A stretch of 64,000 bases of DNA from NCBI RefSeq assembly GCF_006345805.1, contig NW_021832120.1, positions 124,001 to 188,000 on the forward strand. Reading direction: 5' to 3'. The DNA comes from Octopus sinensis. Lineage: Eukaryota. The notes beneath the pieces were generated by a model. That model was not told the origin of the DNA. It saw nothing but the letters and a program-made list of their open reading frames with translations, and searched no databases. Positions 1 through 64,000 of the stretch are shown here, in pieces. Position 1 is the stretch's first letter; the number at the start of each line of letters is the position of its first letter. The position numbers were made by a program, and so were the translations under genes.

Positions 1-302
1 GACTAAAATGACAAGCAAGAGAAGTTCTACTGTTCTTTTCAGCACAAATACAGTAGACTATCAATTTAACGAAAAAAAATTTAACGAAAATATTCATTTT
101 ACGAAAGTCAAAATATTTTTTTACGTTTTTCCTTAGATAAATTCAAAAATAAAATTTTTTTTTCTTTGTATTAGTGAATATTTGAATATATTTAACAAAT
201 ATTTAAACAACGAAAATTAAAATTTTTGATAAAATTTTAAAATAATTTTTCCTCGCTATTTCTTTGTAGTAAACCATGTGTGCAACGGTGAACAATATGA
301 AG

Positions 303-410
303 GGAGGAGCACCGGGCAAAGTTGAGGACCCTCCTCAGAGAAGCCGGAATCACCTGATTAATTAGTTTTATGTTTTTGACGGTGATCTTGGTTCTAATAA
401 TAATAATAAG
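303..410 (+). mobile_element. 5'-truncated non-LTR retrotransposon 3' stub (Ingi/Vingi-like C-terminus) with (TAA)5 tail
   Basis: 16-bp direct repeat ggtgaacaatatgaag at 287-302 and 411-426. The interior encodes EEHRAKLRTLLREAGIT* and ends in taataataataataa directly before the second repeat. Confidence 0.7.
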
Positions 411-429
411 GGTGAACAATATGAAGAAA

Positions 430-560
430 AAAAGAAAAACTTATCAGTTTTCTTCTCTTATACCAACGTAAATATCAGACAAGTCTTATGAAATGGAAAC
501 TCCAATTCAAAGAGTGATATCGTAGATTGTGCCATTTGCCTCATGTCCACAAGTAATCTC
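430..560 (-). pseudogene. possible Penelope-like RT fragment
   Basis: Minus strand reads NGTIYDITL*IGVSIS*DLSDIYVGIREE, loosely matching Penelope RT (NG.+Y.Q..G+.+G..+S..L+DIY+..+E). Contains stops. Confidence 0.25.
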
Positions 561-905
561 CAATGCATTATTCCATCATTCACTCATAAGTACAACCTAG
601 ATAGTCTTCCACTTGTTTTATTTCACTCCTAACTTTTTACTCCATTTAATATTAAGAGAGTTTTTTTCAATTGAGACTTTATTAATAAAGAGAGCCTAAC
701 TAATTGCTAACTAAGTCCTGAGCCTTCGAAATGAGCAGGGAGTGTCACTCCACGCACCTCCTTCCTCCTCTTTTCTGGTTTTGTAGACCTACAAGAAGGC
801 GCAGTCCGGCACCTCTCCCTGTTTAAATGTCAGGAAAGGATTGAATCTGTGAGCATCAAACAAGATTCACTCTAGAGTCCTCTTAAGAACATTTGACTGT
901 ATATA

Positions 906-1003
906 CAGTGGGGAAAATAATTCATGCAGTATAAATAACTCAAGTTAGTATAGTTTTTTGAACAAAATTTATTTAAAATATGCATTACTTTTTTGCCCCA
1001 CTG
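906..1003. mobile_element. 98-bp Tc1/mariner-type MITE
   Basis: TA|CAGTGGGGAAAATAAT...TTACTTTTTTGCCCCACTG|TA: imperfect TIRs with a TA TSD. Confidence 0.75.
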
Positions 1004-1774
1004 TAACCCCGTAAAGACTTATCTACGCTCAACTGTCTTAAGTATTCTTTGTATTTCTTATAAATTTATCTTATATACTTGTGGTAAAATGAATATTTTT
1101 TATACTTAGAAAGAAATCATCATACTTAAATTTTAAAAAGGCAGCTTTTGTAGCTCTCGGAATGACCTGCATTTCTTCATAACATTAGTTTATTTGTCTT
1201 ATGCATACTAATTTAGAAAACATTTGAGAATTTTTGATTCGGCTCATATTAAAAAATCAGAATATAAAATGATAATTTATTATAGAATCCATAAGATTTT
1301 TGACATAGCAGATAGAGCTCATTCCCCGAAAAAATTAAAAATAAGAACAAAAATATTTGTTTGAAATTTTGTTGGGAAATTAAATTATGATTTACCTGAA
1401 TATTCAAACAAGGTCCAAAAATGTAGGAAATCTCGTCCAAAATTAATTTAGGTGTAAATCGTGTTATTCTTTTGTAACTGTTGATGAATTCAGTATATTT
1501 ATAGGTTGCCAGTTTTGAAACCCAACACACATTAAAAATTAAAAAACTGGCCGCTTTTAGTGAATAAAATCCTATCGACTGCACATTTCCATATCAAAAT
1601 GGAAGCTGCAGTGGCGGATCATTTATAAACATAAAATATTTTGTTGTTTTTGCACTCACAATCCTCGGTTGATTCCGCGAAGTTTCAGGAATTCGACCAG
1701 TCAATTTTTAATTGGACCCCACTTTATTTACTTTATTTTCTAACCCAACGGCAATACTTTTTCATAGTCTACGG

Positions 1775-2673
1775 CAGGCATTCTCAACCTTTTTTTGTTC
1801 ATCGCCCACTTAGATATTTTATCGCCCCCCTTTGAAATTTTATCGCCCCCTTGTCCACATACAATTTAAAAATTTTTGGGCATTGTCCCTTAATTGGTTG
1901 TTTTTTGTATATAACTCAAAAATCAAAATATAAAATAATAAATCAAATGTAAAAATTGAATTTTTATTACAAATTATTAGTGAGACCCTTGATATTGATG
2001 TTTACTAGCTAAATATTCCATGTCGGGTTTAATTCTGCTCAACTTTAGGCGTATATCGCCTCTATAACACACTTCCAGTCTATTTCTTTCACATTGTGTA
2101 TTATGATTGACAAAACTAAATCCACTTTCAACTAAATAAGTGGTAGGGAATGTCAAACCCATATTTTAAATATTCGTTTTGATAATGACGACTTTTCTTA
2201 TTTGAGCGAGATAACATCTTAGATACCAAACAAGAATGTAAAAACTGCGTGCTATTTTAAATATAAAATTTAAGGATAAACACTATAGAAAAAATATTAA
2301 TAAATCTGAAAAATTATTAAAATTAACATGTATAAATACTTGAATTATATTAAAATTCGAATATTTTATTAAATATATTATCTGGCTGTTGAGACGTCAG
2401 GAATACAGGGGCCTTCTACTCGGACCCTACTCCAGCGTATTGCCTCATTAATCGAAAGGGTTACCGGCGACCCGTGTGAGCACCGGTATTTAATCGAAAG
2501 AATATCTATAGCCATAGTCAGAGGCAATACTCTGGCTATCTGCCAATGACTATTTCTCTTTTGATTTGAAATAAATTTTCAATATATTATCGCCCCCTTG
2601 TAAAAAATTATCGCCCCCCTGTACAAAATTTTCGCCCCTAGGGGGGCGATTCGCCCCCGGTTGAGAACACCTG
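1775..2673 (-). mobile_element. internally deleted hAT (Buster/Charlie-like) transposon
   Basis: TIRs CAGGCATTCTCAACC / GGTTGAGAACACCTG; 8-bp TSD gtctacgg (1767-1774, 2674-2681); subterminal atcgccccc repeats at both ends. ORF 1977-2162 is a Buster-type transposase C-terminus (FPTTYLVESGFS...RNRL...DIRLKLS...QGSH). Confidence 0.92.
2381..2550 (+). mobile_element. 3' stub of CRE-like RLE non-LTR retrotransposon nested in the hAT element
   Basis: Encodes LAVETSGIQGPSTRTLLQRIASLIERVTGDPCEHRYLIERISIAIVRGNTLAICQ*, the typical RLE C-terminus. Confidence 0.8.
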
Positions 2674-2871
2674 GTCTACGGAATATTAAAAATTAGTGGA
2701 TATATGAAAATGTTACATCATGCAGTTTTAACTGTCTATGAAGTTGAAAACAATAAAATATGGGCTACTCAAGAACAAGTATTTATTACGCTTCAAAGTC
2801 TAATAACTTGGTATGAATATCTTGGAATATAAAGAAAAGAGGAAAACAAAGCTGGGATAGGAATTCAAATA

Positions 2872-4075
2872 CAGTGCCTGACAAAAAAATTGGATTTGTA
2901 ATAAATCGACTTTTTTAAAATAAATTATAATTTAATTTTCTGGGCTCTCTGATAAGGTCGTTAAGAGCGGCGTGACGCGGGATGCGGCCAGCACTGCGTC
3001 TACACGATAGAGCGTGCAGTCCAAAGCGACAGATTTTCGCGCCACAGCGGCAGACATGTGGCTCGCATAGGCGAAGACCGAGACGTAAACAAATTCCAGT
3101 GCGTACGGACTCGCTGTCCAGAAGGTTCCCAATACTCGGCAGTGGAGTCGCATTCGCCGCTCTTAACGACCTTATCAGGAAAGCCCTAAAAGTCGCCGGA
3201 ATCCCCTCCTTGCTTGAACCCACTGGGATCGATCGGGGGGACGGAAAAAGGCCTGACGGGATCACTGTGTTTCCTTTCAACAGGGGGAAGCCCCTCACCT
3301 GGGATGCCACGTGTGTGGACTCTTTCTCGCCTCAGAACCTGCTGATGTCCGCCTCCGCCCCTGGATCTATTGTCACAACCGCGGAATGCAAAAAGATGCG
3401 GAAGTACTCCTCACTTACGGAGAAGTTCCAATTCCTTCCATTCGCGGTTGAGACTTCCGGTTCCTTGGGCAGTAAGACAATCAGCTTCGTTCAGGAGATC
3501 GGGTCCCGCATGTCTGCCATCACAGGCGACGCCCGCGAATCGAGATGGTTTTTCGAGCGGATATCCCTTGCGATAGTACGCTCTAATTCTTTCTCGATCG
3601 CGTCGGCTTCCCGCCCATGAAGCTTTTAATTAATTAACTTGTAGTTATTATCAAATAAAAAAAATTAATTTTCTTACATCATTCTTGGTAAAATTAGAAT
3701 TATTTTTTTTGATTTTTAAAATTATTTTTAGAATTTAATTTTAAAGCAGAATTTAAAATTTGTTGGACAAAAAAATTGGATTTTTGTTGTTTTTGATCTG
3801 ATCTCGTATAAATGAAGCGTAATTCAAAATCCATTTATCTGATTTTACAAAAGGAGTAATAATTGGATATTACTCTTCAGGAAAAACAATTGAAGAGATA
3901 TCTAAAATACTGAAAATTCCCAGATCGACCGTGTGATTTGTGACAAGAAAATTTTCCAAAGAAGGCACCACTACGCGAAAAATTGGATCTGGACGTTTAC
4001 CGAAACTCTCTTCAGATCAAAAAAACACAATACAATTAATCTCGAAGGATGAACCCTCAATTTCTGCTGTATACT
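2872..4075 (+). mobile_element. Tc1-like transposon remnant (left IR/DR end plus N-terminal HTH), interrupted by a retroelement
   Basis: TA|CAGTGCCTGAC start; 18-bp direct repeat gacaaaaaaattggattt at 2880-2897 and 3766-3783. From 3812, a frameshifted transposase N-terminus: ...GVIIGYYSSGKTIEEISKILKIPRSTV*...RKIGSGRLPKLS. Confidence 0.75.
2942..3664 (+). mobile_element. 5'-truncated, 5'-inverted CRE-like RLE retrotransposon (zinc knuckle plus restriction-like endonuclease)
   Basis: 3155-3620 (+) encodes AALNDLIRKAL...KRPDG...WDATC...FAVET...ERISLAIVRSN. 2942-3154 (-) encodes the upstream part LRLGLRLCEPHVCRCG...HALSC...RHAALNDLIR. A-tail at 3654-3664; candidate TSD ttaattttct (2932-2941, 3665-3674). 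Confidence 0.88.
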
Positions 4076-4797
4076 ACTTAGTTTTTGAGTAACCTACAGT
4101 TTTTTGAGTAGTTTTTGTAGTCTCTAACTTTTTAATTAATCAATACCTAGGTTTTTTTTTAATAGCATGACAAATATTCACGAATTTCATTTCCCGGGAT
4201 ATTTTGTTTTTTAAAATATAAATTAATAAAATAATCACTACAAAAAAGAGTATGATAAATTTGATATATTTTTCTACAACAAAAGGGAATCAAAAAGTCG
4301 TTTATCTACTTTTTTAGACAACATAAAAAATACAAAATTGAAAAGCTTCTTGCCAGTTTATTGTTTGATGATTATGCAAACACGACGAACAAAGAAGTTT
4401 TTGAGGTCAGATAGCCTTCTATGGTTACTTGGTGTGCACTGCGTACTCTTTCCGTTGCTTTCATTTTAATAACTCTGCAGATTTTTGATACACCACAAGA
4501 CTAGGTCATCGAAGTTGCATCGAGTCCACATAACGGGATTGCCACTCTTTTGCGAGGTTTTGTCTTAAAATACTTTTCCATGTTTCTAGCAAACCTTCTT
4601 CATCTTTCTGTATATTAATCGATGAATTAGTTTTCGATTAAAGTTGAATATAATGGAAAAGTAAATTTATCCGTATAAATAAACTTTCTTAACAAAAAAT
4701 TTTATTGGAAAAAAACTAATCAAATTTTGTAATTAAAATGATGTAATGTTTCATTATATAAACAAATGTTTCAATTATTCTCAAATAGACAAATTTA

Positions 4798-7700
4798 ATG
4801 ACAGATTTTTTGTCAGAATTTGACCGTGAATTATTTCAAAAATTGAATTTAATTAAACAGTGCAGTAACAGTGATGAGGATTTTCTAATTCCTTACACAA
4901 TATGTAAAGTTACAAATACATTCAAATATGCCGAATTTATAAAAGATTATTTAAATCACAACGCTTACAAATCTGACCGTCAAATGGCTCGAATTTTTTG
5001 TGATCCAATTGTGATTCCAAATTTGCTAAACTATATGATTAGTATATGTAACGATTCATTAATCAACGAGGAAATTATATCGAAATGCTATAATAAGAAT
5101 CAGTTTATAAAATATACTCCAGAAATTGTCGATTTAATAAAAACACATGAAATTAAAAAAATTAAAACAAACATTGATGAAATAACTAAACAAATTATGG
5201 ATTTTTCTGAGTCCGAACTTGAATTGGATTGCATTTGTAATTCTTCAGATTCTGAAGTGTGTTATTTTTCAGAAGCTAACGACACTGTTAATTATCGATT
5301 TATCAAAGCTTTAGTATGGATTAATATAAAAATATTTTCTAGTTATACGTTCCGAATGTCAATTGTAGTGCAGATATTATTATAACAAAAAGACTACTTT
5401 GGAATGTTGCAACGGTCGTTATTACAACTTTTTTATCAGCAGATATCAAGCTTCTTTTAAATTATGGTTAGTTTGTTGAGTGTAGTATTTCAGCTAGTAG
5501 CTTCCTTAAAAAAATAATTTATCTCACTACAAGATATAATTGTATACAGGTTTATTGTTTCATAATAATTAGGTAAATATATATTCTAAGGAAAATTTTA
5601 ATACTCTGTTTAAATCCTTGTTTATACCAATAGTATTAAAAGACGCCCGTCATTCCATTTATTCATATCAACTAACTGAATTTGATCTAAATATTGTTAT
5701 TGTGGTTATGATTTACTCTTCCTAGATGGACAAGTTTGATTGGGCTCTTGATGCTTCTACAGATAATAAAACTAAAAAGCCTATTGAGACCGATTTATCC
5801 GCAATATTCTCTGATCAAGAAGTCGGAAACTATTATTATTATAAAAAAACTTTTTATGACGATTTCAACGACAAAGATTTCAATAAAATACATCTTTTTA
5901 ATATTGGGAATCATCATACATTGGATATTTATAAATCTAACTTTATTTTACCGGTTCATTACAATAAAAATGCATATGAAACCCATATTGGAATCGGATC
6001 ATGGTATCAATTTTCTAAAACTTCATATCCCGGGAATATTGCACCAATCGAAACTCAAATCCAAAATATAAATAAAAAATTATTTTCAAATCGTATCATA
6101 CAGGCATTTGGAATGCACAATTACATCGGAACCGAAGAAGGGATTTTTTATTACAAATTTGACTATAAACATTTTTCTAAAGATGTTTTGAAGTTTTGCA
6201 AAAAGAATTTAAAAGATAACTCGAAAATAATAAATGAATTGATGTTGAATAATTTCTTAGGGGTTTCCGTGTTGGTATATAAATTATTTTGGCAATCAAT
6301 AATTTTAGGGCTATGATCAAGATAAACTTGTGGGAATGATTGTCGTCACAAAATTTGAAAGAAATCAACATTTGTGTGGTCGAATAAATCTATTTCTAAT
6401 TAATAAAAAATATAGAGAAACAAAAATAGGTTTTTGATTGATATTTATTATTTTAGCCGAGATATTTATAAATATTATTTCTGAAGTGCTTTCAAATCAA
6501 AATGTAAATTATGTATATTTGTTTTATATATTAAAGTTAACCATGTTGGCAGATAATACTAACGAAATTTTGACTAATTTTCTTAACAAATTTGGATTTA
6601 TTCGCATATTTGTAAACAAATGGAACCAGTTTATTACCTGCCTATATATTCTTCATATTGGGAAATCCAATGTGTATAATGTTCGAAATTTTGTTCGAAA
6701 TAAATTTTAGGAAATTAAAAAAATAGAAATAGAAGAGCAATTGAAGTTCGTACAAAATTTGTCTGCATTTGATATAAAAAATTATTTCTCATTTTTCTTA
6801 AAATATCCGATTCAACATATAAATAAACTTATGAATTTTAAAGAACACTACGTATGGCAAATGTCGACCGACAATCGAATAAATATGTTAAAAGAAGAAT
6901 CTGACGTTGTTCAACTTTCAACTAAGGATATAAATCAAGTTATCAATAATTTTTCAAAAAATATTGATAATGTTGAGTTTGTTCTGGCGACAAATTTCAG
7001 CGAAATCCTTGATATAAATGAATCACTAAGGAAAATAGAAAATTTGGAAACTGAAAATTATTTAAAATACTGTTCAAATGGAGTATTCACAATACTCGTA
7101 TTTGTCTTGATTTCTACTTTAGGCGTATTCAAATGAAGCTTTGGTTGCATCATGTAGTTCACTAATAGGAAGCAAAGGTTACTACAATGTTGGAACTACT
7201 TTTGAGATTTTACGCAAAGATGGAACTGATTATAGTATATATATTTATGAATCACAATTTCAGCTATACATGAAACTTTAATAAATATAGTTTTCGAGAT
7301 CATGAAATTTTATAAATGCTATTATGTATGGATGATTAATTTATTCTATTAGGTGATGGCTTTTCTTGAAATAACACTTTCTGAAAAATCAGATTCAAAA
7401 ATACTGAATTGTGCAATTGTTTATTTTGAAGAAAATACAAGTTTTTTGCCCAAAAAATTAACAAATAATTACATTGAAATATATATAAAATACTTTTATG
7501 AAATGTATGATCCAGTCGAAATAAACATTACTGAATCTCTTAAAATGTTCAAATTTGAAGATAAGTTTTCTCCGATTACAACCACAGATAACTTTGAATT
7601 TTATTTTCTTTCACATTTAAATCATAAACAAGTGTCTGAAACATTAAAACTATTCTATGATTCCAGTGATTGTGAAAAGTTGATGAATACTGGAATTTTT

Positions 7701-7799
7701 ACAATAATCGTATTTACTTTTATTAATATAAGGCATTTTCTGAAAATAAAATTATATCCATTTTTATGGCCGCACTGGGGAAAATGGAAGATGTTGTAG
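4798..7799 (+). CDS. uncharacterised multi-exon protein-coding region (AT-rich)
   Basis: Consecutive long + ORFs (195, 196, 131 and 148 aa) joined by plausible 23-25-nt GT-AG introns. A similar NGVFTIL / NTGIFTII motif precedes introns at about 7099 and 7710. No family recognised. Confidence 0.45.
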
Positions 7800-8177
7800 A
7801 CAACAGAGTCTTGTTCTACGCTCTTAATAATAAATACAAAAATTTAATAGGCATGAATTTTATTTTTATTTTCTAGAAAAGACAATTTTTTCTATTTCAA
7901 ATGAAATATTCAAATTTCACAAATGTAAAACTATCAAATTTCAGATTTATGATAAAATTTAATATTTTGTTTGTTAACTAAGATAAAAACGAAAATCTAA
8001 AAAGCACATTTTTGCACATTTGCATTCCAAAAATAAAATAATAAATATTTCAATCAAAAGATAATTAAGATTCCTCCTTTATTTATAAAAAAAACATTAA
8101 AAAATATAATCTTATTTTTAAATATTCAAATAAAAATTAATAAATAAAAGAATTTAAATTCAAGTCGTCGTGAGCAT

Positions 8178-9173
8178 ATGGGCAACTCTCTAACCGGACG
8201 AAATTACATATTTGACGAATACAAACAAAAAAAACTAGTCGGTGCATTAGAACGGGGCAGTATAGACACCGAGGACTTTTCTCTGGCCACAGCAGAAGCC
8301 AACAAAGTCCCCCCTCCCCACACTCTTAGTGCGGCCAAAAATCCTCAATAATAACCAAAAACCCAATAAACATCGACACTGGCCTGGAAATCAGCGACGA
8401 CACAGAACTGTTCCCCACAATGTTCAAATGGGAGGAAGGCGGGAATGAGGTCTACTTCGCCTGCAGTTATGACAACTGGAAGAAACACGAAATGATGAAA
8501 TGGTATACCACAGCATTACTCCAGTTATAATGACTTTTTTTGCATAGTGGATCTGCCCCACGGAGAACACGAGTACAAGTATGTGGTCAATGGGGTCTGG
8601 AGGGTCAATCAGAACGAGGTGGAGTGGTTGTTTATTTGTGTAGAAAACTATTCAAAGTCCTTTAAATACTCTTAATAATGTGATTTCAATATCCAGGGGG
8701 GACTTTGATGTGCATGAAGCACTTAAACAAGACTTTTTGGACAGAAAGAATGACACTACCCACCAGAAAGCAGTGGATTATTGTATTTATTTAATTATTT
8801 AAATATTATTAACTATTATATATAATTAATTATTTAATTAATTAGCTGAATATTATGAGGATGATGAAGGATTCTCTCAGGAGATACCTTTACGGTACAC
8901 ATTCGAGAAGAAAAAACCCCAATCCCTGCCTATCCACCTCATGCCTTGTGTTTTAAACGAAAATCTGCCCATAAATGTAAATTATATTAGCCATGGCAAG
9001 GTAGAACCCAACCTCCTGCCCGAGCCAAGCCATGCTGTGTTACAACACGTGTTTGTTTTGTCCATAAAAGTAGTCCTGGTGGTGTAATCTGCCAGAAAGG
9101 AGTCCTTGTGATGAGTGCCTCTCATCGCTATCGGAAAAAGTTTTTTACTACTCTGTTATATCGGCCTGCCTGA
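8178..9173 (+). CDS. PRKAB: AMP-activated protein kinase beta subunit
   Basis: N-terminal MG; glycogen-binding domain PTMFKWEEGGNEVYFACSYDNW...DLPHGEHEYKYVVNGVW; C-terminal domain LPIHLMPCVLN...EPNLLPEPSH...SHRYRKKFFTTLLYRP*. Introns 8307-8329, 8503-8524, 8619-8643, 8977-9000 and 9070-9095, plus one longer AT-rich intron. Confidence 0.93.
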
Positions 9174-9276
9174 GTTGTTCTAATAATAATACTTTTAACA
9201 TTTATTAATATATTTAAATTCTTTTTTAATTAAATATATTTTTATAATAAAATTATTGTCATTTCGTGTGACTGAT

Positions 9277-10254
9277 ATGGATGATGTTGAACAATCAGAA
9301 AATGAGAATATATGTGGTATTATCCATTTTATTATAAATTAAAGACCGAATTATAGTCAGTGGTGGTTTGGATAACAGAATAAGATTATTTAATAACTTC
9401 CCAAACTCAGTCAGATCACTCAATTTCTGGTCACACGTAAACGACGTGGAATTCAATCCAAAACAGGACATCCTGGCCGTGTCTGGACATGAGGTGGTCT
9501 TCCTCTACCACTACCCCTCCCTCCGAGAACTCTCCGGCACCAAACTGGGCTCTTCCAACGTCATTTCCATCAAATTCCGTCGTGACAACCTCACCATGTA
9601 CACTGCCTCAGACCAATTCCACAAAGCACTCAATTTGTGCGATATTTCCCGCCGTTTAGAACCCATCACGTCATTCGATTCGACCGCCATCCTATCCTGT
9701 CTGGACTACAGCCCCACCCTGGTTGGCCCCCACCTCCCCACTCCCAGGACACGTGCCTAACTGGGGACTTTTTAGGCCGGCTGATTATGTATGACTGGAG
9801 GTCCCCCACCAAGATAATCCTCCACTCTGTGCCTAATAATGTGTGTGCTATTTCTATGGTGGGGAACCAAGTGGTAGTAGGGAATAGTGCGGGCTATATA
9901 TATTCGTTTGATGTGAGGAAGTGTGATGAGTATGTGGGTCTGTTCTCGATGGGGAGGGGGTGTGTGTTGTCCTGTCGGGTGGGGGATCGGTTTGTGTTTG
10001 CCTCCTCGTCTGTGGGGAGGGTGGCTGTGTTGGATTCGAGGACATATGCTTGTTGTTATATGTTTGAGGATGAGTCGGCTAAGTATATAAGGGATTGTGT
10101 GCCTGTGTACGATGAATGTAGATTGGTTACTGCTAGTAATTCCTTTATTAAAATGTGGGATTGTACTACTTGTCGTGTTATTGATACGTGTAGTATCCAC
10201 ACTGAATCAGTCACCTGTCTTGCTTATCTCCCAAATGATCACGTCGATTTTTAA
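9277..10254 (+). CDS. MLST8: WD40 protein, LST8-like (TOR complex subunit)
   Basis: IIVSGGLDNRIRLF...SHVNDVEFNPKQDILAVSG...NVISIKFRRDNLTMYTAS parallels the LST8 N-terminal repeats. Introns 9317-9344 and 9722-9747. Confidence 0.65.
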
Positions 10255-10352
10255 TTTTTATATTTTATTATTTTTTTATTTAATTTAGTTTTATAACGAC
10301 TTTTAAAATTAGACAGAATTGACTTGATTCTTCTGTTTACTTTATTTTTATA

Positions 10353-12147
10353 CAGTTTACCCTCTATTGCTCGCCATTTCTATAACTCGCCACTTTTTTG
10401 GAAAAAATGCCATTTTTACTAAGGAAATTCCATTGCTCGCCAAATTCTTTTACTCGCCACGTTTTAGTATTAAAAAATTAAAATTTATTATTAAAAAAAA
10501 TAATTTTTCAAATATTTATACCGCGTGTTTTTTTTGTAACATGAGGAAGTGCTCAAGATTATGATCAAAAAAAAGAAATTATAAATTATCTTATTGTTAA
10601 TTCTTCTCTAAGTCTAAGGCGTGTTTCAGAAATTTTTTCGTCGCGTTTCAAAAAATCAATTTCGAGACGTGCAATTAACGATCTTAAATTGAACAAACAG
10701 AAGATTCTTGGAATTAATCCAATTTATAGGAGAAGTTCTCGTTTTTCGAAACTTAGATATTCAGCAATTGATTCTGAAATCATTGCCTGGATAGATTACA
10801 TGGAATCTATTGGAGTTTGCCTCAATGATGAGATAATTTTGTCGAAAGCAACTGAAATTGCTGCGTTAAACGGTCTCTTCGAATTTAAAGCCAGTAAAGG
10901 ATGGCTTGAAAAGTTCAAAAAAAGGCACAATGTAAAACTAAGAATTTTTCATGGTGAATTGGGATATACTGCGGATGAGTTCAAAGACCAAATCGAAGAC
11001 TTTAAAAAAATTATCTCTTCTAAAATAAATGAATATGGTTCAGAAAATGTTTATAATGCCGACGAAACCGGCGTATTTTACAAGACCATTCCATCAAAAA
11101 GTGTCTGCAGGAAACGCCGACCAGGACAAAAATTACTTAAAGATAGGTTTAACATTTTTAGCCAATTTGATGAATATTTACAATACCGGAATTCTTCAAA
11201 GGCTTGGATGAACATGGAAATATTTAACGAATGGCTGTATAACTGGAACAAGACTCTCAAACAAAAACAAAAAAAGATACTTTTGGTTGTAGACCATTGT
11301 CCTTCGCATAGAATAACAATCGAATTAAGTATGATAGAAGTTTTATATTTACCAAAAAACACGACTACTGTGCTTCAACCGATGGATCAAGGAATCATTA
11401 GATCATTCAAATCTCATTTCAACAAATTTAAATTTAAACATATAATTGAACAAATAAACTAAGGTGACGCAACTATTGAATGCTATAAAAAATTAACCCT
11501 GAAAGATGCAGTCTTATTTTCTTATCTAGCCTGGAAAGATGTGATACAATATCAAAATGTTTTCAGCACGCCAAATGGGAAAACAGAATTGAAGAACCTA
11601 TTATGGAAGACCATAAAATAAAAAATTTCGAACAAATTATAGAAAAATTAATGATCACAGATCCCATAAAAGAAGAGGAGTTTATAGACTTTACGTACTC
11701 TGAAAATGACGAACTTCATGAATTTGTTCAAAACAATAACTATGAAAATAACGATGAAAATGCAATTTTAGACAGTTCAATTACTGAAGATTGTGAAAGA
11801 AACAACTGTATTACACATCGAGATGCGATAAAATGTATTTCGGACCTCAAAAAATATTTTTCACATGACGATAATTTTGATGTGAATATGCTAGAAAGTT
11901 TATTAAAAATGCAAAAAAATATAGAGAAAAGATCATACAAAAAAACTATAAATGATTACTTTACTTAAAATTTTGGTTTTTTAAATAAATGTTTCGGCTA
12001 TTTATTTAAATGTTTAGATAGTTAAAAATTATAGAAATTTTTTGTTGATAGAAAATAGGATATTGATTATTTCTCTTACTCGCCAAATTCTCTTAGTCGC
12101 CAATTTTGGCTTGGTCCCAAAAATGGCGAGCAATAGAGGGAAGACTG
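10353..12147 (+). mobile_element. pogo/Tigger DNA transposon with frameshifted transposase
   Basis: TIRs CAGTTTACCCTCTATTGCTCGCCATTT / AAATGGCGAGCAATAGAGGGAAGACTG with TA TSD. CENP-B HTH (FKASKGWLEKFKKRH) and DDE_1 motifs (VYNADETG, LVVDHCPSH, LQPMDQGII). Confidence 0.95.
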
Positions 12148-12452
12148 TATTTGTGTAAATGTTTTACAACAAAAAAGATAAACTTCCTCATCCTTAAAAT
12201 GATAATTTCGAAACCTCAAAATTGCCCATTAATCTTAAAAATAATACATAAAACCATTTTTATAGAGATTTATTGTGGTTTAACAAAATATGATAATCAC
12301 ATGCTCACATTATTGCCCAAAATCTAAAATGAAGTTGAAAGTTGTATTCGCGGTCAATTCCGGGGAAAATTGCAATATTTGTGGCCTGAGGGCAATTAGT
12401 TGACGATTAAATAGCAATCTGCGCATTCCATTTATTTGGTAGTATTTTAAAA

Positions 12453-14043
12453 ATGAATCAAGAAGGTTATTTTTGTTTTTATTTCCCAGTTCTTGGAAGA
12501 GGGTACTACATGTTCATTATTTTGGGGGGCTTCACGTTTATTTGTGCCTACACTCATCGTGTCAATCTAAGTCTAGTGATTGTCCAAGTAGTACAAACTG
12601 ACGATAAAAACATTTCTGGAAACGTGCTTGTTTTAATGACTAATTTCTAGTTTATTGTGAAATGGAATTCTCTCGAGCGGGGAATGGTCCAATCCTCGTT
12701 TTTTCTGGGATATTTTTTGATGCAGTTTACAGGGGGAATGCTAGTAGAAAAATACGGAGGAAAAATGTTGCTAACAATAACACTCTTCGTTTCATCTCTT
12801 CTAACCATTCTGTCTCCCACTGCACTTCTCAACTCTCCATATTCTCTCATCGCACTGAGACTCGCCATGGGGTTGTCTCAGGTCCCCAGTTGCGTCCTCA
12901 TGATAGGGATTCCTCATAACGTCCTTCCAGAAACTGACCGTCCACTGGGTCCCCCACCGACGACAGTCCACGGTGATCGGACTTATATTTTCCGGTATTT
13001 GACGTTGAGTGGACCACCAGGAGCTCAACTGGGGGTTGTGTTTGGATTCCTTCTGACCTCCGCCATTGCTCGACTGCCGAATTCGTGGTCATATTCATTT
13101 TATATTCTTGGTTTGATATTGTAATATTCAGGCTGTTTGGGCTTGGTTTTGGGGGCTGTTTGGCATGTGTGGATGGACAATTTCCCGGAGGACAACAAAT
13201 TTATTTCTGAGCGAGAAAAACGGTATATTGTTCAGAACTGCAAAGAACCAATAAAAATTAAGTTTTCGGTTTGAAATTGACTTTTATTTGTACAGCAAGT
13301 CCCACTAAAGTCAATATTTTTGTCCAAACATTGCATTGCTGTGTTTGCGAACGAATTCACTTCGATGTGGACCACATTCACCAATCTGACTATTTATCCC
13401 AAATATTTATACGCAAAATTCGGATTTCTTACAGAAAATGTGAAAATATGAGTTTTTTGTAGTTCTAGCAAATGTATGCGTCGACTATTCCGTATATTGC
13501 CATCATGCTTTCCATGTCGTTTGTGGGAATTGTTTCTGATTACGTAATCCACAAAAATTACATCAAAAAAATCAACGTTCGTCGGATTTGCATGTTTTTG
13601 GGTTTGTTTTTACGTTTTTTGAACAAAAGGGTCACTTCCGTGTTCTTTCATCTACCTTGCCACCACCTACCTCCCACGGGATGCCGGGAATTTCGCGGTG
13701 GTAATCTTCACCTTCGGGAGCTTCCTCATGGGCTTCCAAATCACGGTGTTGCACAACGTGGTGGACTTGAGTCCCCAGTTTTGTGCCACCATAATGGGAA
13801 TTGCCTCCTCCTTTGGCACATTTGGGGGGACCGTCGCCCCGTTTGTGAACGAAGTGATCACCACAGACCAGGTTGGTTGTTTATGACTGTTGGTAGTTTA
13901 ATGTATTCAATTGGAGGATTGTTTTTACTATTTCTGGGGTGATTGGGACTCTTTCTACTGTCGCGTTCATGCTTTGGGGGACCAGCACACGACAGTCCTG
14001 GGATTCGCTTCCCGCCAGTCGCACTGAGTCGACCATTCTATGA
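12453..14043 (+). CDS. SLC17A: SLC17-family MFS anion transporter (sialin/VGLUT-like)
   Basis: YTHRVNLSL, W...RGMVQSSFFLGY..MQFTGG.LVEKYGGK, HWVPP, DLSPQFCATIMGI, LWGTSTRQSWD. Several 20-30-nt introns. Confidence 0.88.
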
Positions 14044-14189
14044 CATTGGACTCTTAAATAACTTTTTTGTTATATATAATAATCATTCTAGGTAGACAGT
14101 AGCAAGGTTCTAAGGTTTTTTTGTATATGTAAATTAATTTTATTTTAATATTGCTAGTTAATTTTAAGTATAAAATATTTAAATAAATT

Positions 14190-15406
14190 ATGTTGGTTTT
14201 TGTTTTATGTGTGGCATTGGTTTTAATAACTACGATTTTATTATTATCCAAAAAAAAGAAAATCAATGGAAATGGAAAGAATATAATTGTATATATTTTC
14301 CTTTCTTATAAAGATTTCTGGCGGATCCAGCGGGATTGGTAAATCCTTGGCCTACGTGGCTGTCCGATCCGGATTCAACGTCCTTATTATTGCGAGAAAT
14401 AAAGTAATCCTCCACCATATCTCTTAGGAAAGACTTTTCTCTACAGCAAATGAGATTGAGAAATACGCCAGGAAACACAACAGTCAATCTGTTTTATCTA
14501 TATTCCAAAAAGTAGGTTGTTTGGGATATTTCTCTCGATTTAAACCAAGAATATTCAGAAATTGACTCAGCAATCGACAACTTTGTACAAGAACAGGTAA
14601 TAACATCAATAAATTCTAGAAAATAACAAAAATCGATATTTTATTTAATTGCGCGGGAAATTCGCATCCGGGAAACTTTGAAGTGCTGGACCAAAAGTGT
14701 TTTGAGGTGTTTTTCTGTCCTCATCAAAGGATCAAATGTCCTCAAATTTCCATTCGGCAGTCAAACTGACCAGAGCAGTCCTTCCTTACATGAAACGTGC
14801 TCTTTGTGGTAGAATCGTCTTTATTTCTTCCGTCGCTGGCCTTGTCGGTCTCCACGGTTTTACAGCCTATTCTGCGAGTAAGTTTGCATTGAGGGGATTC
14901 GCCGATGCCCTGTCGATGGAAGTACTATGGGTGTCTCAGAGGAGTAGGTCAAGCCTTTCAATGTTGGGGTCACCATTGCCTTCCCCCCTGACACGGATAC
15001 TGAGGGATATCGTACTGAAATGGAATTTAAGGTCTTTTCAGGGTGATCACGTGTAGTCTGAGGAATGTGTTGCCATTTCTGAAACCGCGGGGTTGTATTC
15101 GTCCGATACTGTGGCTGAGACTATTTTTGGGGACACCATGGTTGGTTTTTTGTTGGTTTTTGAGGGAGAAGGCTGGGAAGTATTTCAGTACTGTCGGATT
15201 TGATGGTTTTCTTGTGTCCAATTTGTGTGTTGGGATGTCTCGGTCTTCTTCTGTGCTTTCGACTGTGTTTCAAGTGAGTGGGTTGTTTGATTTGTTAGTT
15301 CATGTGCCTGGGGGTTGTACGTGTAGTAGGTCTGGGATATATTTACTATTTCGACAGAATAGTCAACTCCATTCATTTGCGACGCCAACGAGAGAATTTG
15401 GACTAG
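14190..15406 (+). CDS. KDSR: 3-ketodihydrosphingosine reductase (SDR)
   Basis: Hydrophobic N-terminus, [47 protein letters not shown], and a KDSR-like C-terminus GMSR...YYFDRIV...*. Confidence 0.88.
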
Positions 15407-15626
15407 TTTTTTATTTTCTTATTTGAAGGTTGTTTGTATGTTTCTATAGACGTTCTTCACTTCGTTATTTTTTGGAACTGTTCTAATTTTATTACAACAA
15501 AAATCCAGTTTAATCGCTAGCTTAACATCGATTGACTTGGCTAATTTTATTAGATATTAAATAGTTATATTAAGAATAATATTATTTGGGGACTGTCTCT
15601 AATATTTTTGCCGTATTCCACACATC

Positions 15627-16879
15627 ATGACCAGTTTTAAATATAGGATAAGTCCTCGTTTTTTGACATTCTTGAGGTGTTCTTCCGACTTTTATGTATT
15701 GGTTATCAACATAAATTGTTATTAGATATTTGCGGCTTTCGATTTAGGATCAACTTCAAGTGACTACTCATTTTTAAACTTACAGGGCCAGAAAGACCAA
15801 TTCAGAAGTTATTTTTAATGAGATTTTTAAAATTTTTAAATTAAAGTTTGAAAGTGGTCCAAATAAGGTTGTATATTTATTATTTCAAAATGAATTTAAA
15901 CTTAAGTATTTTTTAATGGAAAACCATAAATGAGATAAAATAATTTGATTTGTGTTAATTATATGAATTTAATTTTTTGGTTCAACGTTACAATTTTCTT
16001 TTCCTCCGTAATATTTATAGTTTGGAAAATAAAATATCAATTAATAGATTCTAGGAATAGCTACAATCTTCGGAACAGTGATTTATGTCTATAAATTCAG
16101 TAACCTCAAATCAGTCGAAAATACATATATTTGGTACGTGGTCCCCATCTCCATATCTTGTGTTTTCGCATTCATTTTTATTATATCTCCTGTTTTTGGC
16201 TTTTGGGCAACGATTAAAGGGGACAAACTGTCACTAATACTAGTTTTAAATTCATAATTTAAACTAGTTTTTAATCGGACTCGTTTTTTCCATTCTCATC
16301 TCAACTGCCACAATAATATATTTCGGATGTTTTCATCGTCAGTTCAACAAGGGCATGCACAATGGTTTAACTAACTTGATGACTCACTACACGTCCAACA
16401 AGATCCTAGTTGACACAATCCAGCAATATGTTTACAATTTTACTTCATTCCACTTCAGTTTAAATGTTGTGGAGCTGTCAATTATTCAACTGAGTACCCC
16501 ACTGGAGTGCCCTCTTCATGCTGCGTATACAAACTTAGTAATTCCTGTTCGGTGTTCTACCGGGTTAGTTATTATTGGTTTACTCGAGACTTGTACTGAT
16601 GTATTTTATTATTACATTCAAACGTATTGGGTCATAGTGTTGGTGGCCTGTGGAATAATCAGCTTTATATTTGTATTTATGATGTAGTGAGTTGTTTAGA
16701 TGTGTAATTTTGTGATTATTGTCATGCTGGTTAGGAAGTGCAATGTTTCCAGTTCTCCGATTATTCGGTCTGTGAAAGATGAACCTTCCCAATTTTCGAC
16801 AATTGGGATCACTAATCTTAACACTGATGTTTTGAAGGAAATACTAAAAGTTCTGAGAGCTAGAATAAATCGAGAGTAA
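15627..16879 (+). CDS. tetraspanin
   Basis: DTIQQ|FKCCGAVNY...GVPSSCC large-loop motifs and flanking hydrophobic segments; multi-exon. Ends approximate. Confidence 0.8.
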
Positions 16880-17169
16880 TTGACTAATCTTGACTCTTTT
16901 TAATAGAAATTTTTTTATTAAGACTGATTTTAATTAAACATATGCGGAAACAAATATACGAATTTATAGTTCAAAGAAAAAACATTAATTTGAATAAACT
17001 AATTTCTTTAAAATTCTCCAGCTGAGATTCGAAGTTTATAAAAATATCAAAAATGAATTTTACAAAACACTAGTTTTTGTTCTTGTATGAATCGTCCGTC
17101 TGCATTAAAAATTCGTCAATATAAAAATGAATATTTGGTATTTGGATTTATAAAAAATTTCTTTGATAA

Positions 17170-17900
17170 TAGACCATACTGCTTGTGTAATAAGTCATTA
17201 TAAAATGATGAAATGAAACCGTCAAAATTGTTGGATCATCTTAGGAAAAAACATTCTAATAAAAAGATAGACCATTAGAAGAATTTTCTTTTTAATCAAA
17301 AAAGGATTGACACTGTTTTTACAAATAGTAATGAAATAAACAATAGTTGTTATTATTTAAAATTGTATATGGGAGGACTAATTGCATCTTATAAAATTGC
17401 AATGATTATTGTCAAAAATGAGAGTTCCCACGTTTCTGGTAAAAATCTCATCAAACCATCTATATCAGCAATTCTATCAGATCTGATGGGTTCAAATCCT
17501 AACGAAATTTTTAAATATGTGCCAATTGACAATGATTCAAACAACCAATCAGTTATAATGGGATATGTGAGGTTGATCTTATTAAATGCTTATTCTTTAA
17601 GATATTTTGACGATCATGTTCTTCTTACAGAAGATTTATTATTCGTCAAATATTTGGAAACTGATACTGCTGGATTTTCTATTTTTCTGTAGTCAAATTA
17701 TTTTTGGATGAGAAAAAGATTCCATGTGAAAATTTGGTCTCTTGGGCCACAAATAGTGGAATGTCTATGGTTGGGAGGTATAAAGAATTTGCAGCATATT
17801 TGAAAAAAATTGTCCTAATGTGATTCATATACATTTTGTTCTACATAGACACCATTTGATTTCAAAAGCTCTTTCACCAATTCTACATGAAACGTTAAAT
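17170..17900 (+). pseudogene. Buster/ZBED5-like hAT transposase, N-terminal part
   Basis: CLCNKSL*NDEMKPSKLLDHLRKKH (BED-like finger), ASYKIAMIIVK...LIKP...VP. Truncated by the pogo insertion at 17902. Confidence 0.75.
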
Positions 17901-17901
17901 A

Positions 17902-19185
17902 TAGTAAAACCTCTCAAATCCACCGTTTCTTGAATCCGCCTGTTTCTTGAATCCGCTTTACTTAATTGTTAACTAAATTAATTATTATTTAAATTACACG
18001 CCACATTGTTTTCTTGAGATGCGTCGTTGTACTAGACTTTATATCAACGAAAAATTTTTTATTCTTCGTTATATTTCTGAAAACCCGTCAATGTGTGCTC
18101 CACAAATTTTAAGAATTTTTTCTGTTAGACTGAAAAAGGCGATTTCTCCGAGAGCAATAAACGATTTTAAGTCAAAACTTGACCCATTAAACAGGACTGA
18201 TATAAAAACATTCAACGCTACAAGAATTCCTAAACTCAAGTTTAATGAAATTTATGAGAAACTGGTAGCGTGGATTAATTTAGTGGAGTCAAAGGGAGCA
18301 ATTTTATCTCATTCAATAATCATTTCAAAGGCTTTTAAATTTGGAGAAAATAATGAAGCATTTAAAGCAAGCCGTGGATGGCTAGAAAAGTCCAAAACTT
18401 GAAATGGCCTTAAGCTAAGAAAACATCACGGCGATATGGGATCAATTAATCATAATGAAAAATCCATTACTGATTTCAACGACATAATCAGTTTAAAAAT
18501 TCACCAATATGGATTGGATAACGTCTATAATGCTGATAAAACCGGTGTTTTTTAAAAGGCAATTCCTTCGAAAAGTGTATGTACAAAATCAAGACCTGGA
18601 ATAAAGTTGTCGAATGATCGATTTTCATTTTTATGTGCAAATTGTTCCGGTGAGGATAAAAGAATGCCTTTGATGATAGGAAGATTCAAGAATTAATTAG
18701 AAATGTGAAATCAATTATGCAATTTTTTATGATGGATTTCTAGAATATTGCTATTTTGAAAATGAAGAACTAATTGAATTTTTGGAAGGGCAATCTCGAG
18801 AAGATGAAAAACCTTAACCAGTATTTGATTTTATTTAGTGACTAAAATTATGAAACAAGTAATGAGAAGGATTATGTTGAAAAAAAAGTTGAGCTATCGG
18901 AAGCTTTCAGAGCACTAGAGACCATTAAAACTTACATTTCTCAAATCAAAAATTCAGATAATGATCACGAAAATATTATTAAAATTGGCGAATTGCTTAG
19001 AAAATCAAATTAAAAAATAAAATTTATGATTTCTTTGAAAAAAAATTATTATATTATTTATATAAATGGAATTCTAAAGATTGTATAGATTTTAAAGATT
19101 GTAACTTGCAATTAGAATGGATTATTTAAAATTTAAATTGTCTCTCGAATCTACCAATTTTCTACCCGGTCCCAAAATCGGTAGT
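17902..19185 (+). mobile_element. decayed pogo/Tigger element (same family as 56525-57776)
   Basis: Left end tagtaaaacctctc; gaatccgc repeats; ORF 18019-18402 with FKASRGWLEK; VYNADKTG. Right end ccggtcccaaaatcggtag is truncated. Confidence 0.85.
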
Positions 19186-19884
19186 TATATCAACAAAATC
19201 AAAGCAAACGGCAAGTATGATCGTTTTTTTAGAAAATTTTTCTATGAGGCTAAAGAAACATTTCCTTTCTGTGCTTCACACTGAGGTTATAATTTTATTT
19301 TATAGGTGCGATGGTTATCAAAAGGAAATGCATTAGAATGATTTTTAATATTATTTGACACAATCGTGAATTTTCCAACTTCTGAGGGTGACAAAAAATT
19401 AGCAGATTTAATTGTATCGAAAAAGAAATAAATTGTTTATTGGACGTGGATTTTTGGAAAATTTAAAGAAATTTCATTAGAACTTCGGGAAAAAATGTGA
19501 CGTTAATAGATTGTAAAATAATTATTCAAATATTTGTCGAAAAAATAAAGTTATATAAATCTAACTTGGAAACAATAAATACACCAGTGAAAGAACGCAC
19601 GCATACATTCAATCGCTCACTATAAAGAAGACCCTTAAGAGCATGATTGTTTCTTTTATAAACAGGGTTGAACCATGGGAAAGAACGTTCGAACTGGACA
19701 AACGAATAAGAGAAATTTATCACCAAATTAGCATGTCTTTAACTTTGCCCCTGCCTGTCAGTACCTCGAAGGGAAAGAGGCGGGCTTGCCTATTTAAATC
19801 ACTTTGCAAATAGTTGATGGAGTGACTAGAAGAAGTTTAATTAATTTTTTTTTATTCCATAACTTTTTAATAACGATATCTAAA

Positions 19885-19955
19885 AGTAAAAAGATAGCCA
19901 AGCTAATTAAAGGCCTCACGAGACACCCGGCCAGCCTCGCGAATGGCGAAGCCTA
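19885..19955 (-). mobile_element. very short 3' stub of RLE retroelement
   Basis: Near-identical to 55050-55120 (ggcctcacgagacacccggccagcctcgcgaatggcgaag). Confidence 0.65.
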
Positions 19956-20034
19956 ATTAATTTATATCTTGATTTGGATTTTAATTAAAATATAATAGTA
20001 TTGATAAAAAAAATAAAAAATAAATTATTATAAC

Positions 20035-20495
20035 ATTCCCGAATTTCAGTCAATTTGTCAAACATTTGATGATGAAGATATTAACAACTTTTTGCAACAT
20101 TTATTCAGTATCGAAAAAAATTTGATTCTCAGATTCTAAGATATTCTTGAAATAGAAATTCCATCTTGGATGATTAATTTTTTTTGTAGAAAAAAAGAAA
20201 AAAATATTCAAGAGCAATTAATTACTTTAGAATTCAATCCAAAATTAAAACTATATTATGATGATTCACAAACGTCAGTTATTTTTTGGCTTATCCAAAA
20301 TTGTGGAACGAAATAGCACAATTGCTACTCTATTTTCAGACATCATACTGTTTTGAATGTTGATTTAGCATTCTACATCGAATTGTAAATAAAGAACAAA
20401 ACAGATTGGATGTGTTTATTCGTTTAAAAATAACACAAATAGACCCAGATATTGAATCTTTGGTCAATAAACATCAGTCACAGGGGTCCCATTGG
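20035..20495 (+). pseudogene. Buster-like hAT transposase, C-terminal part
   Basis: RF*DILEIEIPSWMINFF...AYPKLWNEIAQLLLYFQTSY...NRLDVFIRLKITQIDPDIESLVNKHQSQGSH*. Confidence 0.75.
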
Positions 20496-20719
20496 TATTT
20501 AATTTTTATTTATTATAGATTTATTCTAAAATACTAACTTAACATCGAGTTTTTTATTGAGTTTTGTTTGATATAAAAATATTACTTAGTATTGTCTGCT
20601 GAATATAAAAATTTTAAGGGGTGGATTAAATATAAACAAAAAAGTATTAAACAAAATATATTTTCAGTCAAAACAACAATTTATCAACATCAATGTATCT
20701 CTACTCCCCAGTCCTCCAA

Positions 20720-21452
20720 ATTCTAAAAAAAAGTTGTTCAATTGGATCTGCCTTTCACTTAAATAAACTTACCCAGAGGACATTTTGTAGGACAATATCT
20801 CGAACTTCCTGATTCCTCAACTCGACTTTCCTCAACGACAACCTCCGACCCAGTCAAGTCCCCTCCCACAGTCCGACACGTGTTTTCCTTTATATAGTCA
20901 ATTTGTGTGTCTTCTGGGTGTGTTTCTTCAACTTCTGACTGTCCTTCTGAATATTGACTAGTCGTGTTTACCCCTTAAAGTAGTCATTTCTGGTATGACT
21001 GTCCTCTGAGATGAACTGTCGAAAGATGATTGGTCACTGGGAGGTCAATTTGAGGGTATACTCCTGGTTGAGTGGAATTATTAGTTCGTAGGACGAGCTT
21101 TCTATGAAGATGGTTCTTGGACTCCCAGGGCTTGGGAGGTTATCAAGTTTTGGCACGTTTTATTAGGGAGATTGAAGGCTCCTCGATTATATTTGAAAGG
21201 TTGATATTCTGAGTGGAACTAAGTCGTTCTCGCAGGAACTTTTCACGAGATTTGTCACAGTTCTTCTCTATTGAAATACCGATTGCTTAATATTACTTTT
21301 TTTTGAATGCTTGTTTTCATTCTATTGGATTATATAAAGTATGGAACAACATTATTTGTTTGGAGTTGTTCTTCTTGTGCTTTTTTCTTAAATGGGTTTC
21401 TTTTTTCTAGTTTTTATTAAGAATGGATGTCTTACGGCGTATTGGATCCATG
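20720..21452 (-). CDS. possible uncharacterised low-complexity protein gene
   Basis: GC-richer island with Ser/Glu-rich open stretches on the minus strand and the same skew switch as host genes. No domain recognised. Confidence 0.25.
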
Positions 21453-22056
21453 GTGTCACACAAGATTAATTATAGTTATATTTTTCCGACCAAAAATTAA
21501 ATAATTTATTTGAAAGGTTAACCAAGATAATTTTAAAGATAATAGCTTTAATTTAATAATTAATATTAAATAGTTTCTGGACACTTGATTCTAAATATTT
21601 TATAAACTTTAATCAGCAGAAATTTTGTATTTAACTTGACAAACTTCGGGACATCTAGAAGACCTCTGAAAAACTTTAAGCTAACTTGGATCGGCTCAAC
21701 GCTTGGCTAATAGATAAGCGTCTCCTTGTGCAAAGTCCTCTACGTCCCCTTTTATATTTGATAAAAGATTGGGAAGAAAGACTGTCGTTTTGAAGCTGAA
21801 CAAAGTGGCCATACATTTTAAAAATGTCACACAATTTTAAAAGTGAATCTCAATATGCATCTCTTTTCAAATGTAGACAACACACTTTGAAATGCAAAAA
21901 ATGCAATGTTTTGAAAAGCTTATTGGAAATATGAAAGATGGGTTGTTTTGTCATTACCGAACTCTTTATAATTAAATAAATAAAAATCAAGAACTTTAAT
22001 GAAAAAAATCACCCCAAAATCAAAAATCCGAGAGAATGAAGAACCAATCTAACCAA

Positions 22057-23285
22057 TCATCGAGAGTCGGCGAATCCCACTCGATTATGTTCGAAATCAA
22101 AAACAGTGTAATAACGACGGATGAAAACGTCCCCAAATATCCATAACGGTGAGTCCATTCCATTAATCTTTATCAAACACATTTTAATTGACGGAATCTA
22201 TCAAATTGACAAATAAGTGAAACAACGGGCATAACGTAATCTTCCGGGTTCAACTCAAACATTCTCCCGCCCATATTTATCTTGATAGAAGGAAATCTTC
22301 TAAGCGACAGTCCTTCCACTATAGGCTAAGAATAAATAATCCAAATAAACCATATTTTCTACGATTTGTACTCCCAAAATCTTATGAATTTTGTTAACTT
22401 GGTCGTGAGGACCGATAAGAAAACTGGTCCCCGTATCCGCAATAGCTTCAACGCGGTCAAACGTGACATTAGATAATGAAATACTGTAAATATGATAATA
22501 AAGTCAACCTCTGGACATGAAACTGCCAATACAACTGTTTGCTGACTGGGATATAAGTAATTTCCCCGGTGTAGTGCTTGTCGTCAATGTAGCCAATTGT
22601 TAATTCTCCTCCAATGTTATCATCAGGATCTCTATCATTTATTATAAGCACGTGACTTTGATAAGTAGAATGCAAAAATCGGCTTTTTTATAACTCCTTG
22701 TTTGACCATCTTCTGGATTGGAGGTTCTACATTGTCTTCTGCAATAGAGGGATATGCCAATCCAAATATTCCGTCAAAAGTAGCATCATCAAATGAAAAA
22801 AACGTTTCATTGATTTCTCCAAAAACTTGTCCCTCCACGCGTAGATCTTTCACAGTTAAAACATCTTGGCTGAGATTTCTAGCTACTTTTCCGGATCCAT
22901 ATTCAATTTTAAGGACGCTCCCGTCCTTCTTGTAAGTCGATGACTTTTCGGACACGTATGTGTTGTGTTCTAAATAAATTTACGAAAATGTACCTGGGAA
23001 TTTGTTTCCAGAAAGAACCCACAAATTCGAAGAACCAGTATCAAATATTACGTTAAATTGGCTGTCCAGGTGTCCCGAGAAATATTTCTCCAGAGTAATA
23101 TGCCTGTTGGCTTAAATGAAATATTATGCTTTAGAATAGTTGTGTAGAGCAATGCTAGTTCCTGTGGTCTGAATCCGGTTTGTGTCTTTTAAGTCTGCTT
23201 GGATATGACATGAAGATAGTTTTTTGATTTGTTCAACCCTGATACTTATTTGACATAATTATGCCTGTATTCTGGACTAGACATT
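22057..23285 (-). CDS. pepsin-family aspartic protease (cathepsin D/E-like), with one apparent frameshift
   Basis: [76 protein letters not shown]. An extra base lies between GTPGQ and FNVIFD (about 23060). Start uncertain. Confidence 0.85.
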
Positions 23286-23359
23286 TCAAATTGTAGAGTT
23301 GTTTATTTTTTTTAAAACAAATATGTTTCAATGATAAAAATTGATAATTAAACTAAAAT

Positions 23360-23605
23360 AAAAAATTTATTCAGGGGTTATAGCCCAGCCGAACGGATTG
23401 CTTGCGCGATCCCGCGCACGATTGCGAGCGAGATCCTCTGCCTACATCGAGAGGGCTCGCAAGCATCCATTTTCATCCGAGAAATGAGGATACCGAGGTC
23501 TTTTATGAAGCTTGAGGAGAGCGGCCTGGAAGCGCCTGATGTCTTAAAGGCTACAGGCACGAAGGAATGCCGAATGGCAAGATTCTTGTAATTTTCTACT
23601 TTGCG
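23360..23605 (-). mobile_element. 3' stub of CRE-like RLE retroelement
   Basis: ...FVPVAFKTSG...RQRISLAIVRGIAQAIRSAGL*. Confidence 0.8.
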
Positions 23606-23823
23606 AATTTTATTTTAAAAATACATTTTTTAAATTTATTTAATTCTTACTTTTTTTATAATAAAAATCAAAAAATTGTAAATCCGAGTTTTTCTTTTAC
23701 ATGTTTTTTCATAACCGATGACTATCGCGTAGTCCTAATAATAACAACAATTTTTTAAGTAGAAATTAACATTTGAAGATTCTGACAAATAGAAAACTAA
23801 ATAATTTAGTCAATTATTTTTGA

Positions 23824-24252
23824 GTTATTTTTGATGAAAAAAATGAAACAAATAAACGAGAATTCGATATAACAGAACTGAAATCAATTGAACACGAACT
23901 ATATAAATATTGGACATTTAATCCACAAAATAATCAAAAAACATCAATAGAAGCAACATGGATATCAAATGGAGGAAAATTTGAAAATGAAAAAACTTAT
24001 TTTGAAAAATGTTTAGAATTACGAGAAAAGTTTGATCCTGAAAAGTTTTTGTCTAAAGCAAACATTAAACCTAGCGATTTGGACTTTTCCATGAAAAATA
24101 ATGTTATAAATGCATGTTTAGATATCTTTGGTGTAACTCCAAGAGTAGTAATAAAAAAGACTATACTGGGGAAAATTCAAATATTTTTGGACTCAGATTT
24201 TAAAGCAATAAAATTTAGTCAATTAAATTCTGATATCATTATTCAAAATTGA
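23824..24252 (+). CDS. RNase T2-like protein lacking catalytic motif (gene or pseudogene)
   Basis: 142 open codons: REFDITELKSIEHELYKYWTFN...EATWISNGG...TYFEKCLELREKFD...LSKANIKPS...INACLDIFGVTPRV, matching T2 spacing by eye. Confidence 0.55.
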   Translation, partial: VIFDEKNETNKREFDITELKSIEHELYKYWTFNPQNNQKTSIEATWISNGGKFENEKTYFEKCLELREKFDPEKFLSKANIKPSDLDFSMKNNVINACLDIFGVTPRVVIKKTILGKIQIFLDSDFKAIKFSQLNSDIIIQN

Positions 24253-24760
24253 TGAGAATGAGGATAATTTGTTTGAAAAATGTTTCATTTTATCACTTAT
24301 TCAGAACTTTAAATAACTCCTTCATCTAGAAACCGAACATATGAAATAAGACTAAAAACATATCCGGGTTTAGAAATACCTGGACATCACACAAAATGCA
24401 AAATACTCTAAAAATAAGTTTCTTCAATAAAGTTAGATCAATGCCTGTGAAGATAATTGATTATACGTTCCATGAATACTTGTTATAATATGACTTAATA
24501 AAATCGTCAGTATGACTACATTCACAATCTTCATCTAATTAAGAAAGATGGAAAGGACTTCTTAGCCATTCAACAAAACCAACAATCAAAAGACCATCAT
24601 ATGTCAAATAGAAACCAGAAGCACATCACCCCGATTTAATTTCTTACGAAAACTGTTCCCCGTCCGTTCCGCACTTACGTTGGGTTCAGAGTTCAACATC
24701 GGGAAAAGCTGAGAAAGATCTTGAGGATTGTTGGAATCACGTAATTAGTTACTCTAATTA

Positions 24761-25602
24761 TGTCACGAGCCTAGGTCGTTACCGAGCCTAGGTCGTGACA
24801 TTTCGCTTATTTTTCTATAAAGATTAAAAATTAATTTATCGCTGAGCCTAATAAAATTATTCTTAATATTTAAAATTAATCTATTAAATATTAAAACAAA
24901 AATATCCGGATAACCATACATCCGTAATTGTAATATACATATAAACGCGTGTTTTTTCTGTGTTACCTATGTCGCGTTCTTTTGTAAAAGATATGGATGA
25001 GTATCGATTGCTTGAAAAAGTTTTAACTGGACAAAATATTGAAAATCAATCGAGGCAAAAAGTTTACTCCCTTAAAAAGAAAGCTGAAAAGTTCATTTTA
25101 ATCAATGGAAGAATATACCTTAAACAGCCGTGTGGAAATGGATGATGGAACTACTAAGAAGACACTCATGAAAAGAATTAAAAAAATTTAAATAACATAA
25201 TTGATTGTTTTGTTAATAAAAAAATTCAAAACCTAATTAGCAGAGAAACATTCATGACCGACATTCAAATAGACAAAATTTTCGAATAAAAATACAATTT
25301 TCTGCGTATTTTTCTAATTTAAAGCATTTTGAATTTTTCTTATTTGAAAAAAATAGCAATTCATAAATTAAAATATTATTTTTAGTTGGGGAATCGTTTT
25401 TAAAGCACGGTCTAGTTGGCATTATTTTTAAATTCTATCATCGAAAATATTGGCATCCATTCCATTTTTAAGTATTTGTCATTTTATAATATTTATTTTG
25501 ACAAAGTCGATTTGAAATTGAATTCAAATATTTTTTTTTGAATTTTTTTCTAAGTCCATAAGTGTAACGACCTAGGCTCGGTAACGACCTAGGCTCGTGA
25601 CA
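24761..25602 (+). mobile_element. Ginger-like DNA transposon, internally deleted
   Basis: 40-bp TIRs starting TGT and ending ACA (1 mismatch); 5-bp TSD aatta (24756-24760, 25603-25607). ORF 24960-25145 (LKKKAEKFILINGRIYLK) resembles the region upstream of the zinc finger in Gypsy/Ginger integrases. Confidence 0.85.
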
Positions 25603-25999
25603 AATTAACTGTTGGTGATTCTTTGGTTAAAATAAAAAAAGTATGCCTATATTTTACAATTTTTAAGAACAAAGGATAGTCTCTATCAAATGCAATACCA
25701 CATTTTTCAACAACATTTACCTTAGCTAAATCCTCTGTATATCCCTCATCTCTTTATGGAGAGATTCACACTCTACTCATCGATGTGATATGCATCTACA
25801 AAAATTGTGCAAATAAGGATGGGTTATTTTTAGAGATTTTTACAATTCTGGGAATCGCTAGGCGAAGAATGAAACATGAACTCTTGACTGGAAAATCTAA
25901 CACCGTTAAAAATAATTTTTGTTTTGTAAACAATTTTTGGAAACTTTAAATCAAAAAATCGCATTAAAAGTAGTAAACATTAAACAATAGTTAACATTT

Positions 26000-28335
26000 A
26001 TTCAAAATTTCCTGAGAAACTCCGCTCTATGGATGTTGAATAAATAATATACTTTTTTTTAAGCTTCCGAAAGATTTCAGACTGTTCATAGTCAGATTTT
26101 TTGTCCTAAATGTAAATAAAAAGTATTTCAACCGGAGAAATATAAATATTCCTACTGAAATTCCCACAATCGCAGCTATCCCAATAAATATTCCGAATCC
26201 CATTCCTGCTTTTCGAGCAGTGCTTCCTTTTTAAAATTCAATTTTGATAAAAGAATACTGCTAGTCGAGTAAGTCGAGTCTTTGTCAGAGCACACCGGAA
26301 TTTTATATTCTCCACAATAATCAGTTTTCCACGTTCCATTGTGATTAATGCTGATACAAGCCAGCATTTCATCAATGACATGAGGTTGATGTACATCCAA
26401 TTCGGTGTCATCTAAATCAATTTTTTATGTATACCAATAATGGACCGTCATCATACATTAATATGTTCATATCCCGTTATTCGATTGTTAATGTAAAAAC
26501 TCTGATTTACAATTTCTAAAATCGAATGATAAAATAATTAACGATTATTTATGAAATCTACGACATCTTGAGATGTTGGATTAATGACCTGTTTATTCAT
26601 ACTATCGCATAGCATATGGCCTTCATAAAATGTCATTGGAATTGCAAATAGTATATATTCAGTCCCACCATATTTAACGGCCACTTGATGTGAAGGATTT
26701 ACTAATGTTATAAATAAGGTTTAAACTTGCATTCATGCTTTTACAGTTAGATATTGCATTTGTCCTAATATCTATTACATATTTATTTTTTTAATTATCA
26801 CCTGGATCGTTGTTTCTCACACAGGCATATCTTGAATCTGTGCATAGTCCATTTTCCCATTTCCCTGTTTTATAGTTTTGATAAACGCAAGTGTTATCAG
26901 TATTTTTAATCCAAACTGGATATCCAGGAGCCCAGTTTGTAAAATTCTATTTATTTAATTAATAGTTTTCTACTGAATATGATATATTTAATGGACTCAT
27001 TATCCCGCGAACAAAATATTCTCCAAAATTTAATGCAACCGTATATTCAACATTTTCTTATATAACAATTATTACGCAAAACCAGTAAATAGACAGTTCT
27101 CAAATTCGTTTCTAGGAACATATAGTAGTGCCTTTCTAAATTCACATACTTTTACCGCCTCATTGAAAGGCATTGGAATGTCATAAATATAATAAACGGA
27201 TTCGTTGTAATTGAATATTTGGGCAAAGTAGACTGAGTATTAATAAAATTCATACATTTTAGAAAGGTGCTATTGCATGATGCATATGTTGGATTTTCAT
27301 ATATTGCATCTAAACATTAATTTTAGATCTGGTGACCTGTTTCACAAATTACAAATTTTCTGTTGTTACAATTACTGCTTATAAATTCTCCGTTAGAGAC
27401 TGAACGAGTTACACATTCTTTTGATGTGGGACTGTTGGGAGCCCAAGGCAGATATTTCTATAAACTTATATATTATTATTACAGCAGCATAATTTTTTTC
27501 AGTTGTCATTTTACTATTGAAATTTGTAATTCCAAGAAATACGTCTCCTTTAAGATAATCTAAACAAATGATGCAGAACGATAGTATATATACCATGGAA
27601 AGCACAATTTTCCTCGCCATCATTGGGAATGAATATATATCCATTGTGATCGTTGTTACATATTCGTCTGGCTGTTGAATAAGTCCGATATGCGTAATAG
27701 ATATAGTATGTATGTTTGCGAAATGTAAGAATAGCGTCAGGCTTGACTAAAAAGTTAATTAATAATTTTACTGTTTATCATTTTTGATGAGGTTATATTC
27801 ATTCCTTCAGGAGAAATTGTATCTGTTCAATAATAGTCATTATTTTAACCAGATTCACAGATATAGTAACTTTTTTTCGACCAAGAACGTATTTTAATCC
27901 ATTTACCAGTGTCTGCTTCTAACGAGATTCCTTCAAAGTAATTATAGTTACGCTTGAAGTTTGAATATGTCTTTGATATTACTAGCATAACAAATACCAA
28001 TTCCTTTCCAGTATGCATGCTTATAGGGGCTTCTTTCCAATAGTCAAAATCAACCCCAATATAGTGATTTTCTCTCAAAATACCTTGACATTTAGTTTAT
28101 TAATTACTTTTTAAAACGTCATTTTCTGTTTGATCTGTTATGTCGACTGGATACCAACCTTTCGGGCATGCTTTTTCGTAATCATAGAAATACTTAGTAT
28201 CTACAGATAAGGAATATGAATGTCCAGCAAAGTTATAGATTTCTCCATTTGTAGATTCTAGACTATTGTTCCAATGCTCATAAACCAGTTTTCAGCCAAA
28301 GAAAAAGAATTAAAAGCAGCATCTTTGACAATCAT
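26000..28335 (-). CDS. multi-C-type-lectin-domain membrane receptor (mannose-receptor-like)
   Basis: Repeated CTLD pieces (ACPKGWYPVDITDQTEN, HYIGVDFDYW, ACISINHNGTWKTDYCGEYKIPVCS) and a C-terminal hydrophobic helix GFGIFIGIAAIVGIF. Many short introns; ends approximate. Confidence 0.75.
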
Positions 28336-28712
28336 TTTAACCGTATATATAATTATTTTAATGAGTTTTTAAATTGCTTTAGGTTTTTTGGTTTTATTGA
28401 CTATTGTTAAGAAATCGTTTAAAAATTTTTGTATAATCGGGTTATTATATTTTAAACACGTAGCATCTTTTAGATTAAAAAAATATGTCATTGTTTCCAA
28501 TCACGTAGGCAATTTTATTTTTTAATATAATATGTCGCGAGCGCAGGCGCGACCGAGCGCTAGACGGACTTTGACAGCTAAAGCCTATCATCAACAAAAT
28601 ATTTATTAAATTATTAAAATTTTAACATGATTTAAAAATTAAAATTGAAATAAACTTAAGGTTTCATTGAATCCCATAAAATAATTTATAAGTAGACCTT
28701 AATAGAAAAAGT

Positions 28713-28784
28713 GATCGTCATGTGGTTCACCTTCTCGTGGAGACGATTGGATGCTGATTTCACATCAGCAACAAACAGAACAAC
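28713..28784 (+). ncRNA. HDV-like self-cleaving ribozyme (predicted) at the retroelement 5' end
   Basis: P1 GAUCGUC/GACGAUU (7 bp, G1-U wobble); P2 GUGGUUC/GAACAAC (6 of 7 pairs); P3 ACC/GGA (2 of 3); L3 UUCUCGU; J1/4 GG; P4 UGCUGAU/AUCAGCA; J4/2 ACAAACA. G1 abuts the TSD. Confidence 0.75.
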
Positions 28785-28845
28785 TTTCCCCCTTGCCAAC
28801 CAACCTGTCAACGGTTTGGTTGGTAGTGGCTACGGGACGAGCGCC

Positions 28846-28906
28846 AAGCTTACGTTCCTGACTCTATTGTGATTCGGTGTGGGATGTGGAACAAAACCCT
28901 GGACCT
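28846..28906 (+). other. 2A-like (StopGo) peptide preceding the APE domain
   Basis: DVEQNPGP is in frame with APE. Restoring two single-base deletions gives KLTFLTLLLIRCGDVEQNPGP. Confidence 0.8.
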
Positions 28907-31900
28907 GAGCCTATTAGAACACTAACCATCCTTCAATTGAACATCAACGGGATTTCCAAGAAATGCAATGACCTACGCTACTTTCTACACACGAACTCTA
29001 TTGATATAGCTCTTATTCAAGAGACCAAACTTACTCCAAAATCCCAAACCCCCCGTTTTAAGGGATATTCCACCATTCGTCGTGACCGCCAGTCTGGAAA
29101 GCCTGGCGGTGGTCTCATTACTCTCATTCACGAGGCCATTCCCTTTGCAGACTCAACTGCCAACATTGAATCTCTCTTAACTAATGATCGATTTACCGAA
29201 ATTTCATCTATTCAAATTAACATTAACAAGATATGTTACTCTGTTGTTAACACATATATCCCCCCGAATTCGTCTGTGCTCCCAATATACACCGAACTTA
29301 CTGCCTCTTTTTTCATTGAAAACTGTATTCTATGTGGCGACTTCAACGCCCACCATCCTCTCTGGTTATCCACAAACAAACTGACAAACGTGGCCAGCAA
29401 ATCACAACGGATGCGGAAGAATTGATCACTCTAAACAACCCTCTTCTACACACCGCTGTGCAATGCGACCTGGAGATTCAAACACTTCTCTGACATTACC
29501 TTATGTTCCCCAAAACATCGCCCTCGACGCCAAATGGACAGTTCTGTACGACCTACCAACGGACCACAATCCTATTCTAATCAAAATAAACCATCACCCT
29601 GTAAAGAAGAGAATTACGAAGACCTACATTAACTACAAACGTGGGAAAGGGACTCGTTCAGGAGTGAAACTGAACGTATATTCAGTAATTTTTCTTGCTC
29701 CTCCATTCAATCATTTGACGCTGCCGTTGCTTTCTTTACTAGTACACTTCTTTCTGCGGACAAAAAATTATTCCCCGCGGTTCATCCGAAATCACGGCCT
29801 CCATTTCCCCCACCTATCATTGAACTATTCAAAAAACGAAGGAGGATCAAATCGACGACTTCTATCAATGGAAATGGAGAATCTCTAGCAGAAATCAACA
29901 AACAAATTGACGAATTAATCAAGAAACATAAAACTGACGAATGGAATGATTTTATCACTTCAATAACCCCCAAATACTGGATCCCGTGCTTTCTGGAGAA
30001 CCCTCAAGAAAATTCACACGAGGCAAACATGTCCCCTCTCACATGCCACCGGTATCTCGACCAAAAAATCTGTCCTATCTTTCCAGGATCAAGCCAACAT
30101 CTTAATTCGCCATATGCAAAAATCAGTCACCTTCCTACCCCAAAGGATCTCCGTTTCGTAAGAAAATCACATTATAAGTCAAATGACAATTCTACTGACT
30201 ATATTAACATCCCAGAATCACTTACCAGGCAACTTGTTGTTAACGCGGCGGATTCTAACGCCAGAGGTCCTGATGGCCTTGCCATCCACCACCTAAAAAA
30301 TCTGGGTCCTAATGGCTTTCTGGCTCTGACCAATATAATCGAATACTCGATCAACCACGGTCTGGTTCCTATGCTTTGGAAGAAATTACCATCATCCCTA
30401 TCCCAAAGCCAAATCGTGATACCTCTGACCCCTCCTCTTTTCGACCTATCTCTTTGATCTCAGTGGTTTCAAAAATAACAGAGCGAGTTGTATTGAGCAT
30501 CATAAAACCTTTCCTCCCATTTGCTGAATCTCAACATGGCTTTCGTTCTTTGCATTCCACTTCCACCCATCTTTCAAAATGACACAATTCATTGCGGATG
30601 GGTTTCAACAATCATAAGCCACCTCAAAGAACAATTATTGCATCCATCGACATTGAAAAGGCATTTGACAGAACGTCAAGACACGTTCTGTGTAGGAAAA
30701 TAACCGATACGGAATTCCCCACCCAAATAAAGTCATGGCTACTCTCTTTTCTCTCTGGGCGTCTTGGTCGCACCACAATCATGTCTTCTTACTCACGCTA
30801 CAAATACTTGCCTAACGGAGTTCCCCAAGGCTCGGTCCTTTCACCTGCCTTATTTAACTTACATCTGTCAAATATCCCGACGAACAATAATACTCTACTT
30901 CTCTCCTACGCTGATGACTAATTTTTGCCTCCCGCCACCAAAACATAATCACCGCTTCTGGATTTCTGCAGGAACACATAACACTCTTTCGTCCTGGCTG
31001 AAATGCAATCTTCTTCAACCTTCTCCTTCCAAATCATCTGTTACGCTATTCACAACTGACCGCGTCAGTTCAACTTAGAGCCTAAAACTATTCCTAGACA
31101 ACACTCCACTCCCAGTTGAAAAATCCCCCAAAATCTTGGGTCTGAATTTGATTGCTGTTTGTCCTTCTCGAAACATGTTTCATATATCTGTGGAAAATCC
31201 CAGAAAAAACTCAATGTGCTCCGAGCTATTGCGGGGACTTCATTTGGGAGGATAAGGAAAGTCTAACAACTGTATACAAGCAGTTTATTAGAACAACTAT
31301 GAACTACGCCATCCCTGCTTGGGGTTCCTGCTTATCTATACAAACCTTGAAAACTTCAGAGAACTCAAAACTCAGCATTACGAATTATTACCGGCTGTCT
31401 AAAAACGACACCTACCGACCACCTACATTGGGAATCGAAAATCCTTCCAATCAGTGACCATTTTGAAATGCTCGGGCTGCAATTTCTTGACAAATGCCGA
31501 ACCCTAAATCACCCTGGCTACTTCCTCTGGCACTCCACTAACAACAGGAGAATAGTTCCGACCCTCGCGGACAAAGTCCGCAAGCTTTACGATCCCCTCC
31601 GGACATTAACCAGAAGGGGATTCACGACCTGGTGGCTACGAGGGCAATCAGATGTCTTGGAATAAAACAAGCTTCTGGGACGCCTCCGCCGCCAATTAAT
31701 AAGATCGAATCCTCCCTCTCAAGAGAAGCCCGAGTGAACTTGGCTCGCCTCCGCTGTGGCCACCATATGGCCTACACGATTATCGCATAAAAATCGGTCT
31801 TGGTGAAATAACCCCTTCCTTCCCTCAACGACCCTTTCTCCTGTCCAGGCCGCCTTCTACTTCCTCGGAACACCGGATCACGATCGGGGATCTTTGGGAG

Positions 31901-32479
31901 CGTCCGACATTGGCCCTAACGTTCTTGTTAGCACCGGCTTCCTTCAATTGAAGGGGCGGGGGGGTAAATAAATAAATAAAAAATAAATAATAGAAAAAGT
32001 AAAATCAATGAATACTGAACGCTAATTGGGTGTAGGTTGGTGAGGGGGGTAATTAATTGAGATCTCATTGTTATTTTTTGTTTTAACTCTAAAATTAGTC
32101 TTCTCATCAAAAATGAACTGTGCTGAACGGCGTGCTCCTTCAGAAGATCTTGTTTTGACAATTTTAATAATATGAAGCATTTAGAGTTTTTTCATTATTC
32201 TAAAATATCAATTATAAATTTTAAAATATTATTTTTATTTATGAAATCGGTTTTAAAGCTCATTCTGCTTTGGCATCGATTTTAATTTTTGTTATCGAAT
32301 ATATTTAATCCCAAATACAAGCCTAGGTATTTGTTCAATTTATAGATTTTTTGATTGATCGGATCTAGAAATTGAGTGGTCGCTCGCTGCGCTCTGTTCG
32401 CTCGTGCGCTCCGCGACATAATATGTTGCGGTTTTGTATTTTTTTTATTTTTTTAAATAATATTTTTTTATTCAAGCAC

Positions 32480-35200
32480 CAAATGAATCAATTAAGTATT
32501 AATTAAAGTATAATTTTCTCAATCTGTTCATTACTTCCTCTATTTGATATTCCCTCAGGTAAGGATGCCAGCCTCTGTCCTTGAAAGTGCTGCCAGCAGT
32601 GGCGAAGTTATGGTCATATCTATTTGTCGATAAATAACTTTTATTCTTTTGTCCAGTTCGAGAGTCCTTTGGCATGGCTCCATTCTGTCCTATGGAAACA
32701 ATCATGCTCTCAAAGGTTTTTTTGATAGTGACAATTTAAACAAATGGGCTTGTTATGTCTAGTATTATGTCTGTTTTAATGAAGGTGTCCACTTTGATTT
32801 CGACAACTCATAACAGACACAGTTTGTACAGAGTGAGTTTTCAGCTTCTTCTCATTCTTGAGTCCGAATTCACACATAAATGAAAATGAATACACCTACT
32901 ACTCATTATGCCTTCTGACATAGTCCCCCTGGTAGGCACAGTGGTCGACAGTCTTCTTCCATTTCATACAGTGTGGACACATTAAATTGTGGTCTGCGAA
33001 GAATAAATTTCTATCCTGAGAGAAGACGAACAAGCCTTCTGACCGTGGAGAATTATTGCCTCTGGCTAGCAGTGACTGGAATCTTCAACCTTCACGAAAT
33101 CTTCCTTAGAATTTTATAGAAAATTGAGTGAAGACTTTTTGAAAAGGTCTGATCCAGTAGGCGCATGTATCGCATCTGACAACAGTTTTTTTTCCAGTAA
33201 AAGTGAATCTTCCAAAGAATATTTGTGCTTCAAGTATTCTTCAATAGTGGCCAGATGAGTTTTTTCAAACATTTCGGCATATGAAGAATCGAGAAGCTTC
33301 TTTTGCAAGCACCACTTGTGCGTTTTAGTCCAAAAGGAGTCCAAGGAGCATACTTTCCATTAGAAAAGAAATTGAGCGTATCCTCTCCCAAAATTCTTAC
33401 AAGGGAGATATAATCTCTGTTTGTTTGCTGGTCGGAGGTGTATTCTGTATTCAGTTAATTTTGATCGGATTGTATCGTCTACCATTTCGAATTCAAATGG
33501 CTCAATATCAACTAGTCCGATGTAATGATTCACCTCTTCCATCATTTTGACAATAACATTTTCACTCTTCGAAACAAGTTTCAAATCATCAATGAAAAGA
33601 AGATGATTGGTCGGAAAACGGTGTCCTGTGATCTGATTTCTCGCCCCATAGAGACCTTCGGGAACTTATAAGATAATAGGCGGCTCAGTGGGTCCAACAC
33701 AAGGACAAACAGCATAGGTGACAAACTGTCTCCTTGGAGGATTCCCCGTTCAATTCGCACATCTCGAATATATTTGTTATTTAGTCTGAGTTTGACACTC
33801 CATTTAGTAATCAGCGACTCGACAAATTTTACAATCCATCCAGGTATCTCAGACTTTTCCAAAAATTTGTAATAGAAAAGAATGATCCACTGAGTCAAAT
33901 GCTTTTTTAACATCAATCCATGCAGAGTGTAGCTTGTATCGTTTGTATCTGTTGATATCTTGTTAACTATTGCTTGCTCTTTGCACCTTGGCATATTCTC
34001 CTCGTCCCAATTGGTTTTCTGAGAGGAGGTCGTAGCTTCCACATATTCACAAAGTTTGGGTATTACACTTAGTCATCAGTTTATAGAGAGACGGCATACA
34101 TGTTATAGGCCGCAATTCTTGGAGACCTGGGATCTTCGCACTTTGGGATCAGTGTTGTGACCCTGTATAGAACCAATTTCCAGGAATGGTTTTTTCACTA
34201 ATGACATTAGGATTTGCTGAAAGATTGAATCATGAAGTTATGTAAACTTCTTCAAGAAGAAATTATAGACTCCATCACAGCCTGGGGCTTTCCAATTTGG
34301 CAAATATTTAACTGTCTCTTCAAATAAACACTTTTGGACCTCGGCTGATACGCCTTCCACTCCAGTCATCCTCTTCTCAATTGTCTCACCAATCAACTGT
34401 TTTTTTCGCCACATGTTCTCCCAGTATATTCCACATTCTTCATCATCCACTGAGATGACGTTTTTAGTACTGTTTTCTTTAAGACCTCTGTAGAAAGCTT
34501 TCCGATTAAATTCAAATTTTTGATTATCTAGTCGAAATCCTTTTCTCGTTTCATGTGTAGCTAACTTTTTTTGGATAACCGCAATTTTTCATTAATAAAA
34601 GAGATTATTCTCGCTCTCTCTCCAGAGTTTTTCTTTTTATATCCAACCAGAGATAATGCATGGCATGCAAGTGGTTTTTCTTCAGCCGCAAGAGTTTTCG
34701 CAAAAAAGTTTTCAATATAGCCCAGTTTTATTTTCCATTGCCAATTTTGCTCTCCACATTATTTTTCCACAGAGACTTTTCAAAATTCTTCGTGCTCAAT
34801 ATTTGATAACACACTTGTCAGCGTAAACAATTGTTGAAATCTGATCCATTGAATTAGGGGGATTCTCTTTGATATATGCAGCTACTACACGATTCAGACA
34901 CTCCAGTAAAGGAAACTTTAGTTTTGAATAGGGAATCTTTTTTGTACATGGTCGAAGGGAATGATCAATCAACAATATTTCTTCCAACTGTTGCATAAAT
35001 GTCAATTTACAACAAGAGAACAGTTTTGCATCTTAGTGGTTGAATTTTGCCTTTTATGCACATACTCAAGCTTTTTATATTCCGACAAAGAAATTGCATC
35101 TCCAAATTTTGAGTTAAAACCCTCCAATATGACGCTCCATCCACCCCTAGGGACAGTCCCATCCTCGAACGGATAGCTTCGTGAATTGAAATTGCCCACT
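32480..35200 (-). mobile_element. decayed R4/Dong-like RLE non-LTR retrotransposon
   Basis: WKAPGCDGVYNFF, RGILQGDSLSPMLFVLVLDPLS, FIDDLKL, CPHC..KKTVDH, DYVRRHNE. Many stops and frameshifts. Confidence 0.85.
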
Positions 35201-35899
35201 GTTTTCTATCTTCAATATTAATAGAGGAAATAATGGCTTTAAGGGCATTTATTTTCGTGTTCGTTTCCAGACAGGGGGGTCTTGAATTTTCAATAACAGA
35301 ACGAGTCTGGACATCCTCCTTGGCCGTTCTTTTTCTTTTTAAAGGTTTATGTTATTTCGGCTCTGCAGTCCAAATGTTCAGTACCAGAAGAATCAAGCAC
35401 AACCATCCACAACAAACACGTGTTAATAATAATCGGTTTTGTATAATTATATTTCGGTGTAATTTTTATCAGATTTAATATTTTATTCTGTATTGTCGGG
35501 TTAATCTTGTTTTTTGACAAGAAATTATAGTAAAAATATTTTTATTTGATTTAAAATAATATAATACTTTTAGTATGTTGGATTTTCAAGAAAAATTAAC
35601 TCTGTTAAAAAAATAAAATTCCATTTGCAAATATGACTTTAAATTAAGCAGCCAAATTTCTGGCATCTACAAAAATGAGAGTAACAAATTGAAAAACAAA
35701 AAATATTTTGGACAAATAATGCAAATAAATATCAAATTTGTAACTAATGTAAAAGATTGGGCAAGTTATTTTTATAATTTTGACACACCCTCGTCTACTT
35801 TTTAATAGTATTCGACATTGAATAATATTAAGCATGATATAGTTCATAAGTAAAAATTAGAATTATTATTCATTATTGTTTCTTTTCCTTGTAGAATAC

Positions 35900-36100
35900 C
35901 TACTCCGTTGATTAGTCACGTTTCGATACTTCTCTTTGTATTGTAGAAATAAAGCCGACTCCTCTGGCAGGTCAACTGACACTCCCAAATCCTTTCATCT
36001 ATCAATAAGAATGTTCGTTTCTTCTGCAACTTGATGGTAGTTAATCTTCTTGTCATGTCGTCTTAGTCGAGAAATCTATATTCAACTTTTTCATTTAGGA
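35900..36100 (-). pseudogene. LINE RT fragment (CR1/L2-like)
   Basis: Minus strand ...KDLGVSVD motif; heavily decayed. Confidence 0.3.
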
Positions 36101-36689
36101 CTTATAGTCACTGGTTCATCTCATTTCAGTACGACAAAAACTATCGTGACTTTTGCCTTCTGTATCTGTGCCAATTTTCCAGAAAATTGATTATACTTGT
36201 GGAATTAATTACTTGCCTTAAGTCGTCTTAGGATGTGATTCCGACTTGGATTATTGTTATCCTATTTTTTGTTTTATCAAGCATAAAAATGTCTGTCTTG
36301 TTGTTTGTGATTTGACTATCAGTTTTCAACGTCGTATCTACTCTTATTTCAACGACTATTTATCACGATCGACTGAAATGTATGTGCTTTTAATTTTCTT
36401 CATTCCACATTGACGACATATATGTAAATGTACGCACCTAATTATTTCATTATGCTTTCACATCTCTTCAAAAAATTACGATCCTAGACTAAGCAATATA
36501 GTTATGGCCTCTGGACCATTTTTTTCCATTAGTTATCAATACGTTAGAGTTCTCAATATCAACACGTAGTTTTTGACTGTAATTAAAGAGGGTTGAATGA
36601 AGCGGTTTTTATTTAATGAGATTTATTAGTTTTTTAGTAGGCATATAAAACGTAACGTAATTATAAATTATATGGATAAACTATATATT

Positions 36690-36960
36690 GAAAAATCTAC
36701 AATGACATACATCCAATCGGTTGTGCTCAAAAGGACGCTAGAGCATGATAATTGAACACAAACATGGAATGAAGATAACTGGCGAGGAATATACCTCTGC
36801 GACCGACCAACTAGTAGAAATGGCATGCCGCCAGGACATTCCATTCAAAGATAAAAGACGCACAGCAACTGACGCAGATATAGAGAGTGAAGAGAAACAA
36901 GCAGCAGACTCTTCTCCTAAAAGGAGAAGAGAGACTACCAATCAGGATTGAAAGTCCTAA
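36690..36960 (+). mobile_element. 3' stub of R4-like retroelement
   Basis: TYIQSVVLKRTLE...IEHKHG resembles the C-terminus of R4-like elements. Confidence 0.4.
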
Positions 36961-38596
36961 TTAAATATTTTAATCTTAATTAATTAAATTTTGGTTTCAT
37001 TACACAAAAATAAAACGTAATTAACTTAAACAATGTTAGTAAGTAAACCACAATGAAATTTTTATTAATTCGGATGGGACGTCATAGACTTCCCCGTCTT
37101 TACAGCCAAGTCAGTAAAAAATTAAAAAACAAAAGAAACTCATTCATCTCTCAATTTTGAATTAATTCGAATAACTAAATTGGCTGGCACAAGCAAAAGC
37201 TTAGGCCTCTGATTTTTTTTGAATTAAATTTGTTAATTTGTCGGAATAGAATTTGGATGTTCAGATTATTCCACACACCCTCAGAGTTGTCAAGAATGTG
37301 ATTAAGCTGTCTCCAAATCCAACACTTCCCTACAGATCAAAATCGGAAAGTACTGCGAGTGGGGGAAATCAAAGTCAGAAAAAAATAAATTGCATGTCGG
37401 AAGAATGCCTCATTCTGACAATGGTTGCCCGCTCACTCACATTCTGATTGTCAACAAGAGGAAGCTGAAGGGATCAAATAAAATTGACGGCTACAAGTCC
37501 TAAGAACTTATATCGTTCGAACTGCTTACACCCGTTGGCTGGGTTAATATCGAAAGATAGGAAGTCACCAAATCCAGCAATCATTGAGATGTTCCAATGT
37601 GGGGTCAAAACCAGTTAAAAATTGAAATCGACAATCTCAAGACGATGATAGTAGAAATGGGTAAGAAGAAAATAGAAAAATCATGGATAAGAGAAATCCG
37701 AATTTTTAGAAGGCGTATAGTCCAAAGAAATCTGAACAACACAGAAGGAAAAGGCGACAATATTGTATTAACGGGACAAAATGGAAAGTATTTGTTCCGG
37801 ATGAACTAAGAATGCAGCTGGGAAAAACCCAACAAGTCGAACCTGCATCTCGTTTTATGTTCGAAAGCCGAAATACAAATAAAGTGGTTCTTAAAACAAA
37901 TGTCTTTCGAATAATAAGTTCACTTTGGCCTGATTCATTATCCAAGGTTAAAAGAAAAGATGAAAAGGGAGGATTTAACATCATATAAGGTATAAAATAA
38001 AATGTCGGATATGTCCATTAGAGAGAACCCTGTATGGGGAGGCATGCCAGAGGAAGAAGAAATATGTTAGAAATTGAAAAAATAAAACGATTAAAATACA
38101 CAAAATTTTCAAAAAAAAAAAATATTTAAAAATAGCAGATTAAAAAAATAAAATCAAAAAAGTGAAAAAAAACAGATCAGAGGAATAAAATCAAAAAATA
38201 TTTCAAAAATGATGGAATTTCAGTTAACTTAATCAGTAAAAGAAACTGCATCACGAAATATTCCTTTTGAATCCAATTAAATAAAAAAATTAATATAGAG
38301 TATAATAAAAACAACAAGAACAAAATAAAAATAACACGTGTGAAAATTTATTAAAATTTAATTAAAAATTCATCTAATTAAACAATTCTTAATTAAAAAT
38401 AAAATTAATTTATATTAAAAAAGACAAACTAAAAGTTTACCAAAGGCCACCAGTAGCTCCAAAGCTGCAACTTTAAAATCACGTGTCGATTATTTTTAAA
38501 TAATAAACATGTGAATTAAAAATGGAATAAATTTACATTTTCAAAAAACAATATAGGGTATAAATATTTATTTTAAATTTAAATAAATACAATTAC

Positions 38597-39195
38597 ATGC
38601 ATAATGCAATTCGGGTTCTTGTGAGGACGACTCGAACAAATAACCTCCAATTGTTCAGGCAATACAACGATTCCAAACACATTGAACACAACTCTGGACT
38701 ACACGTGACAATAATCAACCAAACCGACAGCAAATATATTTTTGTGGACGCAATTACAAAATATGGCTTCAGACTCTCCACAGGCATCCACGTCTGTGGT
38801 CCCTGCGTCATATTCCCTAAGCACATATTCCACTGGAACGTCTGCTCCCCCTCAGACGTCAAAACCACCAAACTTTCCCTCTTTCAGTGCATTTTCCCGC
38901 GCCCAGGTGCCCAATATGACTTATCAGAGATGTCCTGTTGGTAGGACTGCCTGAGATATGTCAACAGGAAGTGTCCAGACAAGTACAAAGGCTGGGAATC
39001 AATTTTGAGGTCCTTTCACCTGTATTTGTTGAGTTCACGTGACCGTAGGAGAATGCAGTGAGTGCTTTCAACTTTATGAATTCTGAGAGGAGATTTGTAG
39101 CCTGTGCTGTGATTCCGCCTGATCTGGATGCTGTGTCTGTTGAGGACATTAAAGCGATCTCGAATATTAAAAAAATTGGTGATTTTGATGATTGA
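38597..39195 (+). CDS. NDUFAF3: complex I assembly factor NDUFAF3 (Mth938-like)
   Basis: FVDAITKYGFRLSTGIHVCGPCVIFPKHIFHWNV...PRP|DVLLVG...LGINFEVLSP|ENAVSAFNFMNSERRFVACAVIPP. Intron 38907-38929 plus one more. Confidence 0.88.
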
Positions 39196-39410
39196 TGTTT
39201 ATTTTTTGAGAATTTTTTTGAAATCTCACTATATAAGGTCACTTTGATAGATTTTATTGTATTGGAGGTTAATCAGTATATTAAGTTAATATAAATATAA
39301 AGTTTTAATAAATAAAAAAAAGTATTTTATGATTAAAACAAATAGGTCATTAAAATAATATAAAGTGACATGTAATCAATACATCGATCCGGGTTGTCCG
39401 TGGCGTTGTC

Positions 39411-40570
39411 TTGTTTATAAGATTGATTGATTGCGTCTGGCATGAATGGATGGTCGGAGAGAAGGTCGCGTGTCTCAGAGCATTGACGGGTCAGCTCCTC
39501 GGTAAATATCAGCCTTACCCTACCCTTAGTTGTGGATTTCGTACGTGTATGAACGACCGAGTCTGTTCAATCCATATTTTTCCCCCATTATTAGAAGATT
39601 TTGACCAGGAGTTTAAAAATCGAATTTACAATCAATTTGAGATTATTGAAAATGCACGATTTTGTTGTGGTTCGTGCCTCAAGAGACTGGAGATCGTCCT
39701 CAGTACTCACCCCAAGCGTGACCTGAGGAATGGAGGTCCCAACGGAGAGGCCAGGAACTTGTCCTTCAACGTCAAAGTCAAAGATGTGATGTACAAGTCA
39801 GTCGAGAACTACCTCCTCGGTATTATTTCCTATAACTGTCCAGAACAGCAGAATTCTGATGAGCAATCGAAGACACGAATTGACCCTCCTCCTGAAGTAA
39901 GACAGCCTCCGACAAACCCTTTGTGGACCCCAATGGGGAACCCTCAGGAGATGTTCAATCCAGGGTACCCTGGGTACTTCATTGACCCCTGTAAGTCCAT
40001 ATCTATATGTCTAGCCTATATACAACAGTCGTATCAAATGTTGTACCATACTTATATGATGAATCAGAGAATGATACATTCAGTATTTCATGTGCGAAAT
40101 AGTTTAGTTTATGATTGCATATTTTATGGCTGCGAATGGCTTCCCACCGCAACTTGCTTTACAAAATGAAGAAATGGCCAGGTCGGGTGTCTCTGAATTG
40201 TATGATGACAAGATTTAAATTTAGTGCCAGAAACCAGCCCGTCATGTTTCCAAATTTCATGTTTCAACAAAACATTGCTAATAATCGATTTGGGGCGGCT
40301 CAGGAAAGTGGAAGTACAGTTGCTCCACCAGCAGAGGCAACCACGGAGGAGTCAACCCAGGAAGTTAGGGGACCAAATTTGATGGATACGGTGGAGACTG
40401 TAGTTAGAGATGCCGAGGAGGTGGAGCCCAATATTGATGGGAGTTTTGAAACTTATTATTCCAACAAGATTAAGGACCAGGAGTCTCAAAGTGAGTGTGA
40501 GACGAGTCCCCTTAAACGAGGGGGAGATCCTCTTCCCGACAGACCAGTGAAGAAGACAGTGAATAATTGA
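39411..40570 (+). CDS. uncharacterised protein with a Cys-rich putative zinc-binding domain and low-complexity C-terminus
   Basis: ORFs of 252 and 151 aa; motif C-x4-C...FPP...CCxxC (CGFRTC...HIFPP...ARFCCGSCLKR). Confidence 0.6.
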
Positions 40571-40820
40571 TTGTTTTATATATCAATTTCCATTAAATAT
40601 TATTTAAATAATTAACGGGCTTTAAATAAGTGCTGTTTTTAGGACATTATGTGTCATTAGGGGGCTAAAAAGTGACTAAAAATATTGAAAATCGTTAATA
40701 ATAAAAGATTACTTTTTCTATTGTTTTCATGAGATTTTTTCACAAAAATCGATTGCTGGCATTTTAAATAATTTTTTAATCAACATTAAAATTTTGAATA
40801 AGATTTGGTTTCTTAGTAAC

Positions 40821-42817
40821 ATGAAGAACAAGACAGACATTTTTCTGGAATTATGTTATAAAAGCCTCGAGCAGTACGATGGGCACATCAGCGAGGGGGC
40901 ATACATAGAGGAGTATTTAAACCACAACAAAGTAAAATACATACAACAATATTGATAGGTCAAAGACAACCAAATCAGACAAAAAGTCGCAGGAATATTT
41001 TTCGGCTGTCAAAAATTCACAAAAATTCTCCGAAACTATTTGGAGGGGTACTCCCAGTGGAACACAATAAGGAAGACTGAGTACCACTACTACATCGGTT
41101 GGACCCCCCTCAGCACTCAGTCCTCTCCTACCTGATCCTTGTCGGAATTGGGGTATACGACATTGAGGAAATAAAAAACATACTTCTTACACAGACACCC
41201 CTCAAAATCAGAAGGGTATGCACTATTTTTATAATTGTAGTTCCTGGATTATTTTCTTAATGAAAATCGAATGAAAATTCACGTGGATGACTGGAATTGT
41301 ATTTATGATGCAGATTTTATATCAAAAAACATCACAAAAAATATTAGCAAGTATGTCATATGTATATATATCTGACATCTCCCAGTCATTTCGGCCATCA
41401 ACCAGTCCCTCATGTCATCCCCCCAAAATGTCGAGAAAGTCAGAGAGACCAGGAAAATCGTTCAAAAACCTTTTCAACTGACAAAACCCGGGACCCCCAA
41501 AATTAGAATCCCCTGTCCTGTACTAATCGGTCTTTATTTGCCAGGTTTTTGACAAAAATGAGAGTGAAAACACAAAAAAAGTAAAAACCATTCCTTTGAA
41601 GGAGCGCCCAAAAAATACCGGGGACCGAAATCAGATGGAGCCATCCAAAAATGGAGAACTTGTCAACCAAAAATCACGGTCAGAAAAACCCAGATTTCCA
41701 CGGGCATGTTTCAAAATGTAAAAAAATTAGAAAAAACATAAAATCAAAAAAGTGTCAATTCACACTCGGATTTCCCTCAATTTGCCCAAAAAACAAGAAA
41801 TTGACCCAAATCCACCTCAAAAGAAAACTTCGACAGTTCCCCAGGAGATCAAAGCGACCGCCACCTCACTCCTTAGGGAGGCTCAGCTTTACGAAAAACT
41901 CCGTGAATCAGAAATTCAACGGTTTTTACGATTTTTTTAGTACAGAATCACGGATTTGGCTAACGGAAATGGCGATTCTACGGAATTCTACAAATTTGTC
42001 AACTCAGAAGAGGCAAGAATGGCTGAGCTCGAACTCAAAAAACGGAACCAAGTCCGTGAGGATGTCCTCAAAGGGAAAATCCGAGCAAATAAAGCAGTGG
42101 AAGAATATTTATTAGAAAACGAGAAAATTGGACTCAAAGTCATACATGAAGTTTGTTTTGTGTCTAAAAAAGTAGAAAAAACGCATAAAAAATGAAATTT
42201 GTTCAAATTTTGTACAAAAAATGGACAGAGCCAAGTTTTTTTGGGAATTTTATTTAAGTTTGATCAAAGCGGAGAGTGAGAGAGTGAAGGACAACATTAA
42301 AAAGTCAAAAGAACAACTCGAAATAAAAAACCGACAAAAAAGTTTATTTAAATTCCTTCCAAATTTACTAGAACTTGAAGATAAGCGGGAATTTGAAATA
42401 AAGAACAAAGAAGCCGCAAAAAATGTGAAAAATTTTTTTAACGTGCAGGAAGCCGAAGAATTGGACAAAAAACAAAAACTAATCGCGGAAATAAAACTCC
42501 AAGACTCCCTGACTGCACTCAAAATAAAGTCGGGTGTCCACGACCTTACGGAAACCGGGGGACATGGACTGTTGGTGGAGATGTCAGTCACGGAGGTTAT
42601 TTCTATGTGGCCTACTCAGTTGAGGGAACGGTTATTTCTTGCTAAGGAAGAGAGACAGGCCAGTCTAGTAGAGAAGGGGGTTCAATTAAGGGACAGGAGG
42701 ATGGTTGGGGGTGTTATGTTTATAGACAAGGCTGAGAGGAGGGTGATGGACGAGAAGCTACAACTCATTAACAGATATAGACAGATGATCGCATCGACTG
42801 GAAATAGAAAATTTTAG
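40821..42817 (+). CDS. CFAP99: cilia- and flagella-associated protein 99-like
   Basis: N-terminus ...GCQKFTKIL...YYIVLSYL...FLDYFLNE...WNCIYD; KPFQLTKP; SLLREAQL; GDSTEF; GHGLLVEMSVTE|LRERLFLAKE; coiled coils. Confidence 0.75.
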
Positions 42818-42919
42818 AATAACTAAATAAACTTAATTATTTTAAGTAACACATTTTTCTAAATATTTTTTAATTCATTTATCTATAAAAACAAATTGTA
42901 ATAAATTGATAGCTTTGTC

Positions 42920-43886
42920 ATGGTGATGTGGTGTATCGATTACTTACATGGATATCTATCAAGAAATCACTCTTTATTCTCTATAATGGAAGATCCGTGG
43001 AATTCAATGATGAAAAATTACTCCCTCTTTCAAGTGACAGTAATCGGATCCCTTCTAATCCACGAGGTACCCCTAAATCTAACCCCAGATCCTATATTTT
43101 GTCGGATGTCTTCCATATTTCCTCTTCCAATTCATTCCCTATATGCAAAAATATAAAATCCAAGCAGTAAATAACTCTAATAAATCCTAGAACGTGAAAG
43201 AAACATTTCCGAAACAATTAAAATGTATAAAACTATTACTAATATCCCATTTCCTAATCCAACTGCCCCTAATCGCTGGAATATATCCCTACATCATCCT
43301 CTTCAACATCCCCACGGACTGGGAGAGTATGCCCACATGGACTGATCTGACTGGGCGGGTAATTGTGGCGGCTGTGGTGGAGGACACCTGGCACTTTATG
43401 TTCCACTATATATTCCACCAAGTAGTGCCTCTGTATAAATACATCCACAAAATCCACCACTATTTCCAAGTATAGTCCCCATAGGAGTGTAGAGCCCGTT
43501 CAGTCTGGCGGCGGAATATGCCCACCCAGTGGAGACTGTAGGTAGGTGATGAGGTGATTGGCAGTGTTGGGGTTGGGGACGTTTTTTGGGACTTTAATGT
43601 TTGGGAATCATTTGGTGTTTGTGTGGGTGTGGACGATGGCTCGGATGTTGGAGGCGATTGATGTGCATTCAGGGTATGACTTTCCTTATTTGAATCCGCT
43701 TAATGTGCTGCCTTTTTATGCTGGTTGGGTTGTGGTGTGATTGAAGGGGTGCGGTTTCATGATTTTCATCATTTTAATTTTGTGGGGAATTATGCTTCTA
43801 CGTTTGTGTGGTGGGATTGGCTTTTTGGGACTGATAAGCACTATAGGGAATATCAGAGAAGGTTAAAGAAGGATAGACTGGATTAA
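42920..43886 (+). CDS. MSMO1: methylsterol monooxygenase (C-4 sterol methyl oxidase)
   Basis: His boxes [57 protein letters not shown]. Confidence 0.9.
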
Positions 43887-43929
43887 TACTTTGATTAATT
43901 GTGTTTTAATTATTTCATTATTGCTTCTC

Positions 43930-44765
43930 GTGCCGTACTGAAACCATTCAAAATTGTTTTAAGATTTTAAATAAATCCAGTAACGAAAATCTATTAATTG
44001 AACATTATGGCACTGAAATTGAAAGAACTGATATTTTCGATCCTCTAATGAGTGAAGATTTTTTAGATATCGAATGCACAGAAGATCAAGATATAAACGA
44101 AAATTGTTTACAAGGGGATCAAAAGTTTGAAAGTAGCGACGAAGAGACAAAAATAATATATCAACTTGATAGAAAGGATATTGCAAGAAGATTAACTGAA
44201 ATAGAAAGGGAACTTTACTGTAATGCAGAAAATGAGAATAATGTTTCCCTCATTACTGCAATAAGAAATCACGTAAATTTTATTAGGATAACCAAAAATC
44301 TCAAAAGTTTCCATAAAATAATAATTCATTGATCCACGTTAATTCTTTGATTGAGAGGACGAGCAAATAGACAGGCAGTTTCCGCGCAATATCGCGAGCG
44401 AAATGCGCTGAAAAAGCCAGCTAGACTCACGTCTCTCGTGACTCTTCCTTGAGATCATCAAGCCGATCTTTGAAAGGAACTCCAGGGCTTTTGGGGCGAT
44501 CATCCCACTCGTCTCGAAAGCAAGGGGGACGAAAAGGCAGGTGTTCTCCAATGAGGCATTTGATTTTTTTGTTTCGGCATGTGCGGAGGCTGAGCCAGGG
44601 CGGGATTACAAAGCGATTAGAGTCGATGAGAGAGAGATTACAAAGCAAAGTTAAAAAGAGCCAATAAAAAGGAATTAAGTATTGAATTTTTTTCAAATTG
44701 GCCATTTCTCAAATTGGCCATAAAATTTGTATGTACCAAAATGGCCAATTTGCGAGGGTTCACTG
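43930..44765 (+). mobile_element. pogo/Tigger remnant (transposase C-tail and right TIR)
   Basis: Right end gcgagggttcactg|ta with aattggcc subterminal repeats. ORF 44048-44332 is an acidic Tigger-like C-terminus. Confidence 0.5.
44340..44650 (-). mobile_element. 3' stub of CRE-like RLE retroelement
   Basis: FVPLAFETSGMI...RRESSWLFQRISLAILRGN. Confidence 0.82.
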
Positions 44766-44820
44766 TATTAATTTAGTAATTTTGATTTTATTAATTAATT
44801 AGAGGTAGTATTGATTGTCA

Positions 44821-45633
44821 TCAGTTTTTGCCTGGACCCGGCATCTCCTTGGACCGCCCTAAAAATCAACTAATTTAACCCTAAAATGCTGCTGATAACC
44901 CTAAATCTAACCCCAACACATATACATTCTAATAATAGCCCTAACACCCAAAAAAAATCTTAATCTCAACTAACAAAATTTCAACCCTAACCCTAAACAT
45001 TTTCTCCTTAACCCTAAACATTTTAACCTTAAACAAAATTTTAACCCCAACACTAAAATCCTAATTTAAGTTAAAGTTATGTTTTCTTATTAGTAATAAA
45101 AAGTAAAAATTACAATTTTTTTACCCTAGATCTGTGTACATTTTTAATTAGTTCTCCTTTTAATAGTGTATAATTCTGTTCTTTTTTTTCAACAATCCAA
45201 AACGTTTCAGACAACGTTATCATAAAGAGGATATTTTCTGGTTGATACATTTGTATCAAAGTCAGGTTTAATATCACCTGATCATCGATATTTATTTCCT
45301 CTTCATCGAATTTCCACCTTCTTTTTCTCTTCATATTTTCTCCAGCTTTTTCTATGTTCTCTAACACTTCTTTTCTCATTTCTCTGATATTTTGAGTTCT
45401 GTTTTCATGTATGAAATTATCATTTTCTTCTGCATTTTCTCCTCCCTCGAAAGCAATCATGGAATCTATTTCTGTTTCTAATATGGCTTCGTTTTTTATT
45501 ATTCCCATAAAAACATTGAATGGAATATTTTTCTTTAAATATGTATTTATGACTGTTAATAAACTATTTTCTATATTTTTTATTTGAAAATACGCTTGCG
45601 GTCCCAGCAGATGCCGGGTCCAGGCAAAAACCG
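44821..45633 (-). mobile_element. TIR-bounded element with integrase C-terminal fragment and telomere-like repeats
   Basis: Perfect 23-bp inverted repeat gtttttgcctggacccggcatct (44824-44846 / 45609-45631, extendable to about 34 bp). Scattered TAACCC at 44875-45055. Minus ORF ...VINTYLKKNIPFNVFMG...ENIEKAGENMK resembles integrase C-termini. Confidence 0.65.
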
Positions 45634-45806
45634 GTGAAATTGATTGTTCTCTGTTAAACTTATTATAGGAGTAGGAGTGCACCACTAGATACCCCACGTG
45701 GATAACGGAAGGGGGTAAATTTGGTTAACCAATTATTATATTACAAAATTAAATATTATAATATAAAAATAAATTTAATTGATTATTTATAACTAAACAA
45801 TTACAA

Positions 45807-47091
45807 ATGCAGTGTTGTGATGCACTATATGATATCTATAAAATTGAAGTCATTAAATTTAACTCTCACCACAGGAACTCAGTGTTGTGTTGATATATAT
45901 AGACTGATGGACCTTATTCCCGGAGAGTTCATCATTAAAACCTTTCACAACGTCGAGAACCTTAAAGGATATCCCGGGTCATGTGGTTCGCCACCATAAA
46001 ATATTTCAGGAACATTAATCGTCACAAATTTAAGAATTATATGGAAATCTACAAATAAAAAATTGTTTCTTTACTTTTGTAAGTATTTTAATAATAAAAG
46101 ATATTGGCTTTGGGGTATTCACTCGCCTTTTCGTCAAGTCCTCTGTCTCAGTAGGTTCCTGATTATTTAATTTAGAAAATGTATGGAAACGTCGAAGCCC
46201 TCTGGATATATGCTTGTTATTTAAAAAACAAATATGAGTTTTTATTTTATTACAAAGTAGTAATAAATATTATTTTTAGAGTGGCGAACCCTCAAAACTT
46301 TATAGCACTGTTATCTCAGTCTATCGGTAACAAAATGTGAGTTTTTAACTAACAACAGGGCCTACGAATGTTCTAGACTGTTCCGACAAATAAAATCTCG
46401 TGGAATATTTTCCCATGGAAACTATCTAAATGTCCTCCCAGGAGAACAATTCCAACGCAGTTATGACGGGGTAGCTAGTCTGTCCTCAGATAAAGTAACA
46501 TTCAATCAAACTAATCTCTAAAGGGCTCACTGGGGACTCTACACTTGACTAATATTCGACTTGTATGGATTGGAATGTTTGATGAAATGCACAACATCAG
46601 TATTTCTTACTTCCACATGGTCAGTTGGTCTAGTGGTATAACTAGTGTTATCCTATCCGTTTGGTGGACTCGAAGTACGGGAAAGCCTTAGTTCTGCGTA
46701 CTTCGTCGGAGGTGGATTTATATATTATAAGGGAGTAGGCTAAGCATTCCAATTATGGATTTCAGCCAAGTACGGCAAATGAGCCGAAAATGATGGCTGA
46801 GCATATAAATGGATTGTTGGATAAATATAGACGGAATCCTATTTTTGGGGTCAATGTGGACAAAGGGGGTGACTCAGAGGAAGGGAAGGAGGAGGTTGGT
46901 TTGTCTAAAAGGGAAGAAGAGGTGGAGGAATATTCTGATGTTATTGGGGTTGTTTTGGTTAGGTTTTTTAGGCGTATTTGTCGGCGAAAACTAATGAGAG
47001 GTCGGAGATTGTGTTTTCTGAGACTTATCAGCTTGCATTTGAAAAACCTGTCGATGGATATACAATCGAGGACTTGTGGAATGTCCTCTAA
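45807..47091 (+). CDS. BBS5: Bardet-Biedl syndrome 5 protein
   Basis: PGEFIIKTFHNVENLKG, GTLIVTNLRIIW, RAYECSRLFR, LSSDK|GSLGTLHLTNIRLVW, DSKYGKALV, NPIFGV, LAFEKPVDGYTIEDLWNVL*. Start uncertain (45807 or 45907). Confidence 0.93.
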
Positions 47092-47162
47092 ATATTATTT
47101 TATTCATTTAAATTAAATATTTTAAATAAATTTCAATCAGTTAAAACTTTATTAATAAAAAG

Positions 47163-47198
47163 TGCGGCCCTCCAAGCGAAATGAGTATGACACCCCTG
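47163..47198. mobile_element. isolated hAT right-end remnant
   Basis: gcggccc...tgagtatgacacccctg|tctata resembles Charlie-type ends; no partner end found. Confidence 0.3.
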
Positions 47199-47769
47199 TC
47201 TATATGATGGGCTAAATTCTACAGTGTATTAAGTCATCACTGTTCATAAGGATTTATATCTCTAGAAAATGATGAAGAAAGCATTCTAACTGCGGTACAT
47301 ATTTTGAGGCTGAAAAGCTCAATTGACTTTGTTTTTGACATTTTTTGTTTTTAATGTAAATTTTGAAATCTTCTTGGTTTGAAAATTAAAGCTTTGTAAA
47401 AGTTATGGCTTTATAGGTGTTTTTTTCGAGCTAGAGTTGGTTTTTAAAAATAAGGTTTAAACAATTAACTTTAGGATTTCATTTTTTAAGAGTTCTAATG
47501 AATAATTTTAAATTTGTAGTTTTTTTGATAGAAATGATTTTTCTAATTAAAAATGATTTTTTTTAATTGGAAATCTCTAAAAGTAATTAAAAACAATAAT
47601 TAATTAATAATTTTTCAAATTTAGGGCTAAGTTGGTTTCGTTCTATGTCTAATTATTCCATAAGTCATGAAAACCATTTAAAATAGCTTTAAATTTTTTT
47701 TTGAAGCAGTAAAAATCTTTTAAGCTTTAAAATGGTACTTAAAAAACCAAAACATATTTTATATGGACA

Positions 47770-48700
47770 TAATTGATGAAAAAGACATTTAGATATTGGT
47801 CCATTATACACCATGGTCAGCGGACGGTGACATTTTATCTTTTTGTTGGTTTCTACTTTTTAGTCGATTTTCTATATTTTCCTTCGACAATACATATTTT
47901 ATCTTAATTGGATTCATGTCAGGAGATTGTGCCGACCAATCAAATAAATTAATTTTATTCGCAGAAAAATATTCTATTGTTCCATTGGAAGTATGAAATG
48001 GGGCTGTCTTGCTGAAATATGTGGCTGTTTAGTCCATTTTAATTGCTGATTTTTCAAGATTGTGTGCCAGATTGTTTATAACAGAGCTAATTTTTTCTTC
48101 AATAAAACATAATGCATCCACCCAAAATAAAAAAATCCCCAGAATATAATTTTGCCACCACCATACTTAACAGCTGGGACAGAATTGAATTTGTATAATC
48201 ATTTCCTCTTTTCCTGTATATTATTTTTCTTATGGTGCACTACAAACTTTGAAGGAACACTCATCTGAAAAAATTATTAATCTCTACTCCTTATCATTTA
48301 TACCAACGAACATTTTTGATATTTCATATTTTTAATTATGTTTTTTTACTTAAAAATGGTTTTTCCTTTGCTACTCTTCGAAATACACCATTTGTAGGGA
48401 AATAACTTTTTTAGTAATTTTTTCCTTTTCTAACGGCAGATCTTTTGCTGAATTTGCACAATTAGCTTCCGAAAGTTCGATCGATATTTTGACTTTGTTT
48501 GTATTCAGAAATGTTGGTCTTGCAGATCTACTTTTTTACAAATGGTCCCTTCGTTGATCTATTTCCGAACAACATACAGTAGATTTTGGAACACCAGGTA
48601 ATAAGAACTTCTATAAGAAAAATTTTGCTGATAGTAGGATATAATTTGTCCGTTGAAAAAAGAATCCATTAGTATTTTCTAAAATAATTTAAAAAATTGA
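47770..48700 (-). pseudogene. Tc1 (DD34E-type) transposase pseudogene
   Basis: IIFSDECSF, AVKYGGGKIIFWG, FQQDSP..HTS, DWSAQSPDMNPI. Confidence 0.85.
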
Positions 48701-48829
48701 CTCTTTTAACTATAACAGGATTTTTACGTCACTAAATACACATTTTATGCTTTTAATTACTGTTTTTAAAAACATTCCGTAGGAACATAAACAAAGTTAT
48801 AATCCCACACGTGTCACAAGCGAAACAAT

Positions 48830-49190
48830 CTTCTGGACCATTTTCGTCCATGCCCCTCTGTGTAAAAGCTACGGTTATCCTTGGTATCGATATGTCAGAG
48901 GCTTTTGACTGTGTCCGTCGTGTCAGAGGCTTTTGAAGTAGTAATCATTACTACTTGCTAAAACAGAACTTTCTGTTCGTATTGGGTCAGTCTCCTCCAG
49001 GCGGTTCAAAACGAATGTCGGCACGCCTCAGGGAGACTCTCTCTCCTCCCTGCTATTTGTAATCTATCTGAAAGCCGCCTTGAGAGATTTGTATATGCCG
49101 ACGATGTGGACTTTGCCTCGGACAACATAAATGATCTAATTCATCTACTAAACAATTCCCCACGGACTCTGGAGAAGACATGTAAGCGAG
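48830..49190 (+). pseudogene. RTE-like RT fragment with internal deletions
   Basis: ILGIDMSEAFDCVRR, NVGTPQGDSLSSLLFVIYLKAALRD, YADDVDF, juxtaposed with the intervening sequence missing. Confidence 0.8.
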
Positions 49191-49434
49191 TTTAAATAAC
49201 GCATTTTACGATCTGCCAATCGATTGCATGGAAATCATACTTCCTTCTTTTATTATTAAAATAATTTTATGCTAAATTAGATCGTGTCAAACAACTTAGC
49301 AACAGTTAGATCACGTAACAGATTGTAAACGTGTCTAAAAAATAATATTTAATTATAATCAATCTAAAATAATTTTTAATCCTTTTTTATTTAATAATAA
49401 AAAATTATCGTCATTTTATTATTCGTGACCTCAC

Positions 49435-50496
49435 ATGGTGTTACACAATGTAGCCCCACCTATACACGAATCATTACAAAACACACGACTAAACTTGCTC
49501 AATCTATGGACAAATGGTCACCTAACCATCCCCGAAATGTACAAGAGTGTGACTTACGTAATAAACCAGAAAGACAATCGATATTCCCTCAGCAGACTGT
49601 CGGCTATTTTTAGCCTGACTGTTATTTTGATATTTCTAAGAGTCATTTCCTACAGTCGACTGGCAGTAAATGTCTTGATTGCTCAAACTTAGACATTTCT
49701 GTCCAAAAGATTCCAAATTCCAAAACCTGCGTCTAAAAAAATGGCAGAAAATTTAATAAAAATGTTTATCATGTTCTTGCCCTTCCCATTTCTCACTTTT
49801 ATTCTCTTTAAGAAAGAAAACTTTGTCTTTCTGTACGACCCACTTACAGCAGTCTCAGGTAGTTTGATTTTCTAGCGTAGATTTCCCGGTCAGGCTACAC
49901 TCCGTAGACCTCTCAATTTCTTGCCTATATATAGCCCGTATTTCAATATGTCTAAGTTCGTGCTTTACTGGCTTGGTGTATGAGACACTTCGATCGGATT
50001 ATTACTTACTAATACTACACCATATATGTACGGGGACTTTGTTGTATGTGTCGGACGTGACAAGGTTGGTACCCCGACTTAGCGTAGGTCACAACCTGTG
50101 GGTCTGGTGGTACTTTTTCTCCACGATTCCACGGATATTTTGCTCTGTCTGGTCAAGACGTGTTTGTACTTGACCAAACTAGAATCCAGATATAGGAAAT
50201 ACTGGTGTTGTGTGTCGAATGTTCTGAATTTAGTATTTGTTACTGTTTGGTATGTTTTTTGGTTATTTTTGAGGTTTTTGTTTCGAAATTTGTTCTTTCC
50301 GAGATTTATTTTGAATTTGTGTGTTGTTCCTGTGATATATAAGTGGCCTATTCCTTACACTGTGTTTGGATACACGGAATTGGGGTTCCTCACTGCTCTG
50401 GCATGTATGCACGTGTATTGGCTTGTGGTGGGTGAGGGGTTAATATGGTAGATGATTCTTAAGGGGATAATTAACAGGCTGGATCCGAGGGAATGA
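49435..50496 (+). CDS. CERS: ceramide synthase (TLC/Lag1 domain, no homeobox seen)
   Basis: Lag1 motif RSDYYLLILHHICTGTL...GLVVLFLHDSTDILL..VKTCLY; C-terminal DPRE*. Confidence 0.88.
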
Positions 50497-50587
50497 TTTA
50501 CAATAAATATTATGAGAATTTTTTTGATTTAAATTTAATATTTAATTTATAATAAATATTTAAATATATAGTGTGGTTAGGTGTGCA

Positions 50588-53213
50588 ATGTTGGAAGGGA
50601 CACCTCATTTTAACTATGAGTCGGTTATTGCCGCATTAAATGTTACTTATGGGACTGAATTTAACGAGGAAATGCAAATGAAGGCCTCCGAATACCTCAC
50701 TCTCTTCCAAAAGTCACAAAACGCCTGGGAACTATGTGGACAAATCCTCTGGTCCTCCTCCATGTCCTCTCACAGAGCATTCGCTGCAAATACAATCCGT
50801 AGTAAAGTACTCCTCAGTCCTAATCCCCCAGATAAACTACGACTATAGTGAACTATCCCCCTCGAGTTATAAAGTATTAAAGTTCTAGAACATTCTAGAA
50901 CATTCTATCCTTTCTATTGGAACAATTGTGGCTGTATAGAGAAGACAGTGTGACGACAATTCGGACTGAGCTTATTCTGGGAATAGTCCAGTTGGTGATA
51001 CGAGGGAATGACTGGGAGTGGGTGTTTGATAAGTTCCTGGAGGTGTATTCTCAAAACACGTGGATTGTCCTCACCTTCCTCAGAGAATGTGCTCTCTCTG
51101 TCAAAAGGGGGTCACCCTTCGCTGCCTTCCTGTCCTCCAAGGAGACTGTCCTTCTTCACTACGTGGCCTTGGGGATGGACAGAGAACTTGGATGGAGATG
51201 TGTGACGTCATTACTCAAGAGTGACGTCATCAAGAATGTCCCTATCCTTATTCCTCCTCTTTTTGGTGTTCTCAGACAAAGGCCAATCCACAGCACAGTC
51301 GTCCAGGCTTTGGGTGCCCTGGCTGTATATTGTAAGAAAAATGGCGGGCTTTGGGAGCAGATTGTTCCATATATATTGGAACTTCCCGCCTTGATGGGTG
51401 AGAAAGAGACAGACGAGGCACTGTCGGATATAATTTCTGACTTTGGGTCGTGTATGGTGAAGGATCCCTCAGTGGAGAAGGTTTTGGGGGTCGAACTGGG
51501 TCTCCTCTCATCCCCCCACTCCCGGGTGGTCTTCAATGGACTGTACTTCTGGACTACACTCGTGTTGGAGGAGGGTGACCGATGTGTGCCCCACATCACC
51601 CCTCTTGTCCTCTCTATGGTCAATATATGTCGACATGTGTGGACTCCCAACACAACTGAGGATATCAGGAAGGAGGTGGAGGACTGTCTTTCTTATCTTT
51701 TGCCTGCTCATTTAGGCAGAATTAATAATGTGGTATTTTCCCGCCTTTATTTATTGATTTTTGGAGTGATGGAAGGTGGGGAAGGTGATGTGGTGGACTC
51801 CTGCCTATATTTGCTCAGTAGAGTGAATGGGAAGGGGTATTGGTATATATAACACATGTAGTACATCACCTGAGGACACAAATTATATTCTACAATATAT
51901 TTCCCGCCAAAACATAATGGCGCGAAGTTTGAAGTTATTGGGAGTGATATCACATTCATTCACGTGTCAGCACATTGACTATATAATGGAGTATATAAAG
52001 GCAGTGATTGGTGACCCTGCCTTGTGTGAGGATGCCTCCTCTGCCTATTGGGGACTGTGTTCGAACTGCCCTCCTGAACTGATGGTCCCCCACCACCTGC
52101 CCCTGCTGAGACTGTCCCTGAGAAGTGAGTGCAGTAAGGCAGTGATAGCCAGCATTGTCTTCTCAATATCGAATCTGCCAGTGGATATGTTCAGTGTGTA
52201 TTTCTGTGGAGTGTGTGTGCATATAAGAGACGACTTTGTGGCCCAACTGCCCCCTACGAGTGGAGTACTGACATGCTTCCTCACCCACATAGCCACTGCC
52301 TACAAGTCAGTGAGTGTGGGGGCACATCAGTCCCCTCAGGCCTTTGGGGAGATCTGGCCTGTGCTGGCACAAATGTTCGACCAGACCATTGGAGAAGAGC
52401 AGTTGGCCGAGCTGTATGTGCGGTGTCTCAGGCATATAATAAGACAGACAGTCCTGCCTATTCACATAATCAACACATTGGTGGAAAGAGTAGTGTGTTG
52501 TGGTCAGTCTAGATTGAGTGTTTATATCCTATATATAAGCATACATGTTTTGTATATTTGGGGGGGATTATAATTGAGCAATATGGGAGGGAGGAGGCAT
52601 TCCAGTTGAGTCGGTTGTTGGCTGTGCTTGTCCTGCCCAGTCTGAGTGTGTTGAGGGACACCAATGGGGTGGTTAATAACCCGGACTATGCCAAGGACTT
52701 TTTCCAGATGATGTCGAGGTATGTGAGGGGATTGACAGGCAGACTAGTGGTGGCCAATCCACAGTCCTACGTGGAGTACTCTGCCCCTGTTCTCGACTGT
52801 GCTCTCTCTGCCCTGTTCTCTCACAATAGGGATGTGTATGCTGATGCCTGTTCATTTCTGTGTCTGGTTGTGGGGGGGAATGGACTGAGTATTCTACGGG
52901 CAGTGCTCACCTCCTTTACTGGATGTGTCACTCATTTGTCGTCGGTGGTGAAGGTGGTGGTGGCTGTGAATAGACGTGACCCGCAGGTGGGTGGTGTGTT
53001 TATGGTAGGCATTTCCGGGTATTCTGAGGGTTGTTTTGTCGGAGATGCCGCGGAGTGGGGATTGTGTGAGGGGAGTGCTTTCTGATGGGGAAATGAGCAC
53101 TTTCTATGACTCGGTCACTGCGTACTGCCCATGTCTTCATTCATAGGGGAGTCACCAGTCCTAAACTCGTGAGGACTGCATTTAATAAATTCAAGTCTAA
53201 TTTTATTGTGTGA
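50588..53213 (+). CDS. TNPO3: transportin-3 / Mtr10-like importin-beta family protein
   Basis: IBN_N region KASEYLTLFQKSQNAW...FAANTIRSK|INYDYSELS; HEAT-like helices; NNPDYAKDFFQMMSRY. Last intron 53122-53146; stop at 53211-53213. Confidence 0.82.
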
Positions 53214-53214
53214 T

Positions 53215-54325
53215 TTATTGCTGATAATTGTTCATATTGGTATACCATCTGCTAATTTTGGTGTGTTTGAGGGCATCATCAAAGGCAGTAGTCCCCTCTA
53301 TACTCCTCAGCAGGCCAAAGACAGTCTACATATTAGTCCCTCTCTACTATATCGGCCAAGTCAGGCTGATCCCCTCCCATGTACTGCCCTCCACCTACCG
53401 CCTCCACCCACAGATTGAGTGCCTTGTACAACGCCTCTCTGCTATCCCCTGTTATGTCATATCTACATGACCCGTCACATATACCTGCGGGCGATCAACT
53501 TGCCGAGGATATAAAACATGAGTCCTCCCGCGTATATATATATCTGTCGTTGGACATAGCCGTACATGGTAGGCCACTCCCCCACCCGGTCATACACGCG
53601 CATAGTCCGGACTGCCTCTGTGTATGTCCGGTATATGTTGGGGGAGAATGTGTGGAGGAGTACACTGTCTGCCCACTCCCTCCATTCCCGCTCTTTCCTG
53701 ACAAATATTGGGAGTATTAGACCGGGTTGTGAGGGGGTCGAAGGGGACATGTGGGCCGTAGATTATGTTATATTTGTGGGGGTGTTCGGCCTCCTTCCCC
53801 TGTCCTTTGATGTGGGGGTAATATTGGCATATTTCCGCCATACTTTCCCGCCCTCGAATTAAGTAGCTTTCAAGGCAACTTAATATTTGAGAGGAATCGT
53901 TTATTTGCTAAATTAAATTATATTAATTATAATTTATATTTAAATTAATAAAATATACAGATAACTCTCCGTTTTGTTCGATGGTGAGGATGGGCACTTT
54001 TTTATAGACCGACCACTTTATTTGTTTCCGCATAAAAAAATCAACGTGAACCAAGTCGTAGGAAATGCCACGGACATTCAGGTAAGTCCTCACCTTACTG
54101 CAAAACGGGCAGGACTGGTATTGATAAAGAGTTATCTTCAAATTCGAATTATCTCCAGGAAATTTGATTTTCTGGACATTTTTAGTTTATTACCTTTGTG
54201 TATAACTCTGGAGAGTCTGAGGTGGTGTAGGACAGAGTGTATGCAATCGGAAGGGACACGAGAAGTGCTTTTTTGAATGTGGGTTTTATTAATGTGCAGG
54301 ATAGTGACTTTAGACTTTTCAACAT
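53215..54325 (-). CDS. PTGES2: prostaglandin E synthase 2 (glutaredoxin/GST fold)
   Basis: ITLYQYQSCPFCSKVRTYL...YKKVPIL; C-terminus AFDDALKHTKISRWY..*. Confidence 0.9.
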
Positions 54326-54601
54326 TTTTATGTCTCACTAGAATTATCACTCGTGATTAATATTTTATTTATAATAATTTATAAATTTAATTATTTATAA
54401 TAATAATTTATTAATCGAGTTTCATATTTTCAATTACTGTAAAAAATCACAAAATCTTCTTACGAACGATTGCCTAAAAGAACCAAGATTTTTAAAGAAA
54501 AGAAAGATCGATGGAAAAAAGTCATAATTTTTTTAAATAATTTTTTTTATTTATTTATGTATTTTAAAATAACAATGTAATAAATTTAATTTATATTAAA
54601 T

Positions 54602-54943
54602 ATGGGACAATTGATGGTTGGAAGGTTTGTCGAAAATGCGGTCAATGACATATACGGGTATTTATCCAGTTTTTTTATACGTGATGAAAACTGTGAATTA
54701 AAGATTGTGGATACAACAATGATACCTGATAAGGATGAATTTATATTTAAAACTTTAGAAACAAACATTAAAAGGTATGATTCTTTAATTGATGGGCTAA
54801 CAAATCTTAACCATCAAATGACAGAAAAATTTGGAAGATATTGGCAATGTTTTGCTGGCAAAAACATAAATTATTCTTGTCAATGTCATTCTCATATTGT
54901 ATTCCGTTACGGAGATTATCAAATTTTCATTTTAATGAATTAA
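54602..54943 (+). CDS. divergent dynein light chain (LC8-fold)-like protein, intronless
   Basis: LKIVDTTM...HQMTEKFGRYWQCFAGKNINY...IVFRYGDYQIFIL. Confidence 0.65.
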   Translation: MGQLMVGRFVENAVNDIYGYLSSFFIRDENCELKIVDTTMIPDKDEFIFKTLETNIKRYDSLIDGLTNLNHQMTEKFGRYWQCFAGKNINYSCQCHSHIVFRYGDYQIFILMN

Positions 54944-55049
54944 TTCTTTAACCTAACCTATAAATATTCAAAAATTAATACTTTTTGGTCAAATTAATAA
55001 GTAATTAAAATATTATTTTTTGTATTTTTTTGTATTTTTTAAAGAGTGC

Positions 55050-55290
55050 AAAGTAAAAAGACTGTTAAACTAAATAATGGCCTCACGAAACACCCGGCCA
55101 ACCTCGCGAATAGCGAAGTCTTTCCCTCGGATCACAGCAATCGACAGATATTCCAGGAGCCAGATGACTCTCTTGGATCGTGACTAGTCCTTGATATCCG
55201 TCGACCAACCGAGCAAAGAATGCGAAATGTCTTGGGGAAATATTGAACTCCTGTACGGAGATTATCGAATTTTAATTTTAATGAATTAAT
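55050..55290 (-). mobile_element. 3' stub of CRE-like RLE retroelement
   Basis: Minus strand encodes DPRES...LSIAVIRGK..AIRE, followed by a 3' UTR shared with 19885-19955. Confidence 0.75.
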
Positions 55291-55795
55291 GGCATCGGAC
55301 AGGACGCCAGGATGATCGATCGAGTGAATCGAAAGCTCCTCGAAGGAGACGTGAGAGCTGCCCTCCGTGTCTTGTGCTCCGGGGACTCTGTTGCCGAGTG
55401 TACGTCCAGGACATCAACTTTGCTGAGGTCAAAGCATCCGCCGGCCTCTGAAGACCTAAGGCCATAACTCCCCCCCGAAGCCCCACACTGATGATCATCA
55501 CTGAGGAAGAAGTTCTGTCGGGAATCAGATCTTTCGGAGCGAGCAGCAGCGGGGGAATTGATATCAAGGACATGACTTCTGCGATCACCGGGGAATCCGG
55601 CGTGGCGGCTGCGAAGGAGCCGTTCATGCCACCAGGGGTTTCTTCTACATGGGCCAACGAGTTACTACCGATTTTATCGCTGTGAAGCTTGATATCACCA
55701 ACGCTTTCAACAGCGTGCGCCGCGATGCTATTTTGGAAACATGCTCTCGAAGAGCACCAGAAATAATCCATCTTGTCTCGCTTGCCTACGACTCT
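55290..55795 (+). pseudogene. CRE-like RT fragment with multiple internal deletions
   Basis: EEEVLSGIRSFGASSSGGID|IKDMTSAITGESG and KLDITNAFNSVRRD...LVSLAYDS. Confidence 0.78.
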
Positions 55796-55912
55796 CATAA
55801 ATATTCAAAAATTAGTACTTTTTTGTGATCAAAACAATTTTTTGATAAGTAATTAAAATATTTATAGCAATTTTTATTTAAATTTTGGTTAGTCGAGAAT
55901 TAATTTAAAGAT

Positions 55913-56317
55913 TTAAACTTTAAGGACAACGATGTCACAATCAGTATGGTTGGAACCTTTTTGATCGACAGTAAAAAAAATAAAATTGTCCTTGAAATTA
56001 TTAATAGCAAAATTCAAATCCCCTATAAAACAACACCACTCTCCTTTATATTCAGCCTCCATTTTTTCTGCAAGTAGAACGGCAAACTTAACATTTTTTG
56101 CTTTTCTTACATTGTAACGTTGATATTGAAAAATATTTAAAGCGTATTCAATTGTTTTATCCTGCATTTGTTGACTCATAGAAGAATTTTTGATTGTGAC
56201 AGTATAAGTTGGTGGATAAAGTCTATACCAAGATTGAAAACCTTTATAATCTCGCTTATTGTCATTTTCTTCAAAGTTCAACTCATGCCATTCTGGAATG
56301 CTAGTTACAGAACCCAT
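55913..56317 (-). CDS. dynein light chain (LC8-fold)-like protein with N-terminal extension, intronless
   Basis: IKNSSMSQQMQDKTIEYAL...LAEKMEAEYKGEWCCFIGDLNF...FIFFTV. Confidence 0.8.
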   Translation of the reverse strand: MGSVTSIPEWHELNFEENDNKRDYKGFQSWYRLYPPTYTVTIKNSSMSQQMQDKTIEYALNIFQYQRYNVRKAKNVKFAVLLAEKMEAEYKGEWCCFIGDLNFAINNFKDNFIFFTVDQKGSNHTDCDIVVLKV

Positions 56318-56524
56318 TTAAATATTTTTCGATTGATATTTCTTTTATACCGGACTAGCCATTATTATAATTATAATATGAACGCACATTTTATCAAATA
56401 GCTTAAATTTTTTAAATAATTTTTATTTATGTTGCTATTCTTCTAATATTCTTCAATGTTGATGATATTTAAAAACCATATAGTTCTTTAATTTTCAGTT
56501 TGACTAACATTACTTAACTAATTA

Positions 56525-57776
56525 CAGTGAAACCTCTCGAATCCGCTGCTTCTCGAATCCGCCGCTTCTCGAATCCGCTTGTTTTAATCAAAAATTTAAA
56601 ATTTCCTATGAATGATTCTTGAATCCGCTTGTTTCTCGAATTCGCTCCTCATGTATTATGAAAAATAATTTTTTTATCTAATTGTAAGTTAAATTAATTA
56701 ACATTTTAAAATTCTCATTACACGTTAAATTGTATTTTTGTGATGCGTCGCTGTGTTAGACTTTCTATCAACGAAAAAATTTCTATACTACGTTATATTT
56801 CTGACAACCCATTCGTTTCTGCACCTCAAATTTCCAGGATTTTTTCTTCACGGTTAAAAAGAAAATTTCTCCGAGAACTATAAACGATCTTAAATCAAAA
56901 TCGGACCTTTTGAATAGGACTGACATCAAAAAATTAAACATAACGAGAATTCCAAAACTCAAATTTAATGAAATTGATGTAGCGATGATAACATGGATTA
57001 ACTTAATGGAATCTAGTGGAGCAATTCTATCAGATTCGATGTTAATTGCAAAAGCTCTTAAGTTTGGAAAAAATTTTCCAGAATTTAAAGCAAGTCGTGG
57101 GTGGCTAGAAAAGTTTAAATTACGAAATGGTATCAAGTTAAGAAAATTTCACGGAGACAGTGGATCAGTAAATCATGATGAACAATCTATTACTGATTTT
57201 AATGAAACAATGAGTTTAAAAATTGAACAATATGGATTGGACAATGTTTATAATGCAGATGAAACTGGTGTTTTTTACAAGGCGATTCCTTCCAAAAGTG
57301 TGTGCACCAAATCACGGCCTGGAATAAAGTTGTCGAAGGATCGATTTTCGTTACTATTATGCGCAAATTGTTCTGGTTCCGATAAAAGAAGGCCTGTGAT
57401 GATAGGAAGATTCAAAAGTCCAAGGTGTTTTAAAAATTTCAACATTGGAAAATATGTTACCTACACCCATTCCAATAAGGCATCAGAGCTCTAGAGATTA
57501 TTAAAACTTATGCTTCTCAGGTAAATGCAGATATAGATGATCATGAAAATATTATGCGAATTGGGGAAATGTTAAGAAAATCAATTAAAAAAAATAAAAT
57601 TTCTGATTTTTTTGAATATAAATAATTTTATGTATTGAGTCATTTGTATATAAAAAGAAATACTTAATCTATATTGTAAGTTCACATTTCAACTATAAAA
57701 TATTATTTAAATTGCCTCTCTAATCCGCCGATTTTTTGGTCGGTCCCAAAATCGGCGGATTCGAGAGGTTTTACTG
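56525..57776 (+). mobile_element. pogo/Tigger element, internally deleted
   Basis: TA|CAGTGAAACCTCTCGAATCCGC...GCGGATTCGAGAGGTTTTACTG|TA; repeated gaatccgc; ORF 56910-57494 with FKASRGWLEKFK and VYNADETG. Confidence 0.93.
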
Positions 57777-57779
57777 TAC

Positions 57780-58060
57780 ATGCATTTGTATTATTCGCTT
57801 TGGATAGAGTGAGTCTTTACTTTTTTGATTTTTTGAATCTAAATTTTCTGTATAGGTGCAAATGTATGCATTTAACAATTTCGTTATGTCGCCTTGTATA
57901 ATCAGAATTAAGCATTCTATTTCATCGAGTTGCCAAACGGTTGATATCAGTCCCCTTCTAAACATATTTCTCGGTAAGTAAAGTCTTTCTTTGCAAGGTG
58001 GTTTCATATGCACATTCAAATTTATAAGTATCTTTGACTAATTTATCAATTTCTTCCAAA
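57780..58060 (-). pseudogene. R4-like RLE retroelement fragment
   Basis: DYTRRHNEIVKCIHLHL; same family as 32480-35200. Confidence 0.6.
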
Positions 58061-58064
58061 TTCA

Positions 58065-59755
58065 TAGGGTTGATGAGGCCAATAGTTACTCCAACCTGTC
58101 TAGCTTGTAGGAGGCCAGCTGTCTTCAGGCGCTCAGCAGCGAGTGCTTCCATAAGTCTAGCCCATCGGAGGCCCCGGTCCGGAGAAAGCTTCTCTAAGCA
58201 ATAGGCATAGATGCTCCGGAAGAGGAGACCAATAGCCAGATTCATCAATTAGGAAGAAATTTCCAGAACGAAGTTGTGCCAGAGATGTTCTCGTTTCTCT
58301 GTCCAGCGAAGACTCTGAGTCATCCACCATAGAAGGAGAGTCGTCTAGCAGTTTGTTCCAGGCAAGTTTTCGAAAAGCCTTGGTGGAGACATGGTCGATT
58401 TCTCGGAGAAAGGCTCAATAATTTTTGACAGTTCACGTTTTAGATTTGCAATGGTGGGTACTATCATACTATTCTATTTTTGTATGGGTGAGGAAATGAT
58501 ATGGGTGGTCTGATTCCATGGCCCCACTGAGGAATTGCAGGTTCCGCATGCGAAGGTGATCTTCCACAGGGAAAATGGTGGTTTCCCAGTGGAGATGGTC
58601 GGAAGGAGTGAATAACATGCATCCAATAATTGTTCGGAGAGCACTATTTTGGATCCTTTGTAGTTTTTGAATGTTGTTGGATGAAAGAGAGGAGCCCTAA
58701 GCGGGGCTAGCGTAGTTAAGGTAAGTCCTAACATATTGTTTATAGACTATTCTTAGCGTTTCTTTGTCTTGACAGAAGGAGGATCCGGCCACTGCACGGA
58801 GGGCATTCCTCTTTTTGTTTACTTTTTTGATTATGTGGTCAACATGAGAGGAGAAGGTGAAACATTGGTCGTAGATCACTCCCAGGATTTTCGGAGTTTC
58901 TGAGATGGGGAGGCGTTCTCCAAAAATTTTCAACTCTGGATGCTGGTCCGGGGAGAAGGCCAATCCTTGCGGGACTCCATAGGGTAAGTATTCCGCGTCC
59001 TCGACATAACACAGTGCGACTTGAGCCATTTTTGAATCATTGGAGGAATGCTCGTCGCTGTAATCTTGTTTGAATGAACATGACGGGAGGTCTTGTCAAA
59101 GGCTTTTGCGATGTCAATCGAAGCCAGAATTGCGCGAAGTGGTGGTTTGTTTTAAAACCATCCGCAATGAAGTCCGTTAGTTTTGTTAGGTGCTAGAGGT
59201 TGGGATCTAGACAGATTGATGTGCGGATATATGTGATTCAAAATGAATCTCTTCAAAACTTTCGAAGCGACACAAAGCAAAGAGATGGGCCGAAAAGAAT
59301 CTGGGTCCCGAGGATCCTTGTTCGGCTTGAGTGTTGGAATTATAGTTGATTGTTTCCATAACATGGGGACATATCCAAACTTCAATAAAGTTTGAAAGAT
59401 TTCCGTGATGACTCCAAGTCCATTCGGCCCATATTCCGTCTGGGTCTTTCTTAGCATTCAAGATTAGGGCACGTATGTCCATCCAGTCTATCATGATCGG
59501 AGAGACGTTTGGTGACGGAGGGGAATTCAATATATGTACACGATTTGATCTGTTCATGTTGACAGATAGAGCTGTAGTGGGACATAATGTCATCCGCTTG
59601 TTCTCGAAATGACTTCGAGCGGAGGCGTTTATTTATCCCAGATTCGTGAGTGGAAGTGTGTAGGGTCTGTCCGGAAGAAATTGATTTCAATGCGTTCTAA
59701 AATTCAGTTGGCTTGGTACGATGATCCAGTCTAGATACAAACTCTTTGGCTCTTT
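58065..59755 (-). mobile_element. Ingi/Vingi-like APE-clade retroelement, deleted and 5'-truncated
   Basis: LWKQSTIIPTLKPNK...FRPISLL, SIDIAKAFD, GVPQG, PKILGVIYD, RNALRAVAG...YKQYVR..NYASP; C-terminus ...RLKTAGLL. Confidence 0.85.
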
Positions 59756-59760
59756 TGTTT

Positions 59761-60056
59761 TGTAAAAAAATCACAAAATCTTCTTACGAACGATTGCCTA
59801 AAAGAACCAAGATTTTTAAAGAAAAGAAAGATCGATGGAAAAAAAGTTATAATTTTTGTAAATAATTTTTTTTACCGGCCAGCCTCGCGAATGGCCAAGC
59901 CTTTCCCTCGGATCACAGCAATCGACAGACGTTCCAGGAGCCGAGATGACTCTCTTGGATCGTGACTTGTCCTTGGTATCCGTCGACCAGGCGAACGAAG
60001 TGTCTTTGGGAAATATTTACTCCTGTACGGAGATTATCGAATTTTAATGAATTAAT
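59761..60056. repeat. deleted copy of 54438-55290 (dynein light chain ORF missing)
   Basis: Flanks are fused at ...aattttttt|accggccagcc. Confidence 0.85.
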
Positions 60057-60115
60057 TCAACTTTTTTCAATCACATAGATTTATTCAATTAACTCAACAA
60101 ATAATTTAGTTAGTA

Positions 60116-61005
60116 CAGTCTAACCCCGGGGTGGGGCACCAAAGTGCCCCAAAAAGCGGGGGTGCCCTTCCAAACAGGAGTTTGGTTCAAACTATTGAAT
60201 TATAGTTCATTTAACTTACATTTTGGTTTACATTGCGAACAAAGAACTCTTTTACATCTTCCAAAGTGTTTATATGCCGATAATACAATAAGATGTGTTT
60301 TTTTGCTCTATAGTTTGATAGATTTCTATTCTGTTTTTTAATTTGATTTTGATTAAAATAAATCATTATTTTTAAAACATTTTTTTGAAATAATCAGTCA
60401 ATTTCATTTTTTCTTATTTCTTAAATCTTTTCCAACTTGAAATCTGTCTAGCCAACCGTTTGAGGCTTTAAAAGGTGTTCGAGAATCCAATTTTGTCGAT
60501 ATTTTTTTAGCGATCGCTTTGATTAATGTACCCGAAATAGAAAAGGAATCTTCCCTCAATCGACGAAAAGCATTAAAAGTTAATTCCTCAAGTTTTTCAA
60601 ATTGATTTGTTTCATTAGAAGCTTGTTCAACTTCATCTATTTGAACTAATCTTGAAATGACTGATCCGGTATTAATGAAAGAAGAAATGTTTTTTTATTC
60701 GGCCAATAGTGCCTTTGCTTATCTTGAATTTTTTTGCAACTTCTCTTCAGAAGAAGTTTGTAGACACTTTGCAATTTTAATTTTTTTTCAATAGAAATCT
60801 TTGAAGGCATTACACAAAGATAAATATAAATTGTTCTAAAATAATATTATTCAACAAATTATTGTGTAATAATATTAAAATAAATTAGTAAAGTGCCCCA
60901 TACTGGGGTTTTGATAATTTCCAAATTTGGAAATTATTGATGAAAAATGTACTAAAAAATAAAATCGCCCCAAAAAGCGAGGGTGCCCAAGGCGGGGTTC
61001 GACTG
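60116..61005 (-). mobile_element. pogo-like element with CENP-B HTH remnant
   Basis: TA|CAGTCTAACCCC...GGGGTTCGACTG|TA; gccccaaaaagcg repeats at both ends; minus strand PFKASNGWLDRF. Confidence 0.85.
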
Positions 61006-61191
61006 TATTATGTCGCGAGCGCAGCGAGCGACCGAGCGCAGCGAGCGACCACTCAATTTCTAGTCGAACATAGATTTTTTCTCATTATTCTAAAATATCA
61101 ATTATAAATTTTAAAATATTATTTTTATTTATGAAATCGGTTTTAAAGCTCATTCTGCTTTGGCATCGATTTTAATTTTTGTTATCGAATA

Positions 61192-61740
61192 TGTCACATG
61201 CCTGTTCGTTACCATGCCCCGCTCGTTACCATTGCTCTAAATTTTTAAAATTTCAATTTAAAATATTTAAATGATTGAAATATATTTACTTATTTTTTTT
61301 TTTTTTTTTTTTTTTTTGTGCTCAATATTTATTAGGCTTAATTAAAATTAAGTTTGACTGGGTCAAACTACTAAGTAAAGTCAACAAACTAATAAATTCT
61401 CCCAGCGAGACGGAGGGAACAGCTGTTGCCACGCATGACAGCCAGCAGGATCCTCTGAATGAGGAAAGTAAATTCCCTAGGGTCCTTGGACCGCGAAGAA
61501 CAAAGATGTCCCAATTTCTTTAGGGAAGTGAGGGTCCCGGAGATGTCCCAATTTCTTTAGGGATTTACTTATTAATTTAAAAATTAATAATATTATGGAT
61601 TTTTATTTTTTCAATGCTTAACCATTATCATTAAAAAACAATTAATTTTTCTAAAAAATTGAAAAATCATTAATCAATTATTTCTCAGAAATAATTCGGA
61701 GGTAACGAGTGGGGCATAGTAATCCCTGAGGCATGTGACA
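61192..61740. mobile_element. second Ginger-like MITE nested in the first
   Basis: TGTCACATGCC...GGCATGTGACA; TSD gaata (61187-61191, 61741-61745). The empty site is visible in the paralogue at about 32296-32306. Confidence 0.9.
61293..61562 (-). mobile_element. young 3' stub of RLE retroelement with poly(A) tail
   Basis: About 25 T at 61293-61317; encodes LKKLGHLCSSRSKDPREFTFLIQRILLAVMRGNSCS; TSD atttactta(tt) at 61284 and 61563. Confidence 0.88.
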
Positions 61741-61865
61741 GAATATATTTAATCCCAAATACAAGCCTGGGTATTTGTCAATTTATAGATTTTTTGATTG
61801 ATCGGATCTAGAAATTGAGTGGTCGCTCGCTGCGCTCGGTCGCGCGCTGCGCTCGCGACATATTA

Positions 61866-62035
61866 TGTTCAAGAAATACTCTCCCGCTATGAAGGACTAT
61901 TTCGAAGCTGGGGGCCATCGTTTCCGTGGGCGACCAAGAAATACTCTCCCGGGTACGCTGGATAGAGACCTAAAGAGGTCTGGTAAAGAATTGAAGGACG
62001 GGGACGATCTCAATGCACTACGGGACGTCGCCTGT
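61866..62035 (+). pseudogene. RTE-like C-terminal fragment
   Basis: FRGRPRNTLPGTLDRDLK...DDLNALRDVA. Confidence 0.65.
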
Positions 62036-62690
62036 CGTCGCTCAGCCTTCTTAGCTGCAGATTTAGCCTCCAGAGCACACGAAGTCAAATGAGAAGCAGA
62101 AAAGGTGTCCCAGCAGGTTGCATCCCATACGAGGCCTTTTCCGCCTTCAGAAGGAGAGTAGAAGAAGAGTGCCAGAAGGAGAGTAGAATTTCCATGACAA
62201 GTGTGTGGCTCGCGGAGACGGACGAGAAAAGCAGGTAACGATAGGTCGGAACATAAGCGGATGCCGAGCCCTTCAAAAGATAATGGGATGGTTGCCTGTC
62301 TCCAACCCATATTGTCGAAGGGGGAATTGCATATGTTCTGAGTATAGGTGCGGATAAAGTGGTCAATGGAGGAAAGTCTCTCTGGAAAATCAAAACACGG
62401 AGAAGAGCTCCCGAAGCAGACGGGATAGTGTCGGAATCAAAGATAAGGGAAGATGGTTGGCCGAAACTGGGTCAAACGGCGCCCGGTCGGAGGGGTTTGG
62501 ACGCCATACAGGATAGCTTCGGACTGTGCCCAGGTATGAAGAACAATTCCAAGTGGAAATAGCGGACATTGCCTTCTTGGTCATTTTGGCACAGGACATG
62601 TGAGATGGATTCGAACAAGTTGCGCAGTAGATCCACCGCTTACGACTGTTCGAAGTGTTGCAAATGATATAAATTTTCATTAGATCACGA
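62035..62690 (-). mobile_element. skeleton of PHD-bearing CRE-like RLE retroelement (RT core deleted)
   Basis: PHD-like IC...WIYCATC...HMSCA...WNC, then ICN..FD..GWRQATIPLSFEGLGIR, REPHTC, and GLVWDATCWDTF in order, with gaps. Confidence 0.7.
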
Positions 62691-62699
62691 ACACCACGT

Positions 62700-64000
62700 C
62701 AACCAACCCAGCACGTTTGGATGCAGGATTGTAGCCGGACTTGGTCCCAAACAAATTGCTTATACTGATCCTCTGGGATTTCCAATCCTAGCGAGTGCCA
62801 CTTTAGGACCGCCTATGATATCTCAGAGGACACGTAATGTTCAAAATCGGTTGGGAGAACCGTGCCCATGAATTTCTGGCACGAAGAAAGTGACGACAGG
62901 TAGGCAGGCAGTGCGACATCATTCGAAGTCCAAGGCCTCCGTGGCGTACGGGGAGTGAAGCTTGAGTCCACCATAAAGAGTCGAACTCGACATTGCATAT
63001 TGATTCGATCTTCGAACGAAGAAAGTCGCCGAGATCAGTGAGAATGTCCTCATGTAGGTAACAAGATGCACTTCTGAGGGAGTAGAGTAATTTAGACAGG
63101 GCGAAGAAGTTTCTCGCAAGAAACAGGCCGACGTGGCTGTCCAAAAACGTGAGGCGGTCCAGCAAACCAGTTAGCGTGGAATGTTTAGTAAGAAGATCAC
63201 TCTTAATAGCGGTCGGCAGGATGGGGGATCCGAGGATCCGGAGATCATTTACATCAGTCGTGCGCACTTGGCCAAGACCAGTGCGGAGGGACGATGATAG
63301 GTCGTCAAGGCGTTTATCAGGAAGGTTGAGACTGACTAATTCGGATTTGGTGGGGTTATTTTCCAGTCCAATCCTCAGAAGTGCAGGTGCCAACGATAAA
63401 TCGTCTTTGAAAATCGTCTCTGGGGAGCCGCCAATAGTGGAATCGTCCAGATACCAAATATTCAGTTCGGAAGAAACCGACCGAGCTATTCCATTTATTC
63501 CCAAGGCAAAGAGAAGGGGACCTAGTGGATCGCCCTGTTGAACTCCCGTACTTGAAGGAATAATATTCGAACCGAATACTAGAGAGCTAGGTCTTCCATA
63601 TGACAAGAGCGCCAGGGGGTACAAAACTCCGAGTTGAACAAGTCCGAAAAATAGATCAGAAGAAACGAGCCTGCAAGCAAGCTTAGCAGCCAGCCTTCTG
63701 AAGACATTTCCGACAGCGATGGGGCGAACTCCACCATCGGTCTTCCTAAAGGCAGTGAGATTGGCAGAGAAGAATAAGTCACGTGCATACGGGATAAGGT
63801 CGCCGGAGAAAAACCGATTGCAAAGGGCTGTGATTGCCTTCACCAGGCGGGTTCTTGCCTCGCCTGTAACCGGGGACGTCAGGTCACGTAGGTGGTCAGG
63901 ACGAAGACCGTCCACGCCACCACTGCTGCTGAGGGGGAAACTCGCGATGCAGCTTAAGATCTCCGAGGGTGTAAAGGAATGTGTAGGGGTTCCAGAGAGG
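62700..64000 (-). mobile_element. CRE-like RLE non-LTR retrotransposon RT region (continues beyond window)
   Basis: DGLRPDHL, GGVRPIAVGNVFRRLAAK, GVQQGDPLGPLLF, WYLDD, QASLPVRHGGLGLR. Confidence 0.92.

Follow-up and report, generated by a model that had tools for sequence, protein, structure and literature searches.

Introduction

Known transcription-associated skews elsewhere hold a single sign throughout a gene and are much weaker, amounting to a few percent. In vertebrate mitochondrial DNA, the strand that is single-stranded turns G/T-rich via a deamination gradient. Transcription-associated strand asymmetry in mammals was reportedly documented by Green et al. 2003, Touchon et al. 2003, and Polak & Arndt 2008, and an excess of C over G just downstream of the transcription start site (TSS) is said to have been found in plants, fungi, and invertebrates by Tatarinova 2003, Aerts 2004, and Fujimori 2005. 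In most unicellular fungi, the 5′ and 3′ ends of genes carry opposite GC skews (McLean & Tirosh 2011, PMC3315797). The fungal skew extends to fourfold sites, amino-acid usage, and UTRs, and its authors ascribed it to mutation specific to phases of transcription or to selection; the C-over-G skew past transcription starts is also summarized there (PMC3315797). In Drosophila, short introns show skews linked to germline expression (Bergman et al. 2018, PMC5786239).

We analyzed one 64-kb window of Octopus sinensis, the window being the whole stretch of DNA. The genome is AT-rich, and the coding strand of almost all its genes goes from a C-rich start to a G/T-rich end. The preliminary description of this DNA knew of no account of such flips, but opposite GC skews at gene ends had been described by McLean & Tirosh 2011 (PMC3315797); that study is the closest precedent, and the octopus case is an extreme animal version of the skew described in yeast.

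Gene models in the window

We rebuilt 12 host genes by homology, as follows.

8178..9173, plus strand: AMPK-beta gene, 6 exons (Pfam AMPK1_CBM 2.6e-23, AMPKBI 5e-20)
9277..10254, plus strand: LST8-like WD40 gene, 3 exons (yeast LST8 6emk_B, end-to-end, E = 5e-8; Pfam WD40)
12453..14013, plus strand: SLC17-type MFS transporter, 9 exons, 3′ end incompletely defined (Pfam MFS_1 5-347/347, E = 7e-39)
14190..15406, plus strand: KDSR-like (3-ketodihydrosphingosine reductase-like) gene, 10 exons (homology to mollusc/amphioxus KDSR)
15963..16879, plus strand: tetraspanin gene, 4 exons (Pfam Tetraspanin 2-222/225)
22057..23111, minus strand: aspartic protease gene, cathepsin-D-type, stop codon located, 5′ end undefined (Pfam Asp 8e-81)
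38597..39195, plus strand: NDUFAF3 gene, 3 exons (Pfam DUF498 1-109/109, E = 3e-19)
42986..43886, plus strand: MSMO1-type sterol methyl oxidase gene, 6 exons (Pfam FA_hydroxylase 2-132/132)
45820..47091, plus strand: BBS5 gene, 9 exons, C-terminal exon located (Pfam BBL5 15-334/334, E = 5e-68)
49537..50451, plus strand: ceramide synthase-like (CerS) TLC-domain gene, 4 exons (Pfam TLC 1-194/198, E = 6e-13)
50588..52980, plus strand: TNPO3 gene, 5 exons, C-terminus undefined (Pfam TPR_TNPO3_IPO13_4th)
53215..54171, minus strand: PTGES2-like gene, 5′ exon undefined (Pfam GST_N_3, Glutaredoxin, GST_C_2)

The identities first proposed for AMPK-beta, SLC17, NDUFAF3, MSMO1, CerS, TNPO3, and the PTGES2-like gene are supported by Pfam, and that of LST8 by the end-to-end match with yeast LST8 (6emk_B); the CerS match to Pfam TLC appears only with the frame-corrected model. 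The KDSR-like reductase, BBS5, tetraspanin, and the cathepsin-D-type aspartic protease are newly identified in the window. The KDSR model, 330 amino acids long, spans 99% of the KDSR proteins of mollusc and amphioxus (E = 8e-80). The PTGES2-like gene is convergent with TNPO3. The 12 genes contain 58 introns whose median length is 25 nt, and the introns quoted in the preliminary description, at 8307, 9722, 8619, and 46949, are real, all being needed to join homology-supported reading frames.

Skew at different classes of sites

With the keto skew defined as K = (G+T-A-C)/N on the sense strand, read 5′ to 3′, the skew of the host genes is confirmed as real and strong. Across the 12 genes, K by successive gene thirds was -0.17/+0.01/+0.31 at fourfold sites and -0.11/+0.05/+0.32 at third codon positions, where it moved upward in 12 of 12 genes (p = 0.0005), against merely +0.01/+0.01/+0.10 at codon positions 1+2. 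The interiors of the 58 introns had GC skews of -0.63/-0.03/+0.58, with G at only 5% in the first third and C at only 7% in the last. Amino-acid content and codon choice are not the explanation, because silent sites and introns shift far more than positions 1+2 (+0.4 to +0.6 at silent sites vs. +0.09). Fourfold sites, third positions, and introns carry a skew several-fold that of positions 1+2, the strongest being in introns and at fourfold sites, in line with the early claim that codon choice does not produce it. Intron interior K tracks the K of the flanking exons (r = 0.72, p = 2e-10, 58 introns), and the slope of intron K against exon K is 1.7 (first 47 introns); hence, the introns are more extreme than the exons.

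The change lies along the transition axis. Toward the 3′ end, the T-ending share of NNY codons rises from 0.51 to 0.72 (p = 9e-9) and the G-ending share of NNR codons from 0.31 to 0.60 (p = 3e-11), while the purine content of fourfold sites is near constant (0.47–0.51) and GC4 increases only slightly along genes (0.48–0.56). The NNY and NNR shifts move GC oppositely, and a GC-content gradient or ordinary codon bias is therefore ruled out. GC skew and T/A skew are coupled within genes (r = 0.45–0.65) and uncoupled outside (r = -0.05). The flip from C/A to G/T, as first described, holds for GC skew, which genuinely reverses sign, but T/A skew climbs from ~0 to strongly positive values (+0.3 to +0.45) and the 5′ CA-rich lobe falls short of the 3′ GT-rich one in strength: the sense strand has C>G and A~T roughly 100–300 nt past the ATG, and G>C and T>A roughly 100–400 nt ahead of the stop codon.

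The amino-acid keto score of KDSR minus that of its 120 orthologs increases with position (r = 0.14, p = 0.01), and the 120 orthologs themselves show no positional trend in this score. The composition of the KDSR protein is thus dragged by the skew, away from the ortholog consensus.

Blocks and switch points

Blocks were called with a 3-state HMM on keto/amino letters. The 20 blocks obtained total 6,517 bases and are not due to chance, since five mononucleotide shuffles yielded 0, 0, 0, 0, and 102 bases. The extremes of K in 200-bp windows, for which the iid SD is 0.07, were +0.51 (9901), +0.45 (43601), +0.43 (50201), -0.31 (8201), and -0.32 (41601). Switch points were located by CUSUM, with significance from block permutation, in 10 genes; the upward switch was significant (p<0.05) in nine of them, five at p<0.0005.

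LST8 is CA-rich at ~9400–9839, switches at 9839 (p<0.0005), and continues as a GT-rich block at 9840–10194 (A.18, C.10, G.35, T.36), its silent-site K going from -0.6 to +0.8 along the gene. MSMO1 is CA-rich at ~43050–43330 and switches at 43528 (p<0.0005) into a GT block at 43529–43829 (K +0.51); its last ~120 silent sites, ~350 nt at the gene end, are 85–100% G/T. Other switches are at ~14796 in KDSR (p<0.0005), with a GT-rich block at 15021–15493 that holds three G/T-rich introns; at ~38873 in NDUFAF3 (p<0.0005); at 50202 in CerS (p<0.0005), followed by a GT block at 50203–50466 (K +0.45); and at 53619 in the PTGES2-like gene (p = 0.02). The points first given for LST8 (9835), MSMO1 (43500), and PTGES2 (53620) were correct to within ~30 nt, but those for NDUFAF3 (38935) and CerS (49930) were ~60 and ~270 nt away. 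GT-rich 3′ blocks occur in tetraspanin (16546–16774; silent-site thirds -0.12/+0.07/+0.33) and in BBS5 (46842–47020, taking in the intron at 46949–46971). In the aspartic protease, the plus-strand CA block at 21974–22147 is a G/T-rich 3′ end in the sense direction (CUSUM p = 0.02). A minus-strand gene showing the same pattern had been pointed out, but CA-to-GT is self-reverse-complementary, and this mathematical identity carries no information and does not count as independent evidence.

AMPK-beta has a single early switch at 8420 (p = 0.0065), ending a CA-rich HMM block at 7976–8420 (K -0.28), and its introns at 8307 and 8619 are C-rich and G/T-rich, respectively. TNPO3 (2.4 kb), the only long gene, has one late switch at 52477 with a GT block at 52478–53090; a CA trough ~100–350 nt from the ATG is followed by a long weak plateau and then by a 3′-anchored peak, and the sign changes ~350–400 nt from the ATG, near the 5′ end and off-centre. 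The skew of SLC17 is heterogeneous, with GT blocks at 13030–13176 and 13871–13980, and CUSUM finds no significant single switch in this gene. Silent-site K in SLC17 and TNPO3 is over-dispersed, at about twice the binomial variance (p = 0.002–0.005; SLC17 p = 0.0045). The repeated cycles reported for AMPK-beta, SLC17, and TNPO3 reduce to this over-dispersion, with no demonstrable period, and to one early and one late switch. The silent-site transition is spread over 150–250 nt as a gradient, with no step.

Limits of the skew

K is +0.2 to +0.34 across the 320–80 nt before the stop codon, dips over the final 80 nt of the coding region, takes values of +0.27 and +0.11 within the first 80 nt past the stop, and is then 0. 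The upstream flanks have a mean K of ~0, i.e., no skew on average, and the first 100 nt of the coding region and the presumed 5′ UTR are without skew. There is no gradient in the spacers of the window and, as first noticed, no comparable one in its transposon ORFs. The 3′ ends of LST8, KDSR, tetraspanin, and BBS5 have no CA block after them, and no GT block lies ahead of AMPK-beta. The skew is a property of the transcription unit, not a feature of a replication origin. Candidate AATAAA-like motifs were seen by eye close to where the skew fades. A lectin-like gene at 26.1–28.4 kb, AT-rich and multi-exon with equally tiny introns, is without skew.

Possible causes of the skew

The most likely cause, which we hold with moderate confidence, would be a strand-specific bias in transitions that is linked to transcription and shifts from one target strand to the other along the gene. 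Toward the 3′ end, A-to-G and C-to-T changes would accumulate on the non-template (sense) strand, as expected from deamination of amino bases in exposed single-stranded DNA; over the few hundred bases nearest the promoter, changes of this type would fall mainly on the template strand. In ~1-kb genes, the 5′-anchored and 3′-anchored regimes would adjoin, and the flip would appear gene-centred because such short genes make the two regimes abut. The anatomy of the skew, the affected site classes, the transition axis, and the gene confinement are direct observations, and we infer a force of mutation and not of selection, as well as which strand would be exposed where and by what agent. Gene confinement, the strongest response at the least constrained sites, the transition axis, the coupling of GC and T/A skew inside genes only, and the drag on the KDSR protein support such a bias, as do the end-anchoring in TNPO3, though this comes from one long gene, and the fungal and Drosophila precedents; the sign of the 3′ changes on the sense strand fits the known transcription-associated asymmetry of animal genes. 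Against it, mutation bias and nucleic-acid selection alike predict the strongest effect at silent sites, and the amplitude in MSMO1, far above known nuclear transcription-associated skews, would demand rate asymmetries of 10-fold or more. The dip in the last 80 coding nt and the absence of skew in the first 100 nt and the presumed 5′ UTR are not obviously predicted by a process that simply follows RNA polymerase, and we know of no mechanism by which template-strand exposure would be specific to a gene's first few hundred bases. The sample is, moreover, 12 genes from a single window.

Selection could instead act on the transcript, or on the process that makes it, though we think this rather unlikely. 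C (and A) may be avoided toward 3′ ends, pacing RNA polymerase, which is the adaptive hypothesis of McLean & Tirosh; R-loops may be controlled, C-rich RNA near the start disfavouring hybrids and G-rich RNA near the end favouring them for termination; or the pre-mRNA may have to be locally non-self-complementary around ultra-short introns. The extreme amplitude, the end of the skew near the end of the message, and introns with hardly any G in the first third and hardly any C in the last are consistent with selection, an adaptive reading was entertained for fungi (PMC3315797), and the local structure of the MSMO1 pre-mRNA is weaker than that of shuffles (z = +3.9). However, local structure is not reduced in 11 of the 12 genes (mean z = +0.25), the lectin-like gene works without skew, and the push of amino-acid usage off the ortholog consensus resembles a cost rather than a benefit. 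Fold-back of the mRNA from 5′ to 3′, an early suggestion, is not supported: neither global stability (minimum free energy) nor long-range pairing exceeds that of local-composition-preserving shuffles.

Mutagenesis by recombination is improbable. Recombination-hotspot mutagenesis was among the first suggestions; were the hotspot central in the gene and its resected tails deaminated, strand geometry would give the opposite sign, but double-strand breaks in the AT-rich spacers on either side of genes, followed by resection and deamination of the 3′ single-stranded tails, would leave CA-rich DNA to the right of a break and GT-rich DNA to the left, so that a gene between two hotspots would run from CA to GT in either orientation. 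The sign then agrees, gene orientation makes no difference to the pattern, which the model would lead one to expect, and each zone spans a few hundred bases, as resection typically does. The skew should, however, peak beside the break and be mirrored across it; instead, it peaks 100–300 nt inside the coding region, dips at both ends, and is one-sided where genes adjoin non-genic DNA (the four 3′ ends and the AMPK-beta 5′ end noted above). In addition, the GC islands look unlike regional biased gene conversion because the introns are barely GC-richer than the background (0.25–0.35 vs. 0.25) while fourfold sites reach 0.48–0.56.

A bidirectional replication origin inside each gene, the reading favoured early, is very improbable, as is any other bidirectional synthesis of DNA starting centrally; either would put the G/T excess on the leading strand. 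The jump has the direction seen at bacterial origins and human skew jumps, and GC and T/A skew both increase. Fork-polarity skew should, however, run through intergenic DNA to the next terminus, and an origin in each gene is thus unsupported: the skew is restricted to each ~1-kb transcription unit and gone ~80 nt past the stop, upstream flanks, spacers, and transposons lack it, the flip in TNPO3 is off-centre, and a gradient takes the place of a step. One origin per gene would be needed, with termini in spacers down to 100 nt.

A side effect of protein composition or of ordinary codon bias, such as hydrophobic T-rich transmembrane segments toward C-termini, is the least credible cause and is refuted as the main one by the site-class, NNY/NNR, and intron results: several genes do encode membrane proteins (SLC17, CerS, MSMO1, tetraspanin), and composition may account for part of the short-range fluctuation in SLC17, but the soluble proteins LST8, NDUFAF3, BBS5, and KDSR carry the skew too, the introns track and surpass it, and the KDSR orthologs are flat along position.

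Comparison with known systems

Fungal and octopus genes share a coding strand that is C-biased at the 5′ end and G-biased at the 3′ end with intermediate values between, skew at fourfold sites, a shift in amino-acid usage, and an attribution to phases of transcription for which mutational and adaptive readings are both possible. In fungi, however, A/T skew (A>T) stays level from one gene end to the other, the skew is most negative in the promoter and 5′ UTR, and it is no greater at fourfold sites than at positions 1+2; in octopus, T/A skew climbs with GC skew, the trough lies 100–300 nt into the coding region with ~0 upstream, and fourfold sites are several-fold more skewed, the introns further still. 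A significant change is seen in 33% of Candida albicans genes (PMC3315797), against 9 of 10 in the octopus window. Unlike the fungal precedent, octopus is an animal with 25-nt introns.

The transcription asymmetry of animals is likewise limited to transcribed DNA, including introns, with a sense-strand G+T excess of transition type (A-to-G over T-to-C); this likeness applies to the 3′ two-thirds of octopus genes, but GC skew is reversed in the first third and silent sites reach 70–100% G/T. The C-over-G skew at the TSS shares a C-rich sense strand near the 5′ end, but its peaks are narrow and placed at the start site or 5′ UTR, whereas the octopus lobe is intragenic, extends over a few hundred bases, and includes introns. 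Bacterial origins and human skew N-domains have the same jump direction in GC and T/A skew, but on a scale of 100 kb to Mb; the octopus skew works on a scale of 1 kb, is gene-confined, and has one jump per gene. Mitochondrial gradients share the amino-to-keto axis (A-to-G and C-to-T on one strand), a similar silent-site amplitude, a positional gradient, and a drag on protein composition; they are organellar, replication-driven, and genome-wide, whereas the octopus skew is nuclear and belongs to each gene, flipping within 1 kb.

Source of the DNA and gene models

The window has a G+C content of 35%, with small GC-richer genes set in AT-rich spacers (~25% G+C), and its transposons are pogo-type elements and non-LTR retrotransposons. 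We rebuilt 12 host genes from peptide anchors picked by family knowledge, and verified them afterwards with Pfam, PDB, and orthologs; the introns were selected independently of base composition throughout.

Pfam domain coverage of the curated gene models
SLC17: MFS_1, 5-347 of 347
BBS5: BBL5, 15-334 of 334
CerS: TLC, 1-194 of 198
AMPK-beta: both AMPK-beta domains covered
NDUFAF3: DUF498, 1-109 of 109
MSMO1: FA_hydroxylase, 2-132 of 132
Tetraspanin: tetraspanin domain, 2-222 of 225
Aspartic protease: Asp, 13-312 of 315

The KDSR model spans 99% of its orthologs (E = 8e-80), and LST8 is the sole end-to-end alignment of the WD40 protein. The curated introns have a median length of 25 nt, and 56 of the 58 are 21-29 nt long; the two outliers, at 8783-8845 (63 nt) and 53908-53958 (51 nt), are nearly pure A+T. 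The only animals reported to have introns this short are Dicyema japonicum and the myxobolid myxozoans (PMC13644364), and the published D. japonicum genome has a G+C content of 36.7%, is 49% repeats, and has coding sequences averaging 1,155 bp (PMC6736024). The KDSR protein matches distant orthologs only, the best of them from molluscs and other invertebrates, including amphioxus, at 44-46% identity (46% being the highest), and neither LST8 nor the large TNPO3 exon has a match in the protein collection searched. Judged from the intron size, the genome figures, and the KDSR matches, the source of this DNA in the Octopus sinensis assembly is likely a dicyemid. A myxobolid myxozoan, from a group that arrived at its ~22-27-nt introns independently, is a less probable source.

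Strong skew switches within the host genes

The keto skew, K = (G+T-A-C)/N, was followed on the sense strand from 5' to 3'. In the 12 genes of this one window we confirmed the strong switch from C/A-rich to G/T-rich composition noted in the preliminary description. In 200-bp windows, K rises to +0.51, +0.45, and +0.43 and falls to -0.32, the iid SD being 0.07. A three-state HMM delimits 20 skewed blocks, 6,517 bases in all, compared with 0, 0, 0, 0, and 102 bases in five shuffles; the strongest blocks (9840-10194, 15021-15493, 43529-43829, 50203-50466, and 52478-53090) contain just 10-16% C and 15-18% A. By CUSUM, nine of ten genes have a significant change point, and these points lie within ~30 nt of the switch points proposed earlier for LST8, MSMO1, and PTGES2, whereas those proposed for NDUFAF3 and CerS are displaced by ~60 nt and ~270 nt, respectively. 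The remark that the minus-strand PTGES2-like gene follows the same pattern is uninformative on strand-independent versus transcript-oriented processes, because a CA-rich-then-GT-rich order is its own reverse complement and is seen on the plus and sense strands alike. The periodic cycles described in long genes amount to over-dispersion only.

Within the skewed stretches, stop codons are lost from several reading frames of either strand, and the 25-nt introns there are invisible to ORF logic. Spurious ORFs occupy 9772-10200 (minus strand), 13469-13939, and 15043-15426, the first being an antisense frame of 142 aa that exemplifies this loss. Naive gene models, built by a dynamic programme maximising open frame with GT..AG introns, were rejected as over-spliced and wrongly framed precisely in the skewed regions; since stop codons vanish there, SLC17, KDSR, and CerS each received a wrong frame in their 3' parts. 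Automatic gene calling in the source genome may therefore go systematically wrong at 3' ends.

Site classes and the transition axis

Skew in the first, middle, and last thirds of each transcribed span (sense strand, 12 curated genes)
Fourfold sites: K -0.17, +0.01, +0.31; GC skew -0.26, +0.04, +0.29
Third positions: K -0.11, +0.05, +0.32
Intron interiors: K -0.10, +0.08, +0.50; GC skew -0.63, -0.03, +0.58; T/A skew +0.07, +0.14, +0.45
Codon positions 1+2: K +0.01, +0.01, +0.10

The rise of K was found in 11 of 12 genes at fourfold sites (Wilcoxon p = 0.003) and in 12 of 12 at third positions (p = 0.0005). The skew neither disappears at silent sites and in introns nor is explained by amino acids, two of the outcomes that the preliminary description had set against itself. 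Across the 58 introns, interior K correlates with K of the adjoining exons (r = 0.72, p = 2e-10) and still more closely with K of the adjoining third positions (r = 0.77), and the slope of intron K on exon K is 1.7 (first 47 introns); therefore, the introns are more extreme than the exons. Intron interiors contain 5% G in the first third and 7% C in the last third. Over the final stretch of MSMO1 (~120 silent sites, ~350 nt), successive 30-site windows are 85%, 95%, 90%, and 100% G/T.

The proportion of two-fold NNY codons ending in T increases from 0.51 to 0.72 (p = 9e-9) and that of NNR codons ending in G from 0.31 to 0.60 (p = 3e-11), two shifts that push G+C in opposite ways. At fourfold sites the purine content is nearly constant (0.47-0.51) and G+C goes up slightly (0.48-0.56). 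The gradient follows the transition axis. Inside the genes, GC skew moves together with T/A skew (r = 0.45 over all sites, 0.65 for silent sites), whereas outside them the two are uncoupled (r = -0.05). GC skew reverses its sign along the gene, and T/A skew runs from about zero to strongly positive; at silent sites it climbs along the gene (r = 0.53, p = 4e-7), reaching +0.3 to +0.45 (T > A). An exact mirror symmetry between the CA-rich 5' trough and the GT-rich 3' peak, the two lobes of each gene, was rejected; it is true of G versus C but fails for A versus T, with T at least equal to A almost everywhere at silent sites.

In the KDSR protein, the keto score minus that of 120 orthologs increases with position (r = 0.14, p = 0.01), and the orthologs on their own have no positional trend (r = -0.03). 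By this measure, the skew drags protein composition.

Anatomy along the gene and its flanks

Silent sites are unskewed over the first 100 nt from the ATG, reach their trough at 100-199 nt (K -0.30, GC skew -0.51), cross zero at ~400-450 nt, and peak 100-199 nt before the stop (K +0.54, GC skew +0.60). Over all sites, K dips across the final 80 nt of the coding region, stands at +0.27 and then +0.11 over the 80 nt that follow the stop, and is 0 past that. The upstream flanks average a K of ~0, with AMPK-beta, CerS, and NDUFAF3 individually CA- or A-rich upstream. AATAAA-like motifs, unscored and noticed by reading, stand 10-125 nt past several stops. With transcript ends placed from the stop codons and these nearby candidate motifs, the skew is confined to transcribed DNA, introns included.

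In the single long gene, TNPO3, K has its trough 100-350 nt past the ATG, then levels off near +0.15, and peaks over the last ~450 nt. In this one gene the lobes look anchored to the gene ends, and on its example the flip appears gene-centred elsewhere because the genes are ~1 kb long. TNPO3 (plus strand) and the PTGES2-like gene (minus strand) converge at 52980-53218, their coding ends at most ~230 nt apart, with the two G/T-rich 3' zones pointing toward each other from opposite strands.

Other genes, transposons, and repeats

Among eight uncurated further host-gene candidates, GC skew rises in seven. The rise is only faint in a lectin-like gene (26109-28368, minus strand), which has 31% G+C and is almost unskewed, unlike its neighbours. 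The uncurated model is a many-exon candidate C-type-lectin-like gene with tiny introns of the ordinary AT-rich kind; it may not be expressed in the germ line, or may be young. The spacers and transposons are either unskewed or uniformly skewed.

Transposons of the window
10328-11968: pogo/Tigger-like transposase copy, beginning ~75 nt past the LST8 stop
17977-18693: pogo/Tigger-like transposase copy
56805-57494: pogo/Tigger-like transposase copy
28700-31900, plus strand: non-LTR retrotransposon remnant, reading frame broken
32502-35351, minus strand: non-LTR retrotransposon remnant, reading frame broken
58160-59632, minus strand: non-LTR retrotransposon remnant, reading frame broken
61752-64000, minus strand: non-LTR retrotransposon remnant, reading frame broken

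As the preliminary description held, the transposon ORFs lack the gene-type gradient, and a comparable 5'-to-3' rise is lacking both in three pogo copies and in four elements of LINE-like type. The LINE spanning 28.9-31.9 kb (remnant 28700-31900) has a uniform sense GC skew of -0.28 (C over G) with no 5'-to-3' change, and is a useful internal control.

Two multi-exon ORF chains (uncurated models), at 39369-40570 and 40820-42817, lack any Pfam match; the second encodes a very lysine-rich product, and most of its length is CA/A-rich. A 212-bp stretch with 2% G (44853-45064) consists of degenerate telomere-like units (ccctaa / aaccctaa) and adjoins the 3' side of a minus-strand ORF (45110-45697). 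This stretch is possibly the remnant of an interstitial telomeric repeat.

Possible origin of the gradient

The best reading of the gradient, which we regard as evenly balanced between right and wrong, is a transcription-bound, strand-specific transition bias. Toward the 3' end, A-to-G and C-to-T changes would build up on the non-template strand, and in the promoter-proximal few hundred bases the same changes would fall chiefly on the template strand. The known transcription asymmetry of animal genes has the same sign as the 3' part here and is far weaker.

A wider reading joins the observations in a nuclear genome, probably dicyemid, with one transcription-tied, strand-specific, deamination-like process (mainly A to G) having several effects; as a whole it is tentative and rather doubtful. 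Such a process would equal in strength the replication-driven asymmetry of vertebrate mitochondrial DNA, would switch its target strand part-way along every gene, and would measurably drag protein composition. It would also contribute to the GC-rich gene islands in the AT-rich background, where the fourfold excess of G+C over background appears as T to C at the 5' end and A to G at the 3' end.

A serious rival, though one that we consider unlikely, is selection acting on the RNA, whether nascent or mature, through a C-avoidance that paces the polymerase or through R-loop control; so extreme an amplitude, and dips toward both coding ends, are not obviously mutational. Mutation versus selection is the main uncertainty, and the sample is one window. 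Recombination-associated breaks in both flanking spacers are improbable; they predict the correct sign, but the maximum expected next to the spacer and the mirrored lobe beyond the break are both absent, and the introns are barely GC-enriched, so that the islands are unlike those of regional biased conversion.

The preliminary description had favoured a bidirectional replication origin within each gene. The sign fits, as (G-C) and (T-A) both jump upward on the plus strand, but the skew ends with each transcription unit (K is 0 within ~80 nt of the stop and ~0 upstream) instead of persisting through intergenic DNA, recurs in every gene across spacers down to ~100 nt, is missing from spacers as well as transposons, and flips off-centre in TNPO3; this interpretation is unsupported and very improbable.

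Fold-back of the mRNA, also proposed earlier, found no support in five mRNAs: relative to shuffles of 30-nt blocks, z ran from -2.3 to +0.02, and pairing over long range was no more frequent than in those shuffles. A central double-strand break with deaminated resected tails was rejected on strand geometry, which predicts the opposite sign; unstructured RNA as a general cause, on local 80-nt folding energies that match shuffles in 11 of 12 genes; and cryptic splice-site avoidance, on a rough dinucleotide estimate that gives more GT..AG pairs in the G/T-rich zones.

If the wider reading is true, this is a natural system that records in sequence which strand is exposed in early versus late transcription; if the force is mutational, genes record one by one the vulnerability of each strand early and late, with an amplitude that suffices for gene-by-gene study beyond genome-wide averages. 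The gradient also shows proteins being reshaped by a nucleic-acid-level force, probably in a fast-evolving parasite lineage, which bears on the long-branch problems of such taxa.

Comparison with known systems

Our literature search, of incomplete coverage, found no report of gene-end skew for dicyemids or myxozoans, and skew is not mentioned in the D. japonicum genome paper (PMC6736024) or the short-intron paper (PMC13644364).

A replication-origin skew jump shares the upward (G-C) and (T-A) on the plus strand, but persists through genic and intergenic DNA to the terminus, which the skew here does not. Like the skew here, as judged from the placed transcript ends, the transcription-associated asymmetry of animals is confined to transcribed DNA with introns, but it has one sign, a G+T excess, whereas silent-site K here is -0.30 at 100-199 nt from the ATG and +0.54 at 100-199 nt before the stop.

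Coding strands of most unicellular fungi favour C at the 5' and G at the 3' ends of genes; the effect is present at fourfold sites, is accompanied by corresponding amino-acid shifts, and reaches into the UTRs, and both mutational and adaptive explanations were left standing (McLean & Tirosh 2011, PMC3315797). The same 5' C-bias and 3' G-bias occur here, with the rise present at third positions in all 12 curated genes, and fourfold sites and amino-acid usage are affected too. However, the fungal T/A skew is flat with A > T, whereas here it rises along the gene, coupled to GC skew; the fungal negative lobe is strongest in the promoter and 5' UTR, whereas here it appears to be intragenic; and silent and replacement sites are similar in fungi, whereas here the skew of silent sites and introns exceeds that of replacement sites several-fold. 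Furthermore, almost every gene is affected here, at a far larger amplitude, in an animal with 25-nt introns. The skew of these genes is the same kind of phenomenon as the fungal one, with the same sign, and is a new and extreme variant of it.

Follow-up and report, generated by a model that had tools for sequence, protein, structure and literature searches.

A candidate HDV-like ribozyme containing the start codon, and a 2A motif, at the 5' end of a young octopus LINE family

The element and its 5' end

The window (the whole 64-kb stretch of Octopus sinensis DNA that was analyzed) contains a 3,275-bp LINE with APE and RT domains, flanked on both sides by the 13-bp target-site duplication (TSD) TAATAGAAAAAGT. 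Because the two copies of TAATAGAAAAAGT, at 28700-28712 and 31988-32000, match exactly, the element is taken to occupy 28713-31987 (Table 1). A first-pass annotation of this DNA, made by a model, had likewise used a 13-bp TSD to place the element start at G28713, and this start held when other genomic copies were aligned. Positions 28713-28906 were used as the query in a search of the 2.7-Gb assembly, which gave at least 40 copies. Among 30 aligned genomic 5' ends, 23 (∼18 independent loci) have GATCGTCAT as their first bases, next to unrelated flanks, three start with AATCGTCAT, and four are truncated or rearranged. TSDs of 10 to 16 bp abut nt 1 with no added base in ten independent copies, including that of the window; one copy has an extra C between the TSD and nt 1. 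At four loci an inverted 5' segment is joined to an internal position in a twin-priming-like arrangement. These segments extend from nt 1-2 (nt 10 at one locus) to nt 146-158, and since those at three of the four loci begin at nt 1-2, the second cDNA appears to have reached nt 1 or 2 of the RNA and run off there. The copies share 98.3-99.9% identity with an intact one, which marks this LINE family as very young; it is also low-copy.

Aligned over its full length with one intact copy (L040), the window copy is 98.3% identical. It shows 32 single-base deletions and 20 substitutions relative to that copy, as well as 11 inserted bases, five of which fall in the 3' tail. Homopolymer runs hold 27 of the 43 indels. 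This ratio resembles that of long-read error, and the apparent decay of the window copy is therefore not to be over-read; its indels, including a C missing from P2, may be assembly errors. Five single bases, none of them in J4/2, are absent from the first 199 nt, and these absences misled the first-pass annotation to a start codon in P4 and a 2-nt repair of J4/2.

Table 1. Features of the LINE in the window, and heads of related families in the same genome. Positions are those of the window; heads outside it are given by locus.
Feature	Position or locus	Strand	Remarks
5' target-site duplication TAATAGAAAAAGT	28700-28712	+	exact second copy at 31988-32000
Full-length single-ORF LINE, leader-2A-APE-RT, (TAAA)n tail	28713-31987	+	many single-base indels in the window copy
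HDV-like ribozyme candidate, consensus nt 1-71	28713-28783	+	covariance model and covariation
P1 5' strand GAUCGUC (nt 1-7)	28713-28719	+	pairs with 28742-28748; predicted cleavage immediately 5' of G28713
J1/2 AUG (nt 8-10)	28720-28722	+	ORF start in intact copies; ATG kept in families 2 and 4
P2 5' strand UGGUUC (nt 11-16)	28723-28728	+	partner GAACCA in the consensus
P3 CC/GG (nt 18-19/27-28) around L3 UUCUCGU (nt 20-26)	28730-28740	+	
P1 3' strand GACGAUU (nt 30-36)	28742-28748	+	G1.U36 at the cleavage pair
P1.1 GG (nt 37-38)	28749-28750	+	partners U21 and C22 of L3; invariant in all nine A2 sequences
P4 hairpin UGCUGAU-UUCAC-AUCAGCA (nt 40-46/52-58)	28752-28770	+	covariation; also predicted by RNAalifold
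J4/2 ACAAACA (nt 59-65)	28771-28777	+	candidate catalytic C60 = 28772; conserved across four families
P2 3' strand GAAC (consensus GAACCA, nt 66-71)	28778-28781	+	window copy one C short
Leader-coding hairpin, 9-bp stem per first-pass annotation	28795-28824	+	conserved in the family
2A core DVEQNPGP	28883-28906	+	predicted skip between G (28901-28903) and P (28904-28906)
APE endonuclease domain	28931-29383	+	Pfam PF03372 (Exo_endo_phos) and PF14529
Reverse transcriptase domain	30400-30918	+	Pfam PF00078; split by frameshifts in the window copy
3' target-site duplication	31988-32000	+	exact match to 28700-28712
Family 2 head	L084-L090		P1 AAACAAC/GUUGUUU; P2 GGGUC/GACCC; P3 ACC/GGU; L3 UUCACGU; P4 UGCUGU/ACAGUA; J4/2 ACUAAAA
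Family 3 head	L102		P1 AUCCAAC/GUUGGAU
Family 4 head	L108-L112		P1 AACUUUC/GAAAGUC (A1.C36) or GACUUUC/GAAAGUU (G1.U36)
Decayed head	L113		P1 GGAAAU/AUUUCU

Fold and covariation of the first 71 nucleotides

The first 71 nt of the element fit a double pseudoknot of the HDV type. P1 is 7 bp long, its first pair being G.U, A-U or A.C depending on the family, and P2 is reduced to 4 bp in the window copy. In its double pseudoknot, G1.U wobble, 7-nt L3 of the form UUC[A/U]CGU and cytosine in J4/2, the drawing resembles the CPEB3 and HDV ribozymes. The intronic or viral context of those ribozymes differs from the head of a LINE. The spacing differs too, the J4/2 cytosine being followed by 3 nt in HDV and by 5 nt here.

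A loose HDV descriptor with no constraint on L3 gave 272 matches in the AT-rich window, and it matches hundreds of places in AT-rich DNA and in the 5' ends of relatives. The topology alone is thus cheap and a constraint on L3 is needed. With L3 restricted to UYCNCGY, a scan of both strands of the 64-kb window returned a single match, at 28713, where the first-pass annotation had proposed an HDV-type fold with L3 UUCUCGU. The same descriptor gave 0.1 matches per 128 kb of shuffled sequence, with 8 of 100 shuffles giving any match. The family covariance model (R2) also had a sole significant match in the window (85.5 bits, 28713-28786). The 272 loose matches would be the argument for a fold that resembles HDV by accident, at the end of a LINE like any other. 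We regard such an accident as next to impossible given that the constrained match is unique and falls exactly at nt 1, that several families covary (below), and that a pattern for the P3-L3-P1.1 core has 47 matches in the genome as against none in a reversed control.

The window gave no hit in an Rfam scan at the gathering score or at E<=10. The core of a sister family (family 2) aligned with RF01787 (drz-agam-1) at 16.1 bits (E = 3.7; gathering score 37), and this sub-threshold alignment lines up P3 ACC/GGU, L3 and the GGA that follows P1. Note that the Rfam ribozyme models are specific to their lineages and leave out the pseudoknot. Minimum free energy folding gave z-scores of -1.0 and -1.6; such values say nothing about a pseudoknot.

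The core hardly varies within the family. In a subfamily that is 88% identical, every change before nt 72 falls in P4, namely in the distal stem, in the loop, and at C57, which is changed to U with retention of a G.U pair. Heads of sister families were found with an IUPAC pattern for P3-L3-P1.1 that excluded the family's own P1, and were then fetched. Repeated matches to CCTCCACGTGGCTCCGGCAGG, CCTTCCCGTGGTTCCAAAGGG and CCTCCTCGTGGTACCACCTGG were rejected as ribozymes because the P1 5' strand is absent or the repeat extends upstream. Nine sequences, representing four to five lineages from one genome, were aligned automatically (alignment A2). The full pseudoknotted structure is paired in 91% of the cells of this alignment; shuffles had 78% of cells paired (none of 500 reached the observed value), and structures with slid partners had 26-52%.

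Both sides have changed at five of the seven P1 pairs across families, including a change from G.U to A.C at the cleavage pair. Three pairs of P4 are double-changed, as is one pair of P2 (U14-A68 to G14-C68, by which GGUUC/GAACC becomes GGGUC/GACCC); P2 is 5-6 bp in every family and is paired in 89% of cells. The alignment of genomic copies for a consensus and covariation, which the first-pass annotation had named as a check, thus yielded the same conserved start together with compensatory changes in P1, P2 and P4. The remainder of the core is more constant. P3 consists of two invariant C-G pairs, with a third pair (A-U) only in family 2 and A.A or A.C elsewhere, so that covariation cannot test it, and the P1.1 pairs U21.G38 and C22-G37 are invariant across the families of this genome and hence equally uninformative. 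L3 is UUCNCGU (N = A or U) in every family consensus, with variation in single decayed copies. C60 and the J4/2 sequence AC[AU]AA[CA]A are invariant across four families, with 5 nt between C60 and P2; C60 is the cytosine (C28772) that the first-pass annotation had singled out. The same annotation had taken J4/2 to be over-long through a 2-nt insertion. A junction of 7 nt is shared by nearly every family copy and by the sister families; this length is therefore a feature of the lineage and not a lesion.

A structure scan of the consensus also found a minimal fold that dispenses with P4, in which P3 is UUCA/UGGA, L3 is CCUUCUCG and P2 (AUGUGG/UCACAU) lies inside the P4 region. P3 and P1.1 of this fold pair completely throughout the families. 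In its P2, however, no more than 64% of cells are paired, for which the fold was rejected, and there is no compensatory change, as compared with three in P4. A ribozyme of this shape would, in addition, include neither the conserved J4/2 nor the P2 3' strand. We consider it very improbable that this is the fold adopted.

RNAalifold, in contrast to the pseudoknotted drawing, gives P1, P4 and a 5-bp inner hairpin (columns 15-19 with 26-30) that competes with P2 and P3. The inner hairpin is 100% paired, the pair at columns 15 and 30 being U-A, G-U or G-C. This prediction would suit an internal promoter that fixes the 5' end at nt 1, for which many insect LINEs offer a parallel. The helices would then be a non-catalytic structured leader, and the nested P1, inner hairpin and P4 would function in RNA stability, protein binding or in an IRES-like manner. 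Also in keeping with a promoter are the G runs that precede family 2 5' ends, which could be cap-derived, and the case of L1Tc, whose first 77 nt are both promoter and ribozyme and for which a refold after cleavage that keeps P1 and P4 has been proposed (PMC3383444). However, no extra G is present at family 1 junctions, and the first 7 nt differ wholly between families while nt 30-36 compensate, which is unlike an initiator element. The nested fold leaves unexplained the invariant GG at nt 37-38, the invariant C60 in AC.AA.A, a P2 of 5-6 bp that carries a double change, and the resemblance of L3 to that of known HDV-like cores. A promoter with a non-catalytic leader thus appears unlikely to us, although promoter and ribozyme are not mutually exclusive. 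We read the nested hairpin as an alternative conformer of the candidate ribozyme, by analogy with the refold proposed for L1Tc.

Immediately downstream, the hairpin that the first-pass annotation had reported at 28795-28824 is present. Families 2-4 have a hairpin at the same place with a different stem sequence, and it may insulate the folding of the ribozyme or act in initiation.

Reading frame, leader and 2A motif

A single ORF runs without interruption in two intact copies, for 1,092 aa in L039 and 1,093 aa in L040, and Pfam identified in it APE and RT only (Exo_endo_phos and RVT_1); RNase H and C2H2 domains were not found in the intact ORF with Pfam. The ORF starts at the ATG at nt 8-10, and since no other in-frame ATG occurs before residue 252, this is the sole start that gives a complete endonuclease. 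The leader read from it in family 1 is 63 aa (MWFTFSWRRLDADFTSATNRTNFSPLPTNLSTVWLVVATRRAPSLRSLTLLLIRCGDVEQNPG, followed by P); it opens with MWFTFSWRRLDADFTS and closes with LLLIRCGDVEQNPGP, and its C-terminal end, LLLIRCGDVEQNPG before the same P, lies eight residues ahead of the APE domain. The 2A motif, GDVEQNPGP in family 1 and GDIEKNPGP in family 2, is in frame with APE-RT in intact copies, and a suitable Leu-rich tract (SLTLLLIRC) lies directly upstream of it in family 1. The first-pass annotation had correctly recognized DVEQNPGP and the APE domain that follows, the latter now identified as Exo_endo_phos. From the same J1/2 ATG, family 2 reads MWVTFTWCCLDAVITVTKRPSTISPSDRCHDLLAAIEQAQSSRSHAPLPLCGDIEKNPGP-SSQLRLLQLN, with the start MWVTFTW and the 2A end PLCGDIEKNPGP, and family 4 is open across the whole fetched length. 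Where the RNA helices covary, the amino acids of the leader are not conserved; they simply track the changing P1 (RR, CC or RK), so that the leader looks like a by-product of the RNA.

That translation opens inside the ribozyme had been proposed in the first pass, and the intact ORF points the same way; the start codon chosen at the time was the ATG within P4 (nt 39, 28751), with 2 nt taken out of J4/2 and 2 nt restored near the 2A region. In the window copy, and there alone, this ATG shares the frame of the APE ORF, with a TGA at 28859-28861 in between. Intact copies place it in another frame (frame 3) with a stop after 25 codons. Together with the 7-nt J4/2 of almost all copies and all families, and the position of all five missing bases outside that junction, this already refutes a start at 28751, which we give virtually no chance of being correct. 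The repaired leader derived from it (MLISHQQQ...) is fictitious, and the true leader is that read from ATG 28720 in intact copies. On the whole the architecture set out in the first-pass annotation is partly supported: it is upheld and extended by the covariation of the sister families, and three of its details are wrong.

Relatives, proposed scheme and known systems

A wider set of 120 homologues at <=40% identity, mostly from metagenome contigs, was assembled. Approximately 50 of the 120 carry LLxxxGD[VI]ExNPGP in their first ∼110 aa. The nearest homologues have no RNase H and more distant ones do; a single ORF with APE and RT and no RNase H is compatible with the Ingi/Vingi clade, for which it is not specific. 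Odon et al. (2013) found no 2A in Vingi (PMC3708506). In several relatives the stretch from the upstream stop to the 2A contains no in-frame ATG. Contigs of nine relatives were searched for the ribozyme. In two distant ones (L052 and L114) an HDV-like core, GCCAUC ... GCC-U[GU]CACGA-GGU-GGUGGC-G[CA], lies exactly where the shared sequence begins, and between these two P1.1 covaries with L3, the equivalent pair being G-C in one and U-A in the other. An HDV-like core was not found in the other seven (L051, L053 and L115-L119), and Rfam identified no known ribozyme in the nine contigs. L051 is apparently 5'-truncated.

We think it likely that the first ∼71 nt of the octopus element are an HDV-like self-cleaving ribozyme with the AUG in its J1/2, and that the 2A releases the leader. 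Catalysis, the mode of initiation and ribosome skipping are predicted here from sequence. The element would be transcribed by read-through from upstream DNA or from its own promoter, and the ribozyme would cut immediately 5' of G1 to leave an RNA with a 5'-OH end. Such cleavage would give every RNA and every full-length new copy the same first base. Translation would start at AUG8, so that the ribozyme sequence itself would be translated. With an uncapped RNA and an AUG near its end, ribosome entry would be cap-independent and assisted by the ribozyme or by structure; ribozymes of the R2 type and of viruses have been reported to promote initiation (PMC6765202, PMC13725137). Skipping at the 2A would release the 63-aa leader co-translationally, and the APE-RT protein would begin with Pro, eight residues before the APE fold.

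Besides the lack of an above-threshold Rfam match, the 5 nt after the J4/2 cytosine, the 4-bp P2 of the window copy and the competing nested hairpin, some further observations count against the ribozyme reading. P3 has two base pairs in most families as compared with the usual three, it is unusual for translation to start at an AUG that lies 7 nt from an uncapped end, and the covariation is drawn from four to five lineages in a single genome. Concerning P3, an active R2 ribozyme is known to tolerate a mismatch in this helix (PMC3774820).

The closest known parallel in layout is L1Tc, in which an HDV-like ribozyme at the 5' end is combined with an N-terminal 2A (PMC5814959). Like L1Tc and ingi (Pr77/L1TcRz, L1Tc2A), the octopus element is a single-ORF APE-RT LINE (PMC5814959, PMC3383444, PMC6765202). 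Further features in common with L1Tc are an HDV-like ribozyme in the first ∼75 nt cleaving 5' of nt +1 (cleavage being predicted here), a 2A of the form DxExNPGP in frame just upstream of the endonuclease, and TSDs of ∼12-13 bp. Unlike L1Tc, whose ribozyme is described in the 5' UTR, the octopus ORF opens at the J1/2 AUG, and the element in the window has no RNase H or C2H2 domain detectable with Pfam and ends in a (TAAA)n tail instead of poly(A).

The ribozymes of R2, RTE, Baggins and drz-Agam resemble the candidate in that the LINE RNA is processed at its 5' end at nt 1 (as predicted here), P1 covaries, the L3/P3/P1.1 core is kept and cap-independent initiation has been proposed (PMC3774820; Ruminski 2011, via PMC6765202). 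With drz-agam-1 in particular are shared P3 ACC/GGU and GGA, alongside an L3 that is UCCUCGU in drz-agam-1, in the below-threshold Rfam alignment. In contrast to those elements, for which no 2A is reported, P3 is mostly 2 bp here, J4/2 is 7 nt and the AUG is inside J1/2. The metazoan single-ORF LINEs with 2A described by Odon et al. (2013; PMC3708506) are similar in having GD[VI]ExNPGP ahead of APE, either directly or at a short distance, and 40-80 aa from the N-terminus; ribozymes are unmentioned in that study, and it left open the purpose of the short N-terminal product.

Among the papers searched, none joins ribosome skipping, ribozymes and retrotransposons, and the overlap of coding sequence with a ribozyme at the head of a LINE is not known to have been described before. 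Three aspects are new. Outside trypanosomatids, the candidate ribozyme-2A module is present in several young families; the AUG lies in J1/2, with the ribozyme sequence translated in the proposed scheme; and the lineage has, as judged from its alignments, a core of its own with a 2-bp P3 and a 7-nt J4/2. More tentatively, the N-terminal 2A could be the protein-level partner of the 5' ribozyme, discarding a leader dictated by the RNA, and the pair could be an old, clade-wide module shared with L1Tc/ingi. We hold this broader reading possible while doubting it somewhat. Within it, translation would start at the J1/2 AUG in the octopus families and apparently at non-AUG codons in several relatives.

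LINE 5' ribozymes and LINE 2A peptides have been studied almost separately, and are jointly known only in L1Tc. The present arrangement suggests an answer to why a short N-terminal product is split off, namely that the leader may be a translated ribozyme or initiation region. The ∼200-nt head would provide a natural test system for ribozyme-assisted, cap-independent initiation very near a 5'-OH end, for the overlap of catalytic RNA with coding sequence, and for a possible switch between the ribozyme fold and an alternative hairpin. If the broader, clade-wide reading is true, the pairing of ribozyme and 2A would be no peculiarity of trypanosomes, and the octopus element would supply a naturally occurring example of a translated catalytic RNA.

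Inversions, short duplications and G runs at 5′ junctions

The 5′ segment of the element is inverted at four family 1 loci, beginning at nt 1–2 in L020, L024 and L026 and at nt 10 in L025, and ending in every case at nt 146–158 (element numbering). Each inverted segment abuts a 5′-truncated direct copy that starts between nt 1800 and 3138. Judged by this arrangement of sequence, the rearrangements are twin-priming-like inversions, among which a breakpoint near nt 146–158 is recurrent. At two further loci, L009 (contig C8901) and L013 (C2220), a short duplicate of the element's own nt ∼12–30 lies directly upstream of nt 1. This points to template switching, or to microhomology, where the 5′ end of the element meets its flank.

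The complete 5′ ends of family 2, a sister LINE family (L084/L086, L089 and L090), are each preceded by a G or a run of 4–5 G, and nothing resembling this was seen at the 5′ junctions of family 1. The preceding G may be untemplated, or the true start may lie one base upstream.

Predicted ribozyme heads and copy integrity

In the alignment of ribozyme heads across families, columns 15–19 pair with columns 26–30 (28726–28730 with 28737–28741 in the window) to give a nested hairpin. The pairing is kept across all families, with one pair being variously U-A, G-U or G-C. This hairpin competes with P2 and P3, and may represent an alternative conformer.

HDV-like cores were also located in two relatives on metagenome contigs (L052 and L114). 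In both, the core coincides with the start of homology and a 2A lies ∼100 amino acids downstream; L052 has no in-frame ATG before the 2A within the element. Candidate cores at L071 and L091–L093 combine P1 AGUCUGC/GCAGACU with L3 UCCACGU, and P1 GGUUCCU/AGGAAUU with L3 UUCCCGU.

Compared to an intact copy, the window copy of family 1 (28713–31987) has 32 single-base deletions, 11 inserted bases and 20 substitutions, and 27 of the 43 indels fall in homopolymers. Such a profile resembles the errors of long-read assembly more than it does decay. A similarly indel-heavy pattern was observed in several further family 1 copies.

Locations of loci in Octopus sinensis assembly G000 and metagenome contigs, and of other features in the window
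Feature	Location	Strand	Remark
Inverted 5′ segment, L020	C1190		family 1
Inverted 5′ segment, L024	C8694		family 1
Inverted 5′ segment, L025	C8638		family 1
Inverted 5′ segment, L026	C8598		family 1
HDV-like core	L052:195–270		metagenome contig; 39–40% protein identity
HDV-like core	L114:120–195		metagenome contig; 39–40% protein identity
Candidate HDV-like core, L071	C7:13033322	−	perfect 7-bp P1
Candidate HDV-like cores, L091–L093	C9888, C9076		perfect 7-bp P1
Tc5/pogo-type transposase ORF	10545–11462	+	HTH_Tnp_Tc5 + DDE_1
Tc5/pogo-type transposase ORF	56805–57494	+	HTH_Tnp_Tc5 + DDE_1
Second RT-like element	33114–35351	−	unrelated to family 1 LINE
Host-like exon	9586–10254		WD40
Host-like exon	51827–52573		transportin-like

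Distribution within the assembly

A pattern search of G000 placed all ribozyme-core matches (47 of 47) on small contigs, C381 to C13026, where every copy of families 1, 2 and 4 also resides; the window itself corresponds to C8591:124001–188000. There are no core matches and no copies of these families on the chromosome-scale scaffolds C1–C27, which are the near-exclusive location of other repeats found by a similar pattern. The assembly may be a mixture of two organisms or of two genome compartments.
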